Part shown: piece by piece, positions 1-64,000 of the stretch | Layout: every line of letters begins with the position of its first letter | How positions within the stretch are numbered: the stretch's first letter is position 1 | Source of the DNA: Octopus vulgaris | Lineage: Eukaryota | Direction of reading: 5' to 3' | Assembly (NCBI GenBank): GCA_951406725.2 | Contig: OX597815.1 | Span: 26,722,001 to 26,786,000 of the forward strand | Length of the DNA: 64,000 nucleotides | Translations under genes and position numbers: made by a program | The notes under the pieces: model-generated | Databases searched by the model: none | Told to the model about the DNA's origin: nothing | The model's input: the letters and a program-made list of their open reading frames with translations, nothing else

Positions 1-470
1 TTAGTTTCACTGGGAACTGGAGCCATTTGAATTCATAGGGGCGATAAAATGGGACTAATGGGTTCCGTGGAATGAAGACATCCTCACCTTTATATTTCCC
101 AGTGATAATTGCTGCCTCTAGGACATGGGGTTCCATTACTCTCACTACCATTCTGGTGCCATTGCAGAGGTGAGGTGGATCCAGATTCCTTAGCAGCATA
201 ATTGGGGCCCTTCCTTTTTAAGTGTTAAATTGTGAGGTGGCATTCTAGATGCTTGTTGAGAGTTCAGGAACTTAGTTGGAAAAACCACAGCTTGGTTCTG
301 ATTAGTGAATGTTGATGGATTTGAATGACAATTCTTGTCCTGGCAACAGCTTCAAGAGATGCCAATTCATTTTGTCAACAGCATCATTACATGGAGCTAA
401 TTCACATAGCCATTGACTGTTGCTAAAGTTTTGTGCAATGTTTGGAAACAAAAATTTTCAGATCATAGAG
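1..470 (-). mobile_element. Helitron RepHel PIF1-helicase fragment (copy 0, runs off window start)
   Basis: Same sequence as 7247-7715. The minus strand encodes LLRNLDPPHLCNGTR...FIPRNPLVP...FKWLQFPVKL, the C-terminal motifs of PIF1-type Helitron helicases. Confidence 0.85.
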
Positions 471-474
471 AGTT

Positions 475-579
475 GGTGAAATCTGTGGTAAATCATTCCT
501 TCCAAGGAGTAATTCAACTCGGCACAAACATACACACACGGGAGAAAAGCCATATCATTGGAAGTTTAAAGAATGTTAA
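475..579 (+). pseudogene. Orphan terminal C2H2 finger remnant after the Helitron fragment (also ~7721-7825, ~15800-15900, ~25065-25165, ~34028-34128, ~40923-41025)
   Basis: Reads [33 protein letters not shown]. It matches the 3' ends of the genes ending at 11239 and 39558. Confidence 0.75.
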
Positions 580-1216
580 CCCTTCTGGCAATCCTCTGAC
601 TTTGATGTAAAAGTGTCTTGTTTTCTTAAGTTTTGAATTAGAATTTTCTACCAAACCTTAGTCAGAATTTATGATCCTGAAACTAGGTTAATGATAACCA
701 CCAAGTTATTTTACAAACACAAACACTTGTTGCTCGCACTGTTCTCGTACTCCAGCGGACACATGTACATGCACTCAGACAGGACACTGTGCTAGCACCC
801 ATACTTTCTCCTACTTTACACATCTGTAAATAAAATCTCTCAAATAGGACGGTTGTCGTCTTCATTATTGCTTTTGGCACTTTTTCAGTTATGTCATGTA
901 TTTTTCTTCTTTTGTTGGGGCGGCCGTGCGGCGTTAAAGGGAGAAATTTCTGTCACCAACTCCTTTCGTGTGGTCTTACTCCCTACAAGGGTTTTGTGAC
1001 ATATTAGTAGGTCACCGGAATTCATTCAATAATGAAAAGAAATTACAGTGATTCCGGGATGGGCTGTGGGTGTGCGATTTCTCACCCAACCCATTTTCTA
1101 AACAAAAATAAGGGGTTTGCAGCATATTAAGAGGTCAGGGCAATTGATTCCACACAAAAAATCCGAAAATATTGAAAATATTGCAGGTGAAGGAATCAAA
1201 ATTGACCCCAGTGAGT

Positions 1217-1231
1217 AGCGCCACCTATAGG
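1217..1231 (-). promoter_or_regulatory. CTCF-like motif (CCTATAGGTGGCGCT) in the conserved upstream module
   Basis: Matches the CTCF core AG(A/G)(G/T)GGC(A/G)C. It recurs once per gene unit at 8465, 11886, 21219, 30081, 37767 and 41708, is degenerate at 16565, 25829 and 34796, and has an inverted homolog at 57511. Confidence 0.5.
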
Positions 1232-1338
1232 AGAAGTCAAGTAAAGGGACACAACTCCAGCTGCACTTGATCTTCGCGCCAATTAAATTATTAATTACGT
1301 TGATTAATTTCTCATCATTGACTCGTTTATATCTCGAT

Positions 1339-1347
1339 CGGGTAAGT
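1339..1347 (+). promoter_or_regulatory. Candidate 5' splice donor CGG|GTAAGT of a non-coding first exon
   Basis: Consensus GTAAGT is conserved in paralogous modules (GT at 1342, 8590, 12014, 21347, 30209, 34921, 37893, 41836). No transcript evidence. Confidence 0.4.
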
Positions 1348-1862
1348 TGAGCAAGATTTCCTTTAAGGCTGTAATCATGGGTACTTGTCAATTGTCGTGG
1401 TCCCGGTTTTGCACACGCGAATTCGCGCGCGCGCGCGCGTCAGACGTAGGTACTCGATACTCGAGATCCTACGAGGTGACTTGCGCAGTGCAGAATTCGC
1501 GCGTGCGCGTTAAACCCCCCCTAAAAAAAAAGGTGTTGGATTTCACTAAAAATATATATGTGTGTGTGTGTGTATATAACATTTTCAATTTTACACAAAA
1601 AAATTACATAGTCGCTTTCCTCGCGGATTTACAGAGAAATGAATTAATTACTATTTTACAGAATAAAATTAATGAATTAATTATATAAATTAAATAATTC
1701 TTGAAAATTAATTAATATTAATAATATTTTTTGAACAAAGTAAATAATTTATAAAACTTGGTTAATAATTTTTTTTACACAAACGCGAACGTATATAATT
1801 TGTGAAACTTTTTTTTTTTTACAGACGTATATAATTTGGTAAACTTAATGAATTAATTTCTT

Positions 1863-2280
1863 ATCATCATCATCGTTTAACGTCCGTTCTCCATGCCAGC
1901 ATGGGTTGGACGGTTTGACCGGGGATCTGGGAAGCCAGAAGGCTGCACCAGACTCCAGTCTTATCTGGCAATGTTTCTACAGCTGGATGCCCTTCCTAAC
2001 GCCAACCACTCCGAGAGTGTAGTGGGTGCTTTTTACATGCCACCCGCACAGGTGCCAGGCGAGGCTGGCAACGGCCACGGTCGGATTGGTGCCAGTCAAG
2101 CGGCTCTGGCATCGGCCACGATTCGGATAGTGCTTTTTACGTACCACCAGTCCAGGGGTCCTGGCATTTGCCGGGTGCCACACTTGCCCCAACATGTCTT
2201 CGCAAGCAAAGGGGGTTGGCATGGGTGCCTGTCGTGGGATGAGGTTCGATATCAACTTCGCTTGCCTCAACAGGTCTTTG
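1863..2280 (-). mobile_element. RTE-type LINE 3'-end fragment nested in the foldback arm (mirror copy ~3377-3795; also in both arms of copy 2)
   Basis: The (CAT)n-CGTTTAACGTCC tail and body match the 3' end of the RTE element at 47604-48000. Confidence 0.8.
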
Positions 2281-2865
2281 TGTATAAATGTATAAATTTT
2301 TCGCACTAAATTCTTTCCGTAGAATTTATCAAAAAACGCGCAAAATTATTCCGTAGACTTTATCAAATTAAAAAACGCAAAATTAATATATTTTTTGAAA
2401 TTGCAAATTATTTAGAATATAAAACAAATTAAGTTAAATTTTAAAAATAAATGTCATATACTTATACTCTGTAAGGTGCTGTGTTCACACTTCAATTTAC
2501 TATTTTCTAGAAATGTTGCTTTTCTAATTGAAACAATTTTTCTCAATCTCCATTTAAAAGTCCATAATGCCTCTTGAGCCATATCAAAATGAACAACTTT
2601 GAATTACCCGGTGGTGGTGGTGGTGGTGGTGTGAGGTTCTAATTTTTTTTCTGATCTCTCTTTGCCCCCTCTTTATCTCAGTTGTTCATTCAGCTAATAT
2701 TTAGAAAAATTTTCGCGCCCAATTTTTGTTGTCGCGGGAAAAGATGAACGATTTAAAATAAATATATCTTAATTGTAGTGTGAGAAAGTATATATATTCT
2801 GATGACAAAATATATTATCTTTCAAAAACATCCCAAATTTATAGACTATATCGTGTAGGTTTAAG

Positions 2866-2867
<2 letters not shown>

Positions 2868-2934
<67 letters not shown>

Positions 2935-2936
2935 TA
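2868..2936. repeat. (TA)n microsatellite in the foldback spacer
   Basis: Directly visible; shorter in copy 2 (~55767-55804). Confidence 0.95.
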
Positions 2937-5467
2937 GTAGAGAATGAAACATCTTTCATCTGTCTCCCCACCACACCTCCATCTAGGGGGGGGGGCAAAG
3001 AGAGATCAGAAAAAAAATTAGAACCTCACACCACCACCACCACCGGGTAATTCAAAGTTGTTCATTTTGATATGGCTCAAGAGGCATTATGGACTTTTAA
3101 ATGGAGATTGAGAAAAATTGTTTCAATTAGAAAAGCAACATTTCTAGAAAATAGTAAATTGAAGTGTGAACACAGCACCTTACAGAGTATAAGTATATGA
3201 CATTTATTTTTAAAATTTAACTTAATTTGTTTTATATTCTAAATAATTTGCAATTTCAAAAAATATATTAATTTTGCGTTTTTTTAATTTGATAAAGTCT
3301 ACGGAATAATTTTGCGCGTTTTTTGATAAATTCTACGGAAAGAATTTAGTGCGAAAAATTTATACATTTATACACAAAGACCTGTTGAAGCAAGCGAAGT
3401 TGATATCGAACCTCATCCCACGACAGGCACCCATGCCAACCCCCTTTGCTTGCGAAGACATGTTGGGGCAAGTGTGGCACCCGGCAAATGCCAGGACCCC
3501 TGGACTGGTGGTACGTAAAAAGCACTATCCGAATCGTGGCCGATCGCCAGAGCCGCCTCGACTGGCACCAATCCGACCGTGGCCGTTGCCAGCCTCGCCT
3601 GGCACCTGTGCGGGTGGCATGTAAAAAGCACCCACTACACTCTCGGAGTGGTTGGCGTTAGGAAGGGCATCCAGCTGTAGAAACATTGCCAGATAAGACT
3701 GGAGTCTGGTGCAGCCTTCTGGCTTCCCAGATCCCCGGTCGAACCGTCCAACCCATGCTGGCATGGAGAACGGACGTTAAACGATGATGATGATGAGAAG
3801 AAATTAATTCATTAAGTTTACCAAATTATATACGTCTGTAAAAAAAAAAAGTTTCACAAATTATATACGTTCGCGTTTGTGTAAAAAAAATTATTAACCA
3901 AGTTTTATAAATTATTTACTTTGTTCAAAAAATATTATTAATATTAATTAATTTTCAAGAATTATTTAATTTATATAATTAATTCATTAATTTTATTCTG
4001 TAAAATAGTAATTAATTCATTTCTCTGTAAATCCGCGAGGAAAGCGACTATGTAATTTTTTTGTGTAAAATTGAAAATGTTATATACACACACACACATA
4101 TATATTTTTAGTGAAATCCAACACCTTTTTTTTTAGGGGGGTTTAACGCGCACGCGCGAATTCTGCACTGCGCATGTCACCTCGTAGGATCTCGAGTATC
4201 GAGTACCTACGTCTGGCGCGCGCGCACGCGCAAATTCGCGTGTGCAAAACCGGGACCACGACAATTGACAAGTACCGTAATCATGATAATGGAAGATAGT
4301 AGATTTATGTGAACTTCTCTCGATGTTGGAGTAATTATTTCGAAGCGGGAACCTGACAACAATTAGGAAAATAGATTTGTTTGTCTAAATAATTTCCAAA
4401 CTGAAATGTTGATCTGTTGTTTATGGGAACCTATAATCCACTGTTACATGTGGTATAAAGGAAATTAAGGGTAATGTTGACGTTGTTACCCGGAGAGGAA
4501 ACCGAGAAAAAGAAATAGTGCAACGGGTGTAAAAGAAAAAGGTGTAAAAAAGAAATCTGAAGAGAAAAATGTGCAGAAAGCAATGAGGGTTAGAGGCCTT
4601 CGGAAAATTGACAAGATCCGAAGGTTTTCCCTCGTAACTTTTAGGGAAATGGGGTTTTTGTAAGTGAAATTTTATATGAATACGTTTCAAACGGTATAGA
4701 TCACGATTATAAAGAAATTTGTGGGGAAAATGTTTTGCGATGGGGTCAGGAGAGGACTTCGGTAAATCCGATGTTTTTCCCTCGTAACTCTGAGGAAAAT
4801 ATAATCCTTTTGAAATAACAAATTAAGTTTTTCCTCAGGAACTTGTATGCTAAACATCCTTTTGTCAAGATTCATTCGTTAGTCCCCCTTTCATATAGCA
4901 CATGCTGTTAACTATAAACACATGAAATATTATCACTTATAATACACTTTCTTCATGCACATACATATTTCTTCTCTGTATTTGTGTGGAATGTAGATAA
5001 CAAAATCAATGTCGCAGTTTAAACTTGAGAAAAGCCTTGAATATTTATAATGTGCAAGTTATAGATACATGTGCGTGTTTTCGGCTAGGGTTCTTTCGTA
5101 ACTGGTTCATTTGTGTATGTAAATTTCTGAATGCATTTATTAAGAAATAACATAGTAAATTTAAGTAATAAAAGAAGCATGCTAGGAAAGATCACTAATA
5201 ATGGAGTCATGAATTCTTATCCTCTCTGTAGGATTATATGAACCATTCGAAGTTACAGTAATCACATAGAAACATTAAGAAAATATGCTTCCTTGTCTTA
5301 GATATCTCAACCATTGATGTTTCTTTTAAAGTTATGAGTAAACGAATTTAGAGTGTAAAACATTTATGTCGTTATGCCATTCTTTCAATGCCTCAATTAA
5401 CTCTGACCCCTAAAAACATTTAATAGATAACAATGTTAAATTTTGCAACGTTGAATTAGTGTATCAT

Positions 5468-5509
5468 CTAACTATTCTCTTTATCTTGATGTTTCTTTTC
5501 CTATTTCAG
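5468..5509 (+). promoter_or_regulatory. Branch point (CTAAC), polypyrimidine tract and 3' splice acceptor TTTCAG preceding the ZNF exon
   Basis: CTAACTATTCTCTTTATCTTGATGTTTCTTTTCCTATTTCAG is almost invariant. The AG ends at 5509, 10116, 13251, 17597, 22599, 26862, 31479, 36230, 38171, 43420 and 52628(-). Confidence 0.75.
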
Positions 5510-5897
5510 AATATCTCCTTATTTTGACCCACAAGAAACTTCTTCATTCAGATGTGCCTTTCATATTTTGACGTCGTTTCATCAACTAAAGCAAGATGAC
5601 ATGATTTATCAGCAGCATTCATCAATACATCAGAATTTATATGAATACAATATTCTTCTTGTCTTCACTGTTTGGAATGTAGAGGAAGTGATTGCCTTAC
5701 AGGTTAATTAAGGTGGGATAGTTTTACAAACGAGTTGACGATTTTCTATCAGCTCATTTAGATATTTTGATCACAGATGAAAGGAAGATAGCTCCAAATA
5801 CTTTTCTAGAAAGAGTGGCAGAACTGAAAACAAAGATATTTATAGAGATGAAGGAAACATTATTATTGTGATATGTATAATGAATTATTCTTTCACA

Positions 5898-6941
5898 ATG
5901 AATAATTTAACTGAAGCAAAAAGCGATGATACAAGAGTGAAGCAATGTTTCTGTGATATTTGTGGTAAATCATTCAATTATCATAGTCACTTGACTACTC
6001 ACAGACGTATGCATACAGGAGAAAAGCCATTTCATTGTGATATTTGTGGTAAATCATTCTGTCGAAGCAGCCACGTTATTAGACACAAATTTACACATAC
6101 AGGAGAAAAGCCTTATCATTGTGGTATCTGTGGTAAATCATTCTCTCAACGGTGTACCTTGACTGAACACAAAAGTGTTCATACAGGAGAAAAGGCATAT
6201 CATTGTGAAATTTGTGGTAAATCAATCTCTAAAAGGAGTGAATTGACTAATCACAAACGTACACATACAGGAGAAAAGCCATATCATTGTGATATCTGTG
6301 GTAAATCATTCTCTCAAAGGAGTACCTTGACTCAACACAAACGTGTTCATACAGGAGAAAAGGCATATCATTGTGAAATTTGTGGTAAATCATTCTCTAA
6401 AAGGAGTGAATTGACTAATCACAAACGTACACATACAGGAGAAAAGCCATATCATTGTGATATCTGTGGTAAATCATTCTCTCAAAGGAGTACCTTGACT
6501 CAACACAAACGTGTTCATACAGGAGAAAAGGCATATCATTGTGAAATTTGTGGTAAATCATTCTCTAAAAGGAGTCATTTGACTCGACATAAATATGTAC
6601 ATACAGGAGAAAAGCCATATCATTGTGATATTTGTGGTAAATCGTTCTGTCAAAGCAGCAACGTGACTATTCACAAATGTACACATACAGGAGAAAAGCC
6701 ATATGATTGTGATATCTGTGGTAAATCATTCTCTCAAAGGAGTAGCCTGACTCAGCATAAATATGTACATACAGGAGAAAAGCCATATCATTGTGAAATT
6801 TGTGGTAAATCATTCTCTATAAGGAGTAATTTGACTCGGCATAAATATACACATACAGGAGAAAAGCCATATGATTGTGATATCTGTGGTAAATCATTCT
6901 CTCAAAGGAGTAACTTGACTAAGCACAGAGCATCGCTATAG
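5898..6941 (+). CDS. C2H2 zinc-finger protein, type A (11 complete fingers + 1 truncated)
   Basis: Tandem CxxC-x12-HxxxH with TGEKPY linkers. The conserved ATG at 5898 is chosen over the GTG at 5868. Confidence 0.9.
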
Positions 6942-7073
6942 AATTCTGGCAACAAAAGGATTGAAGGAAATGAATGTATTTACTCTGAAACAAGACATAT
7001 TTTGAGAACAATTCTATCAGATGACATGTGTATAAACAATGTCAGTAAAACAAATCTTGGAATCAATCACAGT

Positions 7074-7715
7074 TTAATTTTGTAGAACTTCCAAATGCAC
7101 AATGTTTTCAGTGTGTCCTTAAATTGGGATAGAAATAAAAAGAGTTTCGGGCGTTCCAGCTTGCGAACATCCTACATATAATTGCACATGAAAGAGGCAA
7201 GGTTAAGTCCAAGAACCTTGAGGTTTGTTTATGAACATAGGAGAACTTAGTTTCACTGGGAACTGGAGCCATTTAAATTCATAGGGGCGATAAAATGGGA
7301 CTAATGGGTTCCGTGGAATGAAGATATCCTCACCTTTATATTTCCCAGTGATAATTGCTGCCTCTAGGACATGGGGTTCCATTACTCTCACTACCATTCT
7401 GGTGCCATTGCAGAGGTGAGGTGGATCCAGATTCCTTAGCAGCATGATTGGGGCCCTTCCTTTTTAAGTGTTAAATTGTGAGGTGGCATTCTAGATGCTT
7501 GTTGAGAGTTCAGGAACTCAGTTGGAAAAACCACAGCTTGGTTCTGATCAATGAATGTTGATGGATTTGAAAGACAATTCTTGTCCTGACAACAGCTTCA
7601 AGAGATGCCAATTCATTTTGTCAACAGCATCATTACATGGAGCTAATTCACATAGCCATTTACCATTGCTAAAGTTTTGTGCAATGTTTGGAAACAAGAA
7701 TTTGCAGATCATACA
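7074..7715 (-). mobile_element. Helitron PIF1-helicase C-terminal fragment, copy 1
   Basis: Translates to FPNIAQN..WLCE..LAPCNDAVDKMN, MLLRNLDPPHLCNGTR, QFPVKLS..INKPQG and ends TENIVHLEVLQN*; frameshifted. Confidence 0.88.
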
Positions 7716-10504
7716 GAGTTGGTGAAATCTGTGGTAAATCATTCCTTCCAAGGAGTAATTCGACTCGGCACAAACATACACACACGGGAGAAAAGCCATA
7801 TCATTGGAAGTTTAAAGAATGTTAACCCTTCTGGCAATCCTCTGACTTTGATGTAAAGGTGTCTTGTTTTCTTAAGTTTTGAATTAGAATTTTCTACCAA
7901 ACCTTAGTCAGAATTTATGATCCTGAAACTAGGTTAATGATAACCACCAAGTTATTTTACAAACACAAACACTTGTTGCACGCACTGTTCTCATACTACA
8001 GCGGACACATGTACATGCACTCAGACAGGACACTGTGCTAGCACCCATACTTTCTCCTACTTTACACATCTGTAAATAAAATCTTTCTCAAATAGGACGG
8101 TTGTCGTCTTCATTATTGCTTTTAGCACTTTTTCATTTATGTCATGTATTTGGCTTGTTTTGTTAGGGCGGCCGTGCGGCGTTAAAGGGAGAAATTTCTG
8201 TCACCAACTCCTTTCGTGTGGTCTTACTCCCTACAAGGGTTTTGTGACATATTAGTAGGTCACCGGAATTCATTCAATAAAGAAAAGAAATTACAGTGAT
8301 TCCGGGATGGGTTGTGGGTGTGCGATTTCTCACCCAACCCATTTTCTAAACAAAAATGAGGGGTTTGCAGCATATTAAGAGGTCAGGGCAATTGATTCCA
8401 CACAAAAAATCCGAAAATATTGAAAATATTGCAGGTGAAGGAATCAAAATAGACCCCAGTGAGTAGCGCCACCTATAGGAGAAGTCATGTAAAGGGAAAC
8501 AACTCCAGCTGCACTTGATCTTCGCGCCAATTAAATTATTAATTTCGTTGATTAATTACTCATCACTGACTCGTTTATATCTCGATCGGGTAAGTTGAGC
8601 AAGATTTCCTTTAAGGCTGTAATCATGATAATAATACTTCTAATGTTATTGGAAGATAATAGATTTCTGTGAACTTCTCTCGATGTTGGAGTAATTATTT
8701 CGAAGCGGGAACCTGACCACAATTAGGAAAATAGATTTGTTCGTCTGAATAACTTCCAAACTGAAATATTAATCTGTTGTTTATGGGAACCTATAATCCA
8801 CTCATACATGTGGTATAAAGGAAATTAAGCGTAATGTTGATGGTGTTTCCCGGAGAGGCAATCGAGAAAAAGAAATAGTGCAACGGGTGTAAAAGAAAAA
8901 GGTGTAGAAAAGGAATCTGAAGAGAAAAATGTGCAGAAAGCAATGAGGGTGAGAGGCCTTCGGAAAATTGACAAGATCCGAAGGTTTTCCCTCGTAGCTT
9001 TTAGGGAAATGGGGTTTTTGTAACTGAAATTTTATATGAATACGTTTCAAACGGTATAGGTCACGATTATAAAGTAACTTGTTGGGAAAATGTTTTGCGA
9101 TGGGGTCAGGAGAGGACTTCGGTAAATCCGATGTTTTTCCCTCGTAACTTTGAGGAAAATGGATATCTTTCTATTTCACATCCACGTAGGGAACGAATCT
9201 GAAAACAAAAATACTCTGAAAGCAACGGGGTGGGGAGAGGCCTTCGGAAGATTCACAAGATCCGAGGTTTTTCCCTCGTAACTTAGAGGAAAATATAATC
9301 CTTTTGAAATAACAAATTAAGTTTTTCCTCAGGAACTTGTATGCTAAACATCTTTTTGTCAAGATTCCTTCGTTAGTCCCCCTTTCGTTATAGCACATGC
9401 TGTTAACTATAAACACATGAAATATTCTTAACTGCTTCATTTGTGTATGTAAATTTCTAAGAAGAAAACGAGATCGATGTCAAAAAAGCTGTATTACTGA
9501 TGATATTTCATGAATTTAGTGCTGACAACACTTGCTCTCATGCTCACTGAAACTAACAAATGAATCTTGACGAGTCTGAGACTCAGAAACGCTTAATTGT
9601 CGCTTTACAAAACTGAAGAGGAACGAGAAGCTGTTAAGCATTTTGTCTGAGAAGCAAATGATTCTTCCTCTAAATAATACACGGTTGACCAGAATCCATG
9701 ATTCGCTTGTTCGTTAAATTTTTTTATATATCATTTATGAATACATTTATTAAGAAATAAAATAGTAAATTTAAATAATAAAAGAAGCATGCTAGGAAAG
9801 ATCACTAATAATTGAGTCATGAATTCTTACCCTCTCTGTAGGATTATATGAACCCTTCGAAGTTACAGTAATCACATAGAAACATTAAGAAAATATGCTT
9901 CCTTGTCTTAGATATCTCAAACATTGATGTTTCTTTGAATGTTATGAGTAAACGAATTTAGAGTGTAAAACATTTATGTCGTTATGCCATTCTTTCAATG
10001 CCTCAATTAACTCTGACCCCTAAAAACATTTAATAGATAACAATGTTAAATTTTGCAACGTTGAATTAGAGTATTTAACTATTCTCTTTATCTTGATGTT
10101 TCTTTTCCTATTTCAGAATATCACCTTATGTTCACCCACAAGAAACTTCTTCATTCAGATGTGCCTTTCATATTTTTACATCGTTTCACCAACTAAAGCG
10201 AGATGACATGATTTATCAGCAACATTCATCAATACATCAGAATTTATATGAATACAATATTTTTCTTGTCTTCACTGTTTGGAACGTAGAGGAAGTGATT
10301 GCCTTACAGGTTAATTAAGGTGGGATAACTTTACAAACGAGTTGACGATTTTCTATCAGCTCATTTAGATATTATGATCACAGATGAAATAAAGATAGCT
10401 CCAAATTCTTTTCTAGAAAGAGTGGCAGAACTGAAAACAAAGTTGTTTATAGAGATGAAGGAAACATTATTATTGTGATATGTATAATAAATTATTCTTT
10501 CACA

Positions 10505-11239
10505 ATGAATAAATTAACTGAAGCAAAAAGCGATGATACAAGAGTGAAACAATATTTCTGTGACATTTGTGGTAAATTATTCAATTATAGTAGTCACTTG
10601 ACTAGTCACAGACATATCCATACTGAAGAAAAGCCATATGACTGTGAAATCTGTGGTAAATCATTCTCTAAAAGGAGTGACTTGACTAAACACAAACGTA
10701 CGCATACAGGAGAAAAGCCATATCATTGTGAAATCTGTGGTAAATCATTCTGTCAAAAAAGTGACTTGACTAAGCACAATCGTACACATACAGGAGAAAT
10801 GCCACATCATTGTGATATCTGTGGTAAATTATTCTCACGTAGGAGTGGGTTGACTATGCACAAACAAACGCATACAGGAGAAAAGCCATATTGTTGTGAA
10901 ATCTGTGGTAAATCATTCTGTCAAAGTAGTGACTTGACTAAGCACAATCGTACCCATACAGGAGAAAGGCCATATCATTGTGATATCTGTGGTGTATCAT
11001 TCTGTGACAGGAGTAATTTGACTCGGCATATATATACACATACAGGAGAAATGCCATGTCAATGTGATATTTGTGGTAAATCATTCTGTCGAAGAAGTGA
11101 CGTGACTAGACACAAATATACACATACAGGACAAAAGCCATATGATTGTGATATCTGTGGTAAATCTTTCTCTGTAAGGAGCAATTCGATTCGGCACAAA
11201 CACACACACGGGAGAAAAGCCATATCATTGGAAGTTTAA
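10505..11239 (+). CDS. C2H2 zinc-finger protein, type B (8 fingers)
   Basis: Eight canonical fingers. It ends through a 2-bp slip in a (CA)n run, giving GRKAISLEV*. Confidence 0.88.
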   Translation: MNKLTEAKSDDTRVKQYFCDICGKLFNYSSHLTSHRHIHTEEKPYDCEICGKSFSKRSDLTKHKRTHTGEKPYHCEICGKSFCQKSDLTKHNRTHTGEMPHHCDICGKLFSRRSGLTMHKQTHTGEKPYCCEICGKSFCQSSDLTKHNRTHTGERPYHCDICGVSFCDRSNLTRHIYTHTGEMPCQCDICGKSFCRRSDVTRHKYTHTGQKPYDCDICGKSFSVRSNSIRHKHTHGRKAISLEV

Positions 11240-13639
11240 AGAATGTTAACCCTTCTGATACCAAACCAGCTGGCACCCCCTTTGAATCTGCTGTAAAAGT
11301 TTCATGTTTTCTTAAGTTTTGAATTGAAATTTTCCACCAAACCTTAGTCAGAATTTATGATCCTGAAACTAGGTTGATGATAACTACCAAGTTATTTTAC
11401 AAACACTTGTTGCACGCACTGTTCTTGTATTACAGCGGACACACAGACACATGTGCTAGCACCCATACTTTATCCTACTGTGCACATCTGTAAATAAAGT
11501 CTTCTCTCTCAAACAGTAGAACGGTTGTCGTCTTCATTATTGCTTTTGGCACATTTTCAGTTATGTCATGTATTTGGCTTCTTTTATTAGGGCAGTGTTA
11601 AAGGGAGAAATTTCTGTCACCAACTCCTTTCGTGTGGTCTTACTCCCTACAAGGGTTTTGTGACATTAGTAGGTCATCGGAATTCATTCAATAAAGAAAA
11701 GAAATTCCGGGATGGGGTGTGGGGGTGCGATTTCTCACCCAACCCATTTTCTGAACAAAAATGAGGGGTTTGCAGCATATTAAGAGGTCAGGGTATTTGA
11801 TTCCACACAAAAAATCCGAGATTTTTTTTTTTTTTTCTCATTGCAAATTTTGCGGGTGAAGGGATCAAAATGGACCCCAGTGAGTAGCGCCACCTATAGG
11901 AGAAGTCATGTAAGGGGAAACAACTCCAGCTGCACTTGATCTTCGCGCCAATTAAATTATTAATTACGTTGATTAATTACTCATCACTGACTCGTTGTTT
12001 ATATCTGGATCGGGTAAGTTGAGCAAGATTTCCTTTAAGGCTGTTATCATGATAATAATACTACTAATGATAATGGAAGATAATAGATTTCTGTGAACTT
12101 CTCTCGATGTTGGAGTAATTATTTCGAAGCGGGAACCTGACGACAATTAGGAAAATAGATTTGTTCGTCTGAATAACTTCCAAACTGAAATGTTAATCTG
12201 TTGTTTATGGGAACCTATAATCCACTATTACATGTGGTATAAAGGAAATTAAGGGTAATGTTGACGTTCCGAGAAAAAGAAATAGTGCAACGGGTGTAAA
12301 AGAAAAAGGTGTAGAAAAGGAATCTGAAGAGAAAAATGTGCAGAAAGCAATGAGGGTGAGAGGCCTTCGGAAAATTAACAAGATCCGAAGGTTTTTCCCT
12401 CGTAACTTTTACGGAAATGATTTTATATGAATACGTTTCAAACGGTATAGGTCACGATTATAAAGAAATTTGTGGGGAAATTGTTTTCCGATGGGGTCAG
12501 GAGAGGACTTCGGTAAATCCGATGTTTTTCCCTCGTAACTTTGAGGAAAATATAATCCTTTTGAAATAACAAATTAAGTTTTTCCTCAGGAACTTCTATG
12601 CGAAACATCCTTTTGTCAAGATTCGTTCGTTATTGCACATGCTGTTAACTATAAACACATGAAATATTATCACTTATAATACACTTTCTTGATGCACATA
12701 CATATTTGTGTGGAATGTAGATAATAAAATCAATGTGGCAGTTTAAACTTGAGAAAAGCCTTGAATATTTATAATGTGCAAGTTATAGATGCATGTATGC
12801 ATTTCTGTGCATGTGTGTGTTTTCGGCTATGGTTCCTTCGTAACTGCTTCATTTGTGTATGTAAATTTCTGAATGCATTTATTAAGAAATAAAATAGTAA
12901 ATTTAAATAATAAAAGAAGCATGCTAGGAAAGATCACTAATAATTGAGTCATGAATTCTTACCCTCTCTGTAGGATTATATGAACCCTTCGAAGTTACAG
13001 TAATCACATAGAAACATTAAGAAAATATGCTTCCTTGTCTTAGATATCTCAAACATTGATGTTTCTTTTAAAGTTATGAGTAAACGAATTTAGAGTGTAA
13101 AACATTTATGTCGTTATGCCATTCTTTCAATGCCTCAATTAACTCTGACCCCTAAAAACATTTGATAGATGACAATGTTAAATTTTGCAACGTTGAATTA
13201 GTGTATCATCTAACTATTCTCTTTATCTTGATGTTTCTTTTCCTATTTCAGAATATCACCTTATGTTGACACACAAGAAACCTCTTCATTCAGATGTGCC
13301 TTTCATATTTTGACGTCGTTTCATCAACTAAAGCAAGATGACATGATTTATCAGCAACATTCATCAATACATCAGAATTTATATGAATACAATATTTTTC
13401 TTGTCTTCACTGTTTGGAATGTAGAGGAAGTGATTGGCTTACAGGTTAGTTAAGGTGGGATAACTTTACAAACGAGTTGACAATTTTCTATCAGCTCATT
13501 TAGATATTATGATCACAGATGAAAGAAAGATAGCTCCAAATTCTTTTCTAGAAAGAGTGGCAGAACTGAAAACAAAGATGTTTATAGAGATGAAGGAAAC
13601 ATTATTATTGTGATATGTATAATAAATTATTCTTTCACA

Positions 13640-14686
13640 ATGAAAAATTTAACTGAAGCAAAAAGCGATGTTACAAGAGTGAAGCAATGTTTCTGTGATA
13701 TTTGTGGTAAATCATTCAATTATCATAGTCACTTGACTACTCACAGACGTATCCATACAGGAGAAAAGCCATTTCATTGTGATATTTGTGGTAAATCATT
13801 CGGTCGAAGCAACAGCGTGACTAGACACAAATTTACACATACAGGAGAAAAGCCATATCATTGTGATATCTGTGGTAAATCATTCTCTCAAAGGAGTACC
13901 TTGACTGAACACAAAAGTGTTCATACAGGAGAAAAGCAATATCGTTGTGAAATCTGTGGTAAATCATTCTCTCAAAGGAGTAGCTTCACTCAGCATAAAT
14001 ATGTACATACAGGAGAAAAGGCATATCATTGTGATATCTGTGGTAATTCATTCTCTCAAAGGAGTAGCTTCACTCAGCATAAATATGTACATACAGGAGA
14101 AAAGGCATATCATTGTGAATTTTGTGGTAGATCATTCTTTAAAAGGAGTAATTTGACTCGACATAAATATACACATAAAGGAGACAAGGCATGTCATTGT
14201 GAAATTTGTGGTAAATCATTCTTTAAAAGGAGTCACTTGACTCAACATAAATATACACATACAGGAGAAAAGCCATATCATTGTGATATCTGTGGTAAAT
14301 CATTCTCTCAACGGAGTACCTTGACTCAACACAAAACTGTTCATACAGGAGAAAAGCCATATCATTGTGATATCTGTGGTAATTCATTCTCTCAAAGGAG
14401 TAGCTTCACTCAGCATAAATATGTACATACAGGAGAAACGGCATGTCATTGTGAAATCTGTGGTAAATCATTCTCTAAAAGGAGTCATTTGACTCGACAT
14501 AAATATACACATACAGGAGAAAAGCCATATCATTGTGATATCTGTGGTAAATCATTCTCTCAACGGAGTACCTTGACTCAACACAAAACTGTTCATACAG
14601 GAGAAAAGCCATATCATTGTGATATCTGTGGTAATTCATTCTCTCAAAGGAGTACTTTGACTCAACACAAAACTGTTCATACATGA
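13640..14686 (+). CDS. C2H2 zinc-finger protein, type A' (12 fingers; TGA in linker, further fingers follow)
   Basis: Twelve fingers. The stop is GGA>TGA in the TGEKP linker, and finger-coding sequence continues to ~15005. Confidence 0.88.
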
Positions 14687-14896
<210 letters not shown>

Positions 14897-14899
14897 TGA

Positions 14900-15795
<896 letters not shown>

Positions 15796-17997
15796 GTTGG
15801 TGAAACCTGTGGTAAATCATTCCTTCCAAGGAGTAATTCGACTCGGCACAAACACACACACGGGAGAAAAGCCATATCATTGGAAGTTTAAAGAATGTTA
15901 ACCCTTCTGATACCAACCCAGCTGGCACCCCTCTGACTTTGCTGTAAAAATGTCTTGTTATCTTAAGTTTCGAATTGAAATTTTCTACCAAACCTTAGTC
16001 AGAATTTATGATCCTGAAACTAGGTTAATGATAACCACCAAGTTATTTTACAAACACAAACAATTGTTGCACGCACTGTTCTCATACTACAGCAGACACA
16101 TGTGCATGCACTCAGACACGACACTGTGCTAGCACCCATACTTTATCCTACTGTACACATCTGTAAATAAAGTCTTCTCTCTCAAACAGTAGAACGGTTG
16201 TCTTTCTCATTATTGCTTTTGGCCCTTATTCAGTTATGTCATGTATTTGGCTTCTTTTGTTAGGGCGGCGATGCATCGTTAAAGGAAGAAATTTCTATCA
16301 CCAACTCATTTCGTGTGGTCTTACTCCCTACAAGGGTTTTGTGACATTAGTAGGTCACCGGAATTCATTCAATAAAGAAAAGAGATTCCGGGATGGGGTG
16401 TGGGGGTGCGATTTCTCACCCAACCCATTTTCTGAACAAAAATGAGGGGTTTGCAGCATATTAAGAGGTCAGGGTATTTGACTCCACACAAAAAATCCGA
16501 GTTTTTTTATTTTTTCTCATTGCAAATTTTGCGGGTGAAGGGATCAAAATTGACCCCAGTGAGTAGCCCCACATATAGGAGATGTCATGTAAGGGGAAAC
16601 AACTCCAGCTGCACTTGATCTTCGCGCCAATTAAGTTATTAATTACGTTGATAATCCTTTTGAAATAGTAAATTAGTCCCCTTTCGTTATTGCACATGCT
16701 GTTAACTATAAACACATGAAATATTATCACTTATAATACACTTTCTTGATGCACATACATATTTCTGCTCTACATTTGTGTGGAATGTAGATAATAAAAT
16801 CAATGTGGCAGTTTAAACTTGAGAAAAGCCTTGCATATTTATAACGCACAAGTTATAGATGCATGTGTGTGTTTTCGGCTAGGGTTCCTTCTTAACTGCT
16901 TCATTTGTGTATGTAAATTTCTAAGAAGAAAACGAGATCGATGTCAAAAAAGCTGTATTACTGATGATATTTCATGAATTTAGTGCTGACAACACTTGCT
17001 CTCATGCTCACTGAAACTAACAAATGAATCTTGACAAGTCTGAGACGCAAAAACGCTTAAATGTCGCTTTACAAAACTGAAGAGGAACGAGAAGCTGTTA
17101 AGCATTATGTCTGAGAAGCAAATGATTCTTCCTCTAAATAATACACGGTTGACCAGAATCCATGACTCACTTGTTCGTTAAATTTTTTTATATATCATTT
17201 CTGAATGCATTTATTAAGAAATAAAATAGTAAATTTAAATGATAAAAGAAGCATGCTAGGAAAGATGACTAATAATTGAGTCATGAATTCTTACCCTCTC
17301 TGTAGGATTATATGAACCCTTCGAAGTTACAGTAATCACATAGAAGGGAAAACATGGAAACATTGAGAAAATATGCTTCCTTGTCTTAGATATCTCAAAC
17401 ATTGATGTTTCTTTGAATGTTATGAGTAAACGAATTTAGAGTGTAACACATTTATGTTGTTATGCCATTCTTTCAATGCCTCAATGAACTCTGACCCCTA
17501 AAAACATTTCATAGATAACAATGTTAAATTATGCAACATTGAATTAGTGTATCATTTAACTATTTTCTTTATCTTGATGTTTCTTTTCCTATTTCAGAAT
17601 ATCACCTTATGTTGACACACAAGAAACTTCTTCATTCAGATGTGCCTTTCATATTTTAACGTCGTTTCATCAACTGAAGCAAGATGACATAATTTATCAG
17701 CAGCATTTATCAATACATAAAAATTTATAAGAATACAATCTAAGAATACAATATTTTTCTTTTCTTCACTGTTTGGAATGTAGACGAAGTGATTGCCTTA
17801 CAGGTTAATTAAGGTTGGCTAACTTTACAAACGAGTTGACAATTTTCACCTGCTCATTTAGATATTATGATCACAGGTGAAAGAAACACAGCTCCAAATT
17901 CTTTTCTAGAAAAAGTGGCAGAACTAAAAACAAAGATGTTTATAGAGATGAAGGAAACAATATTATTGTGATCTGTATAATAAATTATTCTCTCATA

Positions 17998-18729
17998 ATG
18001 AATAATTTAACTGAATCAAAAAATAGTGATACAAGAGAGAAACAATATTTCTGTGATATCTGTGGTAAATCATTCTCTCAAAGGATTACCTTGACTGAAC
18101 ACAAACATACACATACAGGAGAAAAGCCATATCGTTGTGATATCTGTGGTAAATCAGTCTCTCAAAGGAGTAACTTGACTAAGCACAAACGTACACATAC
18201 AGGAGAAAGGCCATATCATTGTGAAATCTGTGGTAAATCATTCTGTCAAAAGAGTAACTTGACTGAACACAAACGCACACATACAGGAGGAAAGCCATAT
18301 CATTGTGATATCTGTGGTAAATCATTCTCTCAAAGGAGTCACTTGACTCTACACAAGCATACACATACAGGAGAAAAGCCATATCGTTGTGATACCTGTG
18401 GTAAATCAGTCTCTCAAAGGAGTAACTTGACTAAGCACAAACGTACACATACAGGAGAAAGGCCATATCATTGTGATATCTGTGGTAAATCATTCTGTCA
18501 AAAGATTACCTTGACTGAACACAAGCATACACATACAGGAGAAAAGCCATATCATTGTGATACCTGTGGTAAATCATTCTCTCAAAGGAGTCACTTGACT
18601 CAACACAAACGCACACATACGGGAGAAAAGCCATATCATTGTGACATCTGTGGTAAATCATTTTCCCAAAATTGTCACTTGATTAATCACAGATATATTC
18701 ATACTGGGAGAAAAACCATATCACTGTGA
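17998..18729 (+). CDS. C2H2 zinc-finger protein, type C (8 fingers)
   Basis: Eight fingers. An extra G in the linker (ACTGGGAGAAAA) shifts the frame to GRKTISL*. Confidence 0.85.
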
Positions 18730-20040
18730 CATCTGTGGTAAATCATTTCCTCAAAATTGTGATTTATCTAGTGACAAAGGTATTCATGTAGGAGAGGAGC
18801 CATATCATTGTGACACCTGAGTTAAATCATTCTCATTTAAATGTCACAAACGTATTCTTTCTGGGGGGAAAAAAATTATCACTGATACATGTGGGAAATC
18901 ATTCTTGGAAGAATGTCTATTGACTAGTAAAGAAAGTCATGTCATTCTCTGTGATATCTGTGGTAAATCATTCTCTGAAAGGAATGATTTGAGTAACCAT
19001 AAATGTACACATACGGGAGAATAGTTGGTATTTCTTTGGAATTCCCCCAACTCTATAACTTTGAACCAATAATTTTCTTTCTTTATTCTTTTCCGATTCA
19101 TATGTTTTCGATATCGGAGATTACGAATCAACAAAAATTTCTTTTTTTAATTTCTATTATCCCCAATTCATTTGCTTATTTTACAGTTGACAAGACACGC
19201 TGTCATGCACAAAACGACAGCTTCCAAATCCTCTTTCCTAATTGGGTAAAAATGATCAAACTTCAAACCTCTATAACTTTTTAAAAGCAATTTTCTGGAA
19301 AAAGTGAAACAAATCCAGCAATTAAGCTTGAATGTTTTCAAAAAGTTATAGCGGTTTAAAATTTGATAACTTTCACCGAATTAGGACAGAGGATTTGGAA
19401 GCTGTCATTTTGTGTGTGACAGTACATCTTGCCAACTGTAAACAAAGCTAATCAATTGGTGAGGGAAGGGATCGAAATTAAAGTTTTTTTTTTTTTTGCT
19501 AAATTGTGATCTCCAATATCGAAAACATAGGAATATGAAGAAGTATAAAAAACAAATAATAACAGGTTGGAAAGTTACAGAGTGGGGGGTAATTCCGAAG
19601 TACTGAAAACTCATATTGTTGTGATATCTGTGGTGAATCATTCTCTGAAAAGAGTAACTTAACTAAACACAAGTATACAGTTACAGGAGAGAAGTCACAG
19701 ATACATTCATACAGTGCAGAAAACCACATCACTGTGATATCTCTGGTAAATCATTCTCTCAAACAAGTGCCTTAACTAAACACAAATGGACACATGCAGA
19801 AGAGAAGCCATAACATTGCAATAGCTGTGGTAATTTGATTTTTGAAAATGGTATTTTAACTATACATTTTCATACCACACAAAATCTACATCATGGTCAA
19901 ATCTGTTGTAAATCATTCTCTCAGATCTAACTTAACTGTAAATGAATGCATTCCTACAGGAGAGAAGCCATGTCAGAGTGACATCTGTGCTAAACCATTC
20001 TCTTGAAAAAAGCTACATCCATACACCTGGGTATTCACAA
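18730..20040 (+). pseudogene. Decayed zinc-finger tail of the type C gene (probable 3' UTR)
   Basis: Many degenerate TGTGAyATCTGTGGTAAATCATTC units with stops and indels. AATAAA occurs at 20256 and 20269. Confidence 0.8.
19022..19605. mobile_element. Palindromic ~580-bp MITE inserted into a TGEKP linker (partial copies 28286-28843, 36859-37200, 63233-63702)
   Basis: The two halves are imperfect reverse complements along their whole length (e.g. GACAGCTTCCAAATCCTCT / AGAGGATTTGGAAGCTGTC). The flanks join to give ...HTGE|K.SYCCDICG. Confidence 0.8.
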
Positions 20041-22987
20041 CAATTGTAACTGTACCAATGTCAGAATTTATTAAAACATTGCAACAATGAAGTCTGTTTT
20101 GTCAGCTGTAATGCAGGGTTTTTCCCATCAATTTGAATACCATCAGTGTGAACCTCAAATCTATTGTAATCTGTAAAAATATTGACTCTGAGTTAACTTA
20201 ATTGCTAAAAATACCTGTGTTTGGATTTTGAGGAATTTGCTACAAAAGAATAATGAATAAAAAATCAGAATAAAAGCTTGACTATTTTTTGTTCGTTTTG
20301 TTACTCAATATCTAGACACTGTCTCCTCTATACCTTAAATCTCTCAACTGGCACGATGGCACACCCGTTCAATAGTAACTGTCCACCTTCCTGTTGTGGA
20401 AATTTTTGTCTCCTACGGATTTGGTGCTGATGTTACATGTCCTTACACACTGTTAAAGTGCTGCTATTAACAGTGTGTTATTCAGATTCCTTGTTTCTAT
20501 TGGCTCCTGAAATTTATTTGTACTCTTTTAGTCATATATTCTTTTACTTGCTTCAGTCATTTGACTGAGGCCATGCTGAAGCACCACCTTCAAGGGTGTT
20601 AGTGGCAGAAATCAGTCGCAAGATTTAGTCTTTTGTAAGTCTAGTACTGATTTATATATTTACATGTGTATTTTTATATTATACGTTTAGTTGTTTCATA
20701 CACAAACTAACGTGCATTTCTCTTTAGATTAAATTATTTATCCTTATTTATCTCTCCACTGATTTCGGTACCACTCTAACTTCTATAAGCTCTGCATTTT
20801 CACTTCTTTCAATTTTCAATTTAATGTCATCCACACTCTCTTGAAAACGTATTTCTGCAAAATGTATTTCTGCAAAATATGGGTAAATAAAGAAACAGCA
20901 AAAAATTTTAGGGTGGCGGGGTTTGCTGAAATTTCTAATGCTTCCACCAGACCCCATCCCATTTTCCGAACCACAAATAAAGCGTTTTTGTGGCATAATA
21001 TAAGGTCACCGGAATTCATTCAATGACACAAAGATGGTATTTCCAACAATTCCAGGATAAGGTGAGGTTTCTCACTCACCCCAATTTCTGAACAAAAATG
21101 AGGGGTTTGCAGCATATTAAGGGTCAAGGTATTCGATTCCACGCAAAAAACCCAAGATTTTATTTTTTTCTCATTGAAAATTTTGCGGGTGAAAGAATCA
21201 AAATTGACCCCAGTGAGTAGCGCCATCTATAGGAGAATTATGTAAGGGGAAACAACTCCAGAAGCCTGTTTAGCTTCGCGCCCATTAAATTATTAATTAC
21301 GTTGATTAATTACTCATCACTGACTCGTTGTTTATATCTGGATCTGGTAAGTTGAGCAAGATTTCCTTTCAGGCTGTAATCATGATAATGGAAGATAATA
21401 GATTTATGTGAACTTCTCTCAATGTTGGAGCAATTATTTCGAAGCGGGAACCTGACAACAATTAGGAAAATAGATTTGTTCGTCTGAATAACTTCCAAAC
21501 TGAAATGTTAATCTGTTGTTTATGAGAACCTATAATCCACTGTTACATGTGGTATAAAGGAAATTAAGCGTAATGTTGACGGTGTTTCCCGGAGAGGGAA
21601 TCGAGAAAAAGAAATAGTGCAACGGGTGTAAAAGAAAAAGGTGTAGAAAAGGAATCTGAAGAGAAAAATGTGCAGAAAGCAATGAGGGTGAGAGGCCTTC
21701 GGAAAATTGACAAGATCCGAAGGTTTTCCCTCGTAACTTTTACGGAAATGATTTTTTTGTAAGTGAAATTTTATATGAATACGTTTCAAAAGGTATAGGT
21801 CACGATTATAAAGAAATTTGTGGGGGAATTGTTTTGCGATGGGGTCAGGAGAGGACTTCGGTAAATCCGATGTTTTTCCCTCGTAACTTTGAGGAAAATA
21901 TAATCCTTTTGAAATAACAAATTAAGTTTTTCCTCAGGAACTTCTATGCGAAACATCCTTTTGTCAAGATTCGTTCGTTATTGCACATGCTGTTAACTAT
22001 AAACACATGAAATATTATCACTTATAATACACTTTCTTGATGCACATACATATTTGTGTGGAATGTAGATAATGAAATCAATGTGGCAGTTTAAACTTGA
22101 GAAAAGCCTTGAATATTTATAATGTGCAAGTTATAGATGCATGTATGCATTTCTGTGCATGTGTGTGTTTTCGGCTATGGTTCCTTCGTAACTGCTTCAT
22201 TTGTGTATGTAAATTTCTGAATGCATTTATTAAGAAATGAAATAGTAAATTTAAATAATAAAAGAAGCATGCTAGGAAAGATCACTAATAATTGAGTCAT
22301 GAATTCTTACCCTCTCTGTAGGATTATATGAACCCTTCGAAGTTACAGTAATCACATAGAAACATTAAGAAAATATGCTTCCTTGTCTTAGATATCTCAA
22401 ACATTGATGTTTCTTTTAAAGTTATGAGTGAACGAATTTAGAGTGTAAAACATTTATGTCGTTATGCCATTCTTTCAATGCCTCAATTAACTCTGACCCC
22501 TAAAAACATTTGATAGATGACAACGTTAAATTTTGCAACGTTGAATTAGTGTATCATCTAACTATTCTCTTTATCTTAATGTTTCTTTTCCTATTTCAGA
22601 ATATCACCTTATGTTGACACACAAGAAACCTCTTCATTCAGATGTGCCTTTCATATTTTGACGTCGTTTCATCAACTAAAGCAAGATGACATGATTTATC
22701 AGCAACATTCATCAATACATCAGAATTCATATGAATACAATATTTTTCTTGTCTTCACTGTTTGGAATGTAGAGGAAGTGATTGGCTTACAGGTTAATTA
22801 AGGTGGGATAACTTTACAAACGAGTTGACAATTTTCCATCAGCTCATTTAGATATTATGATCACAGATGAAAGAAAGATAGCTCCAAATTCTTTTCTAGA
22901 AAGAGTGGCAGAACTGAAAACAAAGATGTTTATAGAGATGAAGGAAACATTATTATTGTGATATGTATAATAAATTAATCTTTCACA

Positions 22988-24034
22988 ATGAATAATTTAA
23001 CTGAAGCAAAAAGCGATGATACAAGAGTGAAGCAATGTTTCTGTGATATTTGTGGTAAATCATTCAATTATCATAGTCAGTTGACTACTCACAGACGTAT
23101 CCATACAGGAGAAAAGCCATTTCATTGTGATATTTGTGGTAAATCATTCGGTCGAAGCAGCAGCGTGACTAGACACAAATTTACACATACAGGAGAAAAG
23201 CCATATCATTGTGAAATCTGTGGTAAATCATTCTCTCAACGGAGTACCTTGACTCAACACAAAAGTGTTCATACAGGAGAAAAGCAATATCGTTGTGAAA
23301 TCTGTGGTAAATCATTCTCTCAAAGGAGTAGCTTCACTCAGCATAAATATGTACATACAGGAGAAAAGCCATATCATTGTGATATCTGTGGTAATTCATT
23401 CTCTCAAAGGAGTAGCTTCACTCAGCATAAATATGTACATACAGGAGAAAAGGCATATCATTGTGAATTTTGTGGTAAATCATTCTTTAAAAGGAGTAAT
23501 TTGACTCGACATAAATATACACATAAAGGAGACAAGGCATGTCATTGTGAAATTTGTGGTAAATCATTCTCTAAAAGGAGTCACTTGACTCGACATAAAT
23601 ATACACATACAGGAGAAAAGCCATATCATTGTGATATCTGTGGTAAATCATTCTCTCAACGGAGTACCTTGACTCAACACAAAACTGTTCATACAGGAGA
23701 AAAGCCATATCATTGTGATATCTGTGGTAATTCATTCTCTCTAAGGAATAGCTTCACTCAGCATAAATATGTACATACAGGAGAAACGGCATGTCATTGT
23801 GAAATCTGTGGTAAATCATTCTCTAAAAGGAGTCATTTGACTCGACATAAATATACACATACAGGAGAAAAGCCATATCATTGTGATATCTGTGGTAAAT
23901 CATTCTCTCAACGGAGTACCTTGACTCAACACAAAACTGTTCATACAGGAGAAAAGCCATATCATTGTGATATCTGTGGTAATTCATTCTCTCAAAGGAG
24001 TACTTTGACTCAACACAAACGTGTTCATACATGA
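22988..24034 (+). CDS. C2H2 zinc-finger protein, type A' (12 fingers)
   Basis: Paralog of 13640 with the same linker TGA. The frame stays open beyond it to TAG 24427. Confidence 0.88.
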
Positions 24035-24415
24035 GAAAAGCCATATCATTGTGATATCTGTGGTAAATCATTCTCTCAAACGAGTATCTTTACTCAGCAT
24101 AAATATTCACATACAGGAGTAAATGCATGTCATTGTGAAAACTGGGGGAAATCATTCTGTTCCAGGAGGAATTTGACTCGGCATAAATATACACATACAG
24201 GAGAAAAGGCATATCATTGTGATATTTGTGGTAAATCATTCTCTAAAAGGAGTAACTTGACTAAGCACAGAGCATCTCTACAGAATTCTGGTAACAAAAG
24301 GATTGAAGGAAATGAATGTATTTATTCTGAAACAAGACATATTTTGAGAACAATTCTATCAGATGACATGTGTATAAACAATGTCAGTAAAACAAATCTT
24401 GGAATCAATCACAGT

Positions 24416-25058
24416 TTAATTTTGTAGAACTTCCAAATATACAATATTTTCAGTGTGTCCTTAAATTGGGATAGAAATAAAAAGAGTTTCGGGACTTCCA
24501 ACTTGCGAACATCTTACATATAATTGCACATGAAAGAGGCATGGTTAAGTCCAAGAACCTTGAGGTTTGTTTATGAATATAGGAAAACTTAGTTTCACTG
24601 GGAACTGGAGCCATTTAAATTCATAGGGGCGATAAAATGGGACTAATGGGTTCCGTGGAATGAAGACATCCTCACCTTTATATTTCCCAGTGATAATTGC
24701 TGCCTCTAGGACATGGGGTTCCATTACTCTCACTACCATTCTGGTGCCATTGCAGAGGTGAGGTGAATCCAGATTCCTGAGCAGCATGATCGGGGCCCTT
24801 CCTTTTTAAGTGTTAAATTATGAGGTGGCATTCTAGATGCTTGTTGAGAGTTCAGCAACTCAGTTGGAAAAACCACAGCTTGGTTCTGATCAATGAATGT
24901 TGATGGATTTGAAAGACAATTCTTGTCCTGGCAACAGCTTCAAGAGATGCCAATTCATTTTGTCGACAGCATTATTACATGGAGCCAATTCTCATAGCCA
25001 TTTACCGTTGCTAAAGTTTTGTGCAATGTTTGGAAACAAAAATTTTCAGATCATTGAG
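24416..25058 (-). mobile_element. Helitron helicase fragment, copy 3
   Basis: ORF 24545-24787 with the same motifs. Confidence 0.88.
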
Positions 25059-27262
25059 AGTTGGTGAAACCTGTGGTAAATCATTCCTTCCAAGGAGTAA
25101 TTCGACTCGGCACAAACACACACACGGGAGAAAAGCCATATCATTGGAAGTTTAAAGAATGTTAACCCTTCTGATACCAACCCGGCTGGCACCCCTCTGA
25201 CTTTGCTGTAAAAATGTCTTGTTATCTTAAGTTTCGAATTGAAATTTTCTACCAAACCTTAGTCAGAATTTATGATCCTGAAACTAGGTTAATGATAACC
25301 ACCAAGTTATTTTACAAACACAAACAATTGTTGCACGCACTGTTCTCATACTACAGCAGACACATGTGCATGCACTCAGACACGACACTGTGCTAGCACC
25401 CATACTTTATCCTACTGTACACATCTGTAAATAAAGTCTTCTCTCTCAAACAGTAGAACGGTTGTCTTTCTCATTATTGCTTTTGGCCCTTATTCAGTTA
25501 TGTCATGTATTTGGCTTCTATTGTTAGGGCGGCGGTGCGTCGTTAAAGGAAGAAATTTCTATCACCAACTCATTTCGTGTGGTCTTACTCCCTACAAGGG
25601 TTTTGTGACATTAGTAGGTCACCGGAATTCATTCAATAAAGAAATGAGATTCCGGGATGGGGTGTGGGGGTGCGATTTCTCACCCAACCCATTTTCTGAA
25701 CAAAAATGAGGAGTTTGCAGCATATTAAGAGGTCAGGGTATTTGACTCCACACAAAAAATCCGAGTTTTTTTATTTTTTCTCATTGCAAATTTTGCGGGT
25801 GAAGGGATCAAAATTGACCCCAGTGAGTAGCCCCACATATAGGAGATGTCATGTAAGGGGAAACAACTCCAGCTGCACTTGATCTTCGCGCCAATTAAGT
25901 TATTAATTACGTTGATAATCCTTTTGAAATAATAAATTAGTCCCCCTTTCGTTATTGCACATGCTGTTAACTATAAACACATGAAATATTATCACTTATA
26001 ATACACTTTCTTGATGCACATACATATTTCTGCTCTACATTTGTGTGGAATGTAGATAATAAAATCAATGTGGCAGTTTAAACTTGAGAAAAGCCTTGCA
26101 TATTTATAACGCACAAGTTATAGATGCATGTGTGTGTTTTCGGCTAGGGTTCCTTCTTAACTGCTTCATTTGTGTATGTAAATTTCTAAGAAGAAAACGA
26201 GATCGATGTCAAAAAAGCTGTATTACTGATGATATTTCATGAATTTAGTGCTGACAACACTTGCTCTCATGCTCACTGAAACTAACAAATGAATCTTGAC
26301 GAGTCTGAGACGCAAAAACGCTTAAATGTCGCTTTACAAATCTGAAGAGGAACGAGAAGCTGTTAAGCATTTTGTCTGAGAAGCAAATGATTCTTCCTCT
26401 AAATAATACACGGTTGACCAGAATCCATGACTCACTTGTTCGTTAAATTTATTTATATATCATTTCTGAATGCATCTATTAAGAAATAAAATAGTAAATT
26501 TAAATAATAAAAGAAGCATGCTAGGAAAGATGACTAATAATTGAGTCATGAATTCTTACCCTCTCTGTAGGATTATATGAACCCTTCGAAGTTACAGTAA
26601 TCACATAGAAGGGAAAACATGGAAACATTGAGAAAATATGCTTCCTTGTCTTAGATATCTCAAACATTGATGTTTCTTTGAATGTTATGAGTAAACGAAT
26701 TTAGAGTGTAACACATTTATGTCGTTATGCCATTCTTTCAATGCCTCAATGAACTCTGACCCCTAAAAACATTTCATAGATAACAATGTTAAATTATGCA
26801 ACGATGAATTAGTGTATCATCTAACTATTCTCTTTATCTTGATGTTTCTTTTCCTATTTCAGAATATCACCTTATGTTGACACACAAGAAACTTCTTCAT
26901 TCAGATGTGCCTTTCATATTTTAACGTCGTTTCATCAACTGAAGCAAGATGACATAATTTATCAGCAGCATTTATCAATACATAAAAATTTATAAGAATA
27001 CAATCTAAGAATACAATATTTTTCTTTTCTTCACTGTTTGGAATGTAGACGAAGTGATTGCCTTACAGGTTAATTAAGGTTGGCTAACTTTACAAACGAG
27101 TTGACAATTTTCACCTGCTCATTTAGATATTATGATCACAGGTGAAAGAAACACAGCTCCAAATTCTTTTCTAGAAAAAGTGGCAGAACTAAAAACAAAG
27201 ATGTTTATAGAGATGAAGGAAACAATATTATTGTGATCTGTATAATAAATTATTCTCTCATA

Positions 27263-28082
<820 letters not shown>

Positions 28083-31000
28083 TGAGTTAAATCATTCTCA
28101 TTTAAATGTCACAAACGTATTCTTTCTGGGGGAAAAAAATGATCATTGATACATATGGGAAATCATTCTTGGAAGAATGTCTATTGACTAGTAAAGAAAG
28201 TCATGTCATTCTCTGTGATATCTGTGGTAAATCATTCTCTGAAAGGAATGATTTGAGTAACCATAAATGTACACATACGGGAGAATAGTTGGTACTTCTT
28301 TGGAATTCCCCAAACTCTATAACTTTGAACCAATAATTTTCCTTCTTTATTCTTTTCCGATTCATATGTTTTCGATATCGGAGATTACGAATCAGCAAAA
28401 ATTTCTTTTTTTAATTTCTATTATCCCCAATTCATTTGCTTATTTTACAGTTGACAAGACACGCTGTCATGCACGAAACGACAGCTTCCAAATCCTCTTT
28501 CCTAATTGGGTAAAAATGATCAAACTTCAAACCTCTATAACTTTTTAAAAGCATTTTTCTGGAAAAAGTGAAACAAATCCAGCACTTAAGCTTGAATGTT
28601 TTCAAAAAGTCATAGTGGTTTAAAGTTTGATAACTTTCACCGAATTAGGACAGAGGATTTGGAAGCTGTCCTTTTGTGTGTGACAGTACATCTTGGAAAC
28701 TGTAAACAAAGCAAATCAATTGGTGAGGTAAGGGTTTGAAGTTAAAAAAAAATTTTTTTTTTTTCTTAATTGTGATCTCCAATATCAAAAACATAGGAAT
28801 ATGAAGAAATATGAAAAGAAAAATAATAACAGGTTGAAAAGTGACATGTGTGGAAAACCATTTTCTTGAAAAATGCTACATCTGTACACATAGGTATTCA
28901 CAACAATTGTAACTGTACCAATGTGAGAATTTATTAAAACATTGCAACAATGAAGTCTGTTTTGTCAGCTGTAATGCAGGGTTTTTCCCATCATCAATTT
29001 GAATACCATCAGTGTGAACCTCAAATCTATCATAATCTGTAAAAATATTGACTCTGAGTTAACTTAATTGCTAAAAATGCCTGTGTTTGGATTTTGAGGA
29101 AATTTGCTACAAAAGAATAATGAATAAAAAATCAGAATAAAAGCTTGACTATTTTTTGTTCATTTTGTTACTCAATATCTAGACACTGTCTCCTCTATAC
29201 GTTAAATCTCTCAACTGGCACGATGGCACACTCGTTCAATAGTAACTGTCCACCTTCCTGTTGTGGAAATTTTTGTCACCTAGGGATTTGGTGCTGATGT
29301 TACATGTCCTTACACACTGTTAAAGTGCTGCTATTAACAGTATGTTATTCAAATGCCTTGTTTCTATTGGCTCCTGAAATTTATTTGTACTCTTTTAGTC
29401 ATATATTCTTTTACTTGCTTCAGTCATTTGACTGAGGCCATGCTGAAGCACCACCTTCAAGGGTGTTAGTGGCAGAAATCAGTCGCAAGATTTAGTCTTT
29501 TGTAAGTCTAGTACTGATTTATATATCTACATATATTTACATGTGTATTTTTATATTATACGTTTAGTTGTTTCATACACAAACTAACGTGCATTTCTCT
29601 TTAGATTAAATTATTTATCCTTATTTATCTCTCCACTGATTTCGGTACCACTCTAACTTCTATAAGCTCTGCATTTTCACTTCTTTCAATTTTCAATTTA
29701 ATGTCATCCACACTCTCTTGAAAACGTATTTCTGCAAAATATGGGTAAATAAAGAAACAGCAAAAAATTTTAGGGTGGCGGGGTTTGCTGAAATTTCTAA
29801 TGCTTCCACCAGACCCCATCCCATTTTCCGAACCACAAATAAAGCGTTTTTGTGGCATAATATAAGGTCACCGGAATTCATTCAATGACACAAAGATGGT
29901 ATTTCCAACAATTCCAGGATAAGGTGAGGTTTCTCACTCACCCCAATTTCTGAACAAAAATGAGGGGTTTGCAGCATATTAAGGGTCAAGGTATTCGATT
30001 CCACGCAAAAAACCCAAGATTTTATTTTTTTCTCATTGAAAATTTTGCGGGTGAAAGAATCAAAATTGACCCCAGTGAGTAGCGCCATCTATAGGAGAAT
30101 TATGTAAGGGGAAACAACTCCAGAAGCCTGTTTAGCTTCGCGCCCATTAAATTATTAATTACGTTGATTAATTTCTCATCACTGACTCGTTGTTTATATC
30201 TGGATCTGGTAAGTTGAGCAAGATTTCCTTTCAGGCTGTAATCATGATAATAATACTACTAATGATAATGGAAGATAATAGATTTATGTGAACTTCTCTC
30301 AATGTTGGAGCAATTATTTCGAAGCGGGAACCTGACAACAATTAGGAAAATAGATTTGTTCGTCTGAATAACTTCCAAACTGAATTGTTAATCTGTTGTT
30401 TATGGGAACCTATAATCCACTGTTACATGTGGTATAAAGGAAATTAAGCGTAATGTTGACGGTGTTTCCCGGAGAGGCAATCGAGAAAAAGAAATAGTGC
30501 AACGGGTGTAAAAGAAAAAGGTGTAGAAAAGGAATCTGAAGAGAAAAGTGTGCAGAAAGCAATGAGGGTGAGAGGCCTTCGGAAAATTGACAAGATCCGA
30601 AGGTTTTCCCTCGTAACTTTTAGGGAAATTATTTTTTTGTAAGTGAAATTTTATATGAATACGTTTCAAACGGTATAGGTCACGATTATAAAGAAATTTG
30701 TGGGGAAAATGTTTTGCGATGGGGTCAGGAGAGGACTTCGGTAAATCCAATGTTTTTCCCTCGTAACTTTGAGGAAAATATAATCCTTTTGAAATAACAA
30801 ATTAAGTTTTTCCTCAGGAACTTCTATGCGAAACATCCTTTTGTCAAGATTCGTTCGTTATTGCACATGCTGTTAACTATAAACACGTGAAATATTATCA
30901 CTTATAATACACTTTCTTGATGCACATACATATTTGTGTGGAATGTAGATAATAAAATCAATGTGGCAGTTTAAACTTGAGAAAAGCCTTGAATATTTAT

Positions 31001-31867
31001 AATGTGCAAGTTATAGATGCATGTATGCATTTCTGTGCATGTGTGTGTTTTCGGCTATGGTTCCTTCGTAACTGCTTCATTTGTGTATGTAAATTTCTGA
31101 ATGCATTTATTAAGAAATAAAATAGTAAATTTAAATAATAAAAGAAGCATGCTAGGAAAGATCACTAATAATTGAGTCATGAATTCTTACCCTCTCTGTA
31201 GGATTATATGAACCCTTCGAAGTTACAGTAATCACATAGAAACATTAAGAAAATATGCTTCCTTGTCTTAGATATCTCAAACATTGATGTTTCTTTTAAA
31301 GTTATGAGTAAACGAATTTAGAGTGTAAAACATTTATGTCGTTATGCCATTCTTTCAATGCCTCAATTAACTCTGACCCCTAAAAACATTTGATAGATGA
31401 CAATGTTAAATTTTGCAACGTTGAATTAGTGTATCATCTAACTATTCTCTTTATCTTGATGTTTCTTTTCCTATTTCAGAATATCACCTTATGTTGACAC
31501 ACAAGAAACCTCTTCATTCAGATGTGCCTTTCATATTTTGACGTCGTTTCATCAACTAAAGCAAGATGACATGATTTATCAGCAACATTCATCAATACAT
31601 CAGAATTTATATGAATACAATATTTTTCTTGTCTTCACTGTTTGGAATGTAGAGGAAGTGATTGGCTTACAGGTTAATTAAGGTGGGATAACTTTACAAA
31701 CGAGTTGACAATTTTCTATCAGCTCATTTAGATATTATGAACACAGATGAAAGAAAGATAGCTCCAAATTCTTTTCTAGAAAGAGTGGCAGAACTGAAAA
31801 CAAAGATGTTTATAGAGATGAAGGAAACATTATTATTGTGATATGTATAATAAATTATTCTTTCACA

Positions 31868-32998
31868 ATGAATAATTTAACTGAAGCAAAAAGCGATGAT
31901 ACAAGAGTGAAGCAATGTTTCTGTGATATTTGTGGTAAATCATTCAATTATCATAGTCAGTTGACTACTCACAGACGTATCCATACAGGAGAAAAGCCAT
32001 TTCATTGTGATATTTGTGGTAAATCATTCGGTCGAAGCAGCAGCGTGACTAGACACAAATTTACACATACAGGAGAAAAGCCATATCATTGTGATATCTG
32101 TGGTAAATCATTCTCTCAAAGGAGTACCTTGACTGAACACAAAAGTGTTCATACAGGAGAAAAGCAATATCGTTGTGAAATCTGTGGTAAATCATTCTCT
32201 CAAAGGAGTAGCTTCACTCAGCATAAATATGTACATACAGGAGAAAAGCCATATCATTGTGATATCTGTGGTAATTCATTCTCTCAAAGGAGTAGCTTCA
32301 CTCAGCATAAATATGTACATACAGGAGAAAAGGCGTATCATTGTGAATTTTGTGGTAAATCATTCTTTAAAAGGAGTAATTTGACTCGACATAAATATAC
32401 ACATAAAGGAGACAAGGCATGTCATTGTGAAATTTGTGGTAAATCATTCTCTAAAAGGAGTCACTTGACTCGACATAAATATACACATACAGGAGAAAAG
32501 CCATATCATTGTGATATCTGTGGTAAATCATTCTCTCAACGGAGTACCTTGACTCAACACAAAACTGTTCATACAGGAGAAAAGCCATATCGTTGTGAAA
32601 TCTGTGGTAAATCATTCTCTAAAAGGAGTGAATTGACTAATCACAAACGTACACATACAGGAGAGAAGCCATATCATTGTGATATCTGTGGTAATTCATT
32701 CTCTCTAAGGAATAGCTTCACTCAGCATAAATATGTACATACAGGAGAAAAGGCATGTCATTGTGAAATCTGTGGTAAATCATTCTCTAAAAGGGGTCAT
32801 TTGACTCGACATAAATATACACATACAGGAGAAAAGCCATATCATTGTGATATCTGTGGTAAATCATTCTCTCAACGGAGTACCTTGACTCGACACAAAA
32901 CTGTTCATACAGGAGAAATGCCATATCATTGTGATATCTGTGGTAATTCATTCTCTCAAAGGAGTACTTTGACTCAACACAAACGTGTTCATACATGA
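31868..32998 (+). CDS. C2H2 zinc-finger protein, type A' (13 fingers)
   Basis: Paralog with one extra KRSELTNH finger and the same linker TGA. The frame stays open beyond it to TAG 33391. Confidence 0.88.
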
Positions 32999-33379
32999 GA
33001 AAAGCCATATCATTGTGATATCTGTGGTAAATCATTCTCTCAAACGAGTAGCTTTACTCAGCATAAATATTCACATACAGGAGTAAATGCATGTCATTGT
33101 GAAATCTGTGGGAAATCATTCTGTTCCAGGAGGAATTTGACTCGGCATAAATATACACATACAGGAGAAAAGGCATATCATTGTGATATTTGTGGTAAAT
33201 CATTCTCTAAAAGGAGTAACTTGACTAAGCACAGAGCATCTCTACAGAATTCTGGTAACAAAAGGATTGAAGGAAATGAATGTATTTATTCTGAAACAAG
33301 ACATATTTTGAGAACAATTCTATCAGATGACATGTGTATAAACAATGTCAGTAAAACAAATCTTGGAATCAATCACAGT

Positions 33380-34022
33380 TTAATTTTGTAGAACTTCCAA
33401 ATATACAATATTTTCAGTGTGTCCTTAAATTGGGATAGAAATAAAAAGAGTTTTGGGACTTCCAACTTGCGAACATCCTACATATAATTGCACATGAAAG
33501 AGGCAAGGTTAAGTCCAAGAACCTTGAGGTTTGTTTATGAACATAGGAAAACTTAGTTTCACTGGGAACTGGAGCCATTTAAATTCATAGGGGCGATAAA
33601 ATTGGACTAATGGGTTCCGTGGAATGAAGACATCCTCACCTTTATATTTCCCAGTGATAATTGCTGCCTCTAGGACATGGGGTTCCATTACTCTCTCTAC
33701 CATTCTGGTGCCATTGCAGAGGTGAGGTGAATCCAGATTCCTGAGCAGCATGATCGGGGCCCTTCCTTTTTAAGTGTTAAATTATGAGGTGGCATTCTAG
33801 ATGCTTGTTGAGAGTTCAGCAACTCAGTTGGAAAAACCACAGCTTGGTTCTGATCAATGAATGTTGATGGATTTGAAAGACAATTCTTGTCCTGGCAACA
33901 GCTTCAAGAGATGCCAATTCATTTTGTCGACAGCATTATTACATGGAGCCAATTCTCATAGCCATTTACCGTTGCTAAAGTTTTGTGCAATGTTTGGAAA
34001 CAAAAATTTTCAGATCATTGAG
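33380..34022 (-). mobile_element. Helitron helicase fragment, copy 4
   Basis: ORF 33509-33751 with the same motifs. Confidence 0.88.
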
Positions 34023-36230
34023 AGTTGGTGAAACCTGTGGTAAATCATTCCTTCCAAGGAGTAATTCGACTCGGCACAAACACACACACGGGAGAAAAGC
34101 CATATCATTGGAAGTTTAAAGAATGTTAACCCTTCTGATACCAACCCAGCTGGCACCCCTCTGACTTTGCTGTAAAAATGTCTTGTTATCTTAAGTTTCG
34201 AATTGAAATTTTCTACCAAACCTTAGTCACAATTTATGATCCTGAAACTAGGTTAATGATAACCACCAAGTTATTTTACAAACACAAACAATTGTTGCAC
34301 GCACTGTTCTCATACTACAGCAGACACATGTGCATGCACTCAGACACGACACTGTGCTAGCACCCATACTTTATCCTACTGTACACATCTGTAAATAAAG
34401 TCTTCTCTCTCAAACAGTAGAACGGTTGTCTTTCTCATTATTGCTTTTGGCCCTTATTCAGTTATGTCATGTATTTGGCTTCCTTTGTTAGGGCGGCGTT
34501 AAAGGAAGAAATTTCTGTCACCAACTCCTTTCGTGTGGTCTTACTCCCTACAAGGGTTTTGTGACATATTAGTAGGTCACCGGAATTCATTCAATAAAGA
34601 AAAGAAATCCCAGTGATTCCGGGATGGGGTATGGGGGTGCGATTTCTCACCCAACCCATTTTCTGAACGAAAATGAGGGGTTTGCAGCATAAGAGGTCAG
34701 GGTATTTGATTCCACACAAAAAATCCGAGATTGTTTTTTTTTTTTTCTCATTGCAAATTTTGCGGGTGAAGGGATCAAAATTGACCCCAGTGAGTAGCGC
34801 CACATATAGGAGATGTCATGTAAGGCGAAACAACTCCAATAGCACTTAATCTGCGCACCAATTAAATTATTAATTACGTTGATTAATTTCTCATCACTGA
34901 CTCGTTTATAACTGGATCGGGTAAGTTGAGCAAGATTTCCTTTAAGGCTGTAATCATGATAATAATAATACTAATGTTAATGGAAGATAATAGATATATG
35001 TGAACTTCTCTCAATGTTGGAATAATTATTTCGAAGCGGGAACCTGACAACAATTAGGAAAATAGATTTGTTCGTCTGAATAACTTCCAAATTGAAATGT
35101 TAATCTGTTGTTTATGGGAACCTATAATCCACTATTACATGTAGTATAAAGGAAATTAAGGGTAATGTTGACGTTGTTTCCCGGAGAGGAAATAGAGAAA
35201 AAGAAATAGTGCAATGGGTGTAATAGAAAAAGGTGTAGAAAAGGAATCTGAAGAGAAAAATATGCAGAAAGCAATGAGGGTGAGAGGCCCTTCAGAAAAT
35301 TGACAAGATCCGAAGGTTTTCCCTCGTAACTTTTAGGAAAATGATTTTTTTGTAAGTGAAATTTTATATGAATACGTTTCAAACGGTATAGGTCACGATT
35401 ATAAAGAAACTTGTTGGGAAAATGTTTTGCGATGGGCTCAGGAGAGGACTTCGGTAAATCCAATGTTTTTCCCTCGTAACTTTGAGGAAATGGATATCTT
35501 TCTATTTCACATCCACGTAGGGAACGAATCTGAAAACAGATTCGTTATAGCATATGCTGTTTACTATAAACACATGAAATATTATCACTAATAATGCTTT
35601 TTCGATGCACATACATATTTCTTCTCTGTATTTGTGTGGAATGTAGATAACAAAATAAATGTGGCAATTTAAAATTGAGAAAAGCCTTGCATATTTATAA
35701 TGTGCAAGTTATAGATGTATGTATGCATTTCTGTACATGTGTGTGTATGCGGTTAGGGTTCCTTCTTACTTGCTTCATTTCTATATGATTCTTTCTATAA
35801 ATAATACACGGTTGACCAGAATCCATGACTCACTTGTTCATTAAATTTTTTAATATATTATTATTCATTATTACACTTATTAAGAAATAAAATAGTAAAT
35901 TTAAATAATAAAAGAGGCATGCTAGGAAAGATGACTAATAATTGAGTCATGAATTCTTACCCTCTCTGTAGGATTATATGAACCCTTCGAAGTTACAGTA
36001 ATCACATAGAAGGGAAAACAGAAACATTGATGTTTCTTTTAAAGTTATAAGGAAACGAATTTAGAGTGTAACACATTTATGTCGTTATGCCATTCTTTCA
36101 ATGCCTCATTGAACTCCGACCCCTAAAAACATTTAATTGATGACAGTGTTCATGTTGTAAAATTTGCAACATTGAATTAGTGAATCACTTAACTATTCTC
36201 TTTATCTTGATGTTTCTTTTCCTATTTCAG

Positions 36231-36858
<628 letters not shown>

Positions 36859-38559
36859 TAGTTGGTACGTCTTTGGAATTCCCCAAACTCTATAACTTTG
36901 AACCAATAATTTTCCTTCTTTATTCTTTTCCGATTCATATGTTTTCGATATCGGAGATTACGATTCAGCAAAAATTTCTTTTTTTTAATTTCTATTATTC
37001 CCAATATATTTGCTTATTTTACAGTTGACAAGACACGCTGTCATGCACAAAACGACAGCTTCCAAATCCTGTTTCCTAATTGGGTAAAAGTTATCAAACT
37101 TCAAACCTATATAACTTTTTAAAAGCAATTTTCTGGAAAAAGTGAAACAAATCCAGCAATTAAGCTGGAATGTTTTCAAAAAGTTATAGCTGTTTAAAGT
37201 TTACTTGTGTATTTTTATATTATACGTTTAGTTGTTTCATACACAAACTAACGTGCATTTCTCTTTAGATTAATTATTTATCCTTATTCATCTCTCCACT
37301 TATTTCGGTACAACTCTAACTTCTATAAGCCCTGCATTTTCACTTATTTCAAACTTCTTTCAATTTTTCAATTTAATGTAATCCACACTCTCTTGAAAAC
37401 GTATTTCTGCAAAATGTTATCAAAAAATATGGGTAAATAAAGAAACAGCAATAAATTATGGGGTGGCGGGGTTTGCTGAAATTTCTAATGCTTCCACCAG
37501 ACCCCATCCCATTTTCCGAACCACAAATAAAGGTTTTTGTGGCATAATATAAGGTCACCGGAATTCATTCAATGACACAAAGATGGTATTTCCAACAATT
37601 CCAGGATAAGGTGAGGTTTCTCACTCACCCCAATTTCTGAACAAAAACGAGGGGCTTGCAGCATATTTAGGGTCAAGGTATTCGATTCCACGCAAAAAAC
37701 CAAGATTTTATTTTTTCGTCATTGAAAATTTTGCGGGTGAAAGAATCAAAATTGACCCCAGTAAGTACCGCCATCTATAGGAGAATTATGTAAGGGGAAA
37801 CAACTCCAGCAGCACTTTAGCTCGCGCCCATTAAATTATTAATTACGTTGATTAATTTCTCATCACTGACTCGTTGTTTATATCTGGATCTGGTAAGTTG
37901 AGCAAGATTTCCTTTCAGGATGTAATCATGATAATAATACTACTAATGATAATGGAAGATAATAGATTTATGTGAACTTCTCTCGATGTTAGAGTAATTA
38001 TTTCGAAGCGGGAACCTGACAACAGTTTAGAGTAACACATTTATGTCGTATTGCCATTCTTTCAATGCCTCAATGTACTCTGACCCCTAAAAACATTTAA
38101 TAGATGACAACGTTGAATTAGTGTATCATCTAACTATTCTCTTTATCTTGATGTTTCTTTTCCTATTTCAGAATATCACCTTATGTTGACACACAAGAAA
38201 CCTCTTCATTCAGATGTGCCTTTCATATTTTGACGTCGTTTCACCAACTAAAGCAAGATGACGTGATTTATCAGCAGCATTCATCAATACATCAAAATTT
38301 ATATGAATACAATATTCTTCATGTCTTCACTGTTTGGAATGTAGAGGAAGTGATTGCCTTACAGGTTAATTAAGGTGGGATAACTTTACAAACAAGTTGA
38401 CGATTTTCTATCAGCTCATTTAGATATTATGATCACAGATGGAAGAAAGATAGCTGCAAATTCTTTTCTAGATAGAGTGGCAGAACTGAAAACAAAGATA
38501 TTTATAGAGATGAAGGAAACATTATTATTGTGATATGTATAATAAATTATTCTTTCACA

Positions 38560-39558
38560 ATGAATAAATTAACTGAAGCAAAAAGCGATGATACAAGAGT
38601 GAAACAATATTTCTGTGACATTTGTGGTAAATTATTCCATTCTAGTAGTCACTTGACTAGTCACAGACGTATCCATACTGGAGAAAAGCCATATCATTGT
38701 GATATCTGTGGTAAATCATTCTCACATAGTAGTGGCTTGACTATGCACAAACGAACACATACAGGGGAAAAGCCATATTGTTGTGAAATCTGTGGTAAAT
38801 CATTCTGTGCAAGTAGTGACTTGACTAAGCATAATCGTACACATACAGGAGAAAAGCCATTTAATTGTGATATCTGTGGTAAATCGTTCTCTGAAAGGGG
38901 GTCCTTGAATCACCACAAACATGTTCATACAGGAGAAAGGCCATATTGTTGTGAAATCTGTGGTAAATCATTCTGTCAAATGAGTGACTTGACTAAGCAC
39001 AATCGTACCCATACAGGAGAAAGGCCATATCATTGTGATATCTGTGGTGTATCATTCTGTGACAGGAGTAATTTGACTCGGCATAAATATACACATACAG
39101 GAGAAGAGCCATGTCAATGTGATATTTGTGGTAAATCAATCTGTCGAAGCATTGACATGACTAGACACAAACGTACTCATACAGGGGAAAAGCCATATCA
39201 TTGTGATATCTGTGGTAAATCATTCCCTGAAAGAAATAACTTGACTATGCACAAATATACACATACAGGAGAAAAGCCATATCATTGTGATATCTGTGGT
39301 AAATCATTCTCTCAAAGAAATAACTTGCCTACGCACAAACGTACACATACCGGAGAAAAGCCATATCATTGTGATATCTGTGGTAAATCATTCTCTGTAA
39401 GGAGTAATTTCACTACACACACACGTACACATACAGGAGAAAAGCCATATCATTGTGAAATCTGTGGTAAATCATTCTCTGTAAGGTGTAACTTGACTAC
39501 ACACAGATGTACACTTACAGGAGAAAAGCCAAATCATTGGAAGTTTAAAGAATGTTAA
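38560..39558 (+). CDS. C2H2 zinc-finger protein, type B-like (10 fingers + 1 degenerate)
   Basis: Shares N-terminus and fingers (DRSNLTR, SDLTKHNR) with the gene at 10505; ends HWKFKEC*. Confidence 0.88.
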   Translation: MNKLTEAKSDDTRVKQYFCDICGKLFHSSSHLTSHRRIHTGEKPYHCDICGKSFSHSSGLTMHKRTHTGEKPYCCEICGKSFCASSDLTKHNRTHTGEKPFNCDICGKSFSERGSLNHHKHVHTGERPYCCEICGKSFCQMSDLTKHNRTHTGERPYHCDICGVSFCDRSNLTRHKYTHTGEEPCQCDICGKSICRSIDMTRHKRTHTGEKPYHCDICGKSFPERNNLTMHKYTHTGEKPYHCDICGKSFSQRNNLPTHKRTHTGEKPYHCDICGKSFSVRSNFTTHTRTHTGEKPYHCEICGKSFSVRCNLTTHRCTLTGEKPNHWKFKEC

Positions 39559-39783
39559 CCCTTCTGATACCAACCCAGCTGGCACCCCCTTTGAATCTGC
39601 TGTAAAAATTTCATGTTTTCTTAAGTTTTGAATTTAAATTTTCCACTATACCTTAGTCACAGTTTATGATCCTAAAACTAGGTTGATAGTAATCGCCAAT
39701 TTATTTTATGAAGCTGTTCTTTGTATTTATAATGAATTAAAAGACGAAAAGAGCATCTCTACAGAATTATAGTAACAAATGGG
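39559..39783. mobile_element. TTAA-targeting (piggyBac-like) MITE, ~225 bp
   Basis: Ends read TTAA|CCCTTCTGATACC ... TAGTAACAAATGGG|TTGA. Left halves follow each orphan finger, right ends are fused to type A genes, and another copy lies at ~46423-46614. Confidence 0.7.
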
Positions 39784-39892
39784 TTGAAGGAAATGAATGT
39801 ATTTATTCTGAAACAAGACATATTTTGAGAACAATTCTATCAGAACGTATATAAACAATATCAGTAAAAGAAATCTTGAAATCAATCACAGT

Positions 39893-40918
39893 TTAATTTT
39901 GTAGAACTTCCAAATATACAATGTTTTCAGTGTGTCCTTTAATTGGGATAGAAATAAAAAGAGTTTCAGGACTTCCAACTTGCAAACATCCTACATATAA
40001 TTGCCCATGAAAGAAGCAAGGTTAAGTCCAAGAACCTTGAGAGATTGTCTTTGAGATTTGTTTATGAGCATAGCAAAACTTGGTTTCACTGGGAACTGGA
40101 GCCATTTAAATTGATAGGGGAGATAAGATGGTACTAATTACATCCGTGGAATGAAGACATCCTCACCTTTATATTTCCCTGTGATAATTGTTGCCTCTAA
40201 GACATAGGGTTCCATTGCTTTCACTACCATTTGTCCTATGAAGAAAGGCTGAAGACGCTCGACCTTTATTCTCTAGAAAAACGATGACGCCGTGGTTTTC
40301 TCATTCTTGCTCACAACATCATAAGCAGAAAGTGTAACATCTCAAAAGAGCTGTTCTTCACTCCTGCTCCAGAGCGTGGGCTGTGGGGTCACTCCAATAA
40401 GCTCTATCTGTGACGATTTCATCTCAATCGAAGGAGAGTGGCGTTGTCCCTCCGTGTTGCGGATCTGTGGAATAAGCTGCCGGACAAGATAGTGAAGATG
40501 CCGACGACCGCTCGGTTCAAAGTCTCTCTTGACCAGAAATGGCCTGAACTCTTTGCATGAACACCCTCCCTGCACATAACTCCATGTCTCCCTACATGGC
40601 CTTGCATTTTGAGCAAAAAAATTAACTTAACTTAACTTAACTAACCATTCTGGTGCCATTGCAGAGGTGAGGTGGATCCAGATTCCTGAGCAGCATGATC
40701 GGGGCTCTGCCTTTGTAAGTGTTAAGTTGTGAGGTGGCATTCTGATCGATCAATGAATGTTGATGGATTTGAAAGACAATTCTTGTCCTGGCAACAGCTT
40801 CAAGAGATGCCAATTCATTTTGTTGGCAGCATCATTACATGGATCTAATTCACATAGTCATTTACCGTTGCTAAAGTTTTGTGCAATGTTTGGAAATAAA
40901 AATTTTCAGATCATTGAG
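39893..40918 (-). mobile_element. Helitron helicase fragment, copy 5 (more diverged, interrupted by CR1)
   Basis: Homologous to 7074-7715, with an insertion at 40232-40643. Confidence 0.82.
40232..40643 (+). mobile_element. CR1/L2-clade LINE 3' fragment
   Basis: Translates to SYEERLKTLDLYSLEKR*RRG.LI, GHSNKL and SLRVADLWNKLP (CR1 ORF2 C-terminus). It has a (TTAAC)n tail and a candidate TSD ACCATT at 40226-40231 / 40644-40649. Confidence 0.85.
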
Positions 40919-43086
40919 AGTTGGTGAAACCTGTGGTAAATCATTCCTTCCAAGGAGTAATTCAACTCGGCACAAACACACACACGGGAGAAAAGCCATA
41001 TCATTGGAAGTTTAAAGAATGTTAACCCTTCTGATACCAACCCAGCTGGCACCCCTCTGACTTTGCTGTAAAAATGTCTTGTTATCTTAAGTTTCGAATT
41101 GAAATTTTCTACCAAACCTTAGTCACAATTTATGATCCTGAAACTAGGTTAATGATAATCACCAAGTTATTTTACAAACACACAAACACAAACAATTGTT
41201 GCATGCACTGTTCTCATACTACAGCAGACACTTATACATGCACTCGGACATGACACTGTGCTAGCACCCATACTTTATCCTACTGTACACATCTGTAAAT
41301 AAAGTCTTCTCTCAAACAGTAGAACGGTTGTCGTCTTCATTATTGCTTTTGGCACTTTTTCAGTTATGTCATGTATTTGGCTTGTTCTGTTAGGGCGGCC
41401 GTGCGGCGTTAAAGGAAGAAATTTCTGTCACCAACTCCTTTCGTGTGGTCTTACTCCCTACAAGGGTTTTGTGACATATTAGTAGGTCACCGGAATTCAT
41501 TCAATAAAGAAAAGAAATCCCAGTGATTCCGGGATGAGGTGTGGGGGTGCGATTTCTCACCCAACCCATTTTCTGAACAAAAATGAGGGGTTTGCAGCAT
41601 ATTAAGAGGTCAGGGTATTTCATTCCACAGAAAAAATCTGAGATTTTTTTTTTTTTTTCTCATTGCAAATTTTGCGGGTGAAAGAATCAAAATTGACCCC
41701 AGTGAGTAGCGCCACCTATAGGAGAGGTCATGTAAGGGGAAGCAACTCCAGCTGCACTTGATCTTCGCGCCAATTGAGTTGTTAATTACGTTGATTAATT
41801 TCTCATCACTGACTCGTTGTTTATAACTGGATCGGGTAAGTTGAGCAAGATTTCCTTTAAGGCTGTAATCATGATAATAATACTACTAATGTTAATGGAA
41901 GATAATATATTTATGTGAACTCCTCTCGATGTTGGAGTAATTATTTCGAAGCGGGAACCTGAGAGGAAATCGAGAAAAAGAAATAGTGCAACGGGTATAA
42001 AAGAAAAAGGTGTAGAAAAGGAATCTGAAGAGAAAAATATGCAGAAAGCAATGAGGGTGAGAGGCCTTCGGAAAATTGACAAGATCCGAAGATTTTAGGG
42101 AAATGGGTTTTTATTTTTTTGTAAATGAAATTTAACATAAATACGTTTAAAACGTTATAGGTCACGATTATAAAGAAACTTGTTGGGAAAATGTTTTGCG
42201 AAGGGGTCAGGAGAGGACTTCGAAAAATCCGAAGTTTTCCCCTCGTAACTTTGAGGAAAATATAATCCTTTTGAAATAATAAATTAAGTTTTTCCAGAGC
42301 AACTTGTATGCTAAGCATCCTTTTGTCAAGATTCATTCGTTAGTCCCCCTTTCGTTATAGCACATGCTGTTAACTATAAACACATGAAATATTATCACTT
42401 ATAATACACTTTCTTGATGCACTTACATATTTCTGCTCTGTATTTGTGTGGAATGTAGATAACAAAATAAATGTCACAGTTTAAACTTGAGAAAAGCCTT
42501 GAATATTTATAATGTGCAAGTTATAGATGTATGTATGCATTTCTGTGCATGTGTGTGTTTTCGGCTAGGGTTCCTTCTTAGCTGCTTCATTTGTGTATGT
42601 AAATTTCTAAAAAGATAAAAGGAGATCGATGTCAAAAAAGCTGTATTACTGATGATATAGAATAAGCAAGTTAAGAAAGATTACTAATAATTACCAACAA
42701 CAACACTGAACACCTTTTTGATCTCCATGTTTCTAACACACGTGGACATGCCTACAAAGTCAGAAAACAACACAGCTCCCATGACTTTCGGAAACATTTT
42801 TTCACGCTCAGAGTTGCTGAAGCATGGAATAAACTGCCTGCGTCAGTTGTTAACTGCCATGACACTGCATCATTTAAGGCCCTCATGCTTTCCGAAATCC
42901 GCCGAAACTACACCTGATTATATATACACTTTAGATGAGTTGTAGTGCACCTGTATTATTATTATTATTATTATAATTGAGTAAAACTATATGAAACCAC
43001 CCTTTGAAGTTACAGTAATCTCATAGAATTAAGAACATAGCAACATTGAGAAAATATGATTCCTCGTCTTGGATATATCAAACATT

Positions 43087-43225
43087 TACGATCCTTCGTT
43101 ATAGGTACCGGAAGTGGCTTTGTTTACATTTCTGAGGATAACAGAAACCCTTTTCTGTCCGTCCCCCCCATATATAAAAAAACACTTTCTTGAAATGTAT
43201 CCGGTACCTGTACCGAAGTTACGCC
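43087..43225. mobile_element. ~140-bp MITE with an 8-bp TSD (second copy 52826-52967)
   Basis: Inverted repeat CTTCGTTATAGGTACCGGA / TCCGGTACCTGTACCGAAG. The TSD is CAAACATT/CAAATATT here and a perfect AATGTTTG in the second copy. It is absent from other paralogs. Confidence 0.75.
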
Positions 43226-43810
43226 CAAATATTGATTTTCTTTTGATTGGCATGAGAAAACAAATGTGTGTAGAGCATGTCATTACGCCAGTCTTTCAAT
43301 GCCTCAAGGAACTCTGACCCCTAAAAACATTTAATAGATGACAATGTTAAATTTTGCAACATTGAATTAGTGTATCATCTAACTATTCTCTTTATCTTGA
43401 TGTTTCTTTTCCTATTTCAGAATATCACCTTATGTTGACACACAAGAAACTTCTTCATTCAGATGTGCCTTTCATATTTTGACATCGTTTCACCAACTAA
43501 AGCAAGATGACATAATTTATCAGCAGCATTCATCAATACATCAAAATTTATAAGAAGACAATATTTTTCTTGTCTTCACTGTTTGGAATGTAGAGAAAGT
43601 GAATGCCTTACTGGTTAATTAAGGTTGGATAACTTTACAAACGAGTTGACGATTTCTTTCAGCTGATTTAGATATTAAGTAAGATCACAGAAGACAGAAA
43701 CACAGCTCCAAATTCTTTTCTAGAAAATGTTGCAGAACTGAAAAAAAGATGTTTATAAAGATGAAGGAAACATTATAATTGTGATATGTATAATAAATTA
43801 TTCTCTCATA

Positions 43811-44953
43811 ATGAATAAATTAATTGAAGCAAAAAACGATGATACAAGTGTGAAACAATATTTCTGTGATATCTGTGGTAAATCATTCAATTATAATAGT
43901 CGCTTGACTAGTCACAGACGTATCCATACTGGAGAAAAACCATATCACTGTGATATTTGTGATAAATCATTTTTTTCAAATAGCACTTTAACTGAACACA
44001 AACGTACACATACAGGCGAAAAACCTTATCATTGTAATATCTGTGGTAAATCATTCTTGTGTAGGACTCACTTGATTCAACACAAGAATACACATACAGT
44101 TGAAAAGCCATATCATTGTGATATCTGTGGTAAATCATCCTCTCAAAAGAGTGACTTGACTAAACACACACATACACACACAGGAGAAAAGCCATATCAT
44201 TGTAATATCTGTGGTAAATCATTCTCTCAAAAGAGTAACTTGACTCATCACAAATATACACATACAGGAGAAAAGCCATATCATTGTGAAATCTGTGGTA
44301 AATCATTCTCTCAAAGGAGTCACTTGACTCAACACAAACGCACACATACAGGAGAAAAGCCATATCATTGTGAAATCTGTGGTAAATCATTCTCTCAAAC
44401 GAGTGAATTGACTACACACAAACGCACACATACAGGAGAAAAACCATATCATTGCGACATCTGTGCTAAATCATTCTCGCGTAGGAGTATTTTGACTGAA
44501 CACAGACATACACATACAGGAGAAAAGCCATATCATTGTGATATCTGTGGTAATTCATTCTCTCAAAGGAGTTACTTGACTCATCACAAATATACACATA
44601 CAGGAGAAAAGCCATATCATTGTGATATCTGTGGTAAATCATTCTCTCAAAGCAGTGACTTGACTAATCACAAACATACACATGCAACAGAAAAGCCATA
44701 TTGTGATATTTGTGGTAGATCCTTCTCTCAAATGTGTAACTTGATTCAGCACAAACGTACACATACAGGCGAAAAGCCATATCATTGTGATATCTGTGGT
44801 AAATCATTCTCTCATAGGAGTAACTTGACTAAGCACAAACGTACACATACAGGAGAAAAGCCATATCATTGTGATATGTGTGGTAAATTATTCTCTGATA
44901 TGAGTAACTTGACTAAACACAAGTGTACACATACAGAAGCCATATCATTGTGA
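43811..44953 (+). CDS. C2H2 zinc-finger protein, type D (13 fingers)
   Basis: Thirteen fingers. A linker deletion gives TEAISL*, and decayed fingers follow to ~45330. Confidence 0.9.
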
Positions 44954-45739
44954 GTTGTGTGATAAATCATTTTCTCAAAATTATCATTTAACTAATTTCA
45001 GATACATTCATACGAAGGAAAAACCATATCGCTGTGATATCTGTGATAAATCATTCTCTGCAAATTGTGATTTAACTAGTAACAAACATATTCATGCTGG
45101 GGAGAAGCCATTTTCATTGTGACACCTGAGGTAAATCATTCTCTTGCGAATATACATTTTCATACCACACAAAATCTACATCATGGTCAAATCTGTTGTA
45201 AATCATTCTCTCAGATCTAACTTAACTGTAAATGAATGCATTCCTACAGGAGAGAAGCCATGTCAGAGTGACATCTATGCTAAACCATTCTCTTGAAAAA
45301 AAGCTACATCCATACACCTGGGTATTCACAACAATTGTAACTGTACCAATGTCAGAATTTATTAAAACATTACAACAATGAAGTCTGTTTTGTCAGCTGT
45401 AATGCAGTGTTTTTTAGGAATTTGCTACAAAAGAATAATGAATAAAAAATCAGAATAAAAGACCATTTTATGTTTGTTTTGTTACTCAATATCTAGATAC
45501 TGTCTCCTCTATACGTTAAATCTCTCATCTGGCACAATGGCACACCCGTTCAATACTAACTGCTCACCTCCCTGTTGAGGGATTTTTTCTCACCTAGGGA
45601 TTTGGTGATCCTTTTGGTGCTGATGTTACGTGTCCATACACACTGTTTAAGTACAGGTATGGAATCTCCAACACTACGTGGGTGGTCTTGTTATTCAAAT
45701 GCCTTGTTTCTATTTGCTCCTGAAATTTATGTGTACTCT

Positions 45740-45940
45740 TTTATTCTTTGACGTGTTTCAATCATTTGACTGAGGCCATGCTGGAGCACCACCTTCAAGG
45801 GTGTTAGTGGAAGAAATCGACCTCAAGACTTAATCTTTGTAAGTCTAGTACTGATTTTATCGTTTTGCTAAACCGCAGTTACAGGGAGATAATCACACCA
45901 GTACCAATGGTTAAGCACGTGGCAGGTGGACAAAAAAAAG
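45740..45940. mobile_element. SINE-like dispersed repeat (partial copies ~20540-20650, ~29410-29520, inverted ~62030-62230)
   Basis: Recurrent TCATTTGACTGAGGCCATGCTGGAGCACCACCTT... next to TA/TG microsatellites. The family assignment is from recollection only. Confidence 0.55.
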
Positions 45941-45968
45941 ACACAGACACATACCCAAATACATATAG

Positions 45969-46014
<46 letters not shown>

Positions 46015-46032
46015 AGTAGTAGTAGCCTAATG

Positions 46033-46252
46033 TCGAGTTGAGCTGGCAGAAACGTTAGCATGCCGGGGAAATGTGTAGCGGTATTTCATCTGGTGTTACA
46101 TTCTGAGTTCAAATTCCACTGAGCTCGACCTTGCTTTTTATCCTGTTGGGGTCTATAAATAAAGTACCAATTACTCACTGGGGTTGATGTAGTCGACTTA
46201 ATCCCTGTCCTCTCTGTGTTTAGCCCCTTGTGGACAATAAAGAAATAAGAAA
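46033..46252 (+). mobile_element. SINE-like repeat
   Basis: Contains AGCTGGCAGAAACGTTAGC, a B-box-like GAGTTCAAATTCC and an A-rich tail AATAAAGAAATAAGAA. Confidence 0.6.
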
Positions 46253-46614
46253 TCAACCCCAAGACAGGGATATAAACACACCAGTACCAATGGTTAAGCA
46301 ATGGCAGGTGGAAAAAACATAGATACACAGACATTTATACATGTACCCAAATAGATGCATACACACACACACATATTGTAGCCTAAGTACCCAGTGTTGC
46401 TCAGAATTTGAAGGAATGTTAACCCTTTTGATACCAACCCAGCTGACTCTGCTGTACAAATGTCTTGTTTTCATATGTTTTGAATTTAAATTTTCCATCG
46501 AACCTTATTCACAATTCATGTTACAACATCAGGTTAATGATAACCACCAAGTTATTTTATGAAGCTGTTTGTTATATTTAAAATTAATTGAAAGAAACAG
46601 CATCTCAACAGAAT

Positions 46615-47120
46615 TCATCATTATCATCGTTTAACGTCTGCTTTCCATGCTAGCATGGGTTGGACGATTTTGACTGAGGGCTGGTGAACCAGATGGTTGC
46701 ACCAGCCTCCAATCTTGATCTGGCAGAGTTTCTACAGCTGGATGCCCTTCCTAGCGCCAACTACTCTGAGAGTGTAGTGGGTGCTTTTTATGTGCCACCG
46801 GCACGGGGGCCAGTCAGGCGGTACTGGCAATGACCTTGCTTGAATGTTTTTACACGTGCCAGTGAAGCGCTTTTGGTAATGATCACGCTCGAATGGTGTC
46901 CTTTTACATGCCACGGGTACGGAAGCCAGTTGGCTGCTCTAGCAACGATCACACTTGGATGGTGCTCTTGGCACCCTACTAGCACAGGCATAAGTGCCAG
47001 TAAGGTGACGCTGGTAACGTTCATACTCGACTAGCCGCTCTGTCAACGATCACACTCGAATGGTGCCCTTTTACATGCCACGGGTACGGAAGCCAGTTGG
47101 CTGCTCTGGCAACGATCACG
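46615..47120 (-). mobile_element. RTE-type LINE 3'-end fragment with internal direct repeats, inserted in a TTAA-MITE
   Basis: (CAT)n-CGTTTAACGTC tail. Segment ~46880-46955 is repeated at ~47047-47120. Confidence 0.75.
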
Positions 47121-47526
47121 CTGTGTTTTTGAAAATAAGAACTAAGATCTAAGGTGTTTTTGAAAATGAGATCTAAGACTAGGAAGCAGATTCTCCCAAT
47201 GTTGTGTGTTCTCAATTATTTATAACAATATTGTCGTCTTTTCGTCAGTCTTTGCTCTGAAAGTTCAAATCTCATCCAGGTCGACTTTGTCTTTCATCCC
47301 CTATTGGGAAATACTGAGTCTATTTATTCAACTTCCCACTCACATCAAAGATTGCTGGCCCTGGGCCAAACTTTGAGACCCTCATCATCATTGCTATTAT
47401 TAATATTACCTTAAAGAAAACCTTTGTCTCCCTTTTATCAATGCCTAACAAACAACAGGAAAACATTAACTGATGCGGTATTCCTCAATCAGTTTCCTCT
47501 CATTTTGCTTATGTCCCATTACACAG

Positions 47527-47602
47527 TGGAAGCACAATGGCCCAGTGGTTAGGGCAGCGGACTCACGGTCATAGGATCGCGGTTTCGATTCCCAGACCGA
47601 GC
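47527..47602 (+). mobile_element. tRNA-derived SINE head (body appears to continue at ~50366-50760 after the RTE insertion)
   Basis: A box TGGCCCAGTGG and B box GGTTTCGATTCCC, but no complete cloverleaf. Confidence 0.7.
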
Positions 47603-47603
47603 A

Positions 47604-50365
47604 TTCATCATTATCATCATCATCATCGTTTAACGTCCGTTTTCCGCACTAGCACAGGGTGGACGGTTCGACCGGGGTCTGGGAAGCCAGGAGGCTGCAC
47701 CAGGCTCCAGTCTGATCTGGCAGTGTTTCTACAGCTGGATGCCCTTCCTAACGCCAACCACTCCGCGAGTGTAGTTGGTGCTCTTTACATGCCACCGACA
47801 TAGGTGCCAGGGGAGTCTGGCAGCGGCCACGATCGGGCTGGTGCTTTTAATGTGCCACCGGCACAGAAGCCAGTCTAGACGGGGCTGGTATCAGCCACGT
47901 TTGGATGGTGCTTTTTATGTGTCACTGGCACAGGTATCACAACTACTATTTCCATTGATATTTATTTCGATGTTCATGTACTTGACTCAATAGGTCTCCT
48001 CAAGCACAACGGGATGTTCTGAAATCCAAGGTACTTTGAATGGGCAGGGGCTATGCGGATCTGGTGCAGGAAGCAGCCCGGGTCTTTGCAGTCACAGCAT
48101 ATCTTCAGAGATAGCGGTCCTTCGTCATTGCCTCTGTGAGGCTCAATGCTCTGAGGTCATGCTTGACTACCTCATCCCATGTCTTCCTGGGTCTACCTCT
48201 CCCCCTGATACCTTCAACTGTTTGGGAGCGGCACTTCTTCACACATCTCTCCTCATCCATCCGCAGTACATGACCATACCATCGCAAGCGTCGCTCTTGC
48301 ACACCACATCTGATGCTTATGTCCAGCATTTCTCTCAGGGCACTTACACTCTGTCGTGTGTGCACACTGACATTACACATCCAGCGGATCATGCTAGCTT
48401 AATTTCATTCAAGTCTATGCATGTCCTCTGCAGTCACAGCCCATGTTTCACTACCATGAAGCATGGTAGTTCGCACACATGCATCATACAATCTACCTTA
48501 CACTCTGAGCGAGAGACCCTTTGTCGCCAGTAGGGGTAGAAGCTTTCTAAACTTTGCCCAGGCTATTCGTATTCTAGTGGTGGCACTCTCTGAGCATCCA
48601 CCTCCACTACTAACTTGGTCATCCAGGTAGCAGAAACTATCAACTACTTCTAGTTTCTACCCCTGGAGTGTGATGGAATCTGTTTTCTGAGTATCTGTGG
48701 TGTCTATTGTCCCTGTGCATCTGCCGCACATGAAAGCAATCTTATCAGTTAATTTCCCTTTGATGTTGCTGCACCTCTTATGCATCCATAGCTTACACTG
48801 GGTACATCTTATGGAGTTTCCACCTACACCTTTCCTACAGATCGAGCAGGGCTACCTGCCCGAGGGTGTGTCTGCTGGGTTCTGCCTTTCTGTTTACTAT
48901 AACTTTGGTCTTTGCTACATTTACTCTAAGGCCCTTTGATTCTAACCCTTGCTTCCACACCCAAAATTTCTTTTCTAGTTCCAGTAGTGATTCTGCTATG
49001 AGAGCCAGGTCATCAGCATAGAGGAGCTCCCAGGGGCAACCTGTTTTGAATTTCTCTGTTATTGCCTGGAGGACTATGATGAATAAAAGGGGACTGAGGG
49101 CTGAACCTTGGTGTACACCTACTTCTACCCGGAATTCTTCACTATATTCGTTGCCAATCATAACCTTGCTGACAGCCTCTCTGTATAGGGCCTGTACAGC
49201 CCTTATTAGCCATTCGTCAATCTCCAGTTTCTGCATCGACCACCAGATAAGGGATCGGGGGACCCTGTCAAAGGCTTTCTCCAAGTCCACAATAGCTAGG
49301 TACTTTTGCAGTTGTTGGACCAGGAATATAGCATCAGTGGTGCTTCTACCTGGCACAAAACCAAACTGCATCTCATCTAAGCTAATTCTCTCCCTAATGA
49401 GATGGGTTATGACCCTCTCTGTGACCTTCATTAACTGATCCAACAGTTTAATACCCCTGTAGTTATTTCTATCTAGAGCATCACCTTTACCCTTGTAGCA
49501 GTTGGCTATGGTGCTGCTACGCCAGTCATTGGGTATGACTCCATTATGAACTACCTGGTTTACAATGCGGGTGACTAGGCCATAGCTCACACAACCAGCT
49601 GTTTTAAGCATCTCAGCAGTGATTCCTGATGGGCCGGGGGCTTTACTTGGTTTCATACCCTTAATTGCCTTAACTACAAGGGAGCTGTCTATTCGGATAG
49701 CTGGTCCCTCTACTGGGTCAACATTTGGCAGACTCTCCTCCTCCCATTCATTCTCCACATTCAGCAGTCTTTCATAATGGCTTCTCCAAGCCTCTTTCTT
49801 TTCACCATCATTAAAAGCAAGTGCCCCATCATCCATGCGGACACATTTCTCTCCTGTAACATCACTATTTTCTCTCACACACTGTCTAGCAATCCGAAAT
49901 ACCTCAGTTCTTTGGTCCTCACTGGACATTGGCAAACTTCTTTTCTGCTACATCTTTGGCTATGTATACCTGCCGCCCAGCCTCCTTTTGGCTACCTGGT
50001 ACAGTTCCCTGCTACCCCCATCCCTCCAAGCTTTCCAGGCCTGTTTCTTTGCACTAATGGCTTTGTCTACTGTACTATTCCACCACCACGTAACTCTAGG
50101 TCTGGAAGGCACTTTGCACCATCCACGGACTTGGTCTGTGGCACTCAGCAAGCTGTCCCGTAGGAATTTCCAGCTACCTTCTGTGTCCGACGTCTGTAGC
50201 TCCTCCTCCCTCTCATCAAATTTCTTGATGAGTATGTCCCTAAATCTCTGACCATGTGAAGGGTTCTTTAGCTTCCAAATCCTTCTTTTCTGGATTGGTC
50301 TGTTTCTTGGAATCCTTCTGGCCTCAATGATTAGCCTATGCTGAGGGGCACATTCTTCACCCGGG
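47604..50365 (-). mobile_element. RTE-clade LINE, 5'-truncated and frameshifted (reverse transcriptase + PHD-like insert + 3' UTR)
   Basis: ORF 48835-49935 has KAPGPSGI, QFGFVPGRSTTDAI, DLEKAFDRV, GVHQGSALSP and YADD. The C-terminus has RRLRWYGHVLRM...RGRGRPRKTW, followed by an (ATG)n tail. Confidence 0.92.
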
Positions 50366-50760
50366 TGGGTCTGAGCGAAAACACCTAAAGCTCCACGAGG
50401 CTCCAGCAGTTAGTGGTGGTGAACCATGCTGTACTCTTTCACCACACCTTTCTCTCACTCTTTCTTCCTGTTTCTATTATACCTGTATTGCAAAGGGGCC
50501 AGCCTTGTCACACTCTGTGTCACGCTGAATCTCCCTGAGAACTACGTTAAGGGTACAGGTGTCTGTGGAGTGCTCAACCACTTGCACGTTAATAAATGAG
50601 CTGTGACGTCACAGGTGCCAAGCTGTATCGGCCCCCTTTGCCTTTCCCTTGGATAACATTGGTGACATGGAGAGAGGGAGCCGGTATGCATGGGCGACTG
50701 CTGATCTTCCATAAACAGCCCAGACTTGTGCCTCGGAGGGTAACATTCAAGGTGCAATCA
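50366..50760 (+). mobile_element. SINE body, probable continuation of 47527-47602
   Basis: GC-richer repeat-like segment starting where RTE homology stops. The link to the head is inferred. Confidence 0.5.
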
Positions 50761-51399
50761 TAATTAACAGATCATTATTTCGGTGTGGACAAATTATTAA
50801 GTTTGCTTCACATTTTCCAAATGTGAGAGAGATTAAAATTTGAATACTCTGTATCAAAAAGGTTCCGATATGAATAGGCAGAAAAGAATTCCGTTTACAT
50901 AATCAGCTTGATTGGCCACCTTCCTCTGTCGGTTGAGTAAAGTGTCATCCAAGCTGATGTTTATTGGTAAGGAAACTTAATTTGCAACACCTGAGCATAT
51001 TTATCAGTCTCACAGCCTCACTTTTGTTGGTAATTCTCATCAACAACTTTTCCTCTGATCATGATTTGATAAGACATACAGCAGTATGCTAAAGATCGGA
51101 CATAATCTCTTGATGGCAAAAAATGTAAAATAAAGTTTATTATAAACAACACAAACACTTTGTAATTTAATAGATTTCAATGTGATACCTGTTCAATAGA
51201 AATTACTTTTATTCAATAAAAATTTAATTAAATCCAATCAAGAGTAAGTGAAATTATCTTAAATACAACTAAATTGAAAATCTTTTTACCCTGTCTATAT
51301 CAGTAATACTCAAAACTTTTAAGAACGAATTTTATATAAGTGAAACCTTTTTTTGAACAAATTATATCCTGAAAATTACATGGGTTGTTACGGCACTTG

Positions 51400-52239
51400 T
51401 GTTAAGTCAAGTGATACTTTTTAGAAAATGATTTACCACAGATATCAGAATATGGCTTTTCCCCTGTATGTGTATGTTTGTGTTGAGTCAAGTCCTATAA
51501 GAGATTGATTTAGCACAGATATCGCAATGATATTTCTTTTCTCTTCGATATGTATGTGCATGTTGAATCAAGTTACACCCATAAGAGAATGATTTACCAC
51601 ATACTACAAAGATATGGCTTTACTGTTGCATGTGTATACTCGTGTTTAGTCAAGTTACTCCTTTTAGAGAATGACCTATCACAATCATATGGCTTTTCTC
51701 CTGAATGAGTACGTTTATGTTGAGTCAAGTTACTCCTACACGAGAATGATTTACCACAGATCTCACAATGAAACGGCTCTTCTCCTGTATGTGTACGTTT
51801 GTGTTCAGTCAAGGTACTCCTTCGAGAATGATTTACCACAGATATCACAATGATATGGCTTTTGTCCTGTATGTGTATGTTTGTGGTGAGCCAAGTTACT
51901 CCTACACGAGAATGATTTACCACAGATCTCACAATGAAACGGCTCTTCTCCTGTATGTGTACGTTTGTGTTCAGTCAAGGTACTCCTTCGAGAGAATGAT
52001 TTACCACAGATATCACAATGATATGGCTTTTGTCCTGTATGTGTATGTTTGTGGTGAGCCAAGTTACTCCTACACGAGAATGATTTACTACAGATATCAC
52101 AATCATATGGCTTTTCCCCAGTATGTGTATGCTTGTGTTCAGTCAAGGTATTCCTATAAGAGAATGATTTACCACAGATTTCACAGGAATGTTGTTTCTC
52201 TTTTGAATCTGGGTTTTTTGGTTTAGTTAAGTTGCTCAT
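51400..52239 (-). pseudogene. C2H2 zinc-finger gene on the minus strand, frameshifted in finger 5 (4-finger ORF 52239-51805)
   Basis: ATG at 52239. A 2-bp loss (TTCGAGAATG vs TTCGAGAGAATG) at ~51825 shifts the frame. Fingers continue in another frame to 51594 and decay to ~51400. Confidence 0.8.
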
Positions 52240-54269
52240 TATAAGAGAATAATTTATTATACATATCACAATTATAATGTTTCCTTCATCTTTATAAACA
52301 TCTTTGTTTTCAGTTCTGCAACATTTTCTAGAAAAGAATTTGGAGCTGTGTTTCTTTCTTCTGTAATCTTACTTAATATCTAAATCAGCTGAAAGAAATC
52401 GTCAACTCGTTTGTAAAGTTATCCAACCTTAATTAACCAGTAAGGCATTCACTTTCTCTACATTCCAAACAGTGAAGACAAGAAAAATATTGTATTCATA
52501 GATTGTATTCTTATAAATTTTGTACTGATAAATCATGTTATCTTGCTTTAGTTGGTGAAACGATGTCAAAATATGAAAGGCACATCTGAATGAAGAAGTT
52601 TCTTGTGTGTCAACATAAGGTGATATTCTGAAATAGGAAAAGAAACATCAAGATAAAGAGAATAGTTAGATGATACACTAATTCAATGTTGCAAAATTTA
52701 ACATTGTCATCTATTAAATGTTTTTAGGGGTCAGAGTTCCTTGAGGCATTGAAAGACTGGCACAATGACATGCTCTACACACTACATTTGTTTTCTCATG
52801 CCAATCAAAAGAAAATCAATGTTTGGGCGTAACTTCGGTATAGGTACCGGATACATTTCAAGAAAGTGTTTTTTTTTATATAGGGTGGGGGGGGGGCAGA
52901 AAAGGGTTTCTGTTATCTTCAGAAATGTAAACAAAGCCACTTCTGGTACCTATAACGAAGGATCGTAAATGTTTGATATATCGAAGACGAGGAATCATAT
53001 TTTCTCAATGTTGCTATGTTCTTAATTCTATGAGATGACTGTAACCTCAAAGGGTACGTATAGTTTTAGAGCAAGGACCAGAATTCATGACTCAATTATT
53101 AGTAATCTTTCTTAACTTGCTTATTCTATATCATCAGTAATACAGCTTTTTTGACATCGTTCTCCTTTTATCTTTTTAGAAATTTACATACACAAATGAA
53201 GCAGCTAAGAAGGAACCCTAGCCGAAAACACACACTTGCACAGAAATGCATACATACATCTATAACTTGCACATTATAAATATGCAAGGCTTTTCTCAAG
53301 TTTAAACTGCGACGTTGATTTTGTTATCTACATTCCACACAAATACAGAGAAGAAATATGTATGTGCATCAAGAAAGTGTATTATAAGTGATAATATTTC
53401 ATGTGTTTATAGTTAACAGCATGTGCTGCCCCGAACGCGGAAACATACAAACGAATCTTGACAAATCGTAACAATTACAAGCCTGTTAGGGTATACATAA
53501 AAAAATCCGGAACAACGGTGTGTCAGTGTATTGTTTATTTCGCTTCCATCAGTCACACATGGTGAAAGAGAGTTCGAACACACATTTTAGTCTCCAAAGT
53601 CCCTTCCCTGCGGACCAAGTCGCTAACGAGGCCACACAATAGGCCCTGTCTGTAGTTCGTGTATTTTTGAGTCTTTGGGTAGGGCCCAGTACATCTTAAG
53701 TTTCAAAACACGAACTCCTTCCAGTTCGACTTTGCCTTGTATTCTTTCCAGGTAAACAAAATAAGGAGCTCCAATAGAAACGCATCTCTCCAAGAAAATG
53801 AAATGCAATTGAAAAAAAAAAGTCATGAAAATATATACAAAGTAAATGATGTATGCAAAAAAATTAGGAAGATTTATCTGTTTTTAAGTATTTTATACAA
53901 AAGAATAAAACAGAAGGAGAACGTTGCTGGCCCCGGCCAAAATGTGAAACCATCATCATTATTGCTTTATTCATCCCGAAAAAGAAGTCCAGCTCTCAGT
54001 GGAAATACGGCCGAGGTCGTATTTGCCTTTCGTCGTTTTCGAGAAATACTGGGTTCCATGTATTCGACTTCTGGCCCCGGGCCAAAATGTGGAACCATCA
54101 TCATCATTATCAAAGTAACTTTAAAGTAAATCTTCGTCAACTTGTCAATTAATTAGTGTCTCATAAACAACAGGACAACATTAATTAATGTGGTATTCTT
54201 CAATCGGTTTCCTCTCGTTTTACTAATTAATTATGCCACATTACTCTTATTTTATAAATTAATTTCCTT

Positions 54270-57149
54270 GGTAGTTGTCTATTGTCGTGGTCCCGGTTTC
54301 GCACACGCGAATTCGCGCGCGCGCGCGCCAGACGTAGGTAGTCGATACTCGAGATCCTACGAGGTGACATGCGCAGTGCAGAATTCGCGCATGCGCGTTA
54401 AACCCCCCCCCCCCTAAAAAAAAGGGGGTTGGATTTCACTAAAAATATATATGTGTGTGTGTGTGTGTGTATATATAACATTTTCAATTTTAGACAAAAA
54501 AATTACATAGTCGCTTTCCTCGCGGATTTACAGATAAATGAATTAATTACTATTTTACAGAATAAAATTAATGAATTAATTATATAAATTAAATAATTCT
54601 TGAAAATCAATTAATATTAATAATATTTTTTGAACAAAGTAAATAATTTATAAAACTTGGTTAATAATTTTTTTTACACAAACGCGAACGTATATAATTT
54701 GTGAAACTTTTTTTTTTTTACAGACGTATATAATTTGGTAAACTTAATGAATTAATTTCTTCTCATCATCATCATCGTTTAACGTCCGTTCTCCATGCCA
54801 GCATGGGTTGGACGGTTCGACCGGGGATCTGGGAAGCCAGAAGGCTGCACCAGACTCCAGTCTTATCTGGCAATGTTTCTACAGCTGGATGCCCTTCCTA
54901 ACGCCAACCACTCCGAGAGTGTAGTGGGTGCTTTTTACATGCCACCCGCACAGGTGCCAGGCGAGGCTGGCAACGGCCACGGTCGGATTGGTGCCAGTCG
55001 AGGCGGCTCTGGCATCGGCCACGATTCGGATAGTGCTTTTTACGTACCACCAGTCCAGGGGTCCTGGCATTTGCCGGGTGTCACACTTGCCCCAACATGT
55101 CTTCGCAAGCAAAGGGGGGTTGGCATGGGTGCCTGTCGTGGGATGAGGTTCGATATCAACTTCGCTTGCCTCAACAGGTCTTTGTGTATAAATGTATAAA
55201 TTTTTCGCACTAAATTCTTTCCGTAGAATTTATCAATAAACGCGCAAAATTATTCCGTAGAATTTATCAAATTAAAAACGCAAAATTAATATATTTTTTG
55301 AAATTGCAAATTATTTAGAATATAAAACAAATGAAGTTAAATTTTAAAAATAAATGTCATATACTTATACTCTGTAAGGTGCTGTGTTCACACTTCAATT
55401 TACTATTTTCTAGAAATGTTGCTTTTCTAATTGAAACAATTTTTCTCAATCTCCATTTAAAAGTCCATAATGCCTCTTGAGACATATCAAAATGAACAAC
55501 TTTGAATTACGCGGCGGCGGTGGTGGTGTGAGGTTCTAATTTTTTTTTCTGATCTCTCTTTGCCCCCTCTTTATCTCAGTTGTTCATTCCGCTAATATTT
55601 AGAAAAATTTTCGCGCCCAATTTTTGTTGTCGCGGGAAAAGATGAACGATTTAAAATAAATATATCTTAATTGTAGTGTGAGAAAGTATATATATTCTGA
55701 TGACAAAATATATTATCTTTCAAAAACATCCCAAATTTATAGACTATATCGTGTAGGTTTAAGAAATATATATATATATAGATATATATACATATACATA
55801 TATAACAGAGAACGAAACATCTTTCATCTGTCTCCCCACCACACCTCCATCTAGGGGGGCAAAGAGAGATCAGAAAAAAAAATTAGAACCTCACACCACC
55901 ACCGCCGCCGCGTAATTCAAAGTTGTTCATTTTGATATGTCTCAAGAGGCATTATGGACTTTTAAATGGAGATTGAGAAAAATTGTTTCAATTAAAAAAG
56001 CAACATTTCTAGAAAATAGTAAATTGAAGTGTGAACACAGCACCTTACAGAGTATAAGTATATGACATTTATTTTTAAAATTTAACTTCATTTGTTTTAT
56101 ATTCTAAATAATTTGCAATTTCAAAAAATATATTAATTTTGCGTTTTTTAATTTGATAAATTCTACGGAATAATTTTGCGCGTTTTTTGATAAATTCTAC
56201 GGAAAGAATTTAGTGCGAAAAATTTATACATTTATACACAAAGACCTGTTGAGGCAAGCGAAGTTGATATCGAACCTCATCCCACGACAGGCACCCATGC
56301 CAACCCCCTTTGCTTGCGAAGACATGTTGGGGCAAGTGTGACACCCGGCAAATGCCAGGACCCCTGGACTGGTGGTACGTAAAAAGCACTATCCGAATCG
56401 TGGCCGATGCCAGAGCCGCCTCGACTGGCACCAATCCGACCGTGGCCGTTGCCAGCCTCGCCTGGCACCTGTGCGGGTGGCATGTAAAAAGCACCCACTA
56501 CACTCTCGGAGTGGTTGGCGTTAGGAAGGGCATCCAGCTGTAGAAACATTGCCAGATAAGACTGGAGTCTGGTGCAGCCTTCTGGCTTCCCAGATCCCCG
56601 GTCGAACCGTCCAACCCATGCTGGCATGGAGAACGGACGTTAAACGATGATGATGATGAGAAGAAATTAATTCATTAAGTTTACCAAATTATATACGTCT
56701 GTAAAAAAAAAAAAAGTTTCACAAATTATATACGTTCGCGTTTGTGTAAAAAAAAATTATTAACCAAGTTTTATAAATTATTTACTTTGTTCAAAAAATA
56801 TTATTAATATTAATTGATTTTCAAGAATTATTTAATTTATATAATTAATTCATTAATTTTATTCTGTAAAATAGTAATTAATTCATTTATCTGTAAATCC
56901 GCGAGGAAAGCGACTATGTAATTTTTTTGTGTAAAATTGAAAATGTTATATATACACACACATACACACACATATATATTTTTAGTGAAATCCAACCCCT
57001 TTTTTTTTTAGGGGGGGGTTTAACGCGCATGCGCGAATTCTGCACTGCGCATGTCACCTCGTAGGATCTCGAGCATCGAGTACCTACGTCTGGCGCGCGC
57101 GCGCGAATTCGCGTGTGCGAAACCGGGACCACGACAATAGACAAGTACC
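54270..57149. mobile_element. Non-autonomous foldback (Mutator/MULE-like) DNA transposon, copy 2
   Basis: Arms 54270-55567 and ~55855-57149. The 9-bp TSD AATTTCCTT lies at 54261-54269 and 57150-57158. Same spacer as copy 1. Confidence 0.93.
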
Positions 57150-57159
57150 AATTTCCTTT

Positions 57160-57540
57160 ATATCACATGAAACAGTCGATCATAGGTTTTCATAAACAAT
57201 AAATCAACATTTCTGTTTGGAAATTATTAATTAAGACGAGGAAATGTATTCTCCTGTTCTGTTTTCGTTTCAAAATAATTGCTGTAACATCGAGAGGTTC
57301 ACAGAATTCTATTATTTACATTATTAGTATTAATAGTATTATTATCACCATTACAACCTTAAAGTAAATCTTCGTCAAATTACAGTATTCAGATACAAAC
57401 AGCGACTCAGTTATTCGGCAATTAAGCACCTTAATTAATAATTTAATTGAATGGATGTTTGAAGTGCTGTAGAAGTTATTTCCCTTGTGATAATTCTATT
57501 CCTCAATTCTCCAATAGATGGCTCTACTGACTGGCTGGAT
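57160..57540 (-). promoter_or_regulatory. Diverged inverted copy of the conserved upstream module (for the minus-strand ZNF gene)
   Basis: The reverse complement aligns with 4277-4466 and 1207-1370, including CCAATAGATGGCTCT at 57511-57525. Confidence 0.6.
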
Positions 57541-57582
57541 TCATTCCAGTCTTTGTCTTTGTCCCATTCTCTCAGCAAATTT

Positions 57583-57991
57583 GGATCTTTTCGGTTTGAC
57601 CGGCAGATTTTTTAAATAATTTCCACGTAACTATAGACCTTTAAACTTCGTGTACCGATAGAATGTGTTTATAAAACATCTTTTTCTCTTGGCTTTATTG
57701 AGAAAATTCTATAGTTTGTAAGATATTTGTTGTTTTTTCTTCTTCAATTTCAACCAATCAATGACGTCTATTGAGGTAAAAAACATTCTGTGCCGTATGA
57801 ATATGTCCCTCGTTTAAGAAACAGATTGGGTTTATTTACATTACTGAAGAAAAAAAGATACCCTTCCCTCTCCCCTAACCCTAACCCTAAAATAGATTGA
57901 ATTGCAATAGATCAGTACTAGGGTCATAATTATGGGTGACAATTTCATATGACACCGCTAGAAAAAACTGCTGTTCAAACCGAAAAAATCC
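57583..57991. mobile_element. ~410-bp TIR element (MITE) with an internal (CCCTAA)3
   Basis: TIRs GGATCTTTTCGGTTTGACCGGCAG / CTGCTGTTCAAACCGAAAAAATCC. Confidence 0.7.
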
Positions 57992-58342
57992 CAGTAATAT
58001 CCTTCACAAAGCTGAGTTATTTTCGAAAACACCCTGGGGCTTTTTTCAAGATAACTGATCTAAGACAAGGGGGCATATTCTTCCAGTGTTGTTACGTGTT
58101 TTCGTTCGCCTTTACTCTGAAAGTTCGAATCACATCCAGGTCGACTTTGTCTTTCATCCCTTTCAGGAATTACTGGGTTCTATGTATACAACTTCCCACT
58201 CACATCAAAGATTGCTGGCCCTGGGTCATAATTTGAAATGATCATCATCATTACTATTATGAATGTAACCTTAAATAAAATCTTTGTCATCGTTTTAATA
58301 TTGCCTAATAAACAACAAGACAGCATTAATTGATGTGGTATC

Positions 58343-58815
58343 CATCATTATCATCATCGTCGTTTAACGTCCTTTCTCCATGCTAGCATGGGTTGGAAGG
58401 GTTCGACTGGGGTCTGGGAAGCCAGAAGGCTGCACCAAGCTCCAATCTGATCTGGCAGCATTTCTACAGCTGGATGCCTTTCCTAACGCCAACCACTCCG
58501 TGAGTGTAGTGGGTGCTTTTTACGTGCCACCAGCACAGGTGTCAGGCGAGGCTGGCAACAGCCACGATCGGGTTGGTGCTTTTTATGTGCCACTGGCATG
58601 GAAGCCAGTCAAAGGCGGCGCTGGCATCGTCCATGTTCGGATGGTGCTTTTTCCATTGATTTCTGATGTTGATGTACTTAACTCAATAGGTCTCCTCAAG
58701 CACAGGGTCGAAACGGTGTTTCTTTACTTGCCACCTGCACAGGAGTCAGTCCAGCGGCACTGGCAACTGCTGGTTCAATTTTGATTCCGATTTCACTTGC
58801 CCCAACAGGTCTTTT
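58343..58815 (-). mobile_element. RTE-type LINE 3'-end fragment
   Basis: Same tail and body as 47604-48000. Confidence 0.78.
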
Positions 58816-58827
58816 TACTTATTAATT

Positions 58828-60210
58828 GGAAAAGAAGGACTTGGAAGCTTAAGAACCGTTCATATGGTCACAGATTTAGGGATATCCTTACCGAGAAATT
58901 TGATGACATAGAAGGGAGCTGGGAATTCCTGTGAGACAGGTTGCTGAGTAACACAGACCAAATCTGTGACTGGTGCAATGTCCTTTCCAGACCTAGGTGG
59001 GAATTACAACTGTGTTTCGTGGTCTGCTATCACAACAGCTCCTTTACAGGATCCAGTTAGCTCAAGACATCATCAGGAGGAACCACGTCCGGTTTCGGCT
59101 CCTACTCCTCTACCATTTTGACATGGCGGGGCCTACCCCCTTTCGGAGGTGTCTTCAGCTCTGGTGTTGGGTGCATGTATTCTTTCTTTTGTTCCCTGGC
59201 CTCTTTGATGTATCGTCAGCGAGTGTCAGCCGGTGACTGACTGACTTGTCAAATTTTACCCTTTAAATACCTGCCGCTAGGCTCCAGCAAGTTGTCACAT
59301 GACACTGTCTCACCTTAACTGGCTAGTGAAGGCGCGTAGTTTTAGCCCGTGCATTCCCTAAATGATCATCACCTGTCAGTCAGCGAAGCTGATTCAGTGT
59401 CTTACCTAATGATGTTATAACATGGTGGTGGAACAATACTGTAGACAGGACCATTAGTGTAAAGAAACAGGCCTGGAATGCCTGTAAGAGTTGGGGTAGC
59501 AGGAGAATGTACCAGATAGCCAAAAGGGAAGCTAAGAGACAGGGAGTAGTAGAAGAGAAGGGGCTTCCTAATGCTCAGCGATGTGAGGACCAGAGAACTG
59601 AAGTATTATGGATTTCAAGACAGTGTGTGAGAGAGAAAACCGTGATGTCATAGGAAAGAAATGTGTCCGCATGGATGATGGTGCCCTTGCATTTAATGAT
59701 TCTGCAAAGAAAAGGGCTTGTTGAAGCCACTATGGAAGACTGCTGAATGTGGAGAATGAATGGGTGGAGGAGAGTCTGACAGATATTGACCCAGTTGACA
59801 GACCAGCTATCCGAATCAACAGTACCCAGGTAGATGAAGTAATTAAGGATATGAAGACAGGGAAAATCACCAGGCCCATCAAGAATCACTGCTGGGATAC
59901 TTAAAATATTGGGTTGTGTTGGTTATGGTCTTGTCACCCACATTGTAAATCAGGTAGTTCATGAAGGAGTCATACCCAATGACTTGTGTAGCAGCACCAT
60001 AGTCAACTGCTACAAGAGGAAAGGTGATACTTTAGACAGAAATAACTACAGGTGTATCAAATTATTGGGTCAGGTGTTGAAAGTCACAGAGAGGGTTATA
60101 GCCCAACAAATTAGGGAGAGAGTTAGCCTAGATGAGATGCAGTTTGGTTTGTAATGGGTAGAAGCACCATTGATGCTGTATTTCTGGTAAAGCAACTGCA
60201 GGAGAAATTT
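58828..60210 (+). mobile_element. Decayed RTE LINE ORF fragment, interrupted at 58998-59414
   Basis: Homologous to the reverse complement of ~49290-50290 (NCYKRKGDTLDRNNYRCIKLL, SLDEMQFG); many stops. Confidence 0.85.
58998..59414 (-). mobile_element. Insertion resembling a Penelope-like pseudo-LTR, with a hammerhead-like core
   Basis: The minus strand has CTGATGA (59076-59070), a long hairpin, GAAAC (59018-59014) and GTA, plus an RYIKEA peptide remnant. It interrupts RTE homology. Confidence 0.4.
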
Positions 60211-60271
60211 ACATAATATCAGTGTCATTTATTCTTTTGTCACATTATTATTACTATTAACAATATATAAC

Positions 60272-60530
60272 AAATAAATAAATGCGCCCTTTTAAAGCAT
60301 AGCCAGGCTCATGGGCCCGGTTTTCAGGTTTCAATGGTATATGTGTTCCCCAGCTGGATGGGATGCCAGTCCATTGCAGCGATACTAATTTTTGCTAGCT
60401 GAGTGGACTGGAGCAACGTGAAATGAAGTGTTTTGCTCAAGAACACAATGCTTCGCCCGGTCCAGGAATCGAAACCACAATCCTACAATCATGATGCTGA
60501 CACCCTAACCACTAAGCCACGCGCATCCAC
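60272..60530 (-). mobile_element. tRNA-derived SINE
   Basis: Minus-strand head GTGGATGCGCGTGGCTTAGTGGTTAGGG...GGTTTCGATTCCTGG, a CORE-like TGTGTTCTTGAGCAAAACACTT, and a (TTTA)n tail. Confidence 0.8.
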
Positions 60531-60855
60531 ATTAATAATATTTATATATATATATAAACACTATTCACTGAAGGAGGAATTATGCTAAGAACAATTAGTG
60601 TAATTTATAGGGTTCTTTCTTCTCGAATTTGTCATCGTCAGCCTCAATTTCATCACTGCTGCCAATATTGATTTCATCATGGTCTAACTTCAGCATTGTT
60701 ACACTATAAAACAAAATGCCTGGTCTTATGATTATACATTGACATTGGTGATTATTTGTAACGTATGTGTAAAAAAAGAATGCAAATTTTAACAACTCTG
60801 TATAATAAAAATGAGTTTTCAAACAGGGGAGATAAGCACCTCCACCCAGCAAAGC

Positions 60856-60917
60856 AGCAAGCAAAGACTAGTTTCAGAGCCATAACCCTTCATCAGTCTG
60901 GAGTAGCTTGGCTTGCT
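60856..60917 (-). ncRNA. Type I minimal hammerhead ribozyme candidate
   Basis: Minus strand reads agcaagccaagctactc-CAGA-CTGATGA-AGGG ttatgg CTCT-GAAA-CTAG-TC-TTTG-cttgct. All core nucleotides are present, stems I and II pair, and CTAG forms a palindrome at stem III. Confidence 0.75.
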
Positions 60918-60992
60918 AGCTGTGAATGCTTTTCCCAATGAATTAAGTAACAACATTGTAGACAGAAATTGGTTCCTTACACACACATACAT

Positions 60993-61148
60993 AGGTGTGG
61001 CTGTCTGGTAAGAAGCTTGCTTCCAAACTATATGGTTTCATGTTCAGTCCCAGTGCACAACACCTTTGGTAAGTGTCTTCTACTATACACTTGGGCTGAC
61101 CAAACCCTTCTGAGTAAATTTGGTAGAGGGAAATTGAAAGAAGGCTGT
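60993..61148 (+). mobile_element. SINE-like short repeat
   Basis: Starts GGTGTGGCTGTCTGGTAAGAAG with a B-box-like GTTCAGTCCC and ends in (TA)n. Confidence 0.55.
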
Positions 61149-61194
61149 ATATATATATATAATAATTATTATTGTTATTCTACAAATTATATAC

Positions 61195-61522
61195 ATCATC
61201 ATCATCGTTTAACGTCCATTCTCCATGCTAGCATGGGTTGGACGGTTCGACTGGGGATCTCGGAAGCCAGAAGGCTGCACCAGGCTCCGGTCTTATCTGG
61301 CAATGTTTCTACAGCTGGATGCCCTTCCTAACGCCAACCACTCCGTGAGTGTAGTGGGTGCTTTTTACGTGCCACCTGCACTGGTGCCAGGCATCGGCCA
61401 CGGTCAGATTGGTGCTTTTTACATGCCACCTGCACTGGTGCCAGGCATCGGCCACGGTCGGATTGGTGCTTTTTACGTGCCACCGACTCGGAAGCCAGTC
61501 GAGGCGGCGCTGGCATCGGACG
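61195..61522 (-). mobile_element. RTE-type LINE 3'-end fragment with 54-bp tandem repeats
   Basis: Same tail. The unit GGTGCTTTTTAC..GCCACCTGCACTGGTGCCAGGCATCGGCCACGGTC repeats at ~61357, 61411 and 61465. Confidence 0.8.
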
Positions 61523-62089
61523 TTTTTATTATTATTTTTTTGCAATTTACTTAATCTTTGACATTTTATTATTTTAATTTTAATATTTATATTATATGTA
61601 ATTTTCTAGAATTCATAAAAGGTGGGTTTTTTTCTAATTTTATATAAATATATATATATATGTGGGTGTATGTATGTATGTTTGGTTGGTGGGCTCCAAA
61701 AGGGGTCTCAGTGAGTGGTATCCCTGCCTTCCTAAGCTAATTTTCTACCATATTTCTTAAAAACCATGGCATGGCAGAATCCATGTACTCTGGAACACTC
61801 ATGTCTAGAAACTGAGGTTGTGGGTAAGCAACATTACAGATGATGACAGCTCCAAAAAGCCTCATGACAGCAGCCCAAAGGTTGGGGTGGGCTGAACCTG
61901 CCTGCCTCGGTTGCTAAGGCATTGAGGTAGATCCAACCACCCCCATTAGTGGGGACAAATCCTGAATTTAAAACAATGGATGACAATGATGATGTACATA
62001 TGTATATATGTGTGTGTGTGTGCATTTTTCCACCGGCCATCGCTTAACCATTGGTACGGGTGTGTTTATGTCCCTGTAACTGAGGTTTA

Positions 62090-64000
<1,911 letters not shown>

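What the first reader, a model, noticed from the sequence alone, without database searches (positions are those of the whole stretch)
1217..57525. One CTCF-like site in front of every zinc-finger gene, all oriented the same way relative to the gene
Seen: CCTATAG(G/A)TGGCGCT lies antisense to the gene at 1217, 8465, 11886, 21219, 30081 and 41708, with a variant at 37767. A diverged homolog CCAATAGATGGCTCT at 57511 serves the minus-strand gene. The G/A variation falls on a position that is degenerate in the CTCF consensus. The module persists even where most of the intervening DNA is deleted (unit at 37.7-38.2 kb). Established: tandem co-oriented CTCF sites at each promoter underlie promoter choice in vertebrate clustered protocadherins. 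Inference: this ZNF array may use per-gene insulation or loop-based promoter selection.
Basis: partly seen in the sequence, partly recalled or inferred. Interest (0 to 1): 0.7.

Follow-up and report, generated by a model that had tools for sequence, protein, structure and literature searches.

The report
Duplicated zinc-finger promoter with CTCF-like motif
Eleven copies of one zinc-finger gene each carry the same short motif, which resembles a binding site of the chromatin protein CTCF, because the whole gene was duplicated together with its likely promoter; the motif is no better preserved than the DNA around it, so it is likely an ordinary promoter element rather than a gene-choice switch.

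Summary
The eight sites are at the stated coordinates. Three more were missed (16565, 25829, 34796), each changed at a fixed position of the CTCF consensus. All 11 zinc-finger units carry the homologous 15-mer. They are copies of one ancestral site inside a gene unit duplicated whole, so one site per gene and the shared orientation need no further cause. New here: one probable-RNA run joins a GT..AG intron (37893-38171), and deep RNA cover starts about 40 nt after the motif, so it likely lies in the proximal promoter before a non-coding first exon. It fits the published human consensus at 12 of 14 positions in 8 of 11 units, about a 1% chance for one 100-bp promoter. Best reading: an ordinary promoter-proximal CTCF-type site (about 0.5), as reported for annelid promoters, or a passenger match (0.33). 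Protocadherin-like promoter choice has no support inside the window (0.07). Octopus origin is inferred, not shown. Interest is low.

The parts
1217..1231 (-). Unit 1 motif, 12 of 14 to the published CTCF consensus; 110 nt before donor-like GT at 1342
8465..8479 (-). Unit 2 motif, 12 of 14; donor-like GT at 8590
11886..11900 (-). Unit 3 motif, 12 of 14; donor-like GT at 12014
16565..16579 (-).
21219..21233 (-). Unit 5 motif, 12 of 14 (A variant); donor-like GT at 21347
25829..25843 (-). Unit 6 motif, degraded (10 of 14), missed; donor deleted as in unit 4 (recent copy of it)
30081..30095 (-). Unit 7 motif, 12 of 14 (A variant); donor-like GT at 30209
34796..34810 (-). Unit 8 motif, degraded (11 of 14), missed; its zinc-finger exon is a truncated remnant
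37767..37781 (-). Unit 9 motif, 12 of 14 (A variant plus change at the degenerate S position)
37822..37892 (+). Likely non-coding exon 1 of unit 9; 5' end approximate, taken from where the spliced contig begins
   Evidence: contig of depth 64.9 with 70 letters on the short side of the joint; probable-RNA run, strand and start not shown by contigs
37893..38171 (+). Intron 1 of unit 9 (279 nt, GT..AG)
   Evidence: joint in 1 of 2 probable-RNA runs, 0 of 2 DNA runs; splice-site motifs
41708..41722 (-). Unit 10 motif, 12 of 14; donor-like GT at 41836
57511..57525 (+). Unit 11 motif (gene on - strand), 12 of 14 with a different pair of mismatches; older diverged 5' module
5898..6941 (+). Unit 1 C2H2 ORF, 11 fingers
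10505..11239 (+). Unit 2 C2H2 ORF, 8 fingers
13640..14686 (+). Unit 3 C2H2 ORF, 12 fingers
17998..18729 (+). Unit 4 C2H2 ORF, 8 fingers, frame open
22988..24034 (+). Unit 5 C2H2 ORF, 12 fingers
27263..27994 (+). Unit 6 C2H2 ORF, 7 fingers, frame open
31868..32998 (+). Unit 7 C2H2 ORF, 13 fingers
36231..36860 (+). Unit 8 exon 2: truncated zinc-finger remnant without the family's start region
38560..39558 (+). Unit 9 C2H2 ORF, 10 fingers
43811..44953 (+). Unit 10 C2H2 ORF, 13 fingers
51805..52239 (-). Unit 11 C2H2 ORF, 4 fingers before a frameshift

Best explanation
The motif is one position of a two-exon C2H2 zinc-finger gene unit that was copied whole eleven times; it lies just upstream of a likely non-coding first exon and would act, if bound, as an ordinary promoter-proximal CTCF-type site that helps keep each copy's promoter open, not as a selector among copies. 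Shown: the duplication, the fixed position, the 12-of-14 consensus match and the lack of extra conservation. Supported by one run: the spliced first exon. Inferred: the promoter position, CTCF binding, and any effect on transcription.
For: All ten plus-strand units share at least about 234 nt upstream of the motif at 79-96% identity, and the motif-to-exon-1 stretch at 86-95%. A donor-like GT lies 110-113 nt after the motif in 8 of 10 of them, and 127 nt after it in unit 11. A contig of probable-RNA run X1 (depth 64.9) joins 37892 to 38172 across GT..AG; neither DNA run shows this joint. Deep RNA cover begins near 37822 in X1 and near 37836-37840 in X9, two studies, while DNA runs cover all 30 bins. 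A match of 12 of 14 within 100 bp of one promoter has a chance of about 0.005-0.013 by base composition. In the 7 units with both donor and zinc-finger ORF, the 2 motif changes are both at degenerate positions; 0 damaging changes were seen against 2.3 expected (P about 0.10, subset chosen after seeing the data). In the annelid Dimorphilus, CTCF motifs are the commonest motif in open chromatin, mostly single, in promoters and without directional arrangement (PMC7854359, passages). Euprymna encodes CTCF and cohesin subunits (PMC9023564, passages).
Against: No excess conservation: 4 of 15 against 64 of 233 changes, P(X<=obs) 0.61; 108 of 234 sliding windows have fewer variable columns than the motif. 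Across the oldest split the 30-nt block round the motif is 27 of 30 identical to unit 7, but 19 of 304 downstream windows do as well, and units 2, 3 and 8 give 24, 24 and 22 of 30. Two adjacent consensus positions are off in every plus-strand copy, and 5 other 12-of-14 matches lie elsewhere in the window (2.9 expected). Units 4 and 6 keep open zinc-finger frames with a 10-of-14 site. The joint is seen in 1 of 2 RNA-like runs. Those runs are only guessed to be RNA, come from organisms or paralogs a few percent diverged, and as contigs cannot show a start site. A depth-3.5 contig in X1 does cross the motif. No binding or chromatin data.
Confidence: 0.5

Rival explanations
1. Passenger: a chance CTCF-like 14-mer in the ancestral promoter region, unbound and multiplied only by duplication.
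For: The motif changes at the same rate as its flanks. It differs from unit 11 at 2-3 positions where about 3 are expected at 78% identity. It is damaged in 3 of 11 units. Five other matches of equal score lie elsewhere in the window.
Against: Low chance (about 1%) of such a match in the 100 bp before one start site. The damaging changes in plus-strand units fall only in those with a deleted donor or truncated ORF (2 against 0; Fisher p 0.33, not significant).
Confidence: 0.33
2. A real promoter element bound by another zinc-finger factor, for example a YY1/Pho-type protein (core recalled, not from a call) or one of the cluster's own products.
For: Proximal position. The A variant in 4 of 11 units resembles the YY1-type core (recalled).
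Against: The other 7 of 11 units lack that core. The whole 14-mer fits the CTCF consensus better. No matrix scan could be run.
Confidence: 0.1
3. Protocadherin-like system: each promoter's CTCF site stalls cohesin so that a shared enhancer outside the window picks one or a few zinc-finger paralogs per cell.
For: One site at a fixed distance per promoter; 10 of 11 co-oriented on the chromosome. CTCF-like motifs are reported at cephalopod domain borders and loop anchors (PMC9023564, PMC13652810; passages). A review proposes such regulation for cephalopod PCDH and C2H2 clusters as a testable idea (PMC10658181, passage). Cephalopod C2H2 paralogs fall into different expression modules (PMC12513265).
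Against: No excess conservation, unlike IgH V-gene sites, which are described as far more conserved than their surroundings (PMC6746451). Orientation follows the gene: unit 11 is inverted with its gene, so units 10 and 11 are divergent. No forward site at 12 of 14 or better lies left of the ten reverse sites, and no second site per promoter was found. CTCF orientation patterns are absent in echinoderms, flies and an annelid (PMC13317027, PMC7854359).
Confidence: 0.07

Closest known systems
Promoter-proximal single CTCF motifs of the annelid Dimorphilus gyrociliatus (PMC7854359; passages read)
   Same: One CTCF-type motif close to a likely transcription start, orientation tied to no neighbouring site.
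   Different: There the motifs lie in measured open chromatin of unrelated genes. Here they are copies of one ancestral site with no chromatin data.
Conserved sequence element (CSE, a CTCF site) of vertebrate clustered protocadherin promoters (PMC7811963, PMC4978886; passages read)
   Same: One CTCF-like site with a CGCT end at a fixed distance in each promoter of a tandem array.
   Different: The CSE is bound by CTCF, kept from frog to mammal, and faces reverse sites in a downstream enhancer; alpha promoters have a second exonic site. Here there is no binding data, no excess conservation and no partner in view. By the forward convention quoted in PMC5291250, the site is reverse to the gene, whereas the review calls protocadherin promoter sites forward (that both use the same convention is recalled).
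CTCF sites of immunoglobulin heavy-chain V genes (PMC6746451; passages read)
   Same: Sites multiplied with tandem gene segments, at a fixed distance and in one orientation relative to transcription.
   Different: The IgH sites are bound in vitro and in vivo and are described as far more conserved than their flanks. This motif is not more conserved than its flanks.
Expanded, clustered C2H2 zinc-finger genes of coleoid cephalopods (PMC9068888, PMC9795677, PMC12513265; passages read)
   Same: Tandem cluster of multi-finger C2H2 genes; no Pfam-type effector region is evident in the short N-termini.
   Different: The words CTCF and promoter occur 0 times in PMC12513265 and PMC9068888. The octopus assignment of this window rests on recalled repeat families and finger style, not on a call.

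Membership tests
CTCF binding site | Match to the core consensus CCASYAGRKGGCRS (human, as quoted in PMC6746451) | tested here: inconclusive
   12 of 14 in 8 of 11 units, 11 of 14 in 1, 10 of 14 in 2; no site in the window reaches 13 or 14. No weight matrix was available.
CTCF binding site | Motif more conserved than flanking DNA | tested here: not met
   4 of 15 against 64 of 233 changes; deepest split not significant. Low power.
CTCF binding site | Occupied by CTCF in vivo or in vitro | not testable with these tools
   No ChIP, CUT&RUN or raw ATAC reads were offered.
CTCF binding site | The organism encodes CTCF with conserved fingers 3-7 | not tested
   No genome held. CTCF is reported for Euprymna (PMC9023564).
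Protocadherin-type promoter-choice array | One site at a fixed distance in each promoter | tested here: met
   110-113 nt before the donor in 8 units, 127 nt in unit 11; explained by duplication.
Protocadherin-type promoter-choice array | All promoter sites co-oriented on the chromosome and facing reverse sites at a shared enhancer | tested here: inconclusive
   10 of 11 co-oriented; unit 11 inverted; no facing site for units 1-10 inside the window; DNA outside the window not available.
Protocadherin-type promoter-choice array | Second site about 700 bp downstream (alpha cluster only) | tested here: not met
   None at 12 of 14 or better at a shared place in the units. Beta and gamma promoters lack it too, so this weighs little.
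Protocadherin-type promoter-choice array | Site conserved beyond neighbouring DNA across paralogs | tested here: not met
Protocadherin-type promoter-choice array | Stochastic, cell-by-cell choice of paralog through enhancer loops | not testable with these tools
   Needs paralog-resolved single-cell data and Micro-C.
Promoter-proximal CTCF motif (annelid type) | Single motif close to the transcription start | tested here: inconclusive
   Spliced contig begins about 40 nt after the motif in one probable-RNA run; cover begins about 55 nt after it in a second. Contigs cannot show a start.
Promoter-proximal CTCF motif (annelid type) | Lies in open chromatin | not testable with these tools
   No ATAC data. 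Two foldback insertions and one small inverted-repeat element within about 400 nt of a motif are only a hint.

The most novel reading that the evidence does not exclude
An invertebrate, likely an octopus, has independently built a protocadherin-like choice system for transcription-factor genes: every promoter of a C2H2 zinc-finger cluster carries an oriented CTCF site, a distant enhancer picks paralogs cell by cell, and copies that lose their exon-1 donor or reading frame also lose the site.
Probability: 0.07. Interest if true: 0.8.

Novelty: new member of a known kind. Interest (0 to 1): 0.25.

Why it matters
As it stands this is an ordinary result: a shared promoter motif in a young gene array is what whole-gene duplication gives. 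The useful gain is the gene anatomy (motif, likely non-coding exon 1, intron, single zinc-finger exon) and a natural allelic series of intact and damaged sites that makes a binding test cheap. I found no description of promoters of cephalopod C2H2 clusters in paper searches, which cover only the open-access library. If CTCF binding and cell-by-cell paralog choice were shown, it would answer an open question, whether loop extrusion regulates the large cephalopod gene clusters, which PMC10658181 raises as untested.

Tried and rejected
Genome-wide scan of the motif and of other zinc-finger or protocadherin clusters: not possible, no genome held. Metagenome scan with an exon-1 anchor chosen to be independent of the motif: 0 matches. 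Taxon by protein search: not decisive. One Octopus bimaculoides protein was among 120 listed (63% identity over 65% of a 75-residue query), none among 78 for the whole protein, and the reverse-transcriptase hits were unnamed. No listed run is on record as RNA; runs X1 and X9 are guesses. The 'other letters' table shows no row inside 37767-37781, but 194 rows were not shown, so I drew nothing from it. Depth was not used as copy number or expression level. The joint's absence from X9 is not evidence of absence. The shuffle significance was rejected because the copies are not independent. The idea that the motif marks a transposon end was considered: no terminal inverted repeat bounds the module in units 9 or 10, and the module occurs in the window only at the zinc-finger units; it is not excluded for older history. 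A first scan with a recalled degenerate consensus gave the same ranking of units; a paper search for that consensus found 0 papers, so the published one was used for the numbers reported. Earlier scan notes: nothing on this genome or sequence; one search listed 8 findings from other genomes. Supplements were not opened. The motif lists in the supplementary data of PMC13652810 and the motif logo in a figure of PMC9023564 may bear on how well this site fits the cephalopod CTCF motif.
Full report
Observation. Self-comparison and finger mapping show 10 plus-strand zinc-finger units and 1 minus-strand unit. Alignment of the 11 regions shows that all matches are the same position of one duplicated module. 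The shuffle control (mean 0.87, 0 of 100 reach 11) therefore says only that the region is duplicated. One site per gene and a fixed orientation to the gene follow from copying the unit whole, with one inversion.

Anatomy. In gene direction each unit reads: about 240-290 nt of shared upstream DNA, the motif, a donor-like GT 110-113 nt later (127 nt in unit 11), an intron, a shared acceptor, about 390 nt of likely 5' UTR, and one exon with 4-13 fingers. Units 4 and 6 have lost the donor by a deletion that starts 73 nt after the motif. Unit 8 has only a finger remnant. Unit 11 is frameshifted after 4 fingers. I laid 4 of the 24 listed runs on 37400-38700. A contig of probable-RNA run X1 at depth 64.9 skips 279 nt with GT..AG ends, matching the predicted donor (37893) and acceptor (38171). 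It is absent from both DNA runs and was not seen in the second RNA-like run. The contig's short side is 70 letters, so it begins near 37822, about 40 nt after the motif; cover in X9 begins near 37836-37840. Over the motif bin X1 has depth 3.5 and X9 has 0. Contigs cannot show a start or a strand, the runs are only guessed to be RNA, and the contig may come from a paralog. So the promoter position is likely, not proven.

CTCF likeness. Against the human consensus CCASYAGRKGGCRS (PMC6746451, passages), seven plus-strand copies miss positions 3 and 4, and unit 11 misses 4 and 13 (12 of 14 each). Unit 8 scores 11 and units 4 and 6 score 10. The window holds 13 sites at 12 of 14 and none better: 8 are unit sites and 5 lie elsewhere, against 2.9 expected. 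Counted once, as one ancestral site, a match this good within 100 bp on either strand has a chance of 0.005-0.013. That favours a real site moderately. No weight matrix or cephalopod motif was available to me.

Conservation. For units 1-10 (unit 11 left out because its upstream DNA is not homologous; columns with gaps dropped, 248 kept), the motif has 4 parsimony changes in 15 columns and the flanks 64 in 233 (0.27 each; P 0.61). Mean pairwise difference is 0.099 against 0.090. Against unit 11, whose 5' module is about 78% identical, the motif is 13 of 15 identical to units 5 and 7 (p 0.32). The 30-nt block around it is 27 of 30 (p 0.07), a level that 19 of 304 downstream windows also reach; units 2, 3 and 8 give 24, 24 and 22 of 30. 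One pattern points the other way: in the 7 units with donor and ORF both motif changes are at degenerate positions (0 damaging against 2.3 expected, P 0.10), and both damaging changes lie on the lineage of units 4, 6 and 8 (Fisher p 0.33). This split was made after seeing the data and rests on four events.

Promoter choice. In vertebrate protocadherin clusters, forward promoter sites face reverse sites at a downstream enhancer, and alpha promoters have a second site about 700 bp further on (PMC7811963, passages). The element is kept from frog to mammal (PMC4978886, passages). With the forward convention quoted in PMC5291250 (passages), units 1-10 are reverse and unit 11 is forward. The only forward site at 12 of 14 is unit 11's, so nothing in the window faces units 1-10; two reverse matches lie 1.2 and 4 kb to the right of unit 11. 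An enhancer left of the window cannot be excluded. CTCF and CTCF-like motifs are reported at cephalopod domain borders and loop anchors (PMC9023564, PMC13652810; passages), and a review names cohesin-based regulation of cephalopod PCDH and C2H2 clusters as an untested idea (PMC10658181, passages). Against this, echinoderm boundaries show no orientation pattern, as in flies (PMC13317027, passages). In the annelid Dimorphilus, CTCF motifs are mostly single, in promoters and without directional arrangement (PMC7854359, passages). That last pattern fits this locus best.

Organism. Not shown. The repeat families and finger style look like Octopus to me (recalled). Protein searches gave one O. bimaculoides hit among 120 listed and none among 78. 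Clustered C2H2 expansions in coleoids are known (PMC9068888, PMC9795677, passages; PMC12513265, first of 7 parts and passages). I also read passages of PMC8084297 and PMC10547256, which added background only. One earlier scan note from another genome (e1-7810261) suggested a transposon-end origin for CTCF-like motifs; I found no terminal repeats bounding this module.

Verdict. The feature is real, and its repetition is explained by duplication. The site is likely a promoter element: CTCF-bound and ordinary 0.5, passenger 0.33, other factor 0.10, promoter choice 0.07; these odds are my judgement. It resembles protocadherin and IgH promoter sites in layout but fails the conservation test, so it is not filed as such a system. 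Interest 0.25.

Noticed in passing
window 1380-4276 and 54270-57149: Two copies (96% alike) of a 2.9-kb foldback element with about 1.3-kb terminal inverted repeats and different 9-bp target duplications, each inserted in intron 1 of a zinc-finger unit (units 1 and 11), about 150 and 360 nt past the motif. Mutator-like by the 9-bp duplication (recalled). Its central loop holds a 12-of-14 CTCF-like match (2976, 55844)..
   Followed up: partly
window 52240-57525 (- strand): Unit 11 looks mosaic: its promoter, exon 1 and intron start are about 78% identical to the other units, while its acceptor region and 5' UTR are 92-98% identical (97.6% to unit 10). This suggests conversion or recombination with an older paralog family.
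   Followed up: partly
window 57583-57991: A 409-nt element with 30-nt terminal inverted repeats (87%) sits 57 nt upstream of the unit 11 motif; homology with the other units ends near it.
   Followed up: partly
window 16652 and 25916: Units 4 and 6 share a deletion that removes the end of exon 1, the donor and the start of intron 1, yet keep open zinc-finger frames of 243 aa.
   Followed up: partly
window 15300-33550: Units 4+5 and 6+7 form a recent two-gene tandem duplication of about 9.3 kb (98% and 95% identity in its halves).
   Followed up: yes
window 14686, 24034, 32998: The ORFs of units 3, 5 and 7 stop at a finger linker; in units 5 and 7 further fingers continue in frame behind the stop.
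   Followed up: no
window 41463-41636: The region upstream of the motif holds a diverged internal direct repeat (51 nt, 73%, spacing 123).
   Followed up: no
window 48835-50409 (- strand): LINE-type reverse transcriptase frames between units 10 and 11, with a second fragment near 59420-60200.
   Followed up: partly
window 62000-64000 (- strand): Degenerate finger remnants and 3' sequence of another minus-strand zinc-finger unit whose 5' end lies beyond the window.
   Followed up: no

Follow-up and report, generated by a model that had tools for sequence, protein, structure and literature searches.

How do the two arms of a palindromic transposable element come to carry the same mutations? The question arises from a 64,000-nt stretch of the Octopus vulgaris genome (GCA_951406725.2, contig OX597815.1, positions 26,722,001-26,786,000, forward strand; hereafter the window), in which an initial annotation had noted two copies of a foldback element with copy-specific variants in both arms, and had attributed them to repeated homogenisation. 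We conclude, with a probability of roughly two in three, that these are noncoding Merlin foldbacks whose arms share mutations through patchy intra-element gene conversion.

Two copies of a palindromic element

The element is 2.9 kb long, a near-perfect palindrome with two arms of ~1.3 kb, and has ~90 copies in the genome. Copy 1 (1380-4276, no strand assigned; 2,897 bp) is a Merlin-derived foldback element of a younger 'A' subfamily and copy 2 (54270-57149, likewise unstranded; 2,880 bp) belongs to an older 'T' subfamily. The annotated boundaries of both copies were exact, and the accompanying label 'giant' is too strong for an element of 2.9 kb. Copy 1 is bounded by the target-site duplication GTAATCATG at 1371-1379 and 4277-4285 (both + strand), a 9-mer that occurs in single copy at seven paralogous empty sites within the window (one mismatched), and copy 2 by AATTTCCTT at 54261-54269 and 57150-57158 (both +). 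The left arm of copy 1 (1380-2669, +; 1,290 bp) recurs inverted as its right arm (2991-4276, -) across a non-duplicated spacer (2670-2990, +); in copy 2, the left arm (54270-55567, +), spacer (55568-55854, +) and right arm (55855-57149, -) follow in the same order. With indels counted, arm-arm identity is 98.2% in copy 1 and 98.5% in copy 2, and copy-to-copy identity is 95.6%. Copy 1 lacks any ORF of 150 aa or more, and Rfam returned just four matches, each far under the gathering score and all over (AT)n.

All nine variants cited as distinguishing the copies were found in a four-arm alignment, sitting in both arms. Within the arm, 13 substitutions segregate by copy, 0 by side and 19 are confined to one arm; the by-side columns all lie past the arm's inner end. 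The cited sites are concordant between arms, but most mark the division into two subfamilies and are found beyond the window copies, which both lack private both-arm alleles. Among 78 two-armed copies, arm position 11 reads AA in 47 and TT in 22 (discordant in 1), position 270 GG in 51 and TT in 23, position 996 CC in 54 and AA in 17, and position 1068 TT in 54 and GG in 17 (discordant in 1).

A noncoding derivative of Merlin

On sequence grounds, the element is a noncoding, non-autonomous derivative of a Merlin (IS1595-like) transposon. Both window copies have GGTAC...GTACC termini, with 5'-GG as in Merlin, whose features include 5'-GG ends, 8- or 9-bp target duplications and TIRs of 24-462 bp according to the available part of PMC8101967. 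Among 85 two-ended copies, the target duplication is exactly 9 bp in 44 and exactly 8 bp in 29, has one mismatch in 4 and is absent or poor in 8; mixed 8/9-bp lengths of this kind fit Merlin. A cognate locus, L098, encodes a 294-aa protein (P0001) matching PF12762 (DDE_Tnp_IS1595, E = 1.3e-19) and has terminus and spacer sequence in common with the element, 28 of its first 29 terminal bases being identical to the right end of copy 2. Cognate transposase loci were also found at L118 and L123. The 9-bp duplication at first suggested Mutator/FB, an assignment abandoned once the Merlin locus and duplications of 8 bp came to light. An autonomous element with two ends was looked for among 12 single-ended or odd loci and in L117, L118 and L123; none turned up, and the last three loci have the downstream end alone within about 10 kb.

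The structure is of the FB foldback type, with 1,290-bp inverted arms around a middle spacer of ~300 bp, and the arms hold no tandem-repeat modules; (GGT)7 and (AT)34 were the only tandem repeats at score 40. Such arms fall outside the 24-462 bp quoted for Merlin TIRs, a range that is descriptive and not diagnostic. The functional TIR is probably short, since derivatives retaining just 42-54 bp of one end still bear target duplications.

Both ends of the element appear to be derived from one end of the Merlin progenitor. The outer 377 bp of the copy 1 arm (1380-1756, +) corresponds to the Merlin end that lies downstream of the transposase gene at L098 (82% with gaps), and spacer positions 2736-2867 match sequence upstream of the transposase genes of L098 and L118 (92-96%), next to (AT)n at 2868-2936. 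An interspersed high-copy repeat, which we take to be SINE-like, is inserted in the left arm at 1864-2283 (+) and mirrored in the right arm at 3372-3796 (-), with approximate boundaries in each case; present in both arms, it is absent from an older relative in L110. Further inward, pieces within 2311-2631 (+; arm positions 932-1045, 1103-1164 and 1202-1252) have matches in loci of a second Merlin family, whose ends read GGCAC. The palindrome may have originated from an internally deleted Merlin, one of whose ends, with the SINE-like insert already aboard, replaced the other. Three read runs gave 34 reads (10, 22 and 2) on the copy 1 stretch, essentially just in its SINE-like part.

Arms change in concert across the genome

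The proposal that the arms are repeatedly homogenised is supported genome-wide by doubleton alleles and by left-right pairs in the tree. In a conservative set of 74 copies, which omits the older variants L147 and L148, L027 at the middle of a large palindrome, and L074 as the duplicate of L073, 22 of 38 doubletons (alleles with exactly two occurrences) are the left and right arm of one copy, spread over 13 of the 74 copies; the chance of same-copy pairing is 1/147 per doubleton (p about 4e-38). With all 78 copies the count is 26 of 43. Masking for low complexity left 1,009 of 1,307 columns and places the L073 site discussed below and the 968 marker outside these counts. For alleles present in three or more copies, both-arm copy-instances number 144 and one-arm instances 34. 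Within-copy distance is below between-copy distance in the older (0.45% vs 1.11%) and the younger subfamily (0.14% vs 0.21%), and 21 of 46 young copies have the same (AT)(GT)n length on both sides, compared with 5.4 when shuffled.

The arms had been predicted to group by copy in a tree. This is borne out for 9 of 17 older-subfamily copies, which pair left with right, but L073 and L074 cluster by side and six copies lack resolution. A nearest-neighbour test of 100 arms, in which the partner was strictly nearest for 24, tied for 33 and not nearest for 43, is blunt because young arms are near-identical. One-arm singletons are more numerous than both-arm private alleles (89 vs 22), and the latter, called from the assembly alone, could predate the last jump, via unsampled parents. 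Both-arm alleles showed no significant clustering in tracts (8 adjacent pairs vs 6.4 expected, p = 0.22), and GC-biased conversion was not seen (9:9 vs 30:35, p = 0.80).

Could consensus building or short-read polishing have mixed reads from the two arms of a locus, so that the private both-arm alleles are artefacts and the subfamily markers alone are real? The assembly method is not on record, one-arm variants are densest near the unique flanks (27/6,252 vs 62/63,642 site-copies, p = 9e-9), and the private load per 1,000 is higher in the spacer than in the arm interior (1.48 vs 0.79, p = 0.045), patterns that cross-talk could yield. We consider such an artefact quite improbable: 5 of the 22 private both-arm alleles are situated no more than about 100 bp from flank or spacer, the inner end has no enrichment like that of the outer end, homopolymer and GGT lengths are mostly unequal between arms, and L050 and L060 carry large both-arm indels. 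Nor can polishing create both-arm markers held by 17-36 copies across many contigs.

Homogenisation is patchy

Homogenisation is patchy and weaker in the outer 200 bp. Left-right mismatch per 1,000 is 9.3 in bases 1-100 and 4.9 in bases 101-200, falls to 1-2 in the interior and is 2.3 adjoining the loop. One-arm deletions of 36 bp (L018, L035, L158 and L051), 35 bp (L023, L135) and 42 bp (L009, L067, L142) are common to separate insertions, as are the one-arm SNPs 697A, 816T and 1187C. In L051 the 36-bp deletion sits on the opposite arm and the inner GGT marker has not changed side, a pattern that a crossover between arms predicts. The segmental duplicates L073 and L074 (shared flanks, 99.3-99.6%) are told apart by one change that is mirrored in the two arms of L073; it affects just one site, where a homopolymer ends (T6G to T5G2). 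Duplicates L012 and L013 have no substitutions, the pairs L059/L060, L154/L155 and L156/L157 do not share insertion flanks and are unusable as in-place tests of this kind, and L150/L151 retain a single full arm. Contig-only runs on L061 gave alleles without arm resolution and weak, T-rich empty-site joints with 21-23 letters on the short side; these are not counted as evidence.

Three mechanisms had been put forward: arm-to-arm conversion, hairpin mismatch repair, and re-synthesis of an arm from its partner during transposition. If each transposition rebuilt one whole arm, every insertion would be born a perfect palindrome, and 10 of 50 full copies do have zero arm-arm substitutions. However, one-arm deletions inherited through jumps, together with the outer fading, the L051 swap and the mirrored L073 change, lead us to reject obligate whole-arm re-synthesis, which the shared one-arm SNPs also contradict; its probability is close to nil.

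Mismatch repair on a single-stranded hairpin, formed on the lagging strand or in a repair intermediate, would fix base mismatches and leave large loops. It accounts for the persistence of the three 35-42-bp one-arm deletions in 9 copies while SNP 697A occupies both arms within a lineage bearing such a deletion, and for mismatch that is lowest inside and rises toward the open end. As the general explanation it is nevertheless very unlikely, since a 37-bp deletion is present in both arms of L050, a ~30-bp segment of L098, L147, L150 and L153 is missing from all four window arms, and the L051 swap requires exchange. It may still be a sub-route.

Arm-to-arm conversion fits best. On this reading a broken arm would be mended from its partner, 300 bp away. 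Merlin transposase acting in trans would cut and paste the element unchanged; where excision or fold-back stalling left a break, the other arm would serve as template, usually with no crossover but occasionally with one. A subfamily with the marker in both arms could then descend from a converted copy that jumped again. Scars of repair are in line with this: the junctions of 21 internally deleted copies show 1-24-nt microhomology in 9, filler in 5 and a blunt join in 1, with 6 unresolved, and an arm and its flank are duplicated in L075 (128 bp) and L027 (a palindrome of about 59 kb).

A more specific variant couples homogenisation to Merlin activity: while the sister serves to refill the donor gap, the newly made strand would fold back and be corrected, or extended, against the first arm it contains, and homogenisation would be limited to mobile lineages. 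Microhomology or filler is frequent among the deletion derivatives described above, and in yeast inverted repeats steer break repair into fold-backs, as the available part of PMC6103520 describes. Widely spread alleles are nearly all both-arm (the 144 vs 34 above) and private ones mostly one-armed (26 vs 92), but ordinary conversion also had longer to act on older alleles. One-arm markers persist through several jumps, and no autonomous two-ended copy was found in the loci examined. We regard this coupling as unlikely; being a special case of intra-element conversion, it cannot be separated from it in one genome.

Implications and comparison with known systems

Measurements of arm-to-arm conversion usually come from a small number of palindromes that are large and do not move. 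In this genome a palindrome of 2.9 kb stands at ~90 independent sites with its spacer as an unconverted control, which makes the rate, tract length, edge effect and transposase dependence measurable with population long reads. Merlin joins the superfamilies that evolve foldback forms, and the age of an insertion cannot be read from the identity of its left and right TIRs. The findings also suggest a possible route by which transposase-binding ends change in step. More speculatively, Merlin elements in this genome might habitually become palindromes, their own transposase driving arm-on-arm repair at the donor site, although we hold this to be doubtful. If true, fold-back repair would be part of the amplification cycle, building long arms, synchronising them and lowering their mutation load. 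Repair occasionally extending into the flank would then seed large host palindromes such as the 59-kb one at L027. The transposase-bearing palindromes L118, L125 and L126 would be earlier stages of the same process.

The conversion mechanism itself is already known from Y palindromes, IS TIR conversion and Galileo. In the literature searched we found no Merlin foldback with comparably long arms. What follows draws on the available parts of the cited accounts. The element resembles the Merlin superfamily (IS1016/IS1595-related; PMC8101967) in its GG ends, 8/9-bp duplications and cognate DDE_Tnp_IS1595 transposase with a near-identical terminus; it departs from it in being noncoding, in having 1,290-bp arms where Merlin TIRs span 24-462 bp, and in two ends that appear derived from one progenitor end. 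Galileo of Drosophila mojavensis likewise has foldback-like non-autonomous copies, with TIRs of up to 1,260 bp that were extended by copying internal sequence, and recombination and conversion have been proposed for it (PMC3573991). Unlike our element, it belongs to the P superfamily, makes 7-bp duplications and has tandem repeats inside its TIRs, whose identity is 98-100%; the available text of PMC3573991 gives no allele-level conversion count. Foldback elements such as FB and Tetris are also non-autonomous, with long inverted arms (up to 1,735 bp in Tetris) and a small middle domain, but are mostly Mutator-related and carry tandem-repeat modules (PMC4079207), whereas our element has microsatellites only. 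In ISWpi1 of Wolbachia, the two TIRs of an element recombine, with inversion of the interior and conversion of one TIR into its counterpart, at 2 of 22 loci (PMC3004938); this element is bacterial, with 23-bp TIRs differing by one mismatch, and subfamily-level concerted evolution does not feature in the available part of that account. Y palindromes such as P6 share arm-to-arm conversion, an arm mutation load below that of the spacer and a rough rate of the same order (PMC8600007, PMC11168930), but they are immobile, single-locus and 8 kb or larger, whereas the octopus element is 2.9 kb, mobile and present at ~90 sites.

The element and its surroundings

The two copies of the foldback element lie at 1380-4276 and 54270-57149 of the window, each flanked on both sides by an exact 9-bp duplication (GTAATCATG and AATTTCCTT, respectively) and each composed of two inverted arms of ~1,290 bp apiece around a ~300-bp spacer. 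Our open-frame scan of the window revealed no ORF of at least 150 aa within the element. Both copies reside among C2H2 zinc-finger genes (Pfam zf-C2H2) that are arrayed in tandem and contain 84-bp repeats; the open frames of this cluster lie on the plus strand at 5781-6941, 10388-11239, 13523-14686, 17881-18729, 22979-24034, 27146-27994, 31751-32998, 38476-39558 and 43742-44953, and on the minus strand at 51805-52368. The domain test covered the first of these ten, which encodes a multi-finger C2H2 protein (Pfam zf-C2H2). Further, a 370-codon minus-strand open frame at 48835-49947 matches the reverse transcriptase domain PF00078 (E = 5e-27) and is likely a LINE fragment. The exact insertion point of copy 1 is fixed because its target sequence is present only once in 7 paralogous units of the window. 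The two copies are separate insertions (window 1379 and 54269) into two zinc-finger gene units, where they hit the same paralogous stretch at points ~190 bp apart.

A Merlin-derived family

Merlin transposons are recognized by GG ends and 8- or 9-bp target duplications, and are abundant in an octopus (PMC8101967). The element ends in GG, and its duplications are a mixture of both lengths: of the 85 copies with both ends, 44 are flanked by an exact 9-bp duplication and 29 by an exact 8-bp one; in 4 the duplication has a single mismatch and in 8 it is poor or absent. On sequence grounds, the element is a non-autonomous Merlin derivative. A PF12762 profile search of the genome assembly (G000) gave 150 scored matches. 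At one Merlin locus, L098, an unbroken 294-aa transposase (P0001; PF12762 E = 1.3e-19) is followed downstream by the terminus of the element (28/29 bases) and 377 bp of its arm, and preceded by part of its spacer (96%); the loci L118 and L123 share this layout.

The arm is a composite of the Merlin end found downstream of the L098 transposase gene, a ~420-bp insertion of a very high-copy repeat, which we take to be SINE-like, and pieces that match a second Merlin family. This insertion is absent from an older relative in locus L110 and, because both arms carry it, the arms must have become palindromic, or been copied over a long stretch, after the insertion. We looked for the other end of the progenitor at cognate Merlin loci and did not find it; one Merlin end may have replaced the other.

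Ends of the GGTAC...GTGGTCCCGG type also bound short elements at L098:160-380 (with a 9-bp duplication), L110:2332-3897 and L118:1030-1263, which are further non-autonomous families likely using related Merlin transposases. In a cognate Merlin copy at L123:5700-6430, the final ~180 bp of the transposase gene occurs as four tandem repeats. Three transposase-bearing Merlin loci are themselves palindromic, with transposase pieces in both arms (L118:4940-7775, 98.5%; L126:3524-6723, 96-98%; L125:4001-5967, 85%), and the centre of the L118 palindrome presumably resembles a Helitron helicase fragment.

Exact terminal patterns matched the 2.8-Gb assembly (227 contigs) 86+88 and 91+88 times and the spacer pattern 81 times; the family therefore numbers ~90 copies. 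Among the matches listed, 78 copies with two alignable arms were analysed; 13 terminal matches fell outside those listed and were only partly regained via the spacer pattern. Of the two main subfamilies, the older has 24 copies (between-copy distance 1.11%) and the younger 54 (0.21%). Older family variants were seen at L147, L148 (L169), L150, L151, L153 and L159; L147, L150 and L153 have retained a ~30-bp segment that occurs in L098 as well, and L148 has a differing outer part in both its arms. Collapsed copies measure 82 bp (L046:356-437), 84 bp (L047:343-426) and 122 bp (L066:9598-9719), the last nested inside an older relative without the SINE-like insert.

Arms vary in concert within copies

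The initial annotation proposed that the arms evolve in concert, since differences between the window copies appear in both arms of one copy. All nine of its quoted examples were found in our four-arm alignment, where 13 substitutions sort by copy, 0 inside the arm sort by side and 19 affect one arm only. The 13 by-copy versus 0 by-side substitutions rule out independent mutation after insertion. Copy 1 belongs to the young subfamily and copy 2 to the old one, so most of these sites are subfamily markers. The concert is real and homogenisation is supported genome-wide, though the examples mostly show subfamilies. Arm pairs across the genome read GG in 51 copies and TT in 23 at marker 270, CC 54 and AA 17 at marker 996, TT 54 and GG 17 (1 discordant) at marker 1068, and AA 31 and CC 36 (2 discordant) at marker 968. 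Each such allele had to originate on one arm and be copied to the other before spreading.

A conservative count on 74 copies (L147, L148, L027 and L074 removed; 1,009/1,307 columns kept) found 38 alleles present exactly twice; 22 of these stood once in each arm of a single copy, spread over 13 copies (chance 1/147 each, p ~4e-38), against 89 one-arm singletons. Distance between arms within a copy was 0.45% in the old subfamily and 0.14% in the young. The expected grouping of arms by copy was borne out in part: left and right arms paired in 9/17 old-subfamily copies (support 70-99), 6 were unresolved, and L073/L074 grouped by side; these two are segmental duplicates and so a built-in control for the tree. 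A microsatellite had equal length in both arms in 21/46 young copies (5.4 when shuffled), with weaker signals from a T run (16/41 versus 10.2) and a GGT run (15/50 versus 10.3).

Polishing cross-talk between arms could lie behind the private both-arm alleles, and one-arm variants are commoner near unique sequence, as cross-talk could also give. However, 5/22 of these alleles have flank or spacer within ~100 bp, one-arm variants are not enriched at the inner arm end, large both-arm indels are present (L050, L060), and the doubt does not reach the subfamily-level concert. Private both-arm alleles may also predate the last jump. Clustering of both-arm alleles into tracts was not significant (p = 0.22), and no GC bias in conversion was found among arm alleles.

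Homogenisation is incomplete and patchy

We consider patchy conversion within the element the best mechanism, with a probability of roughly two in three; a version of it in which conversion is coupled to transposase activity is possible but less likely. A 36-bp deletion occurs in one arm only of L018, L035, L158 and L051. These four insertions lie on separate contigs and all carry allele 697A in both arms. Similarly, L023 and L135 have a one-arm 35-bp deletion and L009, L067 and L142 one of 42 bp. Because these deletions are shared by separate insertions, obligate whole-arm re-synthesis is rejected; the suggestion that one arm is re-made from the other at transposition is, as an obligate step, contradicted by their inheritance. 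Homogenisation is incomplete and not forced by each jump. The 36-bp deletion is seen too in old-subfamily copies L048 and L055, where it probably arose anew between 14-bp direct repeats. In L051 it lies on the opposite side while the inner GGT marker keeps its side, as predicted for a crossover between arms. Short direct repeats border most of the 35-55-bp arm deletions (L018, L023, L009, L044, L050, L081), which is what slippage on a template that folds would produce.

The L073/L074 duplicates share flanks (234 bp left, >10 kb right, 99.3-99.6%) and differ by ten substitutions inside the element, two of them a mirrored pair in L073 that probably represents conversion in place, at a single site on a homopolymer edge. 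Left-right mismatch per 1,000 falls from 9.3 over the first 100 bp of the arm to 4.9 over the second 100 bp and to 1-2 in the interior, and is 2.3 next to the spacer. Old-subfamily arms are hardly homogenised in their outer 200 bp (18.2 within versus 23.4 between copies) and are homogenised in their interior (3.0 versus 7.8). Private load per 1,000 is lower in the arm interior than in the spacer (0.79 versus 1.48, p = 0.045). The outer 140 bp (window 1380-1520, all copies) has ~4x the one-arm substitutions of the interior, only 3/27 at CpG, and is predicted to fold into a local hairpin (-35.5 kcal/mol).

Rates, ages and repair scars

Using a hand-computed rate of 3.6e-9 substitutions per site per year (from JC 0.09 = 25 Myr; PMC13282606) and assuming steady state, interior mismatch implies very roughly 2e-6 conversions per site per year, and the subfamilies date, again roughly, to ~1.5 Myr (older) and 0.3 Myr (younger). 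Repair scars are common: the junctions of 21 internally deleted copies show 1-24-nt microhomology in 9 cases, filler in 5 and a blunt join in 1, with 6 unresolved. In copy L075 the inverted repeat extends 128 bp into the flank. Copy L027 forms the centre of a ~59-kb palindrome in the assembly (G000:C4:159479277-159538642; L165, L170-L175; arms 98.5-99.8%), having lost the first bases of one end at a short microhomology; this palindrome may be real or an assembly fold-back.

Comparison with known systems

A published repeat annotation counts 18 Merlin families in Octopus vulgaris, 2 of them active recently (PMC13282606); "foldback" is absent from its text, "foldback" and "palindrom" are absent from one supplement, and its consensus library may include the present family. 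Foldback structure is thought to have evolved independently, mostly in Mutator (PMC4079207), and the open literature, to which our search was confined, yielded no Merlin foldback and no study that counted arm conversion allele by allele throughout a family of DNA transposons. For TIR-TIR recombination accompanied by conversion there is a documented case in a bacterial IS (PMC3004938), and LTR-LTR conversion is predicted for 25% of LTR pairs in plants (PMC7251063). In Galileo, TIRs of up to 1,260 bp have lengthened by recruiting internal sequence, and conversion has been proposed (PMC3573991). The Merlin-derived element behaves as a small, mobile version of a Y palindrome: mutation load in its arm interior is below that of the spacer, as for P6 (PMC8600007), and its rough ~2e-6 conversions per site per year compare with 6e-6 for P6.
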